Below, piece after piece: positions 1 to 64,000 of a stretch of DNA of 64,000 nucleotides. Each line of letters starts with the position of its first letter. The first letter of the stretch is position 1. The notes below the pieces were generated by a model. That model saw only the letters and a program-made list of their open reading frames with translations. It was not told the DNA's origin and did not search any database. This stretch comes from Heterodontus francisci (lineage: Eukaryota). Made by a program: the position numbers and the translations under genes. The stretch is from the NCBI RefSeq assembly GCF_036365525.1, contig NC_090399.1, positions 42,440,430 to 42,504,429 of the forward strand, written 5' to 3'.

Positions 1-710
1 TCCTCTACGGTATTGTGACGAATTGATTTGCCCAATCTATATGCAGATTAAAATCACCCATAATTACAGATGTTTCTTTATCGCATACATCTCTAATTTC
101 CTGTTTAATGCCATTCCCAACGTCACCACTACAGTTTGGGGGTCTATATACAACCCCCACTAACGTTTTTTGCCCCTTAATGTTTCTCAGCCCTACCCAT
201 ACAAGATTCCACATCGTCAGAGCAAATATCTTTCCTCACTATTGCATTAAATTTCCTCTTTAACCAGCAATGCAACTCCACCGCCTTTTGCTTTTTGTCT
301 GTCCTTCCGAAATACTGAATTTCCCTGGATGTTCATTTCCCATCCCTGGTCACCTTGCAGCCATAACTCCGTAATCCCGACTATATCATACCCGTTTACA
401 TCTATTTGCGCGACTAATTCATCCACTTTATTGCGAATGCTCCGCGCGCTAAGACACAAAGCCTTAAGGCTTGTCTTTTTAACATTACTTGTCCTCTTCC
501 CACTATTTTTCACTGTGGCCCTGTTTGATTCTGACCCTTGATTTCTCTGCCTATCACTTTTCTTATTCCCTTTACTGTCTTTTGTTCTTTTCTTTGATTC
601 CCCCTCTGAGTCCTTGAAAAGGTTCCCATTCCCCCCTGCCCTTTTAGTTTAAACCCTCCCCAACCACTCTAGCAAATACTCCCCCGAGGACATCAGTCCC
701 GGTCCTGCCC
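1..710 (-). mobile_element. CR1-clade LINE fragment (ORF1 C-terminus and ORF2 APE endonuclease start), decayed
   Basis: ORFs 247-513 (ARSIRNKVDEL...YDIVGITELWL...RKDR..KGGGVALLV) and 5-214 (GVVYRPPN...VIMGDFN) are APE endonuclease motifs; frameshifted. Confidence 0.9.
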
Positions 711-1370
711 TTATTTAAGTTTAAAATACTTGTGTTGGAGCCATTCTTCTCTCTTTAACACTTAATGTAAAATTCAATCATATTATGATTGCTGCTGCCT
801 AGGTGCGCCTTCACTATGAGGTCATTAATTAATCCTATCTCATTGCACAATACCAGGTGTAGTACAGCCTTGTCTCTGGTTGGCTTCAGAATGTGCTGTT
901 CTAAGAAACTATCCCAAAAACAATCTATGAACTCCTCATCAAGGCTACCTTTGCCCATCTAATTTTTCCAATCTATATGTAGATTCAAATCCCCCATGAT
1001 TATCATCATACCTTTCTGACAAGCACCCAGTATTTCTTCCTTTATAAAAACAAGAAACCCTAACCCTAACTCTTCTTCTTGAGTTCTGAAGAAGGGTCAC
1101 TGACCTGAAACATTAACTCTGCTTCTCTCTCCACAGATGCTGCCAGACCTGCTGAGCATTTCCAGCGTTTCTTGTTTTTATTTCAGATTTCCAGCATCCA
1201 CAGTATTTTGCTTTTATTTCTTCCTTTATACCCTGTCCTACAATGTGATAATTGTTCGGGGGCCTGTACACCACTCCCACAAGTGACTTCTTGCCTTTAT
1301 CATTTCTCATCTCGACCCAAACCGCTTCTACATCCTAGTTTCCTGAACTTAGGTCATCCCTCTCTATTAG
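711..1370 (-). mobile_element. Second CR1 endonuclease fragment, interrupted at 1047-1214
   Basis: ORFs 1113-1310 (LVGVVYRPPN) and 755-958 (FLEQHILKPTR..AVLHLVLCNE...LGSSNHNMIEF). Confidence 0.85.
1047..1214 (+). mobile_element. Penelope-like element terminal (pLTR) fragment with hammerhead-like motif
   Basis: Flanked by a 16-bp direct repeat TATTTCTTCCTTTATA (1031-1046 and 1215-1230). Internal inverted repeat TAAAAACAAGAAA (1045-1057) / TTTCTTGTTTTTA (1168-1180). CTGAAGA..GGTC-ACT-GACC..GAAAC core at 1086-1111. Confidence 0.65.
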
Positions 1371-1541
1371 CTCGATCCCTCTCCACTCCCCAACCACCAG
1401 CAAAATCCATCAGACCTACTCCGCAAACGCCAACAAAACCCATCAGATCCACTCCCCAAATAGGAGTAATACCGATTCTGGGAGAATGACAACTCTAAAC
1501 CTCTGGAAAGGAAACTGAGCAGCTGACAGGAATCCACGTCC

Positions 1542-1900
1542 AGATTAGATTATTAGATTAAATATACAGCACTGAAACAGGCCCTTCGGCCCACCGAGTC
1601 TGTGCCGAACATCAACCACCCATTTATACTAATCCTACACTAATCCCATATTCCTACCAAACATCCCCACCTGTCCCTATATTTCCCTACCACCTACCTA
1701 TACTAGTGACAATTTATAATGGCCAATTTACCTATCAACCTGCAAGTCTTTTGGCTTGTGGGAGGAAACCGGAGCACCCGAGAAAACCCACGCAGACACA
1801 GGGAGAACTTGCAAACTCCACACAGGCAGTACCCGGAATCGAACCCAGGTCCCTGGAACTGCGAGGCTGCGGTGCTAACCACTGCGCCACTGTGCCGCCC
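1542..1900 (-). mobile_element. tRNA-derived V-SINE (HE1-like) with CR1-type 3' tail
   Basis: Minus-strand head GGGCGGCACAGTGGCGCAGTGGTTAGC (A box) ... GGTTCGATTCC (B box); V-domain GTGTGGAGTTTGCA..TTCTCCCTGTGTCTGCGTGGGTTT..CCGGTTTCCTCCCACA; tail GGGCCGAAGGGCCTGTTTCAGTGCTGTA plus TCTAA-type repeats. Confidence 0.88.
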
Positions 1901-2176
1901 ATTGTGAGACGTTTCCAGGGGTCTTTATCCTCAATCCCTACCCCCTCCCCAGGATATCTCCAGCCTCCGACAGTTAAGGAGCAGCCATCTCCAGAGGGCC
2001 AGTCTCAAAGCTCAGTGTTGAATTGTATGAGCTGGTCTTTAGTGACTATACAGGGAGAGACAGACACTGCATTCAGATTCCACCCACCAGATTGTACAGT
2101 TAACACCAGCTGTCATAGCCCAGTTAGAAGGCCAGGGAAGGATCTGCTCATACGATTGATCAACACGATTCATACC

Positions 2177-2223
2177 TCAGGCATTGGCGGAGGAGCTGGA
2201 TGAGGATTCCCCTTTATCAGAAG
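2177..2223 (-). CDS. MHC class I heavy chain, exon 7 (Ser-rich cytoplasmic tail and stop)
   Basis: (T)SDKGESSSSSSANA*; acceptor taacag| at 2224; TGA at 2179-2177 is followed by G|gtatg, a probable donor to a 3'UTR exon (exon 2176-2223 = 48 bp). Confidence 0.85.
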
Positions 2224-2396
2224 CTGTTAATGGAAGGACAGGTATTAACAAACTGTTCACTATGAGAGATAGAGACAGAGTCAGTGAACAAGATACAAAG
2301 ACAAAGAGAGAGAGAAAAATGGAGAGATGGACAAAGACAAAGACACAGATGCACACACAGAGAAAGAAAGACAGAGATAGAGCCAGCATGCAAGAT

Positions 2397-2404
<8 letters not shown>

Positions 2405-2473
<69 letters not shown>
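2405..2473 (+). repeat. (GA)n microsatellite within a GA/CA-rich tract (intron 6)
   Basis: Perfect GA run; it produces the spurious RERERE and SLSLSL ORFs. Confidence 0.97.
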
Positions 2474-2476
<3 letters not shown>

Positions 2477-2609
2477 GGACAGAGACACAGAGAGAGTAAG
2501 GCAGAGATGGAGGAAGCCATAGATATGAGCTGTTGTGTGTCAGACACACAATGAGCAATGATTCACACAGTTACACAAAGATCCAGATGATGTTTGATGG
2601 TCAGCTTAC

Positions 2610-2642
2610 TCTTTGTAGGATTGTAGCCGCTCGTCCCTGTCA
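2610..2642 (-). CDS. MHC class I heavy chain, exon 6 (cytoplasmic, Tyr-containing)
   Basis: (V)TGTSGYNPTK; 33 bp phase 1/1 exon with acceptor tttttcag| and donor |gtaag; carries the conserved cytoplasmic Tyr. Confidence 0.88.
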
Positions 2643-2744
2643 CTGAAAAACAAGGAATACTCAGTGAGTGACAAGAGAATAACAGAAAATCGGATTGGAG
2701 ACAGGCAGGAACTCCGAATGAAAGCAAGAGACGGACCCTCCCCC

Positions 2745-3003
2745 ACACTGAGCCCCTCTCTCCACCCTGAGCCCCGATCATGGTCCCCTCGTCCCCACCT
2801 TGATTCCCAATCCCGGTCCCCTCGTTCCAACCCTGAGCCCCGATTCTGGTCCCCTCGTCCCAACCCTGAGCCCCGATCCTGGTCCCCTCGTTCCAACCCT
2901 GAGCCCTGATCCTGGTCCCCTCGTCCCAACCCTGAGCCCCGATCCTGGTCCCCTCGTCCCAACCCTGAGCCCCGATCCTGGTTCTCTTGTGCCCACCCTG
3001 AGC
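2745..3003 (+). repeat. 33-bp minisatellite (intron 5)
   Basis: About 7-8 copies of CCCTGAGCCCCGATCCTGGTCCCCTCGTCCCAA. Confidence 0.93.
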
Positions 3004-3202
3004 TCCTTTGCTCCAAAATAAGCCCCACCTATGACTCTGGGCCCTCAGCTCAGCCTTTCCATCCTAAATCTGTACCCCTCCTCATGACCCTGAGCCTCAC
3101 CCCCTACATCCTGAGCCCCACAGTCTGCCCTCCTCCACTCTCTGGGGCCCACGGCTTCCTCTCCCCCAGTGAGGCCCAGTCCAAATTCTCTCCAATTCCT
3201 AC

Positions 3203-3310
3203 CTTTCCTCTTATAGACAGCGACAGCCACAATGACGAGAACGATGATCAGCCCAAGGATCCCAAGTACAATCCCGACAGTAACAGGGATCTGGGAGTCA
3301 GACTTTAGTC
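3203..3310 (-). CDS. MHC class I heavy chain, exon 5 (connecting peptide and transmembrane)
   Basis: (G)LKSDSQIPVTVGIVLGILGLIIVLVIVAVAVYKRK(G): a hydrophobic helix followed by a basic stop-transfer. Acceptor caacag| at 3311, donor |gtagg at 3202; 108 bp, and the phase matches alpha3. Confidence 0.93.
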
Positions 3311-3431
3311 CTGTTGGAGAGCGAGAGAATGAGAGAGAGAATCAGAGATATCCCAGGATACAGTGTGTCCTTGTAGTACTATAATATCCCAAGACACACT
3401 AGGTCCAGTCGTACTGTAATATCCCGGGATA

Positions 3432-3635
3432 TTAATTGTGAATGAATTTTTTAATTATATGCAGTGGAGGGTGTTAATTGGGGACTTACTTAAGCACTTA
3501 TAAGCAGACACTTACTGAGACTGGTAAAAGTATTTGACGGAGGGGCTACATGTTTGAAATCCTTTTACTCTGTACAAACTGAGTAAAAATAGGCTCCAGC
3601 ATCATCCTTCTATAACAAGCTTTCTGGAGGTTACA
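3432..3635 (+). mobile_element. Probable truncated LTR fragment
   Basis: About 200 bp of unique sequence interrupting the 35-bp repeat; TATAA-like box, AGTAAA, ends ...GTTACA; no clear TSD. Confidence 0.35.
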
Positions 3636-3725
3636 CCAGAACCTGCCATACTGTAATATCCCAGGATACACCAGGTCCTTCCGTACTGTAATATCCCGGG
3701 ATACACCGGGTCCTGCTGTACTGTA

Positions 3726-4295
3726 TGTTGGAGAATTTTCTGAGCTTTGCTAATTATTACTTAACTTTGTAGAAATAGAAAAACAGGACGCAGCTTGTAG
3801 CTAACCTAACCAATGGTCATAAAATGTAGACAGAGCAACTGACCACAATCAACTATCTTAGGAAGAGACAGAGCTCATGATGGATTTTGGGGAAGTGAAC
3901 GCCGACTGTTCATTGCTGACTCTTCCGCTTTTATCATGTTTGTGCAACCTAGCCAGAAGTAACGGCCAGATATAGTCTGGAGTGGGCATTGAATTAAGGA
4001 ACTAGTGTGTTATGCTCGAACTAACGCTCTACTGACCTCGGACTTTGCAAAGGGCACAGAGCTGCAGGTGGTCTTGTGGTTGTCCTGTGGTTTATGCTTA
4101 ATTGTGAAACTGCTAGCTCTGCTTCTTTTACACTATATAAGTCCACGACGATTTGTAGCTGTCGGGAGCAGCACTGGACCACATTTAGGTAAGGTGTGCA
4201 CCCCCATGATATCATGCAATAAAGTGTTTGATTCTCAACGTCCGAGTCCGGAGAATTTGTTCAACAATTGGGCACAATCTGGGTTTTCTCCAACA
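3726..4295 (+). mobile_element. Solo LTR (570 bp) with 5-bp target-site duplication
   Basis: Termini TGTTGGAGAA...TTCTCCAACA (10-bp perfect inverted repeat); CTGTA duplicated at 3721-3725 and 4296-4300; TATATAA at 4134-4140 and AATAAA at 4218-4223. Confidence 0.9.
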
Positions 4296-4310
4296 CTGTA
4301 ATATCCCGGG

Positions 4311-4778
4311 TTTGGGGACAGATCAAAAGTAAGCTAACCAACTAATTATGAATTACTAACAAACTAACTGTGGAGCTGTGGAGACAGTTTATAAAAAAAA
4401 CTCACAAGCAGAAGCTAACAGGACAGCTGCAGATAGCTTAATAGTAGCCTATTGTTTAATAATCAGCCTAACAGTTCAAGGAGGGGGGATGTGAAACTAC
4501 TGAAATAAAATGCCAAAATAAAATAACCAATCATGCAATGATAACAGAAGTCTACAAACCACTCAGAAGCAAAGGGGAGGGGGGGGGGGGTTACTAGTTT
4601 TGTTTGAATAGCTATAAGAAAGACTTGCTGTAGTGAGCACATGTTCTTTTGTTTTGCTCTTTTGTTTTGTTCTTTTGCATGTTCTTTTTCTTTGCTTTGT
4701 AACAATCACGTCCTGCAATAAAGTTTCTAAAAGTTACGATCGGACTTCGTCTCTCTTTGTAACTGATGGGATCTAACA
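4311..4778 (+). repeat. ERV 5' LTR
   Basis: Aligns with 10977-11460 (GGGGACAGAT.AAAAGTAAGCTAA...GATGGGATC.AACA); TATA-like CTATAAG near 4612; AATAAA at 4717-4722; ends in CA just before the PBS. Confidence 0.93.
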
Positions 4779-4781
4779 ACT

Positions 4782-4799
4782 TGGCATAGTCGGCAGGAT
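4782..4799 (+). promoter_or_regulatory. Primer binding site, tRNA-Ser
   Basis: TGGCATAGTCGGCAGGAT matches 17/18 to the complement of the vertebrate tRNA-Ser 3' end (…ATCCTGCCGACTACGCCA); the single mismatch is a CpG-type G>A. Confidence 0.88.
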
Positions 4800-5039
4800 C
4801 GCTGGAGGATTAAAACCGAAGCCCGAGACATCAGATCTATATCGGCACCCCGGAGGTAAGGACTCCTCTTTACGTTAAAAAGTCCTCGGCCGTTGTCTAA
4901 TTTCGGTTCCCTACCACGCAATTTCGAACTTTTCTGAGGCTCGAGACCCCCTTATAAACGTCTGACTCGGCGGTATTTGACAACATACCGACTCGGCTAC
5001 AAAGCCCGCGGCTTGAGACCCCCTTCCCTCCCTGAATGA

Positions 5040-6521
5040 ATCGATACAATGTGACGAAGACGACCGACAGTTACCAAACACCGTCAAAGGCGGGCGGGCC
5101 CTGGCAGATGTTTCCAAAGATGAAATCCTTCGGCAGTTAAAAGGATATATAGAACAACAGTTGAATTTGGCTAAAACGTGTACCGAAATTGAACAGAAAT
5201 ATGGTGTCTCCAAGGGACAATGGTCCTTGGAAGATATAAAGAGAGTTTGGGGAAAAATGACCCGTTTAAAGGATAAAGAACGGACCCAACGGTCCTTGGC
5301 CGTTATGGGCCAGATCTGACAGAGTAATGAGATTATCCGGCAAGCTGAACGCGACCGTGACCTGACCAATACGAAGGCGGTTTGCGAACAATTGAAGAGG
5401 GAAAAGCTTAAATCAGAAAAGTTAGAATCTGAAAACAAAGAGACAATTACGAGAAGAACAGGCAGCCCAGCCAAAGGGCCCGGGACCACCCTGCGGACCT
5501 CCACAGCCCCACTTGTACCCGAACATGGACTCATTACGCAAAGAACTACAGAAAACACAACGACGGGAAGCCGGTATAGAGGAAGCGGAGTCCTCCAGCA
5601 AGGAGAATAACTCGGATGATGAGCTTTCTTTTGCACAGCTCACCCCCTTAAAAACAGAAACGTGTTAAGGTCAAACAGGAAAAGAAGACTACAGACGGCA
5701 ATGAGGTGATCACGTCTGAGCACCAGACACACTGGATGCACGTCCCTGCGGACCCTGAGAAAATCGATAAATGGTCTGAAGAATTGCCAGACCCGAAAAA
5801 GGGAGCAGTTGGAATGTTTGAAGGGAATTTACAACCTCTACCCGTGGGACAGGGGACAGATTTTGACTGTAATGGTGCTCGGGCGAGCGGGCCGAAGACT
5901 GAACAGAGAGGTCCAAACCGCTCTGGGCGAGGACGAGCAACAACTAGATGCGGGATGGGCTGTGATTAGTCAGTGGCTGCTAGCGTTCTGCCCCGCAAAA
6001 ACGGATTGGAGCAAAATTGCCGCATGTCAGCAAAAAGGTACCGAAGAGGTGCGGGAGTATGAAGAGAGGTTTAGATCTACTTGGTTTGAATACTCGAGGA
6101 TAACGGACCTTGCCCCGGAGGACTTCCGCTTCCCACGTCTGAAGTCGGCGTTTGTCACGGGATTAAAACCAGAACTATCAAAGATGTTGAAGGTAAACCT
6201 ACCGAATTGGGAAGGCACAGATATATCCTTCGCAATGTTGGTCGACCGGTCCAGTCAGCTGGACAGGGACTTGGCAGCGAAGCTCCGAGCTCTGCAGGGG
6301 GGTTGGGCATCCAGAGGCCCTGATAGGAAGCAAGATAGGTGACCTGAGACATGCCACTACTGCGGAAAGGAAGGCCATTGGGCTAAGATGTGTACAGCCA
6401 GGGGACGGGGAAGAGGACGGCACCAAGACCAGGTCCCTCCCCTGAGGGCAATGACCTCGAAGTATTTAAACAGTTGACACCTCAGCAACGGAAAGAATTA
6501 CTTGGTGCGGCAAAAAACTAG
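5040..6521 (+). pseudogene. gag: ERV gag (disrupted)
   Basis: Capsid MHR-like CQQKGTEEVREYEERF (ORF 5809-6342); CCHC knuckle CHYCGKEGHWAKMC at 6352-6393; ends AAA AAC TAG at 6521. The start position is approximate. Confidence 0.88.
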
Positions 6522-9500
6522 CAGAGCCCTCCCTCGCCTTCTCGGTGCCCCTCCTGGCGCTAATAGAACAACAAAGAGATGGATTGTATATAACCGTGAG
6601 GGTGGGCGATCAATATATAGACTGCCGAATGGATATCGGAGCCGAATTAACGTGTCTATCTCAACGATACAGGAACTCTATACCGATGGACGGTAAAGTT
6701 AAGACCACCCACGGGGCTGGTGGATATGGGTTGGTGATCAGGAAAACTCAGCCCGTTCGCATTGGTCTTGGTCCACACGAATTGATAACACCAGTCTGGA
6801 TAGGTCCGGTGGACCAGGCCCTTCTGGGTATGGACGTTCTGACTCAGCTGAACTCCTCGTTGCATTTTGAAGGTGGCCAGGTAACATGGTCTATCAGAAG
6901 TCTGAAGAAGGAGGAGCTGAGGGAGCACCCAATATGGGCTCGGGATAAGAACGATTGTGGGCGACTTCAAATGGAACCGGTAACGTTTACAGGATCCGCT
7001 CCGCCCTGTACTAAACAATACCCCATTAGTCCAACATCTATTGCAGGAATCTGACCCGTAATTAGACAGCTAGAGGAGCAAGGCATGCTGGTTAAAACAC
7101 ACAGTACCTCAAACAGCCCTGTGTAGCCAGTACGGAAACCAAACGGGACCTGACGGCTTACTGTTGACTATAGAAGGGCTAACCAGTGTATTGATCAAAA
7201 GACTCCTCTGGTAGCTGACCCCTCCACGGTATTCAATGCCCTGAGGCCGGAACATGAATGGTTCTCTGTTATCGACATGGCCAATGGATTTTGTTCGGTG
7301 CCACTGGCACCCGAGGACCAACTGTGGTTCGCCTTTCCCGTTCGACAACAACAGTACACCTGGACCCGGCTGCCACAGGGTTTCCACAACAGCCCTACGG
7401 TATTTCATATGGCCCTACAAAACCATTTGAGGGAGTTACCTTCCATACACTCCACGGTCATCCAGTACGTGGACAACATCCTGTTAGCCTCTGAAACGGA
7501 AGAACAACACGAACAAGATCTGCTGGACCACCTTCATCGGAGAGGACACAAGGCCAGTATCGACAAAGCACAAATTGCCCAAGAAGAGGTCGTGTACCTG
7601 GGACAAAAGATTTCAAATGAAAAGAGGGAACTTACCTCGGACAGGACCACAGCCATCCGGGCTGCCAAACAGCCCACCACTATCCAGGAGATTAGGTCCT
7701 TTCTGGGTTTGTGTAATTTCAACAGAAATTGAATCAACTCCTACACACAACTGGCTCAACCATTAACCGATCTCTTGAAGGGAAAGTGGGCCTCTAAAGA
7801 ATCAGTTACTCTAGCCAAAGAACAAGAGGCCTTCGAAAGCTTAAAGAGGGCCTTGTGCTCGGCGCCAGCCCTGGGAATCCCCGGCAACGGGAAACCGTTT
7901 ACCCTGTTTGTACATGAAAAAGAGGGATATATGACCGCCATATTGACACAGGAGCATGGGGACCAACAGAGACCTATTGGATACAATTCGAGAAAACAGG
8001 ATGGGGCAGTTGTTTAAGGGCCATGGAAGCTACATGCCAAGCTGTGATGGCTACTGCAGGTCTGGTATTGGATCCAAAGCTAACAGTCAAGTGCCCGCAC
8101 ACTGTCCACACATTGCTGTCCATGAATAGAGAATCCCAAGTGACAGCAGCCAAATGGACCCAATGGACAACGGTCCTAGAGGCCCCCAGCCTCCATATAG
8201 TCCGAGCCAGCCTGATAAACCCAGCAACTATGCTCCCATTGCCTGGGGAGCAAGAGGGGGAAGAGCATGACTGCGTGGAGGCTATGATAGAGACAGAGAA
8301 AGTAACCTTAGCAGCAGAGGAGGCACTGCACAATCCAGATTTAATCCTTTTTACAGACAGCTCCTCCTTTGTTGACAACGGTACCTGGAAAGCAGGATGG
8401 GCAGTTACAACCTTACACAAAGTCATGGCGACAGGATGGCTGCCCTCTGGGACGTCAGCCCAACAGGCGGAATTGCAGGTCCTGTCGGAGGCATGTCGGA
8501 TAGCGGAGGGAAAGACGGCTAATATTTATATGGACTCACGATACACCTTTGGAGTTGCTCACGACATTGGTCAGTTGTGGCGTAAGAGAGGATTTCTCAC
8601 TGCTGCTGGTACACCTATCCGAAACGGGGAAGAGGTTCGAGACTTGCTAGAGGCCATGCAATTACCACAAGAGGTGTCCATTCTGAAATGTAAAGCCTAT
8701 ACGAAGGACAATACCATAGAGGCACAGGGAAACGCCCTAACCGACCAGGCAGCCAAGGGAGCCACCTCGCAGGGTGATTCTTCGGATGTAGGGACGCAAA
8801 TATGTAAACTGGGTGCACCCAGTCTGGCACAAGATCGACAAATGATGCAGAGCGAGTGCTCCAGAGACAAAAAATGGAGATGGATAGAGGCAGGGATCAA
8901 GCGATGTGAAGACGGCATCTGAAGACAAAGGGACACCAATAGGCCAGTCGCGCCACAGGCGCTGATGTCCTTTTTAGCCCAACAGATTCACTCCTGGGGG
9001 CACCTGGCCCTGCAACAGATGACGGCTCGGTTCCAGAAAGGCTGGTGGGGTCGGGGGTTCAAAAAACAGGCCCAGCTGCTGGCTGACCGCTGTGTGGTCT
9101 GTCAGAAAAACAATCCAGGACCCACCACGATAATGCCTCAACTAAGAGCTCCTGCTCCAGCCGGCTCCTCCCAGTGCTTGCAAGTTGACCATATCACTCT
9201 CCCACCTGGCCAGGGATACACCGGCATTCTCGTTATTGTCGACAGATTTTCCAGATGGTTACAGGCCGTCCCAGCCAGAAGAGCCACAGCCAACCACACC
9301 GCTATTCTGACCAAGGGACTCATTTTACAGGCGCGGTCTGTCAGGAAGTCTGTCGGCTACTGAACATTACGTGGAATTTAAACTGTCCTCAGGCGAAGTG
9401 GAGCGAATGAACCAGACCCTAAAGCAATGACTATCCTAGTATCACCAGGAAGGAATACCATGGCCCCAGGCATTGTCGATAGTTCTGTGCAGTATTAGGG

Positions 9501-9880
9501 CGACTCTGAACAGAACTACAGGCCTGAGTCCATTTGAAATAATAACAGGGAGACCCATGTCTCCGCCGGGAACAATTGATTTGCAAAAAGCTGATTGTCA
9601 CCTGATGAGTGATGGCTTACTGGAATATTGTCAGAACCTAACAAATGCTATCAGTTCTGCTTCTTCGCAGGTATCGGCAGTTTGGGGTGACCCACCAGAA
9701 AGAGGGCACGACATCGTCCCGGGGGTCTGGGCCTACGTGAAGAAAATACATAAAGAACCATTGGGCGCCAAGTGGGAGGGACCTTTCCAGGTGCTACTGA
9801 CCACCCAGGCAGCAGTTCAAGTCGAAGGGAAGAAAGCCTGGATACACGTCTCTCACGTCAAACGAGCGACCCGTGACTAA
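6518..9880 (+). pseudogene. pol: ERV pro-pol (protease, RT, tether/RNase H, integrase), disrupted
   Basis: Protease MDIGAELT; RT IDMANGF..PL...YTWTRLPQGFHNSP...QYVDN; RNase H LFTDSSS...SAQQAEL...NIYMDSRY; integrase HSWGH...CVVC, LQVDHI...IVDRFSRW and C-terminal WEGPFQVLLTT. Multiple stops and frameshifts. Confidence 0.95.
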
Positions 9881-9918
9881 AGACCGACCAGTTATCAGGA
9901 AAATTAGCATTTGCCAAT

Positions 9919-10861
9919 ATGTTCAGAATTTTTATTATCCTCTTTGCATGCATTTTAAATATCTGCTTACTTTTAGCTAACCAAACCTTTCCACTTTGGG
10001 GAACTAATTGAGTGTCGGTAACAGCATTTGCAACTATACTGTGTTCATAGACCCCCCCCCCAGGCAACAACGTCTCCATTTCCCTTTTTAATCACACAGG
10101 TCAAAACCATTGGAATCTCACGTTTCTGCCCAAGGCACTAAATGCTTCCAAATTCCCCTCCTATAGTGGCACTTACTTTATTTGCGGCCACAAGGCCTAT
10201 CCCTGGTTGCCGAAACTTTGGACAGGATCATGTTATTTGGGTTATGTTACACCTTACATCCATCACTTGACCTCCCTGCCTGTGCCACCTCACTGGTAAA
10301 GGATGAGGCGAGCTTTCACAGAGACGGAGAGATTCTTTGCGATCTTGTTTCCCTGGTATGGGACAGCTAAGCTGGCCAGGGAATCTATTAACATGGTCTC
10401 TGTTCTAGAAAAAGTTGCCAACGACACCGCTGAAGCCCTGGTTAAAATAAATACAGAAATGGTGGCTATCCAGACAGTGGCCCTTCAGAACCGAATGGCC
10501 CTAGATTTTATCCTTGCAGAAAAGGGGGGGTACTTGCGCCTTGATAGGGCCCGAATGCTGCACCTACATTCTAGACAGCTCCAAAGAGATCTCTAATCTG
10601 GCGGAGCACATCGAAAAGGAGATAGAAAAGCTCAAACAACCCCCCAATCCCGCCTCATGGGGTTGGGCAACTGGTTGGTTGGGCTCAATAGGGACCTCAA
10701 TGGTACATGGTTTGGTCTTTTTTGGTATAATCATAACTTTGTATTTTATGTTTTTGCTGATTAAGTGCTGTTGTAAACAAGTAACTGAAGCCCCTGCCAA
10801 ACTTATGCCTTTACAGAGCTCCCACCGCCCCCTCTTGTGGCACAAGTGGGCAACGTATTAA
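9919..10861 (+). pseudogene. env: ERV env (gamma-type TM; SU largely deleted)
   Basis: Hydrophobic leader MFRIFIILFACIL; furin site RMRR at about 10300-10311; immunosuppressive domain LQNRMALDFILAEKGG; CX6CC (CALIGPECC); TM anchor GLVFFGIIITLYFMFLLI. One frameshift in the G-run at about 10524-10530. Confidence 0.92.
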
Positions 10862-10976
10862 GCGCAACCCCTCTGGGTGTTGACGGCTGTTTCTAGACAA
10901 GTAGAGACCATTAAAGGCACCAAGGTGGGATTGATGGAAAGATTCTTAAAGAAGTTTGAAGAGTCAAAGTGGGGAC

Positions 10977-11460
10977 TCTGGGGACAGATTAAAAGTAAGC
11001 TAAATCAGCAAACAAACTAACTGTGCAGTTGTGGAGCCAATTTATAAAACATAACAGCCTAAGAAGCTAACAGGACAGCTGCAGATAGTTTAATAGTAGA
11101 GTATTGTTTAATAATCAGCCTAACAGTTCAAGGAGGGGGAATGTGAAACTACTGAAATAAAATGCAAGAATAAAATGCTGAGTCGAATGAACCAATCATG
11201 GACTGATAATAGAAGTCTGCAAACCACTCAGAAATAAGGGGGGGGGGGGGGGGGAGGCGTTACTAGTTTTGTTTGAATAACTATAAGAAAGGCTTTTATA
11301 TAAGAAAGACTTGCTGCAGTGAGCACATGTTCTTTTGCATGTTCTTTGTTTTGCTTTTTGTTCTTTTGTACCCTTGCAACGTAACAACCATATACGGCAA
11401 TAAAGTTTCTAAAAGTTATGGTCGGACTTCGTTTCTCTTTGTAACCGATGGGATCCAACA
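10977..11460 (+). repeat. ERV 3' LTR (preceded by the polypurine tract AAAGTGGGGAC)
   Basis: Homologous to 4311-4778; AATAAA at 11399-11404; ends CCAACA. Confidence 0.93.
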
Positions 11461-11703
11461 GTTACTTACAAAATATTGTTTAGTTAATGGGAATTTTTAG
11501 TTTAGATAAATCTTGCCCTGTAATTCTTGAAATTGCTCTGGGAATGTCAGATCTTGTGTTTTACCATTAACGGTCTCACTGAGGTGGAAACACTGTGTAT
11601 CCTGGGCCTCAGCCTGTCCTGGGCTGGTAGCTCAGCACTGACCCTCCCTCCTGTGCTCCTGCTCTGAGGCTGGGACCCCTCTAACAGTGAGAGACAGTCT
11701 TAC

Positions 11704-11967
11704 CATAAATCACCACCATCATCTCCGTCAGCCCGCTGTGCTCCACCCGACAGGAATACTCAGCCTGGTCTTCCGGATCAAACTCTATCCATTTCCGGAT
11801 CTGGTAGGTTCTGTCGTGATTGGGTAAAATCCCAGAGGACAGGGTCTCATCGATCATCACTCCATCTCTCCACAGAGTCACCTCGATGGCCTGAGGGTAA
11901 AACCCAGTGACGACACAGGACAGCCGGTTAGAATCACCTGGACGTGTAAAGGACACGACGGGGGCGA
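11704..11967 (-). CDS. MHC class I heavy chain, exon 4 (alpha3 Ig C1 domain)
   Basis: (V)APVVSFTRPGDSNRLSCVVTGFYPQAIEVTLWRDG...LPNHDRTYQ...YSCRVEHSGL; C1-set motifs GFYP and YxCxVxH. Acceptor tctcag| at 11968, donor |gtaag at 11703; 264 bp. Confidence 0.97.
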
Positions 11968-12079
11968 CTGAGAGAGAGAAAGAGGAATCAGTACAAGAAG
12001 CTTGAGGTTGTGTGTCCCGGAGCACCCCACCCCCCCGCCAATTCACCAACTCACACTTGCCCTCAGATACCCCCACGAC

Positions 12080-12519
12080 TTCACTCACCGATTCTTGGTC
12101 CATTCATCCGCACATCCCCTCATTCACCGACTCTCAGTCCCTCCCTCCCTTCACTCTCCGACTCTCGGTCCCACCCCCCTCACTCACTCACTGACTCTCA
12201 GTCTCTCCTCCTCAATATCTCACCGACTCTCTGTCCCCCCACCTCGCTCACCGACTCTCAGTCCGTCTGTTCCCCCCCTGCTCACCGACTCAGTCCCTCC
12301 CCCTCACTCACTCACTGACTCTCAGTCCCTCCCCCTCACTCACTCACTCAACTCTCAGTCCCTCCCCCTCACTCACTCACCGACTCTCAGCCCCTCCGTC
12401 CCCCCCTCGCTCACCGACTCTCAGTCCCTCCCCCTCACTCACTCAACTCTCAGTCCCTCCCCCTCACTCACTCACTGACTCTCAGTCCCTCCGTCCCCCC
12501 TTACTCACCGACTCTCAGT
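12080..12519 (+). repeat. Intron 3 minisatellite built from the exon 3 / intron 3 junction
   Basis: About 11-12 imperfect ~35-bp copies of CTCACCGACTCTCAGTCCCTCCCCCTCA, which is the reverse complement of CTGAGAGTCG|GTGAG. Confidence 0.88.
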
Positions 12520-12781
12520 TCTCGCTGTCCGTACAGCAGGTATTTCCTCAGCCACTCAATACACTCCTCCTCCAAGTAATTCTTCCAGCCCAGATTGCCA
12601 ACTCTGTCCTGGTTCCAATTGTGTTGGATGTTCTGCCCCCATGGGACCGGTGTCACCCACACCATGTGATCCTTGTCAAAGCTGAGGAAGTCTCGTCCGT
12701 CCCAGCCGTACTGGTTGAATCCAGTGCTGGTCCCATCGTCCCGCAGGTCACAGCCGGTCATCATCTGGATTGTACGGATCC
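12509..12781 (-). CDS. MHC class I heavy chain, exon 3 (alpha2 domain)
   Basis: (G)IRTIQMMTGCDLRDDG...YGWDGRDFLSFDKDHMVW...WKNYLEEECIEWLRKYLLYGQRELRV; C101/C164 pair, Y159 and Y171 present. Acceptor acag| at 12782, donor |gtgagt at 12508; 273 bp. Confidence 0.97.
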
Positions 12782-12794
12782 CTGTCAATAAGAC

Positions 12795-13042
12795 ACACCC
12801 AGCCAATCAGACCCAGTACCGCTGGGAGCCCCCGCCCACCACAAAAACAGCCAATCAGGCACAATGACAATAGGCGACCCCACCCACTATCCCCCAGCTA
12901 ACAGCCAATCAGATCCAGTCCCACTGGGAGACCCCGCCCACCACACAGCCAATCAGCCTCTGTCCCACTGGGAGACCCCGCCCACTATTCCCCAGCTAAC
13001 AGCCAATCAGACCTAGTCCCACTGGGAGACCCCGCCCACTGC
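12795..13042 (+). repeat. ~50-bp tandem repeat containing CCAAT and GC boxes (intron 2)
   Basis: AGCCAATCAG occurs 5 times (about 12801, 12849, 12903, 12947, 13001), alternating with CCCCGCCCAC four times and CCCCACCC once. Confidence 0.85.
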
Positions 13043-13059
13043 CTGTTATTAATCACCTG

Positions 13060-13688
13060 GGGAGATGGGGCATTTAAAGAAGCCCCGGAACCCAACGGTG
13101 TATTTAAAAGGACAGGTGCTGTAGGATCTGTAAACTGAAAGGGCCCCAGGAAACCAATCTGTATATATAAAGAAACGTGATCTACATATTTTAAAGAGCA
13201 CTTGGATGCTGATCTGTCTATTTAAAAGGACACCCCTGGACCTTGTTCTGTGTATTTAAAGCAACATTCCCCCACATCCGAACCCTGTTCTCTATTTAAA
13301 GGAGCACTCCCCCTTTTCTGGACCCTGTTCTGTATATTTACAACAACACTCACCACCACCTTCTCAAGGGCAATTCGGGATGGACAATAAATGCTGGCCT
13401 CGCCAGCAATGCCCACATCTCCCGAGCGAATGAAAAAAAAATACTGCCCTGACCCCGAGCCCTCTTTCTGTGCACTTAAAGGAACACTCCCCCACCCCCA
13501 GACCTGGTTCTGTGTATTTAAAGGAACACCACCCTGCCCCCAGACCTTGTTCTGTGTAATTAAAGGGACATTCCCCCACATCCAAACCCTGTTCTGTGTC
13601 TTTAAAGGAATACCCCACCCCGGACTCTGTTCTGTGTACTTAACTGAACACTCCCGCAACCTCAAATCTTGTTCTGTATAATTTAAAA
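13060..13688 (+). repeat. ~40-bp TGTGTATTTAAAGGAACACTCCCC minisatellite, left part
   Basis: Repeated GTTCTGTGTATTTAAAGGAACACTCCCCCA..GACCCT units; contains a ~90-bp LINE 3'-end insert at about 13350-13441 ending in poly-A. Confidence 0.85.
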
Positions 13689-14607
13689 TGTTACGACCAG
13701 GTGAGAAATGTGTCTAGGGGTCTATTACTATCTTCACCTGGTCTAGGGGTTACTATCTTCACCTGGTCTTATTGCAACAGGGTTTAATTTTAAATACACT
13801 GTGTATTGAACTCCCCCTTTGTGAATCCTTGTTCACAACTTTCCAATTATAAGGCAAAGAAATGAGCAGAAACAGGTTTTCTTTGGTTTAAAGAAGAAAA
13901 GTGAAATTTACTAAACTTATTTAAACTTAAACTCTAAGATGGTTCACACCTACGGATATATGACACACCCATGCTAGCATGCACAGACGATTCACACATG
14001 CAAATAGGAACAGAAAAGAGAGGAAATTATAAGGTGAAAGGTTTAAGGCAGTCTATAATGGAGGTTCTTTACTGTGCTTCGAGCTCACTTGATTGTTGGT
14101 AGTCTTGCTGTTCATCGGGGCCCAGTGTTCTTCTTAAACCTTATTCACATAGGAGAATTTTCTCTCTTTGAGGTTCACATGTTTTCACAAGATTCAATTC
14201 CCTGAGAGATGGGCAGGCAGACAGGAGAGAGATGTTCTCAGTCCAAGAGCAAACAGCCTTCTGATTTTCAAACACACTGCGGCAAGTTCAAAATTCAAAC
14301 AACTCCAACAGTCAGCCAGCCATGTAATCGAACCAGTCCGGCCACATCTGTTTGTGTATTCGGCCATCTTTGCAGTTAACCTGGAATGCTAGCATTTCCA
14401 CCTTCAACGCCTGGTAATCAAACGTCCACTATGGATTAAATTGGAGCAGGGAATTGCTCCTTTGTCCTTGGAAGTACTTGTCTGTTGAGATGCTAATGTC
14501 TCTTTCCAGCCAAAGTTTCTAATTGTTTTTTTAAAGCAGTTTAAAATCAAAGTTCATGTGGCAAAATTAATTTCCCTCATTCTTGGCCAGTGGGGGTTTG
14601 CCTGACA
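13689..14607 (-). mobile_element. Probable solo LTR (~920 bp)
   Basis: TGTTAC...TGACA termini, inserted into the TTTAAAGGAAC unit with a probable 4-bp TSD (AAAA/AAAG). The terminus at 14555-14607 recurs inverted at 17502-17554. Confidence 0.7.
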
Positions 14608-16407
14608 AAAGGAACATTCCCCCACCTGCCTGGAGGGAGTTGGGATTGGCGGCGGATCTGTGAGGAACCAGTTACCAGGGAGTGTATAAAGCGAGACCCA
14701 GGCTCAGGGCCTTCACCTACCTGGAGGGAGTCGGGAGAGGCGGCGGATCTGCGAGGAACCAATTACTATGGAGTGTGCAAAGCGAGACCCAGGCTCAGGG
14801 CCTTCACCCACCTGGAGGGAGTCAGGAGAGGCGGCGGATCTACGAGGAACCTGAAGCGTATAAAGAGAGACCTAGGCTCAGGGCCTTCACTGACCTGGAG
14901 GGAGTTGGGAGAGGTGGCTGATCTGTGAAGAGCCAATTAGATGCCGGAGTTTAAAAAAAACACCATTGCATCACAGGAAAGTCATGAGTTGATTGGCTGG
15001 TGAGTATTGCTGCTTTGAGACTGAGTTTAAACAATTGAGAATTTAAATCATTAAACATTTTAAGTATTAATCACAAGTAACAAGTGAGTAGCTGGTGAGT
15101 CTTGTCTTTTATTTTTAAATAAGCTTTATAACTATTGGTGAGGTTAATTCTACTATTGGGAACATTTTAGTATTGGTAGGATGTATTAATAGTGGTAAGG
15201 TTTATCAGTATTGGTAGTTTCTTATTAGCAATGGTAAAGTTATTATGACTATTGGTAAGGTTTATTACTACTGGTAGGATTTATTAGTAGTAGCACGGCT
15301 TATTAGTAGCATGGTTTAATTGTAGTACCAAGGTTTATTATCTAACAGACAGAGAAATGGCAGGGTTGCTCCAACCTCTGGAGGGCACATCCTGTGTTGT
15401 GTGGGAACTCCAGGACACTTCCCATATCCTGGTAAACCATATGTGCTGGAATTGTCAGCAGTTGCAAAGCCTGAGCTCTGGGTTTCAGAACTTAAGCAAC
15501 AACTGGTGTCACTGCGGAGCATCCGTGAGATTGATAGCTTTGTGGATAGCACATTTATAGATGTGGTCACCCTGCAGCTTAACAGTGTATAGGAAAAGAG
15601 GAATAGATGACCACCAGACAGTCAGGTAGTGAAGGAGACCCCTGACTGCATCTCATTCTCCAACCAGTATTCAGTTCTGAATACTGATGATTGTTCACCT
15701 GGGGAGTGCAGTCAGAGCCGAGGCCATGGCACCACGGGTGGCTCAGCTGCACAGGGGAGCACAATGAGGCAATAGTGATAAGAGATTCAATAGTCAGGGG
15801 AACAGACAGATGTTTCTGTGACAGCAGACGTGAATCCAGGATGGTGTGTTGCCTCCATGGTGCCAGGATCAAGGATGTCACTGGCTGCAGAGCACTCTGA
15901 GGGGAAAGAGGGAACAACCAACAGTCATGGCTCATACTGGTAACAACATAGTTAGAATGAGGGATGTGGCCCTGCAGAAAGAGTTTAGTGAGCTTGGTAA
16001 GAAATAAGCAAGTAGGACCTCAAAATTAGTCATCTCCAGACTGCTCCCAGTGCCACATGCAAATGAGTATAGAAATAGGACGATAGTGCAGATGAATGCA
16101 CGGCTGGAAAGATGTTCCAGGAGGGAGGGCTTTAGATTCCTGGGACACTGGGACCAGTTCTGGAGAAGGTGGGACCTGTCAAGACTGGGTGGGTTGCATC
16201 TGAACAGAGCTGGGACAAATGTCCTCGTGGGGCGATTTGCTAGTGTTATTGGGGAGAGTTTAAACTAACTTGGCAGGGCTGTGGGAACAGTGAGATAATA
16301 CAAGAAAGGACACCAAGATGCACAGAGAATTGAAAGAGACCGATAGCATTAGAGTAGGAAATAGGAAAGTATTACGTGATGTCTGAGTGAGAGTGTTAGT
16401 ACTTGAT

Positions 16408-17030
16408 CATAGAGTCATTTACAGCACAGAAGGAAGCTGTTCGGCCCGTCGAGTCTGTGCTTTCTCTCCACTGAGCTATCCAGTCAGTCCCACTCCCCTG
16501 CTCAATCCCCATTGCCCTGCAAGTCTATTTCTCTCAGGTGGCCATCCGACTTCCTCTTGAAGTCATTGATCGTCTCCGCTTCCACCATCCTTGTGGACAG
16601 CGAGTTCCAGGTCATTACCACCCACTGTGTAAAAAGTGCTTCCTCATATTCTCCCTGCATCTTTTGTCCAAAACCTTCAATCTGTGTCCCCTAGCCCTTG
16701 TACCATTAGTTAATGGGAACAGTTTTTCCTCTAAGCTTGTCATAATCTTGTCCATTTCTATTAAATCTCCTCTCAATCTCTTTTGTTCTAAGGAGAACAA
16801 ACCCAGCTTTTCCAACCTAACATTGTAACTAAAATCCTCCATCCCTAGAACCATTCTGGTAAATATCCTCTGCACCTTATCTCGGATCCTCACATCCTTC
16901 CTGAAGTGTGATAACCAGAACTGAACAGGATACTCCAGTTGGGGCCTAACCAGAGATTTATAAAGGTTCAGCACAACTTCCCTGCTTTTGTGCTCAATGC
17001 CTGTGTTTATGAAGCCCAAGATCTCATATG
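16408..17030 (-). mobile_element. 5'-truncated CR1 3' end inserted antisense into the CR1
   Basis: ORF 16615-17019 (LYKSLVRPQLEY...RLEKLGLFSLEQKRLRGDLIE); same 3' tail as 19490-19520 but inverted. Confidence 0.9.
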
Positions 17031-17559
17031 TTTAAAGAAGGGAATAGTTCCATATTGGATGGGAGTGAATGGAAAAGGACTATGAAGAATGCAAAGACAG
17101 GATTACAATGTACATGTGTAAACACAAAAAGTGTGGTGAATCAGGTTGGTGAGCTACAAGCACAAATAGCATTCTGGGAATATGATATGGTGGCAATAAC
17201 GGAAACATGGCTTACAAATGGCGGGGACTGAGTGCTTAATATACAAGGATAGATGTTCAGCAAAGATAGAGAAGGAAATAAGGGAGGTGGGGTGGCAGTC
17301 CTGATTAGGGAAGACATTGCAGTGCTGGAAAGGGAGGATGCATGGAAGGGGTAAGGACAGAATCCATTTGGTTAGAGTTGAGGTGCAAAAAAGTCTATGA
17401 TAACAGTCCTAGGAGTATTGTATAGTGAGAGAGATAGAAGAGCAAATCTGCAGGGAAATCACAAAGATGTGCAATAACTATGCAGTGGTGATACTGGAGG
17501 ATGTCAGGCAAACCCTCCACCTGCCAAGAATGAGGAAAATTAATTTCGCCACATGGTGG

Positions 17560-18285
17560 GTGGAATGTCAAGGGAGATGGTTAGGTTCTCCGTTTTTGGA
17601 GATGGTCATTGCCTGGCAATTGTGTGGCGTGAATGTTACTTGCCACTTATCAGCCCAAGCCTGCATATTGTCCAGGTCTTGCTGCATTTCCACACAGACT
17701 TCCTCAGTATGTGAGTCATTGTGAATGGTGCAGAACATCGCACATTTATCAGCGAACATCCCCACTTCTGATCTTATGGTTAAAGGAAGGTCACTGATGA
17801 AGCAGCTAAAGATGGTTGGGCCTAGGACACTACCTTGAGGAACTCCTGCAGTAATGTCCTGGAGCTGAGATGATTGACCTCCAACAACCACAGCCATCTT
17901 CCTCTGCGTTAGGTATGACTCCGACCAGCAGAGAGTTTTCCACCTGATTCCCATTGATTCCAGTTTTGCTAGGGCTCCTTGATGCCATACTCTGTCAAAG
18001 GCAGTTACTCTCACCTCACCTCTTTTGTCCATGTTTGGACCAGGTTTGTACTGAGGTCAGGAGCTGAGTGGCCGTGACTTGGAACTATATCCCCGTTCCT
18101 TCACTGTCACTAGGTCAAAGGCCTGGATCTTCCTTCCTAACAGCACTGTGGGTGTACCTACCCAACATGGACTGCAGCGGTTCAAGAAGGCAGCTCACCA
18201 GCACCTTCCCAAGGGCAATAAGGGATGGACAATAAATGCTGGCCTAGCCAACGTTGCCCACATCTCCTGAACGAATGAAAAAAAA
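17560..18285. mobile_element. Second-family LINE (CR1/L2 group) fragment with inverted 5' part
   Basis: Minus-strand RT (AFDRVWH..GVPQGSVLGPTIF..FADK) at 17568-18032 is joined to a plus-strand 3' end (…AATAAATGCTGGCC…GAATGAAAAAAAA) at 18078-18285. Confidence 0.8.
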
Positions 18286-19520
18286 TCATGCTTGACTAAT
18301 CTAATTGAATTTTTTGATAAAGTAACAGGGAAGGTTGATCAAGGAAATGTTGTGGATGTTGTTCATGCGGATTGTAAAAAGGTATTTGATAACAGACAAC
18401 ATAAAAGGCTGATCAACAAAATTGAGGCTCATGGAATAGGTGGATCAATGCCCAATTGGATAAAAAAAAAAATTGGCTTAAGGACAGAAAACAGCGAGTT
18501 ATAGTAAATGGTTGCTTTTCAGAATGGAGCGGGTAGACAGTGGTGTTCCCCAAGGGTCAGTGCTGGGATCAATGCTTTTATGTATGTTGTAAAAATGACT
18601 TGGATCTTGAAATACAGAAACAAATCCCAAAATTTGCTAATGACACCAACTTGGAGAACTTGAACTGCCTGCATCAGGACATAGATAGGACATAGTGCGC
18701 AGAAAGGGGCAGATGAAGTTTAACACAATGTGAGGTAATGCACTGTGGCAGAAGGAATAGGGAGAGGCAGTATATACTTAATGGCACAGTTCTAAAGAGT
18801 GTGCAAAAACAGAGGGACCTGGGGGTGCATGTGCATAGATCTTTGAAGGTTTCAGGACATATTGAGAGAGGATTAGTAAAGCATATGGGATCTTGGGCTT
18901 CATAAATAGAGGTACTGAGTACAAATGCAGGAAGATTATGCTGAGCCTTTATAAAGCTCTGGTTAGACCCTAACTGGAGTATTGCTTCCAATTCTGGTCA
19001 CCACACTTCAGGAATGATGTGAGGGTCCTTGAGAGGGTGTAGAGGAGATTTACCAGAATGGTTCCAGGGATGGAGGATTTTAGTTACAAGGTTAGGTTAG
19101 AAAAGCTGGGTTTGTTCTCCTTGGAGCAAAGGAGATTGAGGGAGATTTAATAGATGTGTAGAAGATTATGACAGGCTTAGATAAGGTAATCAAGAAAAAC
19201 TGTTCCCATTAACTAATGGTACAAGGACCAGGGGACACAGATTGAAAGTTTTGGGTAAGAGATGTAGGAGGAGGTTGAGGAGAAACGTTTTTACGCAGCA
19301 GGTGGTAATGACCTGGAACTCACTGCCCACAAGGATGATGGAAGCAGAGACGATCAATAACTTCAAAAGGAAATTGCACGGCCACCTGAGAGAAATAAAC
19401 CTGCAGGGCTAGGGGGATTGAGCATAGCAGTGGGACTGAGTGGACAGTTCAGTGGAGAGTCAGCATGGACTTGATGGGCAAATGGCCTCCTTCTGTGCTG
19501 TAAATGACTCTATGTCTATG

Positions 19521-19980
19521 ACCCCTGGACCCCATTCTGTGATTTAATGGAACAGTCTCCCACCCCCCACAACGCTGTTCTGTGTATTTAAAGCAACACT
19601 CCCTCACTCTTGGTGCACTGTGTATTTAAAGGAACACTCCCCCAACACCCCTCCCCCCCCACCCCGTTCTGTGTATTTAAAGGAACACTCCCTCACTCCG
19701 AAACCTTGCTCTGTGTATTTAAAGGAACACTCCCCCAACATCCACCCACCTCCCCCCCACTGGTTCTGTGTATTTAAAGGAACAGTTCTTCACTCCTGGA
19801 CACTGCTCTGTTTATTTAAACGAACACTCCCCCACCCCCGGACCCTGTGCTGTGTCTTTAGAGGAACACTCCCTCACTCCGAGACATTGCTCTGTGTATT
19901 TAAAGAAACACTCCCCCACCCCCGGACCCTGTGCTGTGTGTTAAAGGACACCCAGAAATTGATCTGTGTATTTAATGAAA
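19521..19980 (+). repeat. ~40-bp TGTGTATTTAAAGGAACACTCCC minisatellite, right part
   Basis: Same unit as 13060-13688, about 11 copies. Confidence 0.88.
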
Positions 19981-20131
19981 CGACTATCCCATTGGGCACT
20001 ACCCTGTGGAACTACTTTTCTCGGGTGCATTGCCTCCCTGATCCTGCTCCACTTCCAGCTTCGCCCCATTCCATCCCGGATCCGTCAACTCACAGAAAGA
20101 GGCCGAGCGAAGTAGGAGGTTGAGGACTCAC

Positions 20132-20392
20132 CCGCTGACTGGTTGGCTCGGGACATGAGGATCGGAATACGGGCCTTGAACTTCATCTCTCGCTCCTGTG
20201 CCAGGAACTTCTTCCGTGCCCAAGCCTCAGGCCCTTCACTCTCCACCATCCACTGCTCCCGAGGAATCAACTCCTTCCGATCGCTGTCGTACATAACAAA
20301 CTGGACATCGTCAACATAACCGACACCCACAAACTCCGGGAAACCAGGATTTGGAGTCATGGACGTGAAGAAATACCGGAGAGAGTGAGAGC
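20132..20392 (-). CDS. MHC class I heavy chain, exon 2 (alpha1 domain)
   Basis: Translates (G)[87 protein letters not shown], with class I motifs [14 protein letters not shown] and the N86 glycosylation site NQS. Acceptor tttcag| at 20393, donor |gtgagt at 20131; 261 bp, phase 1/1. Confidence 0.97.
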
Positions 20393-20400
20393 CTGAAAAA

Positions 20401-23400
20401 CAGAGAAAAAGACATCAGGACATGAACCCCAAACCACCAACCCCACACAGAGAGAGAAATCGGGACATGAACCTCAAACCACCAACCCCACACAGAGAGA
20501 GCATTCAGGACATGAACCCCAAAACACCAACCCCACACAGAGAGAGAAATCGGGACATGAACCTCAAACCACCAACCCCACAGAGACACATCAGGACATG
20601 AACCCCAAAACACAAACCCCTCACAGAGAAACATCAGGACATGAACCCCAAAACACCAACCCCACATATCGAGACACATCAGGACATGAACCCCAAAAAC
20701 CAACCCCTCACAGAGAAACATCAGGACATGAACCCCAAAATACCAACCCCACACAGAGAGAGACATCAGGACATGAACCCCAAAACACCAACCCCACACA
20801 GAGAAACATCAGGACATGAACCCCAAAACACCAACCCCTCACAGAGAAACATCAGGACATCAACCCCAAACAGACAGACATCAGGACATGAACCCACAAA
20901 CACCAACCCCACACAGAGACATCAGGACATGAACCCCAAAACACCAACCCCACACAGACAGACATCAGGACATGAACCCCAAAACACCAACCCCACACAG
21001 ACAGACATCAGGACATGAACCCCAAAACACCAACCCCAATCAGAGAGACGTCAGGACATGAACCCAGAAACACCAACCCCACACAGAGAGAGACATCAGG
21101 ACATGAACCCCAAAACACCAACCCCAATCAGAGAGACGTCAGGACATGAACCCAGAAACACCAACCCCACTCAGAGAGACACATCAGGACATGAACCCCA
21201 AAACACAAACCCCACACAGACAGACATCAGGACATGAACCCCAAAACATCAACCCCACACAGAGACATCAGGACATGAACCCCAAAACACAAACCCCACA
21301 CAGAGACACATCAGGACATGAACCCCAAAACACCAACCCCACACATCGAGACACATCAGGACATGAACCCCAAAACACCAACCCCACATATCGAGACACA
21401 TCAAGACATGAACCCCAAAACACCAACCCCACACATCGAGACACATCAGGACATGAATCCCAAAACACCAACCCCACACATCGAGACACATCAGGACATG
21501 AACCCCAAAACACCAACCCCTCACAGAGAAACATCAGGACATGAACCCCAAAACACCAACCCCACACATCGAGACACATCAGGACATGAACCCCAAAACA
21601 CAAACCCCACACATCGAGACACATGAGGACATGAACCCCAAAACACCAACCCCACACAGAGACACATCAGGACATGAACCCCAAAACACCAACCCCACAC
21701 AGAGACACATCAGGACATGAACCCCAAAACACCAACCCCACAAAAAGACATCAGGACATAAACCCCAAAACACCAACCCCACACAGAGAGACATCAGGAC
21801 ATAAACCCCAAAACACCAACCCCACAAAAAGACATCAGGACATAAACCCCAAAACACCAACCCCACACAGAGAGACATCAGGACATAAACCCCAAAACAC
21901 CAACCCCACACAGAGAGACATCAGGACATGAACCCAAAAACACCAGCCCCACACAGAGAGAGACATCAGAACATGAACCCCAAAGCACCAACCCCTCACA
22001 GAGAAACATCAGGACATGAACCCCAAAATACCAACCCCACACAGAGAGAGACATCAGGACATGAACCCCAAAACACCAACCCCACGCAGAGAGTCATCAG
22101 GACATGAACCCCAAAACACCAACCCCACACAGAGAGACATCAGGACATGAACCCCAAAACACCAACCCCACACAGAGAGACATCAGGACATGAACCCCAA
22201 AACACCAACCCCACACAGAGAGACATCAGGACATGAACCCCAAAACACCAAACCCACACAGAGAGACATCAGGACATGAACCCCAAAACACGAACCCCAC
22301 ACAGACAGACGTCAGGACATGAACCCAGAAACACCAACCCCACAGAGACACATCAGGACATGAACCTCAAACCACCAACCCCACACAGAGAGAGACATCA
22401 GGACATGAACCCCAAAACACCAACCCCACACAGAGAGAGACATCAGGAGATGAACACCAAAACACCAACCCCAATCAGAGAGACGTCAGGACATGAACCC
22501 AGAAACACCAACCCCACTCAGAGAGACACATCAGGACATGAACCCCAAAACACAAACCCCACACAGACAGACATCAGGACATGAACCCCAAAACATCAAC
22601 CCCACACAGAGACATCAGGACATGAACCCCAAAACACAAACCCCACACAGAGACACATCAGGACATGAACCCCAAAACACCAACCCCACACATCGAGACA
22701 CATCAGGACATGAACCCCAAAACACCAACCCCACATATCGAGACACATCAAGACATGAACCCCAAAACACCAACCCCACACATCGAGACACATCAGGACA
22801 TGAACCCCAAAACACCAACCCCACACATCGAGACACATCAGGACATGAACCCCAAAACACCAACCCCTCACAGAGAAACATCAGGACAAGAACCCCAAAA
22901 CACCAACCCCACACATCGAGACACATGAGGACATGAACCCCAAAACACCAACCCCACACAGAGAGACACATCAAGACATGAACCCCAAAACACCAACCCC
23001 ACACAACGAGACACATCAGGACATGAACCCCAAAACACAAACCCCACACAGAGACACATGAGGACATGAACCCCAAAACACCAACCCCACACAGAGAGAC
23101 ATCAGGACATGAACCCCAAAACACCAACCCCACACAGAGAGACACATCAAGACATGAACCCCAAAACACCAACCCCACACAGAGACACATCAAGACATGA
23201 ACCCCAAAACACCAACCCCACACATCGAGACACATCAAGACATGAACCCCAAAACACCAACCCCACACATCGAGACACATCAAGACATGAACCCCAAAAC
23301 ACCAACCCCACACATCGAGACACATCAAGACATGAACCCCAAAACACCAACCCCACACAGAGAGACATCAGGACATGAACCCCAAAACACCAACCCCACA

Positions 23401-26400
23401 CATCAAGACACATCAAGACATGAACCCCAAAACACCAACCCCACACAGAGAGACACATCAGGACATGATCCCCAAAACACCAACCCCACACATTGAGACA
23501 CATCAGGACATGAACCCCAAAACACCAACCCCACACAGAGAGACATCAGGACATGAACCCCAAAACACCAACCCCACACATCGAGACACATCAAGACATG
23601 AACCCCAAAACACCAACCCCACACAGAGAGACACATCAAGACATGAACCCCAAAACACCAACCCCACACATCGAGACACATGAGGACATGAACCCCAAAA
23701 CACCAACCCCACACAGAGACACATCAGGACATGAACCCCAAAACACCAACCCCACACAGAGAGACATCAGGATATGAACCCAAAACACCAACCCCACACA
23801 GAGACACATCAGGACATGAACCCCAAAACACCAACCCCACAAAAAGACATCAGGACATAAACCCCAAAACACCAACCCCACACAGAGAGACATCAGGACA
23901 TGAACCCCAAAACACCAACCCCACACAGAGAGACATCAGGACATGAACCCAAAAACACCAGCCCCACACAGAGAGAGACATCAGGACATGAACCCCAAAA
24001 CACCAACCCCTCACAGAGAAACATCAGGACATGAACCCCAAAACACCAACCCCACACAGAGAAACATCAGGACATGAACCCCAAAACACCAACCCCACAC
24101 AGAGAAACATCAGGACATGAACCCCAAAACACCAACCCCTCACAGAGAAACATCAGGACATCAACCCCAAACAGACAGACATCAGGACATGAACCCACAA
24201 ACACCAACCCCACACAGAGACATCAGGACATGAACCCCAAAACACCAACCCCACACAGACAGACATCAGGACATGAACCCCAAAACACCAACCCCACACA
24301 GACAGACATCAGGACATGAACCCCAAAACAGCAACCCCAATCAGAGAGACGTCAGGACATGAACCCAGAAACACCAACCCCACACAGAGAGAGACATCAG
24401 GACATGAACCCCAAAACACCAACCCCAATCAGAGAGACGTCAGGACATGAACCCAGAAACACCAACCCCACTCAGAGAGACACATCAGGACATGAACCCC
24501 AAAACACAAACCCCACACAGACAGACATCAGGACATGAACACCAAAACATCAACCCCACACAGAGACATCAGGACACGAACCCCAAAACACAAACCCCAC
24601 ACAGAGACACATCAGGACATGAACCCCAAAACACCAACCCCACACATCGAGACACATCAGGACATGAACCCCAAAACACCAACCCCACATATCGAGACAC
24701 ATCAAGACATGAACCCCAAAACAGCAACCCCACACATCGAGACACATCAGGACATGAACCCCAAAACACCAACCCCACACATCGAGACACATCAGGACAT
24801 GAACCCCAAAACACCAACCCCTCACAGAGAAACATCAGGACATGAACCCCAAAACACCAACCCCACACATCGAGACACATCAGGACATGAACCCCAAAAC
24901 ACAAACCCCACACATCGAGACACATGAGGACATGAACCCCAAAACACCAACCCCACACAGAGACACATCAGGACATGAACCCCAAAACACCAACCCCACA
25001 CAGAAACACATCAGGACATGAACCCCAAAACACCAACCCCACAAAAAGACATCAGGACATAAACCCCAAAACACCAACCCCACACAGAGAGACATCAGGA
25101 CATGAACCCCAAAACACCAACCCCACACAGAGAGACATCAGGACATGAACCCAAAAACACCAGCCCCACACAGAGAGAGACATCAGGACATGAACCCCAA
25201 AACACCAACCCCTCACAGAGAAACATCAGGACATGAACCCCAAAATACCAACCCCACACAGAGAGAGACATCAGGACATGAACCCCAAAACACCAACCCC
25301 ACGCAGAGAGTCATCAGGACATGAACCCCAAAACACCAACCCCACACAGAGAGACATCAGGACATGAACCCCAAAACACCAACCCCACACAGAGAGACAT
25401 CAGGACATGAACCCCAAAACACCAACCCCACACAGAGAGACATCAGGACATGAACCCCAAAACACCAAACTCACACAGAGAGACATCAGGACATGAACCC
25501 CAAAACACGAACCCCACACAGACAGACGTCAGGACATGAACCCAGAAACACCAACCCCACAGAGACACATCAGGACATGAACCTCAAACCACCAACCCCA
25601 CACAGAGAGAGACATCAGGACATGAACCCCAAAACACCAACCCCACACAGAGAGAGACATCAGGACATGAACACCAAAACACCAACCCCAATCAGAGAGA
25701 CGTCAGGACATGAACCCAGAAACACCAACCCCACTCAGAGAGACACATCAGGACATGAACCCCAAAACACAAACCCCACACAGACAGACATCAGGACATG
25801 AACCCCAAAACATCAACCCCACACAGAGACATCAGGACATGAACCCCAAAACACAAACCCCACACAGAGACACATCAGGACATGAACCCCAAAACACCAA
25901 CCCCACACATCGAGACACATCAGGACATGAACCCCAAAAGACCAACCCCACATATCGAGACACATCAAGACATGAACCCCAAAACACCAACCCCACACAT
26001 CGAGACACATCAGGACATGAACCCCAAAACACCAACCCCACACATCGAGACACATCAGGACATGAACCCCAAAACACCAACCCCTCACAGAGAAACATCA
26101 GGACAAGAACCCCAAAACACCAACCCCACACATCGAGACACATGAGGACATGAACCCCAAAACACCAACCCCACACAGAGAGACACATCAAGACATGAAC
26201 CCCAAAACACAAACCCCACACATCGAGACACATGAGGACATGAACCCCAAAACACCAACCCCACACATCGAGACACATCAGGACATGAACCCCAAAACAC
26301 AAACCCCACACAGAGACACATGAGGACATGAACCCCAAAACACCAACCCCACACAGAGAGACATCAGGACATGAACCCCAAAACACCAACCCCACACATC

Positions 26401-29400
26401 GAGACACATCAAGCCATGAACCCCAAAACACCAACCCCACACAGAGAGACATCAGGACATGAACCCCAAAACACCAACCCCACACATCGAGACACATCAA
26501 GACATGAACCCCAAAACACCAACCCCACACAGAGAGACACATCAGGACATGATCCCCAAAACACCAACCCCACACATTGAGACACATCAGGACATGAACC
26601 CCAAAACACCAACCCCACACAGAGAGACATCAGGACATGAACCCCAAAACACCAACCCCACACATCGAGACACATCAAGACATGAACCCCAAAACACCAA
26701 CCCCACACAGAGAGACACATCAAGACATGAACCCCAAAACACCAACCCCACACATCGAGACACATGAGGACATGAACCCCAAAACACCAACCCCACACAG
26801 AGACACATCAGGACATGAACCCCAAAACACCAACACCACACAGAGAGACATCAGGATATGAACCCAAAACACCAACCCCACACAGAGACACATCAGGACA
26901 TGAACCCCAAATCACCAACCCCACAAAAAGACATCAGGACATAAACCCCAAAACACCAACCGCACACAGAAAGACATCAGGACATGAACCCCAAAACAAC
27001 AACCCCACACAGAGAGACATCAGGACATGAACCCAAAAACACCAGCCCCACACAGAGAGAGACATCAGGACATGAACCCCAAAGCACCAACCCCTCACAG
27101 AGAAACATCAGGACATGAACCCCAAAATACCAACCCCACACAGAGAGAAACATCAGGACATGAACCCCAAAACACCAACCCCACACATCGAGACACATGA
27201 GGACATGAACCCCAAAACACCAACCCCACACAGAGACACATCAGGACATGAACCCCAAAACACCAACCCCACACAGAGAGACATCAGGATATGAACCCAA
27301 AACACCAACCCCACACAGAGACACATCAGGACATGAACCCCAAAACACCAACCGCACAAAAAGACATCAGGACATAAACCCCAAAACACCAACCCCACAC
27401 AGAGAGACATCAGGACATGAACCCCAAAACACCAACCCCACACAGAGAGACATCAGGACATGAACCCAAAAACACCAGCCCCACACAGAGAGAGACATCA
27501 GGACATGAACCCCAAAGCACCAACCCCTCACAGAGAAACATCAGGACATGAATCCAAAATACCAACCCCACACAAAGAGAGACATCAGGACATGAACCCC
27601 AAAACACCAACCCCACGCAGAGAGTCATCAGGACATGAACCCCAAAACACCAACCCCACACAGAGAGACATCAGGACATGAACCCCAAAACACCAACCCC
27701 ACACAGAGAGACATCAGGACATGAACCCCAAAACACCAACCCCACACAGAGAGACACATGAGGACATGAACCCCAAAACACCAACCCCACACATCGAGAC
27801 ACATCAGGACATGAACCCCAAAACACCAACCCCACACAGAGACACATGAGGACATGAACCCCAAAACACCAACCCCACACATCGAGAGACATCAGGACAT
27901 GAACCCCAAAACACCAACCCCACACAGAGAGACACATCAAGACATGAACCCCAAAACACCAACCCCACACATTGAGACACATCAGGACATGAACCCCAAA
28001 ACACCAACCCCACACAGAGAGACATCAGGACATGAACCCCAAAACACCAACCCCACACATCGAGACACATCAAGACATGAACCCCAAAACACCAACCCCA
28101 CACAGAGAGACACATCAAGACATGAACCCCAAAACACCAACCCCACACATCGAGACACATGAGGACATGAACCCCAAAACACCAACCCCACACAGAGACA
28201 CATCAGGACATGAACCCCAAAACACCAACCCCACACAGAGAGACATCAGGATATGAACCCAAAACAACAACCCCACACAGAGACACATCAGGACATGAAC
28301 CCCAAAACACCAACCCCACAAAAAGACATCAGGACATAAACCCCAAAACACCAACCCCACACAGAGAGACATCAGGACATGAACCCCAAAACACCAACCC
28401 CACACAGAGAGACATCAGGACATGAACCCAAAAACACCAGCCCCACACAGAGAGAGACATCAGGACATGAACCCCAAAGCACCAACCCCTCACAGAGAAA
28501 CATCAGGACATGAACCCCAAAATACCAACCCCACACAGAGAGAGACATCAGGACATGAACCCCAAAACACCAACCCCACACATCGAGACACATGAGGACA
28601 TGAACGCCAAAACACCAACCCCACACAGAGACACATCAGGACATGAACCCCAAAACACCAACCCCACAAAAAGACATCAGGACATAAACCCCAAAACACC
28701 AACCCCACACAGAGAGACATCAGGACATGAACCCCAAAACACCAACCCCACACAGAGAGACATCAGGACATGAACCCAAAAACACCAGCCCCACACAGAG
28801 AGAGACATCAGAACATGAACCCCAAAGCACCAACCCCTCACAGAGAAACATCAGGACATGAATCCAAAATACCAACCCCACACAGAGAGAGACATCAGGA
28901 CATGAACCCCAAAACACCAACCCCACGCAGAGAGTCATCAGGACATGAACCCCAAAACACCAACCCCACACAGAGAGACATCAGGACATGAACCCCAAAA
29001 CACCAACCCCACACAGAGAGACATCAGGACATGAACCCCAAAACACCAACCCCACACAGAGAGACATCAGGACATGAACCCCAAAACACCAACCCCACAC
29101 AGAGACACATCAGGACATGAACCCCAAAACACGAACACCACACAGACAGACATCAGGACATGAACCCCAAAACACCAACCCCAATCAGAGAGACGTCAGG
29201 ACATGAACCCAGAAACACCAACCCCACAGAGACACATCAGGACATGAACCTCAAACCACCAACCCCACACAGAGAGAGACATCAGGACATGAACCCCAAA
29301 ACACCAACCCCACACAGAGAGAGACATCAGGACATGAACACCAAAACACCAACCCCAATCAGAGAGACGTCAGGACATGAACCCAGAAACACCAACCCCA

Positions 29401-32400
29401 CTCAGAGAGACACATCAGGACATGAACCCCAAAACACAAACCCCACACAGACAGACATCAGGACATGAACCCCAAAACATCAACCCCACACAGAGACATC
29501 AGGACATGAACCCCAAAACACAAACCCCACACAGAGACACATCAGGACATGAACCCCAAAACACCAACCCCACACATCGAGACACATCAGGACATGAACC
29601 CCAAAACACCAACCCCACATATCGAGACACATCAAGACATGAACCCCAAAACACCAACCCCACACATCGAGACACATCAGGACATGAACCCCAAAACACC
29701 AACCCCACACATCGAGACACATCAGGACATGAACCCCAAAACACCAACCCCTCACAGAGAAACATCAGGACATGAACCCCAAAACACCAACCCCACACAT
29801 CGAGACACATCAGGACATGAACCCCAAAACACCAACCCCACACATCGAGACACATGAGGACATGAACCCCAAAACACCAACCCCACACAGAGAGACACAT
29901 CAAGACATGAACCCCAAAACACAAACCCCACACATCGAGACACATGAGGACATGAACCCCAAAACACCAACCCCACACATCGAGACACATCAGGACATGA
30001 ACCCCAAAACACAAACCCCACACAGAGACACATGAGGACATGAACCCCAAAACACCAACCCCACACAGAGAGACATCAGTACATGAACCCCAAAACACCA
30101 ACCCCACACAGAGAGACACATCAAGACATGAACCCCAAAACACCAACCCCACACAGAGACACATCAAGACATGAACCCCAAAACACCAACCCCACACATC
30201 GAGACACATCAAGACATGAACCCCAAAACACCAACCCCACACATCGAGACACATCAAGACATGAACCCCAAAACACCAACCCCACACATCGAGACACATC
30301 AAGACATGAACCCCAAAACACCAACCCCACACAGAGAGACATCAGGACATGAACCCCAAAACACCAACCCCACACAGAGAGACACATCAGGACATGATCC
30401 CCAAAACACCAACCCCACACATTGAGACACATCAGGACATGAACCCCAAAACACCAACCCCATACAGAGAGACATCAGGACATGAACCCCAAAACACCAA
30501 CCCCACACATCGAGACACATCAAGACATGAACCCCAAAACACCAACCCCACACAGAGAGACACATCAAGACATGAACCCCAAAACACCAACCCCAACACA
30601 GAGAGACACATCAGGACATGAACCCCAAAACACCAACCCCACACAGAGAGACACATCCGGACATGAACCCCAAAACACCAACCCCACACAGAGAGACATC
30701 AGGACATGAACCCCAAAACACCAACCCCACACAGAGACACATCAGGACATGAACCGCAAAACACCAACCCCACACATTGAGACACATCAGGACATGAACC
30801 CCAAAACACCAACCCCACATAGAGAAACATCAGGACATGAACCCCAAAACACCAACCCCACACATCGAGACACATCAAGACATGAACCCCAAAACACCAA
30901 CCCCACACAGAGAGACACATCAGGACATGATCCCCAAAACACCAACCCCACACATTGAGACACATCAGGACATGAACCCCAAAACACCAACCCCACACAG
31001 AGAGACATCAGGACATGAACCCCAAAACACCAACCCCACACATCGAGACACATCAAGACATGAACCCCAAAACACCAACCCCACACAGAGAGACACATCA
31101 AGACATGAACCCCAAAACACCAACCCCACACATCGAGACACATGAGGACATGAACCCCAAAACACCAACCCCACACAGAGACACATCAGGACATAAACCC
31201 CAAAACACCAACCCCACACAGAGAGACATCAGGATATGAACCCAAAACACCAACCCCACACAGAGACACATCAGGACATGAACCCCAAAACACCAACCCC
31301 ACAAAAAGACATCAGGACATAAACCCCAAAACACCAACCCCACACAGAGAGACATCAGGACATGAACCCCAAAACACCAACCCCACACAGAGAGACATCA
31401 GGACATGAACCCAAAAACACCAGCCCCACACAGAGAGAGACATCAGGACATGAACCCCAAAGCACCAACCCCTCACAGAGAAACATCAGGACATGAACCC
31501 CAAAATACCAACCCCACACAGAGAGAAACATCAGGACATGAACCCCAAAACACCAACCCCACACATCGAGACACATGAGGACATGAACCCCAAAACACCA
31601 ACCCCACACAGACACACATCAGGACATGAACCCCAAAACACCAACCCCACACAGAGAGACATCAGGATATGAACCCAAAACACCAACCCCACACAGAGAC
31701 ACATCAGGACATGAACCCCAAAACACCAACCCCACTAAAAGACATCAGGACATAAACCCCAAAACACCAACCCCACACAGAGAGACATCAGGACATGAAC
31801 CCCAAAACACCAACCCCACACAGAGAGACATCAGGACATGAACCCAAAAACACCAGCCCCACCCAGAGAGAGACATCAGGACATGAACCCCAAAGCACCA
31901 ACCCCTCACAGAGAAACATCAGGACATGAATCCAAAATACCAACCCCACACAGAGAGAGACATCAGGACATGAACCCCAAAACACCAACCCCACGCAGAG
32001 AGTCATCAGGACATGAACCCCAAAACACCAAACCCACACAGAGAGACATCAGGACATGAACCCCAAAACACCAACCCCACACAGAGAGACATCAGGACAT
32101 GAACCCCAAAACACCAACCCCACACAGAGAGACACATGAGGACATGAACCCCAAAACACCAACCCCACACATCGAGACACATCAGGACATGAACCCCAAA
32201 ACACAAACCCCACACAGAGACACATGAGGACATGAACCCCAAAACACCAACCCCACACATCGAGAGACATCAGGACATGAACCCCAAAACACCAACCCCA
32301 CACAGAGAGACACATCAAGACATGAACCCCAAAACACCAACCCCACACATCGAGACACATCAAGACATGAACCCCAAAACACCAACCCCACACAGAGAGA

Positions 32401-35400
32401 CATCAGGACATGAACCCCAAAACACCAACCCCACACATCGAGACACATCAAGACATGAACCCCAAAACACCAACCCCACACAGAGAGACACATCAGGACA
32501 TGATCCCCAAAACACCAACCCCACACATTGAGACACATCAGGACATGAACCCCAAAACACCAACCCCACACAGAGAGACATCAGGACATGAACCCCAAAA
32601 CACCAACCCCACACATCGAGACACATCAAGACATGAACCCCAAAACACCAACCCCACACAGAGAGACACATCAAGACATGAACCCCAAAACACCAACCCC
32701 ACACATCGAGACACATGAGGACATGAACCCCAAAACACCAACCCCACACAGAGACACATCAGGACATGAACCCCAAAACACCAACCCCACACAGAGAGAC
32801 ATCAGGATATGAACCCAAAACAACAACCCCACACAGAGACACATCAGGACATGAACCCCAAAACACCAACCCCACAAAAAGACATCAGGACATAAACCCC
32901 AAAACACCAACCCCACACAGAGAGACATCAGGACATGAACCCCAAAACACCAACCCCACACAGAGAGACATCAGGACATGAACCCAAAAACACCAGCCCC
33001 ACACAGAGAGAGACATCAGGACATGAACCCCAAAGCACCAACCCCTCACAGAGAAACATCAGGACATGAACCCCAAAATACCAACCCCACACAGAGAGAG
33101 ACATCAGGACATGAACCCCAAAACACCAACCCCACACATCGAGACACATGAGGACATGAACGCCAAAACACCAACCCCACACAGAGACACATCAGGACAT
33201 GAACCCCAAAACACCAACCCCACACAGACAGACATCAGGATATGAACCCAAAACACCAACCCCACACAGAGACACATCAGGACATGAACCCCAAAACACC
33301 AACCCCACAAAAAGACATCAGGACATAAACCCCAAAACACCAACCTCACACAGAGAGACATCAGGACATGAACCCCAAAACACCAACCCCACACAGAGAG
33401 ACATCAGGACATGAACCCAAAAACACCAGCCCCACACAGAGAGAGACATCAGGACATGAACCCCAAAGCACCAACCCCTCACAGAGAAACATCAGGACAT
33501 GAATCCAAAATACCAACCCCACACAGAGAGAGACATCAGGACATGAACCCCAAAACACCAACCCCACGCAGAGAGTCATCAGGACATGAACCCCAAAACA
33601 CCAACCCCACACAGGGAGACATCAGGACATGAACCCCAAAACACCAACCCCACACAGAGAGACATCAGGACATGAACCCCAAAACACCAACCCCACACAG
33701 AGAGACATCAGGACATGAACCCCAAAACACCAACCCCACACAGAGAGACATCAGGACATGAACCCCAAAACACGAACCCCACACAGACAGACATCAGGAC
33801 ATGAACCCCAAAACACCAACCCCAATCAGAGAGACGTCAGGACATGAACCCAGAAACACCAACCCCACAGAGACACATCAGGACATGAACCTCAAACCAC
33901 CAACCCCACACAGAGAGAGACATCAGGACATGAACCCCAAAACACCAACCCCACAGAGAGAGAGACATCAGGACATGAACCCCAAAACACCAACCCCAAT
34001 CAGAGAGACGTCAGGGCATGAACCCAGAAACACCAACCCCACTCAGAGAGACACATCAGGACATGAACCCCAAAACACAAACCCCACACAGACAGACATC
34101 AGGACATGAACCCCAAAACATCAACCCCACACAGAGACATCAGGACATGAACCCCAAAACACAAACCCAACACAGAGACACATCAGGACATGAACCCCAA
34201 AACACCAACCCCACATATCGAGACACATCAAGACATGAACCCCAAAACACCAACCCCACACATCGAGACACATCAGGACATGAACCCCAAAACACCAACC
34301 CCACATATCGAGACACATCAAGACATGAACCCCAAAACACCAACCCCACACATCGAGACACATCAGGACATGAACCCCAAAACACCAACCCCACACATCA
34401 AGACACATCAGGACATGAACCCCAAAACACCAACCCCTCACAGAGAAACATCAGGACATGAACCCCAAAACACCAACCCCACACATCGAGACACATCAGG
34501 ACATGAACCCCAAAACACCAACCCCACACATCGAGACACATGAGGACATGAACCCCAAAACACCAACCCCACACAGAGAGACACATCAAGACATGAACCC
34601 CAAAACACAAACCCCACACATCGAGACACATGAGGACATGAACCCCAAAACACCAACCCCACACATCGAGACACATCAGGACATGAACCCCAAAACACAA
34701 ACCCCACACAGAGACACATGAGGACATGAACCCCAAAACACCAACCCCACACAGAGAGACATCAGGACATGAACCCCAAAACACCAACCCCACACAGAGA
34801 GACACATCAAGACATGAACCCCAAAACACCAACCCCACACAGAGACACATCAAGACATGAACCCCAAAACACCAACCCCACACATCGAGACACATCAAGA
34901 CATGAACCCCAAAACACCAACCCCACACATCGAGACACATCAAGACATGAACCCCAAAACACCAACCCCACACATCGAGACACATCAAGACATGAACCCC
35001 AAAACACCAACCCCACACAGAGAGACATCAGGACATGAACCCCAAAACACCAACCCCACACATCGAGACACATCAAGACATGAACCCCAAAACACCAACC
35101 CCACACAGAGAGACACATCAGGACATGATCCCCAAAACACCAACCCCACACATTGAGACACATCAGGACATGAACCCCAAAACACCAACCCCACACAGAG
35201 AGACATCAGGACATGAACCCCAAAACACCAACCCCACACATCGAGACACATCAAGACATGAACCCCAAAACACCAACCCCACACAGAGAGACACATCAAG
35301 ACATGAACCCCAAAACACCAACCCCACACAGAGAGACACATCAGGACATGAACCCCAAAACACCAACCCCACACAGAGAGACACATCCGGACATGAACCC

Positions 35401-38400
35401 CAAAACACCAACCCCACACAGAGAGACATCAGGACATGAACCCCAAAACACCAACCCCACACAGAGACACATCAGGACATGAACCGCAAAACACCAACCC
35501 CACACATTGAGACACATCAGGACATGAACCCCAAAACACCAACCCCACATAGAGAAACATCAGGACATGAACCCCAAAACACCAACCCCACACATCGAGA
35601 CACATCAGGACATGATCCCCAAAACACCAACCCCACAGAGAGAAAGACATCAGGACATGAACCCCAAAACGCCAACCCCACACAGAGACACACATCAGGA
35701 TATGAACCCCAAAACACCAACACAAGAGAGACATCAGGACATGAACCCCAAAACACCAACCCCACACAGAGAAACATCAGGACATGAACCCCAAAACACC
35801 AACCCCACAAAAAGACATCAGGACATAAACCCCAAAACACCAACCCCACACAGAGAGACATCAGGACATGAACCCCAAAACACCAACCCCACACAGAGAG
35901 ACATCAGGACATGAACCCCAAAACACCAACCCCACACAGAGAGACATCAGGACATGAACCCCAAAACACCAACCCCACACAGAGAGACATCAGGACATGA
36001 ACCCCAAAACACCAACCCCACACATCGAGACACATCAAGACATGAACCCCAAAACACCAACCCCACACATCGAGACACATCAAGACATGAACCCCAAAAC
36101 ACCAACCCCACACATCGAGACACATCAAGACATGAACCCCAAAACACCAACCCCACACATCGAGACACATCAAGACATGAACCCCAAAACACCAACACCA
36201 CACATCGAGACACATCAAGACATGAACCCCAAAACACCAACCCCACACATCGAGACACATCAAGACATGAACCCCAAAACACCAACACCACACATCGAGA
36301 CACATCAAGACATGAACCCCAAAACGCCAACCCCACACATCGAGACACATCAAGACATGAACCCCAAAACACTAACCCCACACAGAGAGAGACATCAAGA
36401 CATGAACCCCAAAACACTAACCCCACACAGAGAGAGACATCAGGACATGAACCCCAAAACACCAACCCCACACAGAGAAACATCAGGACATGAACCCCAA
36501 AACACCAAGCCCACACAGAGAGACATCAGGACATGAACCCCAAAACACCAAGCCCACACAGAGAGACATCAGGACATGAACACCAAAACACCAGCCCCAC
36601 ACAGAGAGAGACATCAGGACATGAACCCCAAAACACCAACCCCACAGAGAGAGAGACATCAGGACATGAACCCCAAAACACCAACCCCACATAGAGAAAC
36701 ATCAGGACATGAACCCCAAAACACCAACCCCACACAGAGACACATCAGGACATGAACCCCAAAACACCAACCCCACAGAGAGAAAGACATCAGGACATGA
36801 ACCCCAAAACGCCAACCCCACACAGAGACACACATCAGGATAAGAACCCCAAAACACCAACACAAGAGAGACATCAGGACATGAACCCCAAAACACCAAC
36901 CCCACACAGAGAGACATCAGGACATGAACCCCAAAACACCAACACAAGAGAGACATCAGGACATGAACCCCAAAACACCAACCCCACACAGAGAGACATC
37001 AGGATATGAACCCAAAACACCAACACCACACAGAGACACATCAGGACATGAACCCCAAAACACCAACCCCACAAAAAGACATCAGGACATAAACCCCAAA
37101 ACACCAACCCCACACAGAGAGACATCAGGACATGAACCCAAAAACACCAGCCCCACACAGAGAGAGACATCAGGACATGAACCCCAAAGCACCAACCCGT
37201 CACAGAGAAACATCAGGACATGAACCCCAAAATACCAACCCCACACAGAGAGAGACATCAGGAAATGAACCCCAAAACACCAACCCCACGCAGAGAGTCA
37301 TCAGGACATGAACCCCAAAACACCAACCCCACACAGAGAGACATCAGGACATGAACCCCAAAACACCAACCCCACACAGAGAGACATCAGGACATGAACC
37401 CAAAAACACCAGCCCCACACAGAGAGAGACATCAGGACATGAACCCCAAAGCACCAACCCTTCACAGAGAAACATCAGGACATGAACCCCAAAATACCAA
37501 CCCCACACAGAGAGAGACATCAGGAAATGAACCCCAAAACACCAAACCCACGCAGAGAGTCATCAGGACATGAACCCCAAAACACCAACCCCACACAGAG
37601 AGACATCAGGACATGAACCCCAAAACACCAACCCCACACAGAGAGACATCAGGACATGAACCCCAAAACACCAACCCCACACAGAGAGACATCAGGACAT
37701 GAACCCCAAAACACCAACCCCACACAGAGAGACATCAGGACATGAACCCCAAAACACCAACCCCACTCAGAGAGACACATCAGGACATGAACCCCAAAAC
37801 ACAAACCCCACACAGACAGACATCAGGACATGAACCCCAAAACATCAACCCCACACAGAGACATCAGGACATGAACCCCAAAACACAAACCCCACACAGA
37901 GACACATCAGGACATGAACCCCAAAACACCAACCCCACACATCGAGACACATCAGGACATGAACCCCAAAACACCAACCCCACATATCGAGACACATCAA
38001 GACATGAACCCCAAAACACCAACCCCACACATGGAGACACATCAGGACATGAACCCCAAAACACCAACCCCACATATCGAGACACATCAAGACATGAACC
38101 CCAAAACACCAACCCCACACATCGAGACACATCAGGACATGAACCCCAAAACACCAACCCCACACATCGAGACACATCAGGACATGAACCCCAAAACACC
38201 AACCCCTCACAGAGAAACATCAGGACATGAACCCCAAAACACCAACCCCACACATCGAGACACATCAGGACATGAACCCCAAAACACCAACCCCACACAT
38301 CGAGACACATGAGGACATGAACCCCAAAACACCAACCCCACACAGAGAGACACATCAAGACATGAACCCCAAAACACAAACCCCACACATCGAGACACAT

Positions 38401-41400
38401 GAGGACATGAACCCCAAAACACCAACCCCACACATCGAGACACATCAGGACATGAACCCCAAAACACAAACCCCACACAGAGACACATGAGGACATGAAC
38501 CCCAAAACACCAACCCCACACAGAGAGACATCAGGACATGAACCCCAAAACACCAACCCCACACAGAGAGACACATCAAGACATGAACCCCAAAACACCA
38601 ACCCCACACAGAGACACATCAAGACATGAACCCCAAAACACCAACCCCACACATCGAGACACATCAGGACATGATCCCCAAAACACCAACCCCACACATT
38701 GAGACACATCAGGACATGAACCCCAAAACACCAACCCCACACAGAGAGACATCAGGACATGAACCCCAAAACACCAACCCCACACATCGAGACACATCAA
38801 GACATGAACCCCAAAACACCAACCCCACACAGAGAGACACATCAGGACATGAACCCCAAAACACCAACCCCACACAGAGAGACACATCCGGACATGAACC
38901 CCAAAACACCAACCCCACACAGAGAGACATCAGGACATGAACCCCAAAACACCAACCCCACACAGAGACACATCAGGACATGAACCGCAAAACACCAACC
39001 CCACACATTGAGACACATCAGGACATGAACCCCAAAACACCAACCCCACATAGAGAAACATCAGGACATGAACCCCAAAACACCAACCCCACACATCGAG
39101 ACACATCAGGACATGATCCCCAAAACACCAACCCCACAGAGAGAAAGACATCAGGACATGAACCCCAAAACGCCAACCCCACACAGAGACACACATCAGG
39201 ATATGAACCCCAAAACACCAACACAAGAGAGACATCAGGACATGAACCCCAAAACACCAACCCCACACAGAGAGACATCAGGACATGAACCCCAAAACAC
39301 CAACACAAGAGAGACATCAGGACATGAACCCCAAAACACCAACCCCACACAGAGAAACATCAGGACATGAACCCCAAAACACCAACCCCACAAAAAGACA
39401 TCAGGACATAAACCCCAAAACACCAACCCCACACAGAGAGACATCAGGACATGAACCCCAAAACACCAACCCCACACAGAGAGACATCAGGACATGAACC
39501 CCAAAACACCAACCCCACACAGAGAGACATCAGGACATGAACCCCAAAACACCAACCCCACACAGAGAGACATCAGGACATGAACCCCAAAACACCAACC
39601 CCACACATCGAGACACATCAAGACATGAACCCCAAAACACCAACCCCACACATCGAGACACATCAAGACATGAACCCCAAAACACCAACCCCACACATCG
39701 AGACACATCAAGACATGAACCCCAAAACACCAACCCCACACATCGAGACACATCAAGACATGAACCCCAAAACACCAACACCACACATCGAGACACATCA
39801 AGACATGAACCCCAAAACACCAACCCCACACATCGAGACACATCAAGACATGAACCCCAAAACACCAACACCACACATCGAGACACATCAAGACATGAAC
39901 CCCAAAACGCCAACCCCACACATCGAGACACATCAAGACATGAACCCCAAAACACTAACCCCACACAGAGAGAGACATCAAGACATGAACCCCAAAACAC
40001 TAACCCCACACAGAGAAACATCAGGACATGAACCCCAAAACACCAAGCCCACACAGAGAGACATCAGGACATGAACCCCAAAACACCAAGCCCACACAGA
40101 GAGACATCAGGACATGAACACCAAAACACCAGCCCCACACAGAGAGAGACATCAGGACATGAACCCCAAAACACCAACCCCACAGAGAGAGAGACATCAG
40201 GACATGAACCCCAAAACACCAACCCCACATAGAGAAACATCAGGACATGAACCCCAAAACACCAACCCCACACAGAGACACATCAGGACATGAACCCCAA
40301 AACACCAACCCCACAGAGAGAAAGACATCAGGACATGAACCCCAAAACGCCAACCCCACACAGAGACACACATCAGGATAAGAACCCCAAAACACCAACA
40401 CAAGAGAGACATCAGGACATGAACCCCAAAACACCAACCCCACACAGAGAGACATCAGGACATGAACCCCAAAACACCAACACAAGAGAGACATCAGGAC
40501 ATGAACCCCAAAACACCAACCCCACACAGAGAGACATCAGGATATGAACCCAAAACACCAACACCACACAGAGACACATCAGGACATGAACCCCAAAACA
40601 CCAACCCCACAAAAAGACATCAGGACATAAACCCCAAAACACCAACCCCACACAGAGAGACATCAGGACATGAACCCAAAAACACCAGCCCCACACAGAG
40701 AGAGACATCAGGACATGAACCCCAAAGCACCAACCCGTCACAGAGAAACATCAGGACATGAACCCCAAAATACCAACCCCACACAGAGAGAGACATCAGG
40801 AAATGAACCCCAAAACACCAACCCCACGCAGAGAGTCATCAGGACATGAACCCCAAAACACCAACCCCACACAGAGAGACATCAGGACATGAACCCCAAA
40901 ACACCAACCCCACACAGAGAGACATCAGGACATGAACCCAAAAACACCAGCCCCACACAGAGAGAGACATCAGGACATGAACCCCAAAGCACCAACCCTT
41001 CACAGAGAAACATCAGGACATGAACCCCAAAATACCAACCCCACACAGAGAGAGACATCAGGAAATGAACCCCAAAACACCAACCCCACGCAGAGAGTCA
41101 TCAGGACATGAACCCCAAAACACCAACCCCACACAGAGAGACATCAGGACATGAACCCCAAAACACCAACCCCACACAGAGAGACATCAGGACATGAACC
41201 CCAAAACACCAACCCCACACAGAGAGACATCAGGACATGAACCCCAAAACACCAACCCCACACAGAGAGACATCAGGACATGAACCCCAAAACACCAACC
41301 CCACACAGAGAGACATCAGGACATGAACCCCAAAACACCAACCCCACGCAGAGAGTCATCAGGACATGAACCCCAAAACACCAACCCCACGCAGAGAGTC

Positions 41401-44400
41401 ATCAGGACATGAACCCCAAAGCACCAACCCCTCACAGAGAAACATCAGGACATGGACCCCAAAATACCAACCCCACACAGAGAGAGACATCAGGACATGA
41501 ACCCCAAAACACCAACACCACGCAGAGAGACATCAGGACATGAACCCCAAAACACCAACCCCACACAGAGAGACATCAGGACATGAACCCCAAAACACCA
41601 ACCCCACACAAAGAGACATCAGGACATGAACTCCAAAACACCAACCCCACACAGAGAGACATCAGGACATGAACCCCAAAACACCAACCCCACACAGAGA
41701 GACATCAGGACATGAACCCCAAAACACAAACCCCACACAGAGAGACATCAGGACATGAACTCCAAAACACCAACCCCACACAGAGAGACATCAGGACATG
41801 AACCCCAAAACACCAACCCCACACATCGAGACACATCAAGACATGAACCCCAAAACACCAACCCCACACAGAGAGAGACATCAGGACATGAACCCCAAAA
41901 CACCAACCCCACACAGAGAAACATCAGGACATGAAACCCAAAACACCAACCCCACTTAGAGCGAGACATCAGGACATGAACCCCAAAACACCAACCCCAC
42001 ACAGAGAGACACATCAGGACATGAACCCCAAAACACCAACCCCACTTAGAGCGAGACATCAGGACATGAACCCCAAAACACCAACCCCACACAGAGAGAC
42101 ACATCAGGACATGAACCCCAAAACACCAACCCCACAGAGAGAAAGACATCAGGACATGAACCCCAAAACACCAACCCCACACAGAGAAACATCAGGACAT
42201 GAACCCCAAAACACCAACCCCACACAGAGAAACAACAGGACATGAAACCCAAAACACCAACCCCACTTAGAGCGAGACATCAGGACATGAACCCCAAAAC
42301 ACCAACCCCACACAGAGAGAAACATCAGGACATGAACCCCAAAACACCAACCCCACACAGAGAGACACATCAGGACATGAACCCCAAAACACCAACCCCA
42401 CAGAGAGAGACATCAGGACATGAACCCCAAAACACTAACCCCACACAGAGAGAAACATCAAGACATGAACCCCAAAACACCAACCCCACATATCGAGACA
42501 CATCAGGACATGAACCCCAAAACACCAACCCCACACAGAGACACATCAGGACATGAACCCCAAAACACCAACACAAGAGAGACATCAGGACATGAACCCC
42601 AAAACACCAACCCCACTTAGAGCGAGACATCAGGACATGAACCCCAAAACACCAACCCCACTGAGAGCGAGACATCAGGACATGAACCCCAAAACACTAA
42701 CCCCACACAGAGAGAAACATCAGGACATGAACCCCAAAACACCAACCCCACACAGAGAGACACATCAGGACATGAACCCCAAAACACCAACCCCACAGAG
42801 AGAGACATCAGGACATGAACCCCAAAACACTAACCCCACACAGAGAGAAACATCAAGACATGAACCCCAAAACACCAACCCCACATATCGAGACACATCA
42901 GGACATGAACCCCAAAACACCAACCCCACACAGAGACACATCAGGACATGAACCCCAAAACACCAACCCCACACAGAGAGACATCAGGATATGAACCCAA
43001 AACACCAACCCCACTTAGAGCGAGACATCAGGACATGAACCCCAAAACACCAACCCCACTTAGAGCGAGACATCAGGACATGAACCCCAAAACACCAACC
43101 CCACACAGAGAGACACATCAGGACATGAAACCCAAAACACCAACACAAGAGAGACATCAGGACATGAACCCCAAAACACCAACCCCACACAGAGAGAGAC
43201 GTCAGGACATGAACCCCAAAACACCAACCCCACACAGAGACACATCAGGACATGAACCCCAAAACACCAACCCCACAAAAAGACATCAGGACATAAACCC
43301 CAAAACACCAACCCCACACAGAGAGACATCAGGACATGAACCCCAAAACACCAACCCCACATAGGGAGACATCAGAACATGAACCCAAAAACACCAGCCC
43401 CACACAGAGAGAGACATCAAGACATGAACCCCAAAGCACCAACCCCTCACAGAGAAACATCAGGACATGAACCCCAAAATACTAACCTCACACAGAGAGA
43501 GACATCAGGACATGAACCCCAAAACACCAACCCCACGCAGAGAGTCATCAGGACATGAACCCCAAAACACCAACCCCACACAGAGAGACATCAGGACATG
43601 AACCCCAAAACACCAACCCCACACAGAGAGACATCAGGACATGAACCCCAAAACACCAACCCCACACAGAGAGAGATCAGGACATGAACCCCAAAACACC
43701 AACCCCACACAGAGAGAGATCAGGACATGAACCCCAAAACACCAACCCCACGCAGAGAGTCATCAGGACATGAACCCCAAAACACCAACCCCACGCAGAG
43801 AGTCATCAGGACATGAACCCCAAAGCACCAACCCCTCACAGAGAAACATCAGGACATGAACCCCAAAATACCAACCCCACACAGAGAGAGACATCAGGAC
43901 ATGAACCCCAAAACACCAACCCCACGCAGAGAGACATCAGGACATGAACCCCAAAACACCAACCCCACACAGAGAGACATCAGGACATGAACCCCAAAAC
44001 ACAAACCCCACACAGAGAGACATCAGGACATGAACTCCAAAACACCAACCCCACACAGAGAGACATCAGGACATGAACCCCAAAACACCAACCCCACACA
44101 TCGAGACACATCAAGACATGAACCCCAAAACACCAACCCCACACAGAGAGAGACATCAGGACATGAACCCCAAAACACCAACCCCACACAGAGAGACACA
44201 TCAGGACATGAACCCCAAAACACCAACCCCACTTAGAGCGAGACATCAGGACATGAACCCCAAAACACCAACCCCACACAGAGAGACACATCAGGACATG
44301 AACCCCAAAACACCAACCCCACAGAGAGAAAGACATCAGGACATGAACCCCAAAACACCAACCCCACACAGAGAAACATCAGGACATGAACCCCAAAACA

Positions 44401-47400
44401 CCAACCCCACACAGAGAAACATCAGGACATGAACCCCAAAACACCAACCCCACACAGAGAAACATCAGGACATGAAACCCAAAACACCAACCCCACTTAG
44501 AGCGAGACATCAGGACATGAACCCCAAAACACCAACCCCACACAGAGAGAAACATCAGGACATGAAGCCCAAAACACCAACCCCACACAGAGAGACACAT
44601 CAGGACATGAACCCCAAAACACCAACCCCACAGAGAGAGACATCAGGACATGAACCCCAAAACACTAACCCCACACAGAGAGAAACATCAAGACATGAAC
44701 CCCAAAACACCAACCCCACATATCGAGACACATCAGGACATGAACCCCAAAACACCAACCCCACACAGAGACACATCAGGACATGAACCCCAAAACACCA
44801 ACACAAGAGAGACATCAGGACATGAACCCCAAAACACCAACCCCACTTAGAGCGAGACATCAGGACATGAACCCCAAAACACCAACCCCACTTAGAGCGA
44901 GACATCAGGACATGAACCCCAAAACACTAACCCCACACAGAGAGAAACATCAGGACATGAACCCCAAAACAACAACCCCACACAGAGAGACACATCAGGA
45001 CATGAACCCCAAAACACCAACCCCACAGAGAGAGACATCAGGACATGAACCCCAAAACACTAACCCCACACAGAGAGAAACATCAAGACATGAACCCCAA
45101 AACACCAACCCCACACACGGAGACACATCAGGACATGAACTCCAAAACACTAACCCCACACAGAGAGAAACATCAGGACATGAACCCTAAAACACTAACC
45201 CCACACACGGAGACACATCAGGACATGAACTCCAAAACACCAACACAAGAGAGACATCAGGACATGAACCCCAAAACACCAACCCCACACAGATGAGACA
45301 TCAGGACATGAACCCCAAAACACCAACCCCACACAGAGAGACATCAGGACATGAACCCCAAAACACCAACCCCACCCAGAGAGACATCAGGACATGAACC
45401 CCAAAACACCAACACAAGAGAGACATCAGGATATGAACCCCAACACACCAACATCACACAGAGAGACATCAGGATATGAACCCCAAAACACCAACACAAG
45501 AGAGACATCAGGACATGAACCCCAAAACACCAACACAAGAGAGACATCAGGACATGAACCCCAAAACACCAACACAAGAGACACATCAGGACATGAACCC
45601 CAAAACACCAACCCCACACAGAGAGGCATCAGGACATGAACCCCAAAACACCAACACAAGAGAGACATCAGGACATGAACCCCAAAACACCAACCCCACA
45701 CAGAGAGGCATCAGGACATGAACCCCAAAACACCAACACAAGAGAGACATCAGGACATGAACCCCAAAACACCAACACAAGAGAGACATCAGGACATGAA
45801 CCCCAAAACACCAACCCCACGCAGAGAGGCATCAGGACATGAACCCCAAAACACCAACCCCACGCAGAGAGGCATCAGGACATGAACCCCAAAACACCAA
45901 CCCCACACAGAGACACATCAGGACATGAACCCCAAAACACCAACCCCACACAGAGACACATCAGGACATGAACCCCAAAACACCAACCCCACACAGAGAC
46001 ACATCAGGACATGAACCCCAAAACACCAACCCCACACAGAGTCACATCAGGACATGAACCCCAAAACACCAACCCCACACAGAGACACGTCAGGACATGA
46101 ACCCCAAAACACCAACACTGCACAGAGACACATCAGGACATGAACCCCAAAACACCAACACCGCACAGAGACACATCAGGACATGAACCCCAAAACACCA
46201 ACACAAGAGAAACATCAGGACATGAACCCCAAAACACCAACCCCACACAGAGCGGCATCAGGACATGAACCCCAAAACACCAACACAAGAGAGACATCAG
46301 GACATGAACCCGAAAACACCAACACCGCACAGAGACACATCAGGACATGAACCCCAAAACACCAACACAAGAGAAACATCAGGACATGAACCCAAAACAC
46401 CAACCCCACACATCGAGACACATCAGGACATGAACCCCAAAACACCAACACAAGAGAGACATCAGGACATGAACCCCAAAACACCAACCGCACACAGAGA
46501 GACATCAGGACATGAACCCCAAAACACCAACACAAGAGAGACATCAGGACATGAACCCCAAAACACCAACACAACAGAGACATCAGGACATGAACCCCAA
46601 AACACCAACACAAGAGAGACATCAGGACAAGAACCCCAAAACACCAACACAAGAGAGACATCAGGACATGAACCCCAAAACACCAACCCACACAGAGAGG
46701 CATCAGGACATGAACCCCAAAACACCAACACAAGAGAGACATCAGGACATGAACCCCAAAACACCAACCCCACACAGAGAGGCATCAGGACATGAACCCC
46801 AAAACACCAACACAAGAGAGACATCAGGACATGAACCCCAAAACACCAACACCACGCAAAGAGGCATCAGGACATGAACCCCAAAACACCAACACAAGAG
46901 AGACATCAGGACATGAACCCCAAAACACCAACCCCACACAGAGAGGCATCAGGACATGAACCCCAAAACACCAACACAAGAGACACATCAGGACATGAAC
47001 CCCAAAACACCAACCCCACACAGAGACACATCAGGACATGAACCCCAAAACACCAACACCACACAGAGAGGCATCAGGACATGAACCCCAAAACACCAAC
47101 ACAAGAGAGACATCAGGACATGAACCCCAAAACACCAACACCACACAGAGAGGCATCAGGACATGAACCCCAAAACACCAACACAAGAGAGACATCAGGA
47201 CATGAACCCCAAAACACCAACCCCACACAGAGAGGCATCAGGACATGAACCCCAAAACACCAACACAAGAGACACATCAGGACATAAACACCAAAACACC
47301 AACCCCACACAGAGACACATCAGGACATGAACCCCAACACACCAACCCCACAGAGACACATCAGGATATGAACACCAAAACACCAACCCCACACAGAGAG

Positions 47401-50400
47401 ACATCAGTACATGAACCCCAAAACACCAACCCCACCCAGAGAGACATCAAGACATGAACCCCAAAACACCAACCCCACACAGAGACACATGAGGACATGA
47501 ACCCCAAAACACCAACCCCACACAGAGAGAGACCTCAGGATATGAACCCCAACACACCAACATCGCACAGAGAGACATCAGGATATGAACCCCAAAACAC
47601 CAACCCCACCCAGAGACACATCAGGACATGAACCCCAAAACACCAACCCCACACAGAGAGAGACATCAGGATATGAACCCCAACACACCAACATCGCACA
47701 GAGAGACATCAGGATATGATCCCCAAAACACCAACCCCACCCAGAGATACATCAGGACATGAACCCCAAAACACCAACCCCACAGAAAAACATCAGGACG
47801 TGAACCCCAAATCACCAACACCACACAGAGAAACATCAGGACATGAACCCCAAAACACCAACCCCACAGAGAGAAAGACATCAGGACATGAACCCCAAAA
47901 CACCAACCCCACAGAAAAACATCAGGACGGAACCCCAAAACACCAACCCCACAGAGAGAAAGACATCAGGACATGAACCCCAAAACACTAACCCCACACA
48001 GAGACACATCAGGACATGAACCCCAAAACACTAACCCCACACAGAGAGACATCAGGACATGAACCCCAAAACACCAACCCCACACAGAGACACACATCAG
48101 GACATGAAACCCAAAACACCAACCCCACGGAGAGAGACATCAGGACATGAACCCCAAAACACCAACCCCACACAGAGAGACATCAGGACATGAACCCCAA
48201 AACACCAACCCCACACAGAGAGACATCAGGACATGAACCCCAAAACACCAACCCCACACAGAGAGACATCAGGACATGAACCCCAAAACACTAACCCCAC
48301 ACAGAGAGACATCAGGACATGAACCCCAAAACACTAACCCCACACAGAGAGACATCAGGACATGAACCCCAAAACACCAACCCCACACAGAGAGACGTCA
48401 GGACATGAACCCCAAAACACCAACCCCACACAGAGAGACATCAGGACATGAACCCCAAAACACTAACCCCACACAGAGACACACATCAGGACATGAAACC
48501 CAAAACACTAACCCCACACAGAGACACATCAGGACATGAACCCCAAAACACCAACCCCACAGAGAGACACATCAGGACATGAACCCCAAAACACCAACCC
48601 CACACAGAGAGACACATCAGGACATGAACCCCAAAACACCAACCCCACACAGAGAGACATCAGGACATGAACCCCAAAACACCAAACCCACACAGAGAGA
48701 CATCAGGACATGAACCCCAAAACACCAACCCCAGATAGACACATCAGGACATGAACCCCAAAACACCAACCCCACACAGAGGCACATCAGGACATGAACC
48801 CCAAAACACCAACCCCACAGAAAAACATCAGGACATGAACCCCAAAACACCAACCCCACAGAGAGACACATCAGGACATGAACCCCAAAACACCAACCCC
48901 AGATAGACACATCAGGACATGAACCCCAAAACACCAACCCCACAGAAAAACATCAGGACATGAACCCCAAAACACTAACCCCACACAGAGACACACATCA
49001 GGACATGAAACCCAAAACACTAACCCCACACAGAGAGACATCAGGACATGAACCCCAAAACACTAACCCCACACAGAGACACACATCAGGACATGAAACC
49101 CAAAACACTAACCCCACACAGAGAGACACATCAGGACATGAACCCCAAAACACCAACCCCACAGAGAGACACATCAGGACATGAACCCCAAAACACCAAC
49201 CCCACACAGAGAGACACATCAGGACATGAACCCCAAAACACCAACCCCACACAGAGAGACATCAGGACATAAACACCAAACCCACACAGAGAGACATCAG
49301 GACATGAACCCCAAAACACCAACCCCAGATAGACACATCAGGACATGAACCCCAAAACACCAACCCCACACAGAGGCACATCAGGACATGAACCCCAAAA
49401 CACCAACCCCACAGAAAAACATCAGGACATGAACCCCAAAACACCAACCCCACAGAGAGACACATCAGGACATGAACCCCAAAACACCAACCCCAGATAG
49501 ACACATCAGGACATGAACCCCAAAACACCAACCCCACAGAAAAACATCAGGACATGAACCCCAAAACACCAACACCACTCGGAGACACATCAGGACATGA
49601 ACCCCAAAACCCAACCCCACAGAAAGACATCTGGACATGATGCCCAAAACACCAACCCCACACAGAGTCATCAGGACATGAACCCCAAAACACCAACCCC
49701 ACACAGAGACACATTAGTTCATGAACCCCAAAACACCAACCCCACGGAGAGACATCAGTTCATGAACCCCAAAACACCAACCCCACGGAAAGACATCAGG
49801 ACATGAACCCCAAAACACCAACACAAGAGAGACATCAGGACATGAACCCCAAAACACCAACCTCACACAGAGAGACATCAGGACATGAACCCCAAAACAC
49901 CAAACCCACACAGAGAGAGACATCAGGACATGAACCCCAAAACACAAACCCCACACAGAGAGAGACATCAGGACATGAACCCCAAAACACCAACCACACA
50001 CAGAGAGAGACATCAGGACATGAACCCCAAAACACCAACACCACACAGAGAGACATCAGGACATGAACCCCAAAACACCAACCCCACACAGAGAGCCATC
50101 AGGACATGAACCCCAAAACACAAACCCCACACAGAGAGAGACATCAGGACATGAACCCCAAAACACCAACCCCACAGAAAGACATCAGGACGTGAACCCC
50201 AAAACACCAACACCTCACAGAGAAACATCAGGACGTGAACCCCAAAACACCAACCCCACACAGAGAAACATCAGGACATGAACCCCAAAACACCAACCCC
50301 ACACAGAGAAACATCAGGACATGAACCCCAAAACACCAACCCCACACAGAGACATCAGGACATGAACCCCAAAACACCAACCCCACACAGAGAAACATCA

Positions 50401-53400
50401 GGACATGAACCCCAAAACACCAACACCTCACAGAGAGACATCAGGACGTGAACCCCAAAACACCAACATCACACATCGAGACACATCAGGACATGAACCC
50501 CAAAACACCAACCCCACACAGAGAAACATCAGGACATGAACCCCAAAACACCAACCCCACACAGAGAAACATCAGGACATGAACCCCAAAACACCAACCC
50601 CACACAGAGAAACATCAGGACATGAACCCCAAAACACCAACCCCACACAGAGAAACATCAGGACATGAACCCCAAAACACCAACCCCACACAGAGAAACA
50701 TCAGGACATGAACCCCAAAACACCAACCCCACACAGAGAGACATCAGGACATGAACCCCAAAACACCAACCCCACACATCGAGACACATCAGGACATGAA
50801 TCCCAAAACGCCAACCCCACATATCGAGACACATCAGGACATGAACCCCAAAACACTAACCCCACACAGAGAGACACATCAGGACATGAACCCCAAAACA
50901 CCAACCCCACACAGAGACACATCAGGATATGAACCCCAAAACACCAACCCCACGCAGAGACACATCAGGGAATGAACCCCAAAACACCAACACGAGAGAG
51001 ACATCAGGACATGAACCCCAAAACACCAGCCCCACCAGAGAGACATCAGGATATGAACCCCAAAACACCAACCCCACGCAGAGTCATCAGGACATGAACC
51101 CCAAAACACCAACCCCACACAGAGACACATCAGTTCATGAACCCCAAAACACCAACCCCACGGAAAGACATCAGGACGTGAACCCCAAAACACCAACACA
51201 AGAGAGACATCAGGACATGAACCCCAAAACGCCAACCACACACAGAGAGACACATCAGGACATGAACACCAAAACACCAACAACACACAGAGAGACATCA
51301 GGATATGAACCCAAAACACCAACACTACAGAGATAAAGACATCAGGACATGAACCCCAAAACACCAACACAAGAGAAACATCAGGACATGAACCCCAAAA
51401 CACCAACCCCACACAGAGAGGCATCAGGACATGAACCCCAAAACACCAACACAAGAGAGACACATCAGGACTTGAACCCCAAAACACCAACACAAGAGAA
51501 ATATCAGGACATGAACCCAAAACACCAACCCCACACATCGAGACACATCAGGACATGAACCCCAAAACACCAACACAAGAGAGACATCAGGACATGAACC
51601 CCAAAACACCAACCCCACACAGAGACATCAGGACATGAAGCCCAAAACACCAACACAAGAGAGACATCAGGACATGAACCCCAAAACACCAACACAAGAG
51701 AGACATCAGGACAAGAACCCCAAAACACCAACACAAGAGAGACATCAGGACATGAACCCCAAAACACCAACCCCACACAGAGAGACTTCAGGACATGAAC
51801 CCCAAAACACCAACACAAGAGAGACATCAGGACATGAACCCCAAAACACCAACCCCACGCAGAGAGGCATCAGGACATGAACCCCAAAACACCAACACAA
51901 GAGAGACATCAGGACATGAACCCCAAAACACCAACCCCACACAGAGAGGCATCAGGACATGAACCCCAAAACACCAACACAAGAGAGACATCAGGACATG
52001 AACCCCAAAACACCAACCCCACACAGAGAGGCATCAGGACATGAACCCCAAAACACCAACACAAGAGAGACATCAGGACATGAACCCCAAAACACCAACA
52101 CAAGAGAGACATCAGGACATGAACCCCAAAACACCAACACAAGAGACACATCAGGACATGAATCCCAAAACGCCAACCCCACATATCGAGACACATCAGG
52201 ACATGAACCCCAAAACACTAACCCCACACAGAGAGACACATCAGGACATGAACCCCAAAACACCAACCCCACACAGAGAGACATCAGGATCTGAACCCCA
52301 AAACACCAACCCCACGCAGAGACACATCAGGGCATGAACCCCAAAACACCAACACGAGAGAGACATCAGGACATGAACCCCAAAACACCTACCCCACCAG
52401 AGAGACATCAGGATATGAACCCCAAAACACCAACCCCACAAAGAGAGACACATCAGGACATGAACCCCAAAACACCAACCCCACCAGAGAGACATCAGGA
52501 TATGAACCCCAAAACACCAACCCCACGCAGAGAGACATCAGGACGTGAACCCCAAAACACCAACATCACACATCGAGACACATCAGGACATGAACCCCAA
52601 AACACCAACCCCACCAGAGAGACATCAGGATATGAACCCCAAAACACCAACCCCACAAAGAGAGACACATCAGGACATGAACCCCAAAACACCAACCCCA
52701 CCAGAGAGACATCAGGATATGGACACCAAAACACCAACCCCACGCAGAGAGACATCAGGATATGAACCCCAAAACACCAACACCACTCGGAGACACATCA
52801 GGACATGAACCCCAAAACCCAACCCCACAGAAAGACATCTGGACATGAACCCCAAAACACCAACCCCACGCAGAGGCATCAGGACATGAACCCCAAAACA
52901 CCAACCCCACACAGAGACACATCAGCTCATGAACCCCAAAACACCAACCCCACGGAAAGACATCAGGACGTGAACCCCAAAACACCAACACAAGAGAGAC
53001 ATCAGGACATGAACCCCAAAACGCCAACCACACACAAAGAGACACATCAGGACATGAACCCCAAAACACCAACAACACACAGAGAGACATCAGGATATGA
53101 ACCCAAAACACCAACACTACAGAGAGAAAGACATCAGGACATGAACCCCAAAACACCAACACAAGAGAAACATCAGGACATGAACCCCAAAACACCAACC
53201 CCACACAGAGAGACATCAGGACATGAACCCGAAAACACCAACACCGCACAGAGACACATCAGGACTTGAACCCCAAAACACCAACACAAGAGAAACATCA
53301 GGACATGAACCCAAAACACCAACCCCACACATCAACACACATCAGGACATGAACCCCAAAACACCAACACAAGAGAGACATCAGGACATGAACCCCAAAA

Positions 53401-56400
53401 CACCAACCCCACACAGAGAGACATCAGGACATGAACCCCAAAACACCAACACAAGAGAGACATCAGGACATGAACCCCAAAACACCAACACAAGAGAGAC
53501 ATCAGGACATGAACCCCAAAACACCAACCCCACACAGAGACATCAGGACATGAACCCCAAAACACCAACACAAGAGAGACATCAGGACATGAACCCCAAA
53601 ACACCAACCCCACGCAGAGAGGCATCAGGACATGAACCCCAAAACACCAACACAAGAGAGACATCAGGACATGAACCCCAAAACACCAACCCCACACAGA
53701 GAGGCATCAGGACATGAACCCCAAAACACCAACACAAGAGAGACATCAGGACATGAACCCCAAAACACCAACCCCACACAGAGAGGCATCAGGACATGAA
53801 CCCCAAAACACCAACACAAGAGAGACATCAGGACATGAACCCCAAAACACCAACCCCACGCAGAGAGGCATCAGGACATGAACCCCAAAACACCAACCCC
53901 ACACATCGAGACACATCAGGACATGAATCCCAAAACGCCAACCCCACATATCGAGACACATCAGGACATGAACCCCAAAACACCAACCCCACGCAGAGAC
54001 ACATCAGGGCATGAACCCCAAAACACCAACACGAGAGAGACATCAGGACATGAACCCCAAAACACCAACCCCACCAGAGAGACATCAGGATATGAACCCC
54101 AAAACACCAACCCCACAAAGAGAGACACATCAGGACATGAACCCCAAAACACCAACCCCACCAGAGAGACATCAGGATATGAACCCCAAAACACCAACCC
54201 CACGCAGAGAGACATCAGGATATGAACCCCAAAACACCAACACCACTCGGAGACACATCAGGACATGAACCCCAAAACCCAAACCCACAGAAAGACATCT
54301 GGACATGAACCCCAAAACACCAACCCCACGCAGAGTCATCAGGACATGAACCCCAAAACACCAACCCCACACAGAGACACATCAGTTCATGAACCCCAAA
54401 ACACCAACCCCACGGAAAGACATCAGGACGTGAACCCCAAAACACCAACACAAGAGAGACATCAGGACATGAAACCCAAAACGCCAACCACACACAGAGA
54501 GACACATCAGGACATGAACCCCAAAACACCAACACCACACAGAGAGACATCAGGATATGAACCCAAAACACCAACACTACAGAGAGAAAGACATCAGGAC
54601 ATGAACCCCAAAACACCAACACAAGAGAGACATCAGGACATGAACCCCAAAACACCAACCCCACAGAGAGACACATCAGGACATGAACCCCAAAACACTA
54701 ACCCCACACAGAGAGACATCAGGACATGAACCCCAAAACACCAACCCCACACAGAGACACATGAGGACATGAACCCCAAAACACCAACCCCACACAGAGA
54801 GAGACATCAGGATATGAACCCCAACACACCAACATCGCACAGAGAGACATCAGGATATGAACCCCAAAACACCAACCCCACCCAGAGACACATCAGGACA
54901 TGAACCCCAAAACACCAACCCCACAGAAAAACATCAGGACGTGAACCCCAAATCACCAACACCACACAGAGAAACATCAGGACATGAACCCCAAAACACC
55001 AACCCCACAGAGAGAAAGACATCAGGACATGAACCCCAAAACACCAACCCCACAGAAAAACATCAGGACGGAACCCCAAAACACCAACCCCACAGAGAGA
55101 AAGACATCAGGACATGAACCCCAAAACACCAACACCACACATCGAGACACATCAGGACATGAACCCCAAAACACCAACCCCACAGAGAGACACATCAGGA
55201 CATGAACCCCAAAACACTAACCCCACACAGAGAGACATCAGGACATGAACCCCAAAACACCAACCCCACACAGAGACACACATCAGGACATGAAACCCAA
55301 AACACCAACCCCACGGAGAGAGACATCAGGACATGAACCCCAAAACACCAACCCCACACAGAGAGACATCAGGACATGAACCCCAAAACACCAACCCCAC
55401 ACAGAGAGACATCAGGACATGAACCCCAAAACACCAACCCCACACAGAGAGACATCAGGACATGAACCCCAAAACACTAACCCCACACAGAGAGACATCA
55501 GGACATGAACCCCAAAACACTAACCCCACACAGAGAGACATCAGGACATGAACCCCAAAACACCAACCCCACACAGAGAGACATCAGGACATCAACCCCA
55601 ATACACCAACCCCACACAGAGAGACATCAGGACATGAACCCCAAAACACTAACCCCACACAGAGACACACATCAGGACATGAAACCCAAAACACTAACCC
55701 CACACAGAGAGACACATCAGGACATGAACCCCAAAACACCAACCCCACAGAGAGACACATCAGGACATGAACCCCAAAACACCAACCCCACACAGAGAGA
55801 CACATCAGGACATGAACCCCAAAACACCAACCCCACACAGAGAGACATCAGGACATGAACCCCAAAACACCAAACCCACACAGAGAGACATCAGGACATG
55901 AACCCCAAAACACCAACCCCAGATAGACACATCAGGACATGAACCCCAAAACACCAACCCCACACAGAGACACATCAGGACATGAACCCCAAAACACCAA
56001 CCCCACAGAAAAACATCAGGACATGAACCCCAAAACACCAACCCCACAGAGAGACACATCAGGACATGAACCCCAAAACACCAACCCCAGATAGACACAT
56101 CAGGACATGAACCCCAAAACACCAACCCCACAGAAAAACATCAGGACATGAACCCCAAAACACCAACCCCACAAAGAGAGACACATCAGGACATGAACCC
56201 CAAAACACCAACCCCACCAGAGAGACATCAGGATATGAACCCCAAAACACCAACACCACTCGGAGACACATCAGGACATGAACCCCAAAACCCAACCCCA
56301 CAGAAAGACATCTGGACATGATGCCCAAAACACCAACCCCACACAGAGTCATCAGGACATGAACCCCAAAACACCAACCCCACACAGAGACACATTAGTT

Positions 56401-59400
56401 CATGAACCCCAAAACACCAACCCCACGGAGAGACATCAGTTCATGAACCCCAAAACACCAACCCCACGGAAAGACATCAGGACATGAACCCCAAAACACC
56501 AACACAAGAGAGACATCAGGACATGAACCCCAAAACACCAACCCCACACAGAGAGACATCAGGACATGAACCCCAAAACACCAAACCCACACAGAGAGAG
56601 ACATCAGGACATGAACCCCAAAACACAAACCCCACACAGAGAGAGACATCAGGACATGAACCCCAAAACACCAACCACACACAGAGAGAGACATCAGGAC
56701 ATGAACCCCAAAACACCAACACCACACAGAGAGACATCAGGACATGAACCCCAAAACACCAACTCCACACAGAGAGCCATCAGGACATGAACCCCAAAAC
56801 ACAAACCCCACACAGAGAGAGACATCAGGACATGAACCCCAAAACACCAACCCCACAGAAAGACATCAGGACGTGAACCCCAAAACACCAACACCTCACA
56901 GAGAAACATCAGGACGTGAACCCCAAAACACCAACCCCACACAGAGAAACATCAGGACATGAACCCCAAAACACCAACCCCACACAGAGACATCAGGACA
57001 TGAACCCCAAAACACCAACCCCACACAGAGAAACATCAGGACATGAACCCCAAAACACCAACACCTCACAGAGAGACATCAGGACGTGAACCCCAAAACA
57101 CCAACATCACACATCGAGACACATCAGGACATGAACCCCAAAACACCAACCCCACACAGAGAAACATCAGGACATGAACCCCAAAACACGAACCCCACAC
57201 AGAGAAACATCAGGACATGAACCCCAAAACACCAACCCCACACAGAGAAACATCAGGACATGAACCCCAAAACACCAACCCCACACAGAGAAACATCAGG
57301 ACATGAACCCCAAAACACCAACCCCACACAGAGAAACATCAGGACATGAACCCCAAAACACCAACCCCACACAGAGAGACATCAGGACATGAACCCCAAA
57401 ACACCAACCCCACACATCGAGACACATCAGGACATGAACCCCAAAACACTAACCCCACACAGAGAGACACATCAGGACATGAACCCCAAAACACCAACCC
57501 CACACAGAGACACATCAGGATATGAACCCCAAAACACCAACCCCACGCAGAGACACATCAGGGCATGAACCCCAAAACACCAACACGAGAGAGACATCAG
57601 GACATGAACCCCAAAACACCAACCCCACCAGAGAGACATCAGGATATGAACCCCAAAACACCAACCCCACAAAGAGAGACACATCAGGACATGAACCCCA
57701 AAACACCAACCCCACCAGAGAGACATCAGGATATGAACCCCAAAACACCAACCCCACGCAGAGAGACATCAGGATATGAACCCCAAAACACCAACACCAC
57801 TCGGAGACACATCAGGACATGAACCCCAAAACCCAAACCCACAGAAAGACATCTGGACATGAACCCCAAAACACCAACCCCACGCAGAGTCATCAGGACA
57901 TGAACCCCAAAACACCAACCCCACACAGAGACACATCAGTTCATGAACCCCAAAACACCAACCCCACGGAAAGACATCAGGACGTGAACCCCAAAACACC
58001 AACACAAGAGAGACATCAGGACATGAACCCCAAAACGCCAACCACACACAGAGAGACACATCAGGATATGAACCCAAAACACCAACACTACAGAGATAAA
58101 GACATCAGGACATGAACCCCAAAACACCAACACAAGAGAAACATCAGGACATAAACCACAAAACACCAACCCCACACAGAGAGGCATCAGGACATGAACC
58201 CCAAAACACCAACACAAGAGAGACACATCAGGACTTGAACCCCAAAACACCAACACAAGAGAAACATCAGGACATGAACCCAAAACACCAACCCCACACA
58301 TCGAGACACATCAGGACATGAACCCCAAAACACCAACACAAGAGAGACATCAGGACATGAACCCCAAAACACCAACCCCACACAGAGAGACATCAGGACA
58401 TGAACCCCAAAACACCAACACAAGAGAGACATCAGGACATGAACCCCAAAACACCAACACAAGAGAGACATCAGGACAAGAACCCCAAAACACCAACACA
58501 AGAGAGACATCAGGACATGAACCCCAAAACACCAACCCCACCAGAGAGACATCAGGATATGAACCCCAAAACACCAACCCCACGCAGAGAGACATCAGGA
58601 TATGAACCCCAAAACACCAACACCACTCGGAGACACATCAGGACATGAACCCCAAAACCCAAACCCACAGAAAGACATCTGGACATGAACCCCAAAACAC
58701 CAACCCCACGCAGAGTCATCAGGACATGAACCCCAAAACACCAACCCCACACAGAGACACATCAGTTCATGAACCCCAAAACACCAACCCCACGGAAAGA
58801 CATCAGGACGTGAACCCCAAAACACCAACACAAGAGAGACATCAGGACATGAACCCCAAAACGCCAACCACACACAGAGAGACACATCAGGATATGAACC
58901 CAAAACACCAACACTACAGAGATAAAGACATCAGGACATGAACCCCAAAACACCAACACAAGAGAAACATCAGGACATAAACCCCAAAACACCAACCCCA
59001 CACAGAGAGGCATCAGGACATGAACCCCAAAACACCAACACAAGAGAGACACATCAGGACTTGAACCCCAAAACACCAACACAAGAGAAACATCAGGACA
59101 TGAACCCAAAACACCAACCCCACACATCGAGACACATCAGGACATGAACCCCAAAACACCAACACAAGAGAGACATCAGGACATGAACCCCAAAACACCA
59201 ACCCCACACAGAGAGACATCAGGACATGAACCCCAAAACACCAACACAAGAGAGACATCAGGACATGAACCCCAAAACACCAACACAAGAGAGACATCAG
59301 GACAAGAACCCCAAAACACCAACACAAGAGAGACATCAGGACATGAACCCCAAAACACCAACCCCACACAGAGAGACATCAGGACATGAACCCCAAAACA

Positions 59401-62400
59401 CCAACACAAGAGAGACATCAGGACATGAACCCCAAAACACCAACCCCACGCAGAGAGGCATCAGGACATGAACCCCAAAACACCAACACAAGAGAGACAT
59501 CAGGACATGAACCCCAAAACACCAACCCCACACAGAGAGGCATCAGGACATGAACCCCAAAACACCAACACAAGAGAGACATCAGGACATGAACCCCAAA
59601 ACACCAACCCCACACAGAGAGGCATCAGGACATGAACCCCAAAACACCAACACAAGAGAGACATCAGGACATGAACCCCAAAACACCAACACAAGAGAGA
59701 CATCAGGACATGAACCCCAAAACACCAACACAAGAGACACATCAGGACATGAATCCCAAAACGCCAACCCCACATATCGAGACACATCAGGACATGAACC
59801 CCAAAACACTAACCCCACACAGAGAGACACATCAGGACATGAACCCCAAAACACCAACCCCACACAGAGAGACATCAGGATATGAACCCCAAAACACCAA
59901 CCCCACGCAGAGACACATCAGGGCATGAACCCCAAAACACCAACACGAGAGAGACATCAGGACATGAACCCCAAAACACCTACCCCACCAGAGAGACATC
60001 AGGATATGAACCCCAAAACACCAACCCCACAAAGAGAGACACATCAGGACATGAACCCCAAAACACCAACCCCACCAGAGAGACATCAGGATATGAACCC
60101 CAAAACACCAACCCCACGCAGAGAGACATCAGGACGTGAACCCCAAAACACCAACATCAAACATCGAGACACATCAGGACATGAACCCCAAAACACCAAC
60201 CCCACCAGAGAGACATCAGGATATGAACCCCAAAGCACCAACCCCACAAAGAGAGACACATCAGGACATGAACCCCAAAACACCAACCCCACCAGAGAGA
60301 CATCAGGATATGAACCCCAAAACACCAACCCCACCAGAGAGACATCAGGATATGAACCCCAAAACACCAACCCCACAAAGAGAGACACATCAGGACATGA
60401 ACCCCAAAACACCAACCCCACCAGAGAAACATCAGGACATGAACCCCAAAACACCAACCCCACACAGAGAGGCATCAGGACATGAACCCCAAAACACCAA
60501 CACAAGAGAGACATCAGGACATGAACCCGAAAACACCAACACTGCACAGAGACACATCAGGACTTGAACCCCAAAACACCAACACAAAAGAAACATCAGG
60601 ACATGAACCCAAAACACCAACCGCACACATCAAGACACATCAGGACATGAACCCCAAAACACCAACACAAGAGAGACATCAGGACATGAACCCCAAAACA
60701 CCAACCCCACACAGAGAGACATCAGGACATGAACCCCAAAACACCAACACAAGAGAGACATCAGGACATGAACCCCAAAACACCAACACAAGAGAGACAT
60801 CAGGACATGAACCCCAAAACACCAACACAAGAGAGACATCAGGACATGAACCCCAAAACACCAACCCCACACAGAGAGACATCAGGACATGAACCCCAAA
60901 ACACCAACACAAGAGAGACATCAGGACATGAACCCCAAAACACCAACCCCACGCAGAGAGGCATCAGGACATGAACCCCAAAACACCAACACAAGAGAGA
61001 CATCAGGACATGAACCCCAAAACAACAACCCCACACAGAGAGGCATCAGGACATGAACCCCAAAACACCAACACAAGAGAGACATCAGGACATGAACCCC
61101 AAAACACCAACCCCACACAGAGAGGCATCAGGACATGAACCCCAAAACACCAACACAAGAGAGACATCAGGACATGAACCCCAAAACACCAACACAAGAG
61201 AGACATCAGGACATGAACCCCAAAACACCAACCCCACACAGAGAAACATCAGGACATGAACCCCAAAACACCAACCCCACACAGAGAAACATCAGGACAT
61301 GAACCCCAAAACACCAACCCCACACAGAGAGACATCAGGACATGAACCCCAAAACACCAACCCCACACATCGAGACACATCAGGACATGAACCCCAAAAC
61401 ACTAACCCCACACAGAGAGACACATCAGGACATGAACCCCAAAACACCAACCCCACACAGAGACACATCAGGATATGAACCCCAAAACACCAACCCCACG
61501 CAGAGACACATCAGGGCATGAACCCCAAAACACCAACACGAGAGAGACATCAGGACATGAACCCCAAAACACCAACCCCACCAGAGAGACATCAGGATAT
61601 GAACCCCAAAACACCAACCCCACAAAGAGAGACACATCAGGACATGAACCCCAAAACACCAACCCCACCAGAGAGACATCAGGATATGAACCCCAAAACA
61701 CCAACCCCACGCAGAGAGACATCAGGATATGAACCCCAAAACACCAACACCACTCGGAGACACATCAGGACATGAACCCCAAAACCCAAACCCACAGAAA
61801 GACATCTGGACATGAACCCCAAAACACCAACCCCACGCAGAGTCATCAGGACATGAACCCCAAAACACCAACCCCACACAGAGACACATCAGTTCATGAA
61901 CCCCAAAACACCAACCCCACGGAAAGACATCAGGACGTGAACCCCAAAACACCAACACAAGAGAGACATCAGGACATGAACCCCAAAACGCCAACCACAC
62001 ACAGAGAGACACATCAGGATATGAACCCAAAACACCAACACTACAGAGATAAAGACATCAGGACATGAACCCCAAAACACCAACACAAGAGAAACATCAG
62101 GACATAAACCACAAAACACCAACCCCACACAGAGAGGCATCAGGACATGAACCCCAAAACACCAACACAAGAGAGACACATCAGGACTTGAACCCCAAAA
62201 CACCAACACAAGAGAAACATCAGGACATGAACCCAAAACACCAACCCCACACATCGAGACACATCAGGACATGAACCCCAAAACACCAACACAAGAGAGA
62301 CATCAGGACATGAACCCCAAAACACCAACCCCACACAGAGAGACATCAGGACATGAACCCCAAAACACCAACACAAGAGAGACATCAGGACATGAACCCC

Positions 62401-64000
62401 AAAACACCAACACAAGAGAGACATCAGGACAAGAACCCCAAAACACCAACACAAGAGAGACATCAGGACATGAACCCCAAAACACCAACCCCACCAGAGA
62501 GACATCAGGATATGAACCCCAAAACACCAACCCCACGCAGAGAGACATCAGGATATGAACCCCAAAACACCAACACCACTCGGAGACACATCAGGACATG
62601 AACCCCAAAACCCAAACCCACAGAAAGACATCTGGACATGAACCCCAAAACACCAACCCCACGCAGAGTCATCAGGACATGAACCCCAAAACACCAACCC
62701 CACACAGAGACACATCAGTTCATGAACCCCAAAACACCAACCCCACGGAAAGACATCAGGACGTGAACCCCAAAACACCAACACAAGAGAGACATCAGGA
62801 CATGAACCCCAAAACGCCAACCACACACAGAGAGACACATCAGGATATGAACCCAAAACACCAACACTACAGAGATAAAGACATCAGGACATGAACCCCA
62901 AAACACCAACACAAGAGAAACATCAGGACATAAACCCCAAAACACCAACCCCACACAGAGAGGCATCAGGACATGAACCCCAAAACACCAACACAAGAGA
63001 GACACATCAGGACTTGAACCCCAAAACACCAACACAAGAGAAACATCAGGACATGAACCCAAAACACCAACCCCACACATCGAGACACATCAGGACATGA
63101 ACCCCAAAACACCAACACAAGAGAGACATCAGGACATGAACCCCAAAACACCAACCCCACACAGAGAGACATCAGGACATGAACCCCAAAACACCAACAC
63201 AAGAGAGACATCAGGACATGAACCCCAAAACACCAACACAAGAGAGACATCAGGACAAGAACCCCAAAACACCAACACAAGAGAGACATCAGGACATGAA
63301 CCCCAAAACACCAACCCCACACAGAGAGACATCAGGACATGAACCCCAAAACACCAACACAAGAGAGACATCAGGACATGAACCCCAAAACACCAACCCC
63401 ACGCAGAGAGGCATCAGGACATGAACCCCAAAACACCAACACAAGAGAGACATCAGGACATGAACCCCAAAACACCAACCCCACACAGAGAGGCATCAGG
63501 ACATGAACCCCAAAACACCAACACAAGAGAGACATCAGGACATGAACCCCAAAACACCAACCCCACACAGAGAGGCATCAGGACATGAACCCCAAAACAC
63601 CAACACAAGAGAGACATCAGGACATGAACCCCAAAACACCAACACAAGAGAGACATCAGGACATGAACCCCAAAACACCAACACAAGAGACACATCAGGA
63701 CATGAATCCCAAAACGCCAACCCCACATATCGAGACACATCAGGACATGAACCCCAAAACACTAACCCCACACAGAGAGACACATCAGGACATGAACCCC
63801 AAAACACCAACCCCACACAGAGAGACATCAGGATATGAACCCCAAAACACCAACCCCACGCAGAGACACATCAGGGCATGAACCCCAAAACACCAACACG
63901 AGAGAGACATCAGGACATGAACCCCAAAACACCTACCCCACCAGAGAGACATCAGGATATGAACCCCAAAACACCAACCCCACAAAGAGAGACACATCAG
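20401..64000 (+). repeat. Giant 39-45-bp minisatellite array (about 1000 units, >43.6 kb) in MHC intron 1
   Basis: Consensus ACATCAGGACATGAACCCCAAAACACCAACCCCACACAGAGAG, uninterrupted to the window end; length variants of 39/41/43/45 bp; higher-order duplications are visible in the ORF track. Confidence 0.99.

What the first reader, a model, noticed from the sequence alone, without database searches (positions are those of the whole stretch)
12509..20392. Intact MHC class I gene with a non-classical peptide groove (Y59A, T143I, K146N, H93R)
Seen: the alpha1 and alpha2 exons are open and keep Y7, R84, N86-glycan, C101/C164, W147, Y159 and Y171. However, EGPEYW is EGPEAW, the T143-x-x-K146-W147 motif reads I-Q-H-N-W, and the GxHT motif reads GIRT. 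Established: Y59 helps bind the peptide N-terminus and T143/K146 bind the C-terminus, and these are near-invariant in classical class I from sharks to mammals. Inference: this is a non-classical class I gene, either a derived UAA-like paralogue or one of the other chondrichthyan lineages, with altered ligand handling at both groove ends.
Basis: partly seen in the sequence, partly recalled or inferred. Interest (0 to 1): 0.7.

Follow-up and report, generated by a model that had tools for sequence, protein, structure and literature searches.

The report
Horn shark nonclassical MHC gene (UBA)
This is a horn shark copy of an already described family of non-classical immune-presentation genes (UBA); its odd groove residues are mostly the ordinary signature of that family, so the finding is real but not new.

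Summary
Six minus-strand coding exons (20392 to 2177) have GT-AG introns and no stops. They splice to the mature part of horn shark RefSeq protein XP_067865799.1 exactly. A deposited horn shark protein, AAC60348.1, is 99% identical and carries all four substitutions. In a maximum-likelihood tree the gene groups (100/99) with nurse shark AAC60347, the published UBA reference, away from classical UAA; forcing it with UAA is rejected. Y59 is absent in 38 of 38 UBA-clade rows, T143 in 37 of 38 and K146 in 33 of 38. H93R is private to this copy and its near-twin and is not a groove residue. The leader exon is not in the window: a 43.6 kb satellite runs off its edge. A decayed endogenous retrovirus fills intron alpha3-TM. 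Transcription of this particular copy is not shown. The ligand of UBA is unknown; a modified-peptide or other restricted ligand is inferred.

The parts
20132..20392 (-). alpha1 exon (261 bp); Y7, R84, N86 kept; A59 and K63 (HLA numbering)
12509..12781 (-). alpha2 exon (273 bp); R93, I143, N146; C101/C164, W147, W156, Y159, E163, W167, Y171; Q96, D119, G120, D122 kept
11704..11967 (-). alpha3 exon (264 bp), C1-set Ig domain of the UBA type
   Evidence: (E 3.9e-16)
3203..3310 (-). connecting peptide / transmembrane exon (108 bp)
2610..2642 (-). first cytoplasmic exon (33 bp), holds the tail tyrosine
2177..2223 (-). last coding exon with stop codon
4313..11467 (+). decayed endogenous retrovirus inside the alpha3-TM intron, antisense to the gene; LTR-like pair at 4313-4782 and 10979-11467; pol domains lie in separate, interrupted ORFs
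20410..64000 (.). tandem satellite, 43-bp period, about 1015 copies, running off the window; lies where intron 1 should be

Best explanation
This is a horn shark (Heterodontus francisci) MHC class Ib gene of the multicopy elasmobranch UBA lineage, one of two near-identical copies among several UBA paralogues. Shown here: identity, lineage, open reading frame and class I fold (about 0.95 for this part). Inferred mechanism (about 0.5): the heavy chain pairs with beta2-microglobulin and reaches the cell surface. It no longer anchors ordinary 8-10-mer peptide ends in the classical way. At the N-terminal end the Y7/Y59/E63 network is replaced by a small residue at 59 and Lys63, probably paired across the groove with Glu163 next to Trp167. 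At the C-terminal end T143 and K146 are lost while R84 and W147 remain. It most likely presents a restricted set of ligands, such as end-modified or end-protruding peptides, to innate-like T cells or NK-type receptors. Paralogues vary mainly at the C-terminal end.
For: Spliced exons equal the C-terminal 327 residues of XP_067865799.1. AAC60348.1 differs at 4 positions, one in alpha1/alpha2. AAC60347 is labelled Gcirratum_UBA in the supplement of PMC10751288. Careful tree of 48 rows: one 22-row clade at 100/99 holds the gene and AAC60347, and excludes 6LUP, Triakis alleles, horn shark's own UAA-type genes and three UDA-like rows. The clade persists (SH-aLRT 94) on alpha1+alpha2 with the five trait columns removed. 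AU test p = 2.15e-05. Counts, UBA clade versus other shark/ray rows: Y59 0 of 38 vs 39 of 46; T143 1 of 38 vs 45 of 46; K146 5 of 38 vs 39 of 46; K63 36 of 37 vs 4 of 46. K63 with E/D163: 34 of 36 vs 4 of 46. Mean entropy in UBA is 0.75 at the A end and 1.97 at the F end. AlphaFold model pLDDT 80.2; best Foldseek match 6LUP, TM 0.88 by target. Contigs in 4 of 4 laid runs skip exactly the alpha3-TM intron.
Against: The listed alpha3-TM junction contigs differ from this copy by one synonymous letter, and AAC60348.1 matches the twin copy at positions 221 and 284, so transcripts may come from paralogues. The leader exon is not in the window. In the alpha3-only tree the sawfish and sawshark members fall outside the UBA group. 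The groups in the counts and in the AU test were named after a tree was seen.
Confidence: 0.8

Rival explanations
1. This particular copy is a silent or barely expressed recent duplicate; the expressed gene is its near-identical twin (XP_067865801/803).
For: AAC60348.1 shares I221 and V284 with the twin, not with this copy. The listed alpha3-TM junction contigs carry one letter that differs from the window. The gene holds a 7 kb provirus and at least 43.6 kb of satellite upstream of alpha1, and no leader is visible.
Against: All six exons are open with canonical splice sites, and a RefSeq model with leader matches exactly. The provirus is antisense and intronic. One contig in run X5 continues from alpha3 into 13 letters identical to the window's alpha2 end, though the twin would probably give the same. 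Two joints and many table rows were not shown, so an exact junction may be among them.
Confidence: 0.2
2. UBA binds a non-peptide ligand (lipid, phospho-metabolite or other anion), working like CD1, MR1 or chicken YF1.
For: Over 33 groove-facing positions UBA is more hydrophobic (mean 0.40 vs -0.27) and more basic (+2.0 vs +1.0) than other shark/ray class I; this copy scores +4. MR1 structures fill many Foldseek ranks after 6LUP.
Against: 6 of 9 canonical terminal-binding residues are kept in this copy. Nurse shark classical 6LUP is as hydrophobic (0.47) as the UBA mean, and this copy is only 0.16. MR1 hits have lower query TM-scores (mostly 0.61-0.65; 0.67 for one mouse entry) than 6LUP (0.69) or fish and chicken classical class I (up to 0.68), and are many entries of one protein. 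Position 45 is Leu in 36 of 38, not the Lys that MR1 uses (equivalence recalled). Rows are related, so the p-values overstate independence.
Confidence: 0.15
3. It is an unusual allele of the classical polymorphic UAA locus.
For: Overall UAA-like sequence; 58% identity to 6LUP.
Against: AU test rejects. Horn shark has separate genes that keep T143/K146 and group with UAA (P0056, P0057, P0061). Alpha3 identity averages 84% to UBA rows and 56% to other rows.
Confidence: 0.02

Closest known systems
Horn shark class I protein AAC60348.1 (O19480) and RefSeq XP_067865799.1 / XP_067865801.1 / XP_067865803.1
   Same: XP_067865799.1 matches the spliced window exons exactly; AAC60348.1 is 99% identical and has A59, R93, I143, N146.
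   Different: AAC60348.1 differs at K71T, T221I, G284V and by one extra Ala at the alpha3-TM junction, so it is closer to the twin copy. RefSeq gives only an automatic 'F10 alpha chain-like' name with no lineage.
Elasmobranch UBA lineage (nurse shark AAC60347)
   Same: Same clade (100/99); shares loss of Y59, T143 and K146, plus K63, L45, W156, E163 and the UBA-type alpha3.
   Different: A59 vs F59, N146 vs R146, F66 vs L66 is not the case (L66 shared) but R93 is private; this copy's groove is more basic (+4 vs +1).
Classical shark UAA (PDB 6LUP)
   Same: Same fold (TM 0.88 by target, 58% identity); Y7, R84, W147, Y159, W167, Y171, Q96, D119, D122 shared.
   Different: UAA keeps Y59, E63, T143, K146 and is described as a single gene beside TAP/PSMB8/9 (PMC10751288).
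Human HLA-F (functional analogue only)
   Same: A nonclassical class I whose N-terminal pocket is blocked by one helix substitution and which binds long, open-ended peptides (PMC6524545, passage).
   Different: Unrelated origin; HLA-F uses W62 and still anchors the C-terminus, whereas UBA has K63 and has also lost T143/K146.

Membership tests
UBA (elasmobranch class Ib) | Groups with the reference UBA sequence AAC60347 | tested here: met
   100/99; 94 without trait columns; 87 on alpha3 alone
UBA (elasmobranch class Ib) | Derived from / nested among UAA-type sequences | tested here: met
   Inside the 42-row shark/ray UAA+UBA clade (99/98), apart from UDA-like rows; statement of derivation in PMC12562908
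UBA (elasmobranch class Ib) | Multicopy | tested here: met
   Eight distinct horn shark RefSeq ectodomain types in the clade (P0037, P0035/36, P0006, P0038, P0004, P0052, P0064, P0063), all on a record of 74,466,956 bases
UBA (elasmobranch class Ib) | Cluster flanked by c4 and rxrb, away from the class Ia region | not testable with these tools
   No genome held for this window; no flanking gene lies in the window
UBA (elasmobranch class Ib) | Low polymorphism, restricted or low expression | tested here: inconclusive
   Only one alpha1/alpha2 difference between AAC60348.1 and the RefSeq copies; contigs cannot give levels
Classical UAA (class Ia) | Keeps Y59, T143, K146 | tested here: not met
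Classical UAA (class Ia) | Groups with classical alleles | tested here: not met
   AU p = 2.15e-05
UDA | Groups with UDA sequences | tested here: not met
   Three unnamed rows labelled UDA-like by motif form their own clade (100/99), 37-42% identical to the window protein
UCA / UEA / UFA / UGA | Groups with these divergent lineages | not tested
   No stored protein matched the UCA, UFA or UGA motifs (0 of 275), and the supplement lists no UEA, so none was in the tree; by eye the labelled UCA, UFA and UGA references are far more distant than UBA
MHC class I heavy chain | alpha1-alpha2-alpha3-TM-tail, C101-C164, N86 glycan site | tested here: met
MHC class I heavy chain | Associates with beta2-microglobulin | not tested
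   Q96, D119, G120, D122 are kept (their interface role is recalled); no complex was predicted

The most novel reading that the evidence does not exclude
UBA has kept, across sharks and rays, a rebuilt N-terminal groove end (small residue 59, K63, E163, W167, L45, L66) that acts as a fixed lid or binds a fixed acidic or modified group, while paralogues diversify the C-terminal end. This horn shark copy, with R70, K73, R77 and R84 lining a +4 groove, would present an anionic ligand (phosphorylated or N-modified peptide, or a microbial phospho-metabolite) to innate-like T cells, a ligand class not yet shown for any cartilaginous fish class Ib molecule in the papers seen.
Probability: 0.15. Interest if true: 0.6.

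Novelty: already known. Interest (0 to 1): 0.15.

Why it matters
As a finding it adds little: the protein is in RefSeq, a 99% identical protein is deposited, and UBA is a published nonclassical lineage. What is of some use is the residue survey. It shows that three of the four substitutions are lineage-wide, and that K63 with E163 is the most conserved UBA groove feature, with a conserved N-terminal end and a variable C-terminal end. This gives a concrete, testable model for a lineage whose function is unknown. If an unusual ligand were shown, it would bear on how early innate-like antigen presentation arose in jawed vertebrates.

Tried and rejected
Own-genome search: no genome held, so synteny and the leader's position could not be checked. 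Leader search in the window: best 7 of 16 matches in any frame and only 6-13-residue chance hits. Sequencing-run search: 11 holders of the alpha2 exon, no RNA holder listed on record; not used as evidence on expression. Depth is contig depth and was not used to rank expression. Single-sequence AlphaFold failed (pLDDT 43.9); the 42-row alignment model was used. The careful tree on all 101 rows did not finish; one search is the quick tree and was used only to define groups. Rows dropped: 11 of 117 partial proteins and 6 identical ectodomains. For counts, also left out: the window row, 6 isoforms or near-twins, 3 mosaic-looking rows and 7 outgroups. Paper searches for Hefr (2 irrelevant hits), His93+Asp119 (0 hits) and AAC60348/AF028557/AF028559 (0 occurrences of those terms; the AF numbers were recalled guesses) found no text on this horn shark sequence. 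Earlier scan notes: nothing. MR1-like reading from Foldseek ranks considered and given low weight. Complex prediction with beta2m not run: no beta2m sequence was in hand, and a pass would follow from likeness to 6LUP.
Full report
Observation. The minus strand holds six class I coding exons: alpha1 20392-20132, alpha2 12781-12509, alpha3 11967-11704, TM 3310-3203, cytoplasmic 2642-2610 and 2223-2177. All five introns are GT-AG, and the spliced frame has one stop, at the end. Pfam gives MHC_I for alpha1 and alpha2 and C1-set for alpha3. The best solved relative of both groove exons is nurse shark class I, 6LUP, and the alignments confirm Y59A, H93R, T143I and K146N. No leader exon was found. From 20410 to the window's end lies a 43-bp satellite of about 1015 copies with no gap over 85 bases between motifs. 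'Intact' therefore applies to six of seven expected coding exons.

Identity. The alpha2 exon is 100% identical to O19480/AAC60348.1 of Heterodontus francisci. The spliced exons equal the end of RefSeq XP_067865799.1 exactly. A near-twin, XP_067865801/803, differs at T221I and G284V; AAC60348.1 shares those two and adds K71T and one junction Ala (that call's other listed differences came from two mis-set exon ends, corrected). That AAC60347-9 are the cDNA clones of Bartl et al. 1997 is my recall, supported only by adjacent accession numbers and by that paper being cited for UBA.

Lineage. The supplement of PMC10751288 labels AAC60347 as Gcirratum_UBA, and its UAA reference reads like the 6LUP chain. 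In a careful IQ-TREE tree of 48 ectodomains, the window protein lies in a 22-row clade (100/99) with AAC60347, within a six-row horn shark group (98/97). Outside it are 6LUP, Triakis alleles, horn shark UAA-type genes and three UDA-like rows. With columns 59, 63, 93, 143 and 146 removed, alpha1+alpha2 still gives this clade (SH-aLRT 94). Alpha3 alone groups the gene with 18 other shark rows (87), but the sawfish and sawshark members fall elsewhere. Holding it with the UAA clade costs 111 log-likelihood units, p-AU 2.15e-05; the group was named after the tree was seen. UBA is described as an expanded nonclassical family derived from UAA (PMC12562908) that forms its own MHC cluster between c4 and rxrb (PMC10751288). 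Synteny could not be tested. UCA, UEA, UFA and UGA were not in the tree.

How special are the substitutions? I compared 38 UBA-clade rows (14 species) with 46 other shark and ray rows (19 species); 17 of the 101 aligned rows were left out as listed under Tried and rejected. Y59: 0 of 38 vs 39 of 46 (A59 in 21 of 38). T143: 1 of 38 vs 45 of 46 (I143 in 32 of 38). K146: 5 of 38 vs 39 of 46 (N146 in 6 of 38). K63: 36 of 37 vs 4 of 46. R93: 1 of 38 vs 0 of 46. The window keeps 6 of 9 canonical residues; UBA rows keep 0 to 7. So three substitutions are the lineage signature, and the published nurse shark and ray UBA references already show I143 and R146. H93R is private to this copy and its twin. 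Position 93 is described as hydrogen-bonding the S2-S3 loop acid (pb3 to pb29; PMC8236899 section 16; mapping to H93/D119 is my inference). D119 is kept, so an R93-D119 salt bridge is plausible and the change need not touch the groove.

Mechanism. In classical class I, Y7, Y59, residue 63, Y159 and Y171 hold the peptide N-terminus, and R/Y84, T143 and K146 hold the C-terminus (PMC8236899). UBA alters two of the first set and two of the second. K63 co-occurs with E/D163 in 34 of 36 UBA rows vs 4 of 46 others, and W167 is invariant. The ten A-end positions are more conserved in UBA (entropy 0.75) than the ten F-end positions (1.97); other rows give 1.2 and 1.3. I infer a conserved, rebuilt N-terminal end and a paralogue-specific C-terminal end. 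The pocket lists and HLA numbering offsets are mine, from recall and the alignments. HLA-F shows that one helix change can block the N-terminal pocket and allow long peptides (PMC6524545); this is an analogy only. The AlphaFold model (pLDDT 80.2, pTM 0.60) has a normal class I layout and best matches 6LUP (E 2.3e-36, rmsd 2.6 A). Side-chain distances could not be measured. The groove is basic (+4 over 33 positions; UBA mean +2.0, sd 1.5), which keeps an anionic ligand open. Against a lipid groove, its hydrophobicity (0.16) is below that of classical 6LUP (0.47).

Expression. Contigs in 4 of 4 laid runs (at most 3 samples, 3 studies; RNA status is a guess or not on record) skip exactly the 8.4 kb alpha3-TM intron. 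The listed junctions carry one synonymous letter that differs from the window, so they show splicing of the family, not of this copy. One X5 contig runs from alpha3 into 13 letters identical to the alpha2 end. A silent-duplicate reading stays at about 0.2.

Surroundings. The alpha3-TM intron holds an antisense provirus with LTR-like ends (405 matches, 40 mismatches, 69 gap columns) and protease, RT, RNase H and MLV-type integrase domains in interrupted ORFs.

Papers seen. PMC10751288: parts 1 and 3 of 7 of the text, passages, supplement parts 97-98 and search rows. PMC8236899: passages and section 16. PMC12562908, PMC6523485, PMC10140343, PMC6524545, PMC1513397: passages. Bartl 1997 and Almeida 2020/2021: reference entries only. 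Nine searches found no functional study of shark UBA and no mention of K63; the library lacks most subscription papers, so this is not proof of absence.

Verdict. A real, correctly read nonclassical class I gene, but an already annotated member of the known UBA lineage. Interest 0.15.

Noticed in passing
window 20410-64000: A 43-bp satellite of about 1015 copies (89% matches) starts 18 bases from the alpha1 acceptor side and runs off the window. If the RefSeq leader is right, intron 1 is over 43 kb of nearly pure satellite; the model might instead borrow a neighbour's leader.
   Followed up: partly
window 4313-11467 (+): Decayed endogenous retrovirus with MLV-type integrase C-terminus in the alpha3-TM intron; LTRs 91% identical without gaps, which seems old for a gene whose twin differs at only two residues. 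Whether the twin has it is unknown.
   Followed up: partly
P0029, P0042, P0044, P0045 (Heptranchias perlo): These carry the UBA-type K63 but keep T143 and K/R146 and have a different alpha3 type: possible intermediates or gene-conversion products.
   Followed up: no
P0059 (Stegostoma), P0066 (Hemiscyllium): UBA-type alpha3 (76-81% to the window) with UAA-like alpha1 (48-51%), F59, T143 and W146: mosaic-looking genes shared by two carpet sharks.
   Followed up: no
P0065, P0071 (Pristis), P0033 (Pristiophorus): UBA-type alpha1/alpha2 but alpha3 grouping with UAA-type rows in the alpha3 tree, suggesting domain exchange.
   Followed up: no
window 16408-17033 and 18879-19514: Two inverted copies (83% identical) of a LINE-like fragment inside the 7.35 kb alpha1-alpha2 intron; CR1 type is recalled from the ORF pieces.
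   Followed up: no
P0098 cluster (horn shark): A further class I group with 39 near-identical RefSeq members that keeps 9 of 9 canonical residues and resembles the supplement's 'UAA-2' reference.
   Followed up: no

Follow-up and report, generated by a model that had tools for sequence, protein, structure and literature searches.

The giant 43-bp minisatellite in the first intron of a shark MHC class I gene is most likely tolerated passenger DNA and not a means of splicing control. We consider it probable that the array derives from the acceptor of that intron and expands neutrally, with just the exon-adjacent unit predicted to be functional.

The window (the whole stretch of 64,000 nucleotides that was analyzed, on contig C29) hosts on its minus strand an alpha1 exon (20132..20392; Pfam PF00129, E 3e-20; best solved structure 6lup_A, E 2e-27), an alpha2 exon (12509..12781) and an alpha3 exon of the Ig C1 type (11704..11967), the latter two recognized through both domain matches and contigs. 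The leader exon, which lies upstream of the array, was read by eye as MIGLIVLVLLCGGVSA. Both the protein and the gene neighborhood point to a likeness with cartilaginous-fish class I genes. The gene does not have the marks of classical class Ia: it encodes PEAW where 6lup_A has PEYW, whose tyrosine we take to be one of the conserved peptide-anchoring residues, and it lies approximately 23 Mb from a TAP2-like gene and a proteasome-beta exon. In this distance from the TAP2-like gene it resembles the clusters of elasmobranch nonclassical class Ib genes, which according to the main text of PMC10751288 are multicopy and all located on the MHC chromosome, some of them far from the class Ia/TAP/PSMB core. 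In that main text the word 'intron' does not occur and 'repeat' occurs once, in an unrelated context. We found no description of the shark 43-bp repeat in the literature searched, most subscription papers and supplements lying outside that search.

The array occupies 20410..64000 of the minus strand and runs on to about 71,860 in extended coordinates. It measures 51.4 kb (about 1,198 units) inside an intron 1 of 60,170 bp, and contains multi-kb higher-order duplications. TRF returns a single array within the window (20410-63994, period 43, 1,015 copies, 89% matches), in agreement with the 43 kb that an earlier note on this DNA had assigned to it, but the true length is greater because the array extends beyond the window. 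Instability driven by G-quadruplexes is not supported, as the array has no canonical G4 motif and a mean G4Hunter score of 0.71 (17% of the scored windows at or above 1.2).

As the earlier note had proposed, the array runs straight into the alpha1 acceptor. The junction on the minus strand reads ...GTTCATGTCCTGATGTCTTTTTCTCTGTTTTTCAG|GC, and can also be given as the array running into TTTTTCTCTGTTTTTCAG|GC. The acceptor AG of intron 1 (20393..20394, read 20394-20393 on the minus strand) is supported by the sequence and by the spliced contigs of a relative, and the U-rich pyrimidine tract that precedes it (20396..20410) has pyrimidines at 14 of 15 positions, unlike the internal units. The edge of the array at 20410 is 17 nt from the exon, and TRF and sequence together place a branch-like motif inside its end unit, which overlaps the authentic splice signal in the manner of a splice-site-spanning VNTR. 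This motif, CTGAT (20414..20418), is the predicted branch point, with its A at 20415 or position -23, where the earlier note had also put it. The same terminal unit holds an alternative branch-like yTnAy, TTCAT (20422..20426), with its A at 20423 (-31). PMC10078293 gives a typical branch distance of 19-37 nt, which the A at -23 fits. The features of a 3' splice site are thus present in the sequence: a yTnAy with its A within 19-37 nt, a pyrimidine tract and a YAG. We count it as a major-spliceosome 3' splice site, its use in mRNA included, with the join to the leader deduced from the contigs of a second organism.

The evidence for splicing comes from contigs of two samples, in runs that we took as RNA by inference, none being so recorded. 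In organism A, contigs from two runs of one sample join alpha1 to alpha2 (12780 to 20131) and alpha2 to alpha3, in 0-mismatch pieces and at a depth of about 3,900 in X1. These contigs fit equally well the gene of the window and its twin, locus L002, which is identical in alpha1 and alpha2 and has an array of 58 kb. The contigs of organism B (X7 record 25 and X2 record 15) match the window to exactly 20395 and then continue with 14 other letters. Since the end of the leader exon and the intron have just the final CAG in common, a departure at 20395 fits a join to the leader, and the 14 extra letters are, as indirect evidence, what leader-alpha1 splicing predicts.

To trace the origin of the unit, we relied on the paralogs. 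A protein search of the 6.0-Gb genome identified 33 alpha1 exons, and we examined the acceptors of 30 loci and of 3 more. The same 43-bp unit ends intron 1 at 24 of the 33 class I alpha1 loci, in 1 to approximately 1,360 copies. It forms arrays at L001-4, L006, L010-15, L017-20 and L022, and is found as one or two copies at L005, L007, L008, L016, L024, L025, L026 and a locus at 46.34 Mb. The alpha1 exons of the latter group are 37-76% identical to the query, within a range of 37-85% across all unit-bearing paralogs. YTGAT occurs at -19 to -34 in 22 of the 23 acceptors listed and in a 24th, that is in 23 of 24, so the motif at -23 is broadly kept. At L005, L007 and L008 its A is the sole A between -46 and -4, and the A of TTCAT is missing; L026 has lost YTGAT and retains an upstream TTCAA as the remaining candidate. 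Because the branch-like A is conserved across paralogs and stands at a fitting distance, the branch point of intron 1 probably lies in the terminal unit, as far as sequence can tell, and the unit is likely old at this site.

These comparisons suggest that the unit is an amplified piece of the 3' end of the class I intron 1. The earlier note had described the array as an amplified 3' splice signal lacking its AG and had asked for a single ancestral unit among the paralogs. Several acceptors with one or two units were indeed found and the branch-like A is kept, so that the origin from an acceptor is likely; what does not hold is the functional meaning drawn from the lack of AG. The single-unit paralogs may also be truncated arrays, and in L005, L007 and L008 three to four further units lie upstream at a distance of about 3.8 kb. 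Arrays became giant on more than one occasion, since L020 (51% identity) bears its own 54-kb array that shares few 15-mers with that of the window (overlap 0.07).

It is very improbable that the minisatellite instead had an independent origin and came to serve as a branch point after insertion next to an old class I acceptor, its resemblance to a splice signal being secondary. Such a history would be in keeping with the ability of the unit to move, which is evident from a copy at TAP2, with the unrelated acceptors and unrelated arrays of L009/L021, L023 and L027, and with the frequency of yTnAy by chance (2,009 words in the window part of the array). Against it, the most divergent paralogs carry single units, and no copy lies outside class I genes, TAP2 and one contig made wholly of repeat. 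Of the 24 matches to a pattern of the unit joined to an acceptor, 16 were at class I exons; the other 8 were scattered and were attributed to chance (control, 5).

An exact 21-mer of the repeat has 4,527 matches in the 6-Gb genome (1,412 + 3,115; control, 0), and all were placed. Of these, 3,235 precede class I alpha1 exons, 992 belong to the TAP2 array and 300 are on C2187. All lie on four contigs, the MHC-bearing C29 and the unplaced C815, C1655 and C2187, and not on many chromosomes as expected of a dispersed or centromeric satellite; this placement covers copies with the exact 21-mer, and diverged copies could sit elsewhere. A 321-bp piece used as a DNA query against the genome revealed no arrays beyond the known ones among the 37 of 168 candidates scored, and a metagenome scan for the 21-mer gave 0 matches. 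The earlier note had thought that a wide spread outside class I acceptors would count against it. The spread of the satellite is limited, yet the largest copy is the one before the TAP2-like gene, where the terminal AG is read through. Contig C2187 is an unplaced 40.7-kb piece, wholly repeat and with more substitutions than the placed arrays; it may be a lower-quality or allelic piece.

The array at TAP2 spans 98.7 kb and 2,261 units of the same 43-bp unit (C29:65,681,503-65,780,185) upstream of the TAP2-like gene; the TAP2-side locus including it lies at C29:65,681,393-65,780,185 on the minus strand. The name of the gene is based on its second exon (38 amino acids, E 5e-5 to TAP2), on spliced contigs and on a proteasome-beta exon 220 kb away; the first exon has no match in Pfam or solved structures. 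The sequence in which the array terminates is CTCTCTTTCAG, some 100 nt upstream of the ATG. The end of the array overlaps one motif resembling the IRF-element consensus, and a second such motif follows 40 nt on. Spliced contigs of organism B (X2 record 9 and X7 record 19) continue 90 and 52 nt past the terminal AG into the repeat, and a contig of organism A (X3) stops 6 nt short of it. No splice joint at this AG was found in the four runs from two samples, whose contigs give no start site. As far as the contigs show, the TAP2 array is therefore non-intronic, and the repeat is present at TAP2 in both organisms. The 15-mer overlap of the TAP2 array is highest with the nearby L020 (0.67) and L022 (0.56) and lowest with the window array (0.06). 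Upstream of the TAP2 array we looked for a leader exon of class I and for shared unique flanking sequence, and found neither. The copy is likely an ectopic transfer. In organism A, contigs also contain a second, diverged next-exon sequence after exon 1 of the TAP2-like gene, which suggests a second TAP2 allele lineage or a paralog.

The consensus unit has no AG on the sense strand, as the earlier note had stated, and the note had suggested that this could explain why the expansion is tolerated. That AG absence is selected, and is what permits expansion, we regard as exceedingly improbable, and the tests run have largely refuted it. In its favor, AG is observed at 0.16 of the expectation from base composition, and the array of L020 is very poor in AG (0.04 per unit). 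However, AC (0.21) and GC (0.09) are depleted to a similar extent, the unit contains just two A and lacks six dinucleotides, and 38% of 100,000 shuffled units are free of AG (P = 0.38), so that at the level of the unit the depletion is no greater than base composition predicts. Across 1,160 parsed units of the window array, we then set the substitutions that create AG against those of the same type at other sites. Per site and per 1,000 units, G>A changes number 10.8 versus 12.2 and T>A changes 4.2 versus 3.9, with no deficit of the AG-making class (one-sided P = 0.73-0.76; 14 versus 25 site classes). None of the seven arrays tested shows a significant deficit. L020 leans most toward one (AG-making G>A 2.9 versus 18.4 per 1,000), and its pooled P of 0.26-0.49 is not significant. 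With few site classes and non-independent units, this test would miss weak selection.

Nor is the array free of AG. The AG-poor zone of the earlier note holds for the consensus unit, but 174 AG dinucleotides persist in the whole array (141 in its window part), 77 of them YAG, and the closest lies just 80 nt upstream of the acceptor. With the previous AG at this distance and no deficit of AG-making changes, the intron does not resemble those with a long AG-exclusion zone and a distant branch point. Nine complete acceptor-like sites, defined as a branch motif followed by at least 10 of 13 pyrimidines and TAG, also persist in this intron, and 12 in that of its twin. Eight of the nine, each with CTGAT, a pyrimidine tract and TAG, lie in the window part on the minus strand (31736..62868, with the A of the AG at 31736, 51326, 53118, 54578, 58089, 58915, 62042 and 62868), and the ninth lies beyond it. 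New AGs accumulate freely in the window array. The TAP2 array is poorer in AG than the intronic array of the window (0.079 versus 0.145 per unit) despite lying, on the evidence of the contigs, outside an intron. The lowest value of all is that of L020 (0.037). Finally, AG-bearing acceptor arrays of 2-40 kb occur in L009, L021 and L027, which also weighs against this idea.

These three genes have open alpha1 frames and, judged from their sequence, tolerate arrays of complete acceptors, AG included. Directly before the real exon, L021 carries a 137-bp unit repeated 136 times and L009 the same unit 14.5 times; the complete acceptor recurs exactly 103 times in L021 and 12 times in L009. This 137-bp unit comprises a complete acceptor (CTAAC, tract, CAG) and a piece resembling alpha1 coding sequence. 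Upstream of L027, a 26-32-bp array contains 1,157 TTTACAG|GG words within 40 kb; a 32-bp repeat similar to that of L027 is found in the middle of intron 1 of L010-L019, and inverted near L022. Every unit of the L009/L021 arrays repeats a complete splice site, which the units of the window array do not, and the former are the better test case for acceptor choice.

The roughly 1,000 decoy branch points of the earlier note exist as motifs, with CTGAT repeated 880 times along the window part of the array and about 1,070 CTGAY words in intron 1, but they are weak decoys: internal units average 8.9 pyrimidines in the 15 positions of the tract slot and none of 1,053 reaches 13, compared to 14 of 15 at the real site. 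U2AF needs a long U-rich tract, and splice sites are recognized through exon definition. From what is known of splicing, the spliceosome would ignore the internal units, whose tract is cut by a run of G and which no defined exon follows.

An acceptor-derived, neutrally expanding array could have formed as follows. Slippage at the (CT)n tract would have produced the first duplication and left TTTCAG behind; the arrays of L001, L016 and L020 do begin in a CT-rich flank. Since such slippage would leave the TTTCAG outside the repeated unit, the poverty in AG would be inherited and not selected. Unequal exchange would then have grown some arrays to more than 50 kb, separately at TAP2, in L020 and in the lineage of the window. 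The copy before TAP2 would have come from a neighboring class I gene by ectopic transfer.

Arrays abutting exons are common in this gene family. They occur on the acceptor side of 20 of the 30 class I alpha1 exons, a count in which the paralogs are not independent and four unit types are represented, and on neither side of any of 22 proteasome exon matches, after 6 of 28 loci that looked intronless or lay on short contigs were dropped beforehand by judgment. A genome-wide habit of exon-abutting minisatellites is rejected by this comparison. In the gene of the window, a separate 44-98-bp minisatellite (12800..13040, minus strand), which contains AG and five CTGAT, abuts the alpha2 acceptor, and a 32-bp minisatellite with ten GTGAGY words (12116..12519, minus strand) overlaps the alpha2 donor. 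In most class I paralogs the leader donor starts a 63-65-bp repeat. The window gene has 30 TCA|GTGAGTAA words, and its leader exon and donor-derived 63-bp pseudo-donor array lie at 75,524-80,611 of the extended window (L032:1524-6611), split by a LINE-like insertion.

These arrangements have precedents in human genes. In the 37-bp VNTR of F7 IVS7, as described in PMC1557585, the end unit is the real splice signal, silent pseudo-sites follow, and only the exon-adjacent copy is used. The shark array shares the end unit that serves as splice signal, and the leader and alpha2 donors of the same gene are of the same design as F7. The F7 repeat is on the donor side with 5-9 copies of complete sites, whereas the shark array is on the acceptor side with about 1,200 copies; its units, unlike those of F7, lack the AG and half of the tract, and the silence of its copies is predicted. 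The 25-bp VNTR in intron 18 of ABCA7 ranges from 298 to 10,678 bp with a splice signal in its unit, and effects on exon skipping and expression were measured (PMC5954066). Both repeats have a splice signal in their unit, and length varies widely among the ABCA7 alleles and, in the shark, among paralogs. ABCA7 is again on the donor side; the shark array is five times the longest ABCA7 allele, and it has paralogous copies. CFTR (TG)n and NARS2, treated as splicing-associated tandem repeats (spl-TRs) in PMC10078293, are like the shark array repeats at a 3' splice site. The NARS2 repeat of that account lies between branch point and AG and alters their spacing, whereas the shark array grows upstream and leaves the spacing fixed. 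The array is thus an acceptor-side, giant and probably neutral counterpart of splice-site-spanning VNTRs, with an incomplete unit that spread over a gene family and was probably exported to TAP2.

By analogy with such systems, array length might modify splicing or expression of the class I genes, and of TAP2, through binding of splicing factors or delayed transcription. We consider this unlikely. The number of CTGAY words in one intron, the range of lengths among paralogs (one unit to 58 kb) and between the twins, and the presence of the same repeat at class I genes and TAP2 all fit this idea, as does the rise of exon skipping with VNTR length in ABCA7 (PMC5954066). However, AG is not purged, internal tracts are weak, and the largest copy is non-intronic as far as the contigs show. 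The persistence of the unit across divergent lineages, and at TAP2 in a second organism, could be explained by function as well as by neutral expansion. A broader proposal is quite unlikely: that in sharks an acceptor repeat born in class I has become a shared, MHC-restricted element, 50-100 kb long in first introns and exported to an interferon-responsive TAP2 promoter, whose number of units adjusts the expression of class I and of the transporter or drives recombination between the two. If length did affect expression, the arrays would constitute a quantitative MHC polymorphism of a new kind.

One gene family with 1 to approximately 1,360 branch-point-like copies provides a natural experiment on 3' splice-site choice, to which the sister genes add cases where the real site is preceded by more than 100 complete acceptors. 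The arrays can be used to track exchange between TAP2 and the class I genes, and at 50-100 kb they would break short-read assemblies of the shark MHC.

Several rearrangements were observed around these genes. L022 has an inversion inside intron 1, its leader exon being on the other strand at a distance of about 1.5 kb from alpha1, and the locus is probably disrupted. The region C29:42.33-42.91 Mb (L007, L001, L005, L002) is a direct duplication of approximately 390 kb, 99.3% alike and with two class I genes in each copy, and may represent either a segmental duplication of recent date or two haplotypes that the assembly placed in tandem. Within this one genome the flanks of the twins are 99.3% alike, and their arrays, at 51.4 and 58.2 kb, are 6.8 kb apart in length. 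A retrovirus-like insertion with similar ends and frames that look interrupted occupies 4300-11500 of the window, in the intron after alpha3, and the twin locus aligns across it at 99.4%.

Follow-up and report, generated by a model that had tools for sequence, protein, structure and literature searches.

The horn shark Heterodontus francisci carries an MHC class I gene whose alpha-1 exon adjoins a minisatellite that runs to the end of the 64,000-nucleotide stretch of DNA analysed here (the window). This locus raises the question of where such an array came from, whether its length is real and whether it does anything for the gene. The reading that we favour, with a probability of about 0.65, is a locally born splice-edge minisatellite of the 'sequence stuttering' type, grown by nested duplication and tolerated.

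The host gene and its first intron

The gene lies on the minus strand, with exons 2–7 spanning 2176–20392 (Table 1). Exons 2–6 agree with the H. francisci RefSeq model XP_067865799.1 at all residues but one, at an exon boundary, and this model opens with a leader of 16 residues, which the window lacks. Between the window gene and a twin (XP_067865801/803) there are two residue differences, located in alpha-3 and in the transmembrane part, with identical alpha-1 and alpha-2 proteins; twin and window gene each have their own RefSeq model with a leader. The host gene groups with nurse-shark Gici-UBA AAC60347 (clade of 19 rows, support 100/99), a sequence that Verissimo et al. 2023 label in their supplement (PMC10751288) as UBA, a multicopy non-classical lineage, and at least six horn-shark paralogues lie on one 74.5-Mb record. 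Judged by its sequence, the host is intact and belongs to the non-classical MHC class I genes of sharks (UBA); it has in common with the elasmobranch class Ib UBA lineage the Gici-UBA grouping, the multicopy cluster and the near-identical twin; UBA is defined as a multicopy cluster flanked by c4 and rxrb, and these flanks fall outside the window. The word 'intron' is absent from the main text of Verissimo et al. 2023, where such an intron structure is undescribed (PMC10751288).

Run X5, presumably RNA and from the sample that also gave X1, has contigs identical to exon 2 that continue into exon 3. A loose contig end at 20395 in the same run decodes as the leader end GGVSA, and X9, from organism B, has the same leader end. 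Because the leader is joined to exon 2 in these contigs, the array most likely occupies intron 1 of the host gene, as the original prediction had placed it, with spliced contigs that fit the window copy or its twin equally well. The window-identical exon-2 contigs in X5 have a depth of 3,614–3,907, a figure that does not rank expression. The leader end seen in X5 does not occur within the window, and a six-frame scan for a leader exon hidden inside the array gave a best score of only 36/76.

Tandem Repeats Finder (TRF) applied to the 64-kb window returned a period of 43 with 1,015 copies and 89% match over 20410–63994, reaching the window end. The array length of at least 43.6 kb is thus a lower bound, cut by the window end, and exon 1 lies outside the window. 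Splitting the array into units gave 1,012 pieces (two of them double units) in 248 distinct variants, mostly 39, 41, 43 or 45 bp long. Measured against the commonest unit, 99.7% of them differ by no more than 20% in edit distance. A blastn comparison of 1–20400 with the array returned no match and hence detected no transposable element (TE) or other foreign insert, in keeping with the predicted run of about 1,000 units free of TEs. The sense (minus) strand is indeed GT-rich and strongly asymmetric (G 36%, T 45%, C 13.5%, A 5.8%; GC skew +0.46, AT skew −0.77). The claim of two GGGG runs per unit holds for 699 of the 1,012 units and fails for 294 with one run and 19 with none; exact matches to TGGGGTTGGTGTTTTGGGG number 571 in the array. 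Two-run units make up 82 of 102 near exon 2 and 44 of 94 at the far end of the array, over which distance 39-mers missing one GGGG run rise from 0/102 to 33/94. We found no coding role for the array, whose longest stop-free frame is 295 aa, with 353–393 stops per frame.

Table 1 Coordinates of gene and repeat features in the window
Feature	Position	Strand	Description
Exon 7	2176..2223	-	with stop codon after SDKGESSSSSSANA; coordinates read by eye
Intron-6 AG/AGAGAC microsatellite	2265..2496	-	pyrimidine-rich sense strand, exception to G-rich rule
Exon 6 (cytoplasmic)	2610..2642	-	model match
Intron-5 33-mer array	2753..3003	-	G-rich sense strand
Exon 5 (transmembrane)	3203..3310	-	model match
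Intron-4 35-mer array	3335..3725	-	beside exon-5 acceptor, interrupted by insertions
Exon 4 (alpha-3)	11704..11967	-	87/87 aa identical to XP_067865799.1
Intron-3 32-mer array	12119..12519	-	built from the final 11 nt of exon 3 and its donor GTGAG (exon stuttering)
Exon 3 (alpha-2)	12509..12781	-	90/90 aa identical to XP_067865799.1
Intron-2 44/54-mer array	12800..13040	-	last unit also leads CTGAT into exon-3 acceptor
Intron-2 42-mer array, 3′ part	13253..13687	-	TRF
Intron-2 42-mer array, 5′ part	19560..19948	-	same family as 13253-13687; about 5.8 kb of other, TE-like DNA between
Exon 2 (alpha-1)	20132..20392	-	85/85 aa identical to XP_067865799.1
Exon-2 acceptor	20393..20418	-	CTGAT (branch-point-like), pyrimidine tract and CAG; modified last repeat unit
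Intron-1 minisatellite	20410..64000	-	1,014 or more 39-45-bp units; sense strand rich in G/T, duplications nested, continues past window end
Youngest duplication	57250..64000	.	2,798 bp exact, offset 3,953 (57250-60047 and 61203-64000); cut by window end

Origin of the repeat unit

Read on the sense strand, every unit closes with CCTGATG and a CT/GT tract, and the final unit turns into the exon-2 acceptor TTTTTCAG, in which CTGAT is the putative branch point. The motif CTRAY occurs 897 times in the array versus 37 in shuffles and AG 141 times versus 920, the consensus unit having no AG at all. The array thus multiplies the end of intron 1 that holds the putative branch point: each unit copies this region and its pyrimidine tract minus the acceptor AG, and the last unit serves the real exon-2 acceptor. 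Eight complete decoy acceptors persist in the array, and there is no sign of selection against new AG (9/13 AG-creating substitutions seen, versus 58/81 overall). Recursively spliced giant introns carry YAG/GTRAG ratchet points; the 43.6 kb of array seen contain none, and no GGTRAG donor. As the consensus unit lacks AG and the array lacks a GGTRAG donor, we propose that the spliceosome would remove the intron by exon definition, leaving the array tolerated, not selected.

Splice edges elsewhere in the gene carry repeats too. TRF arrays occur in all six introns between coding exons, mostly at exon edges, and cover 2–73% of introns 2–5; large TE-filled stretches stand alongside the arrays in introns 2 and 4. 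The exon-3 edge with its GTGAG is present in 10 copies with at most two mismatches, the real edge included, and nowhere else in the window. The origin of these repeats is local, in that units derive from adjacent splice edges and have no copies elsewhere within the window. The sense strand is G-rich in five of seven intronic families (skew +0.37 to +0.75), whereas the intron-4 family has a skew of 0.00, intron 6 is CT-rich, and the TE and ERV parts stand at −0.15 and −0.04. With tandem repeats in every intron here, and with elasmobranch class Ib gene models spanning about 4–99 kb (13 class Ib rows listed, from white shark and sawfish), the mammalian intron 1 of 0.1 kb that the original prediction took as its baseline is misleading.

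The same unit adjoins exon 2 of another class I gene, as a search suggested with the original prediction might have found. Record 4 of X1 (733 bp, depth 13.6) is 86% alike over 20306–20404, then unlike, yet enters the same 43-mer unit. Decoded by hand, it matches XP_067882272, a type labelled UAA-2 in the supplement of Verissimo et al. (PMC10751288); UAA-2-type and UBA sequences are 56% alike over alpha-1+2. In organism C, another species, record 9 of X16 runs as one contig across the exon-2 start, the acceptor and the array unit, with a summed depth of about 11,000 on the unit versus about 4. Most of exon 2 is without X16 coverage, a gap that carries no evidential weight. Since the unit lies beside exon 2 in a second lineage (one contig) and in another species (one contig), its seed is either old and ancestral to the class I lineages or has spread among class I genes by conversion, with one or two contigs for each case.

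Summed depth puts the units in the thousands in two species, which might instead point to a dispersed satellite family that landed beside exon 2, with an origin unrelated to the splice site. We consider this very improbable, given that the unit corresponds to the branch and pyrimidine stretch of the acceptor itself, that its placement is identical at three class I exon-2 junctions, and that its 19-nt core has no copy with four or fewer mismatches in 1–20390.

Growth and strand asymmetry of the array

Twelve duplicate blocks with 0–1.1% substitutions cover 84% of the array. They form nested multi-unit duplications, with blocks of 0.8–7 kb at offsets of 0.8–11.5 kb, while 115 unit variants are unique and scattered across the whole array. 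This pattern points to repeated unequal exchange or conversion, not to a collapsed or stretched assembly. The splice-edge array gained its length by nested duplication of such multi-unit blocks, the youngest of them identical, and unequal exchange or gene conversion would change that length, perhaps aided by transcription over the G-rich non-template strand (R-loops). Hairpin-driven instability was considered and rejected, DNA folding of three units giving only about 0 to −1.2 kcal/mol. The predicted recent expansion stands for the length, given the near-identical blocks, and not for the unit, which is common to lineages and species: on sequence evidence, the array length is young and the unit old. 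Freedom from inserts fits youth, because TEs do enter similar arrays, the intron-2 42-mer and intron-4 35-mer arrays both being split.

The exact duplication at the window end could also have arisen if assembly had inflated the length, an alternative that we weighed together with 5′ truncation of this copy, its RefSeq leader then belonging to a neighbour. Leaders are identical among several horn-shark UBA models, so that a model could have borrowed one, and the leader is absent in 9 of 34 shark or ray matches. The other 11 duplicate blocks, however, are shorter or diverged, and the unique variants are spread over the array. An X1 contig spanning 20193–20492 has zero differences from the window and indicates that the exon-2/array junction is real, although X1 may be the assembly's own sample. 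Summed X1 contig depth is 10,957 on the first unit versus 3.6–4.6 on the flank, a ratio of about 2,400–3,000 units; summed depth is no true copy number, and the ratio exceeds the 1,014 units in the window, which speaks against inflation. Leader-bearing models for both the window gene and its twin argue against truncation. Inflation or truncation is accordingly improbable.

In immunoglobulin switch regions, tandem repeats extend over long transcribed intronic tracts, the non-template strand is G-rich and AGCT/WGCW hotspots for AID are dense. The array is like them in its long tandem repeats within a transcribed intron and its G-rich non-template strand, but it is nearly devoid of the hotspots (AGCT 1 in 43.6 kb versus 54 in shuffles, WGCW 23 versus 552), has no paired downstream region in view and sits in an MHC gene. 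The predicted 'switch-region-like' character is contradicted by these counts. A strong G-quadruplex (G4) tendency, also predicted, finds little in the array: neither a loop limit of 7 nt nor one of 12 nt yields a single motif of four G3+ runs, because G-runs are spaced 10–11 and 23–27 nt, and there are 35 two-tetrad motifs. The G4Hunter mean is 0.71 and the maximum 1.84, with 17.3% of 25-nt windows at 1.2 or more and none at 2 or more. The strand bias fits predicted R-loop-type motifs: our own coding of the QmRLFS rules found 702 GGGG-N1-10-GGGG sites, and behind 494 of these the sequence continues with 40% G or more. R-loop formation on the array is a prediction, and 36% G is modest.

Strand bias, R-loop-initiation-type motifs and the windows with G4Hunter scores of at least 1.2 would all suit a hypothetical regulatory VNTR of G4/R-loop and switch-region-like character, under selection for damping expression or attracting AID. 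Introns of bird dot chromosomes, more than 70% tandem repeat, favour G4 motifs on the coding strand (bioRxiv 2025.10.17.683159). Yet AGCT and WGCW fall far below chance, canonical G3 motifs are absent, and the 39-mer lacking one GGGG run has spread to 33 of 94 far-end units, which indicates that the two-run motif is not being preserved. Regulatory selection of this kind is therefore quite improbable, and the switch and G4 framing should be dropped. The gene probably tolerates the array as a passenger and does not use it as a regulatory device.

Avian stuttering and possible leader exchange

Hron et al. 2026 (PMC12954441) describe sequence stuttering on avian dot chromosomes as local imperfect tandems that stay within single introns, some of which copy an exon edge together with its splice site; lengths vary among chickens, and the maxima in the exon-stuttering set are 23,555 bp and 44 copies. 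The shark array is alike in its imperfect tandems of tens of bases, less than 20% from the consensus in 99.7% of units, in its origin, local as far as the window goes, in its confinement between exons and in leaving the exons intact. Several features set it apart. At no less than 43.6 kb and 1,014 copies it exceeds the maxima of the avian exon-stuttering set, its unit is common to paralogues and species whereas related bird species have independent repeats (PMC12954441), and large TE-filled stretches coexist with arrays in introns 2 and 4. Avian lengths vary among individuals; in the shark array the internal duplications represent past instability only. The intron-3 repeat is of the exon-edge kind, yet its exon part is 11 nt, against 20–187 bp in the hits of Hron et al. 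(PMC12954441), and would for that reason fail their screen. Membership in the stuttering class is incomplete, the unit being common to species, unlike in birds; this sharing may reflect selection or conversion.

Hron et al. describe stuttering as unseen in other vertebrates save gerbil genes, and the word 'shark' is absent from their main text (PMC12954441). Sharks have been described as having long introns and tandem-repeat-rich small chromosomes (PMC10620051; bioRxiv 2025.06.08.657570). In the open-licence literature we found neither this array nor any stuttering in sharks described. Chicken chromosome 16 carries the MHC. Chromosome 16 is also among the dot chromosomes (PMC12954441).

The original prediction further proposed that the array could promote swapping of promoter/leader modules between class I paralogues. 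Our leader comparison took in 42 class I proteins from elasmobranchs, at 16 residues each and through 19 representatives, leaving out leaderless models, sevengill shark, chimaera, rays except sawfish and three unplaced proteins. Leader similarity over the representatives showed a same-order effect (p=0.029) and a stronger lineage effect (p=0.002), in a post hoc test that uses author-assigned lineage labels, includes an 'E' pair that is no supported clade, and ignores kinship. Horn-shark leaders are 14–16/16 alike across lineages versus 8–9/16 to other-order orthologues (P0211 versus P0071/P0210, with alpha-1+2 at 81–83%; P0230 versus P0242), and bamboo-shark P0242 bears the UAA-type leader of its own order (14–15/16). 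P0230 and P0242 are UniRef/nr entries labelled class I protein or antigen.

Such likeness within an order, together with the presence of one unit at two lineages so far apart in alpha-1+2, would be expected if the shared intron-1 repeat were a homology platform for exchange or homogenising of promoter and leader modules while groove exons are kept. Teleost class I alleles recombine via a long intron 2 (PMC6523485), and that of teleost classical class I genes is likewise very long and could serve exchange between alleles or loci; it splits alpha-1 from alpha-2 and its shuffling is demonstrated, whereas the shark array splits leader from alpha-1 and shuffling is only hinted at (PMC6523485). Several results tell against the platform: lineage outweighs order in a post hoc test on 16 residues, the horn-shark leader type is found in sawshark and sevengill shark too and may thus be ancestral, and UBA leaders outside horn shark are only 9–11/16 alike to same-order class I (four pairs). 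No exchange is tied to the array. We regard such a platform as unlikely. Leader swapping between class I genes is a weak circumstantial lead, without support for a role of the array.

A wider extension of the splice-edge reading, which we hold tentatively and think unlikely, is that stuttering is not peculiar to birds and is an old property of the MHC-bearing region, in sharks too, with an ancient splice-edge repeat in intron 1 that stays similar among class I lineages and species and is the crossover platform by which promoter/leader modules are homogenised while groove exons diverge.

Two features make the locus worth following up, namely stuttering-like anatomy in the MHC gene of a shark and a repeat unit shared class-I-wide. 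If the array is merely neutral, it is a caution against judging shark MHC genes by mammalian intron sizes. A class-I-wide intron-1 repeat could account for leaderless shark class I models (9/34 matches), and it offers a concrete site at which to seek 5′ module exchange among class I genes. The large shark array is itself a place to measure instability, and a shark MHC gene with stuttering anatomy makes the link between instability and the MHC region testable across jawed vertebrates.

Intron 4 and intron 2 elements

Intron 4 of the host gene, a minus-strand MHC class I UBA gene, carries a degraded endogenous retrovirus in which Pfam searches matched fragments of protease, reverse transcriptase, RNase H and integrase zinc domains, lying in separate frames, and in which gag scored under the Pfam cut-off. 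The two LTRs of this provirus share only 79% identity. A TG...CA-ended element, probably a solo LTR, lies within the 35-mer array of the same intron and is followed by one further fragment of a 35-mer unit and then by the provirus. In intron 2, the inverted LINE-like copies are 83% identical across 638 bp.

Repeats and transposable-element remnants, in window positions
Feature	Location	Position	Strand	Evidence
G-rich 33-mer repeat	3′ of stop codon	1383-1460		
TG...CA-ended element	Intron 4, within 35-mer array	3725-4295		
Degraded endogenous retrovirus	Intron 4	4290-11460	+ (antisense to host gene)	Pfam domains, LTR pair
Proviral LTRs	Intron 4	4313-4778 and 10979-11460		
Tandem repeat, 91 bp × 3.6 copies	Intron 2, head of TE block	14623-14939		
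LINE-like 3′ ends, inverted pair	Intron 2	16408-17033 and 18879-19514		

The 3′ end of the host gene

Because a GT donor (2171-2176) follows the stop codon, the G-rich 33-mer repeat beyond it probably lies within a 3′-UTR intron.

Domain composition and 5′ ends of class I genes

Two Heptranchias perlo class I proteins (P0029 and P0032) combine an alpha-3 domain of the long UAA-2-lineage type with a UBA-like leader and alpha-1, and are possible domain mosaics. The model of the horn-shark UAA-2-type gene (P0115, XP_067882272) starts with a translated tandem repeat of 18-residue period (residues 5-100), pointing to a further minisatellite at the 5′ end of this second class I gene. Contigs of sequencing run X9 (organism B) showed an additional 5′ loose end at window position 20394, distinct from the leader, which could represent an alternative first exon or a cryptic exon. 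Of the 34 class I models from sharks or rays among the protein-search matches, 9 have no leader, and the majority of these 9 begin within alpha-1. Intron 1 may often defeat the assembly or annotation of class I genes in sharks and rays.
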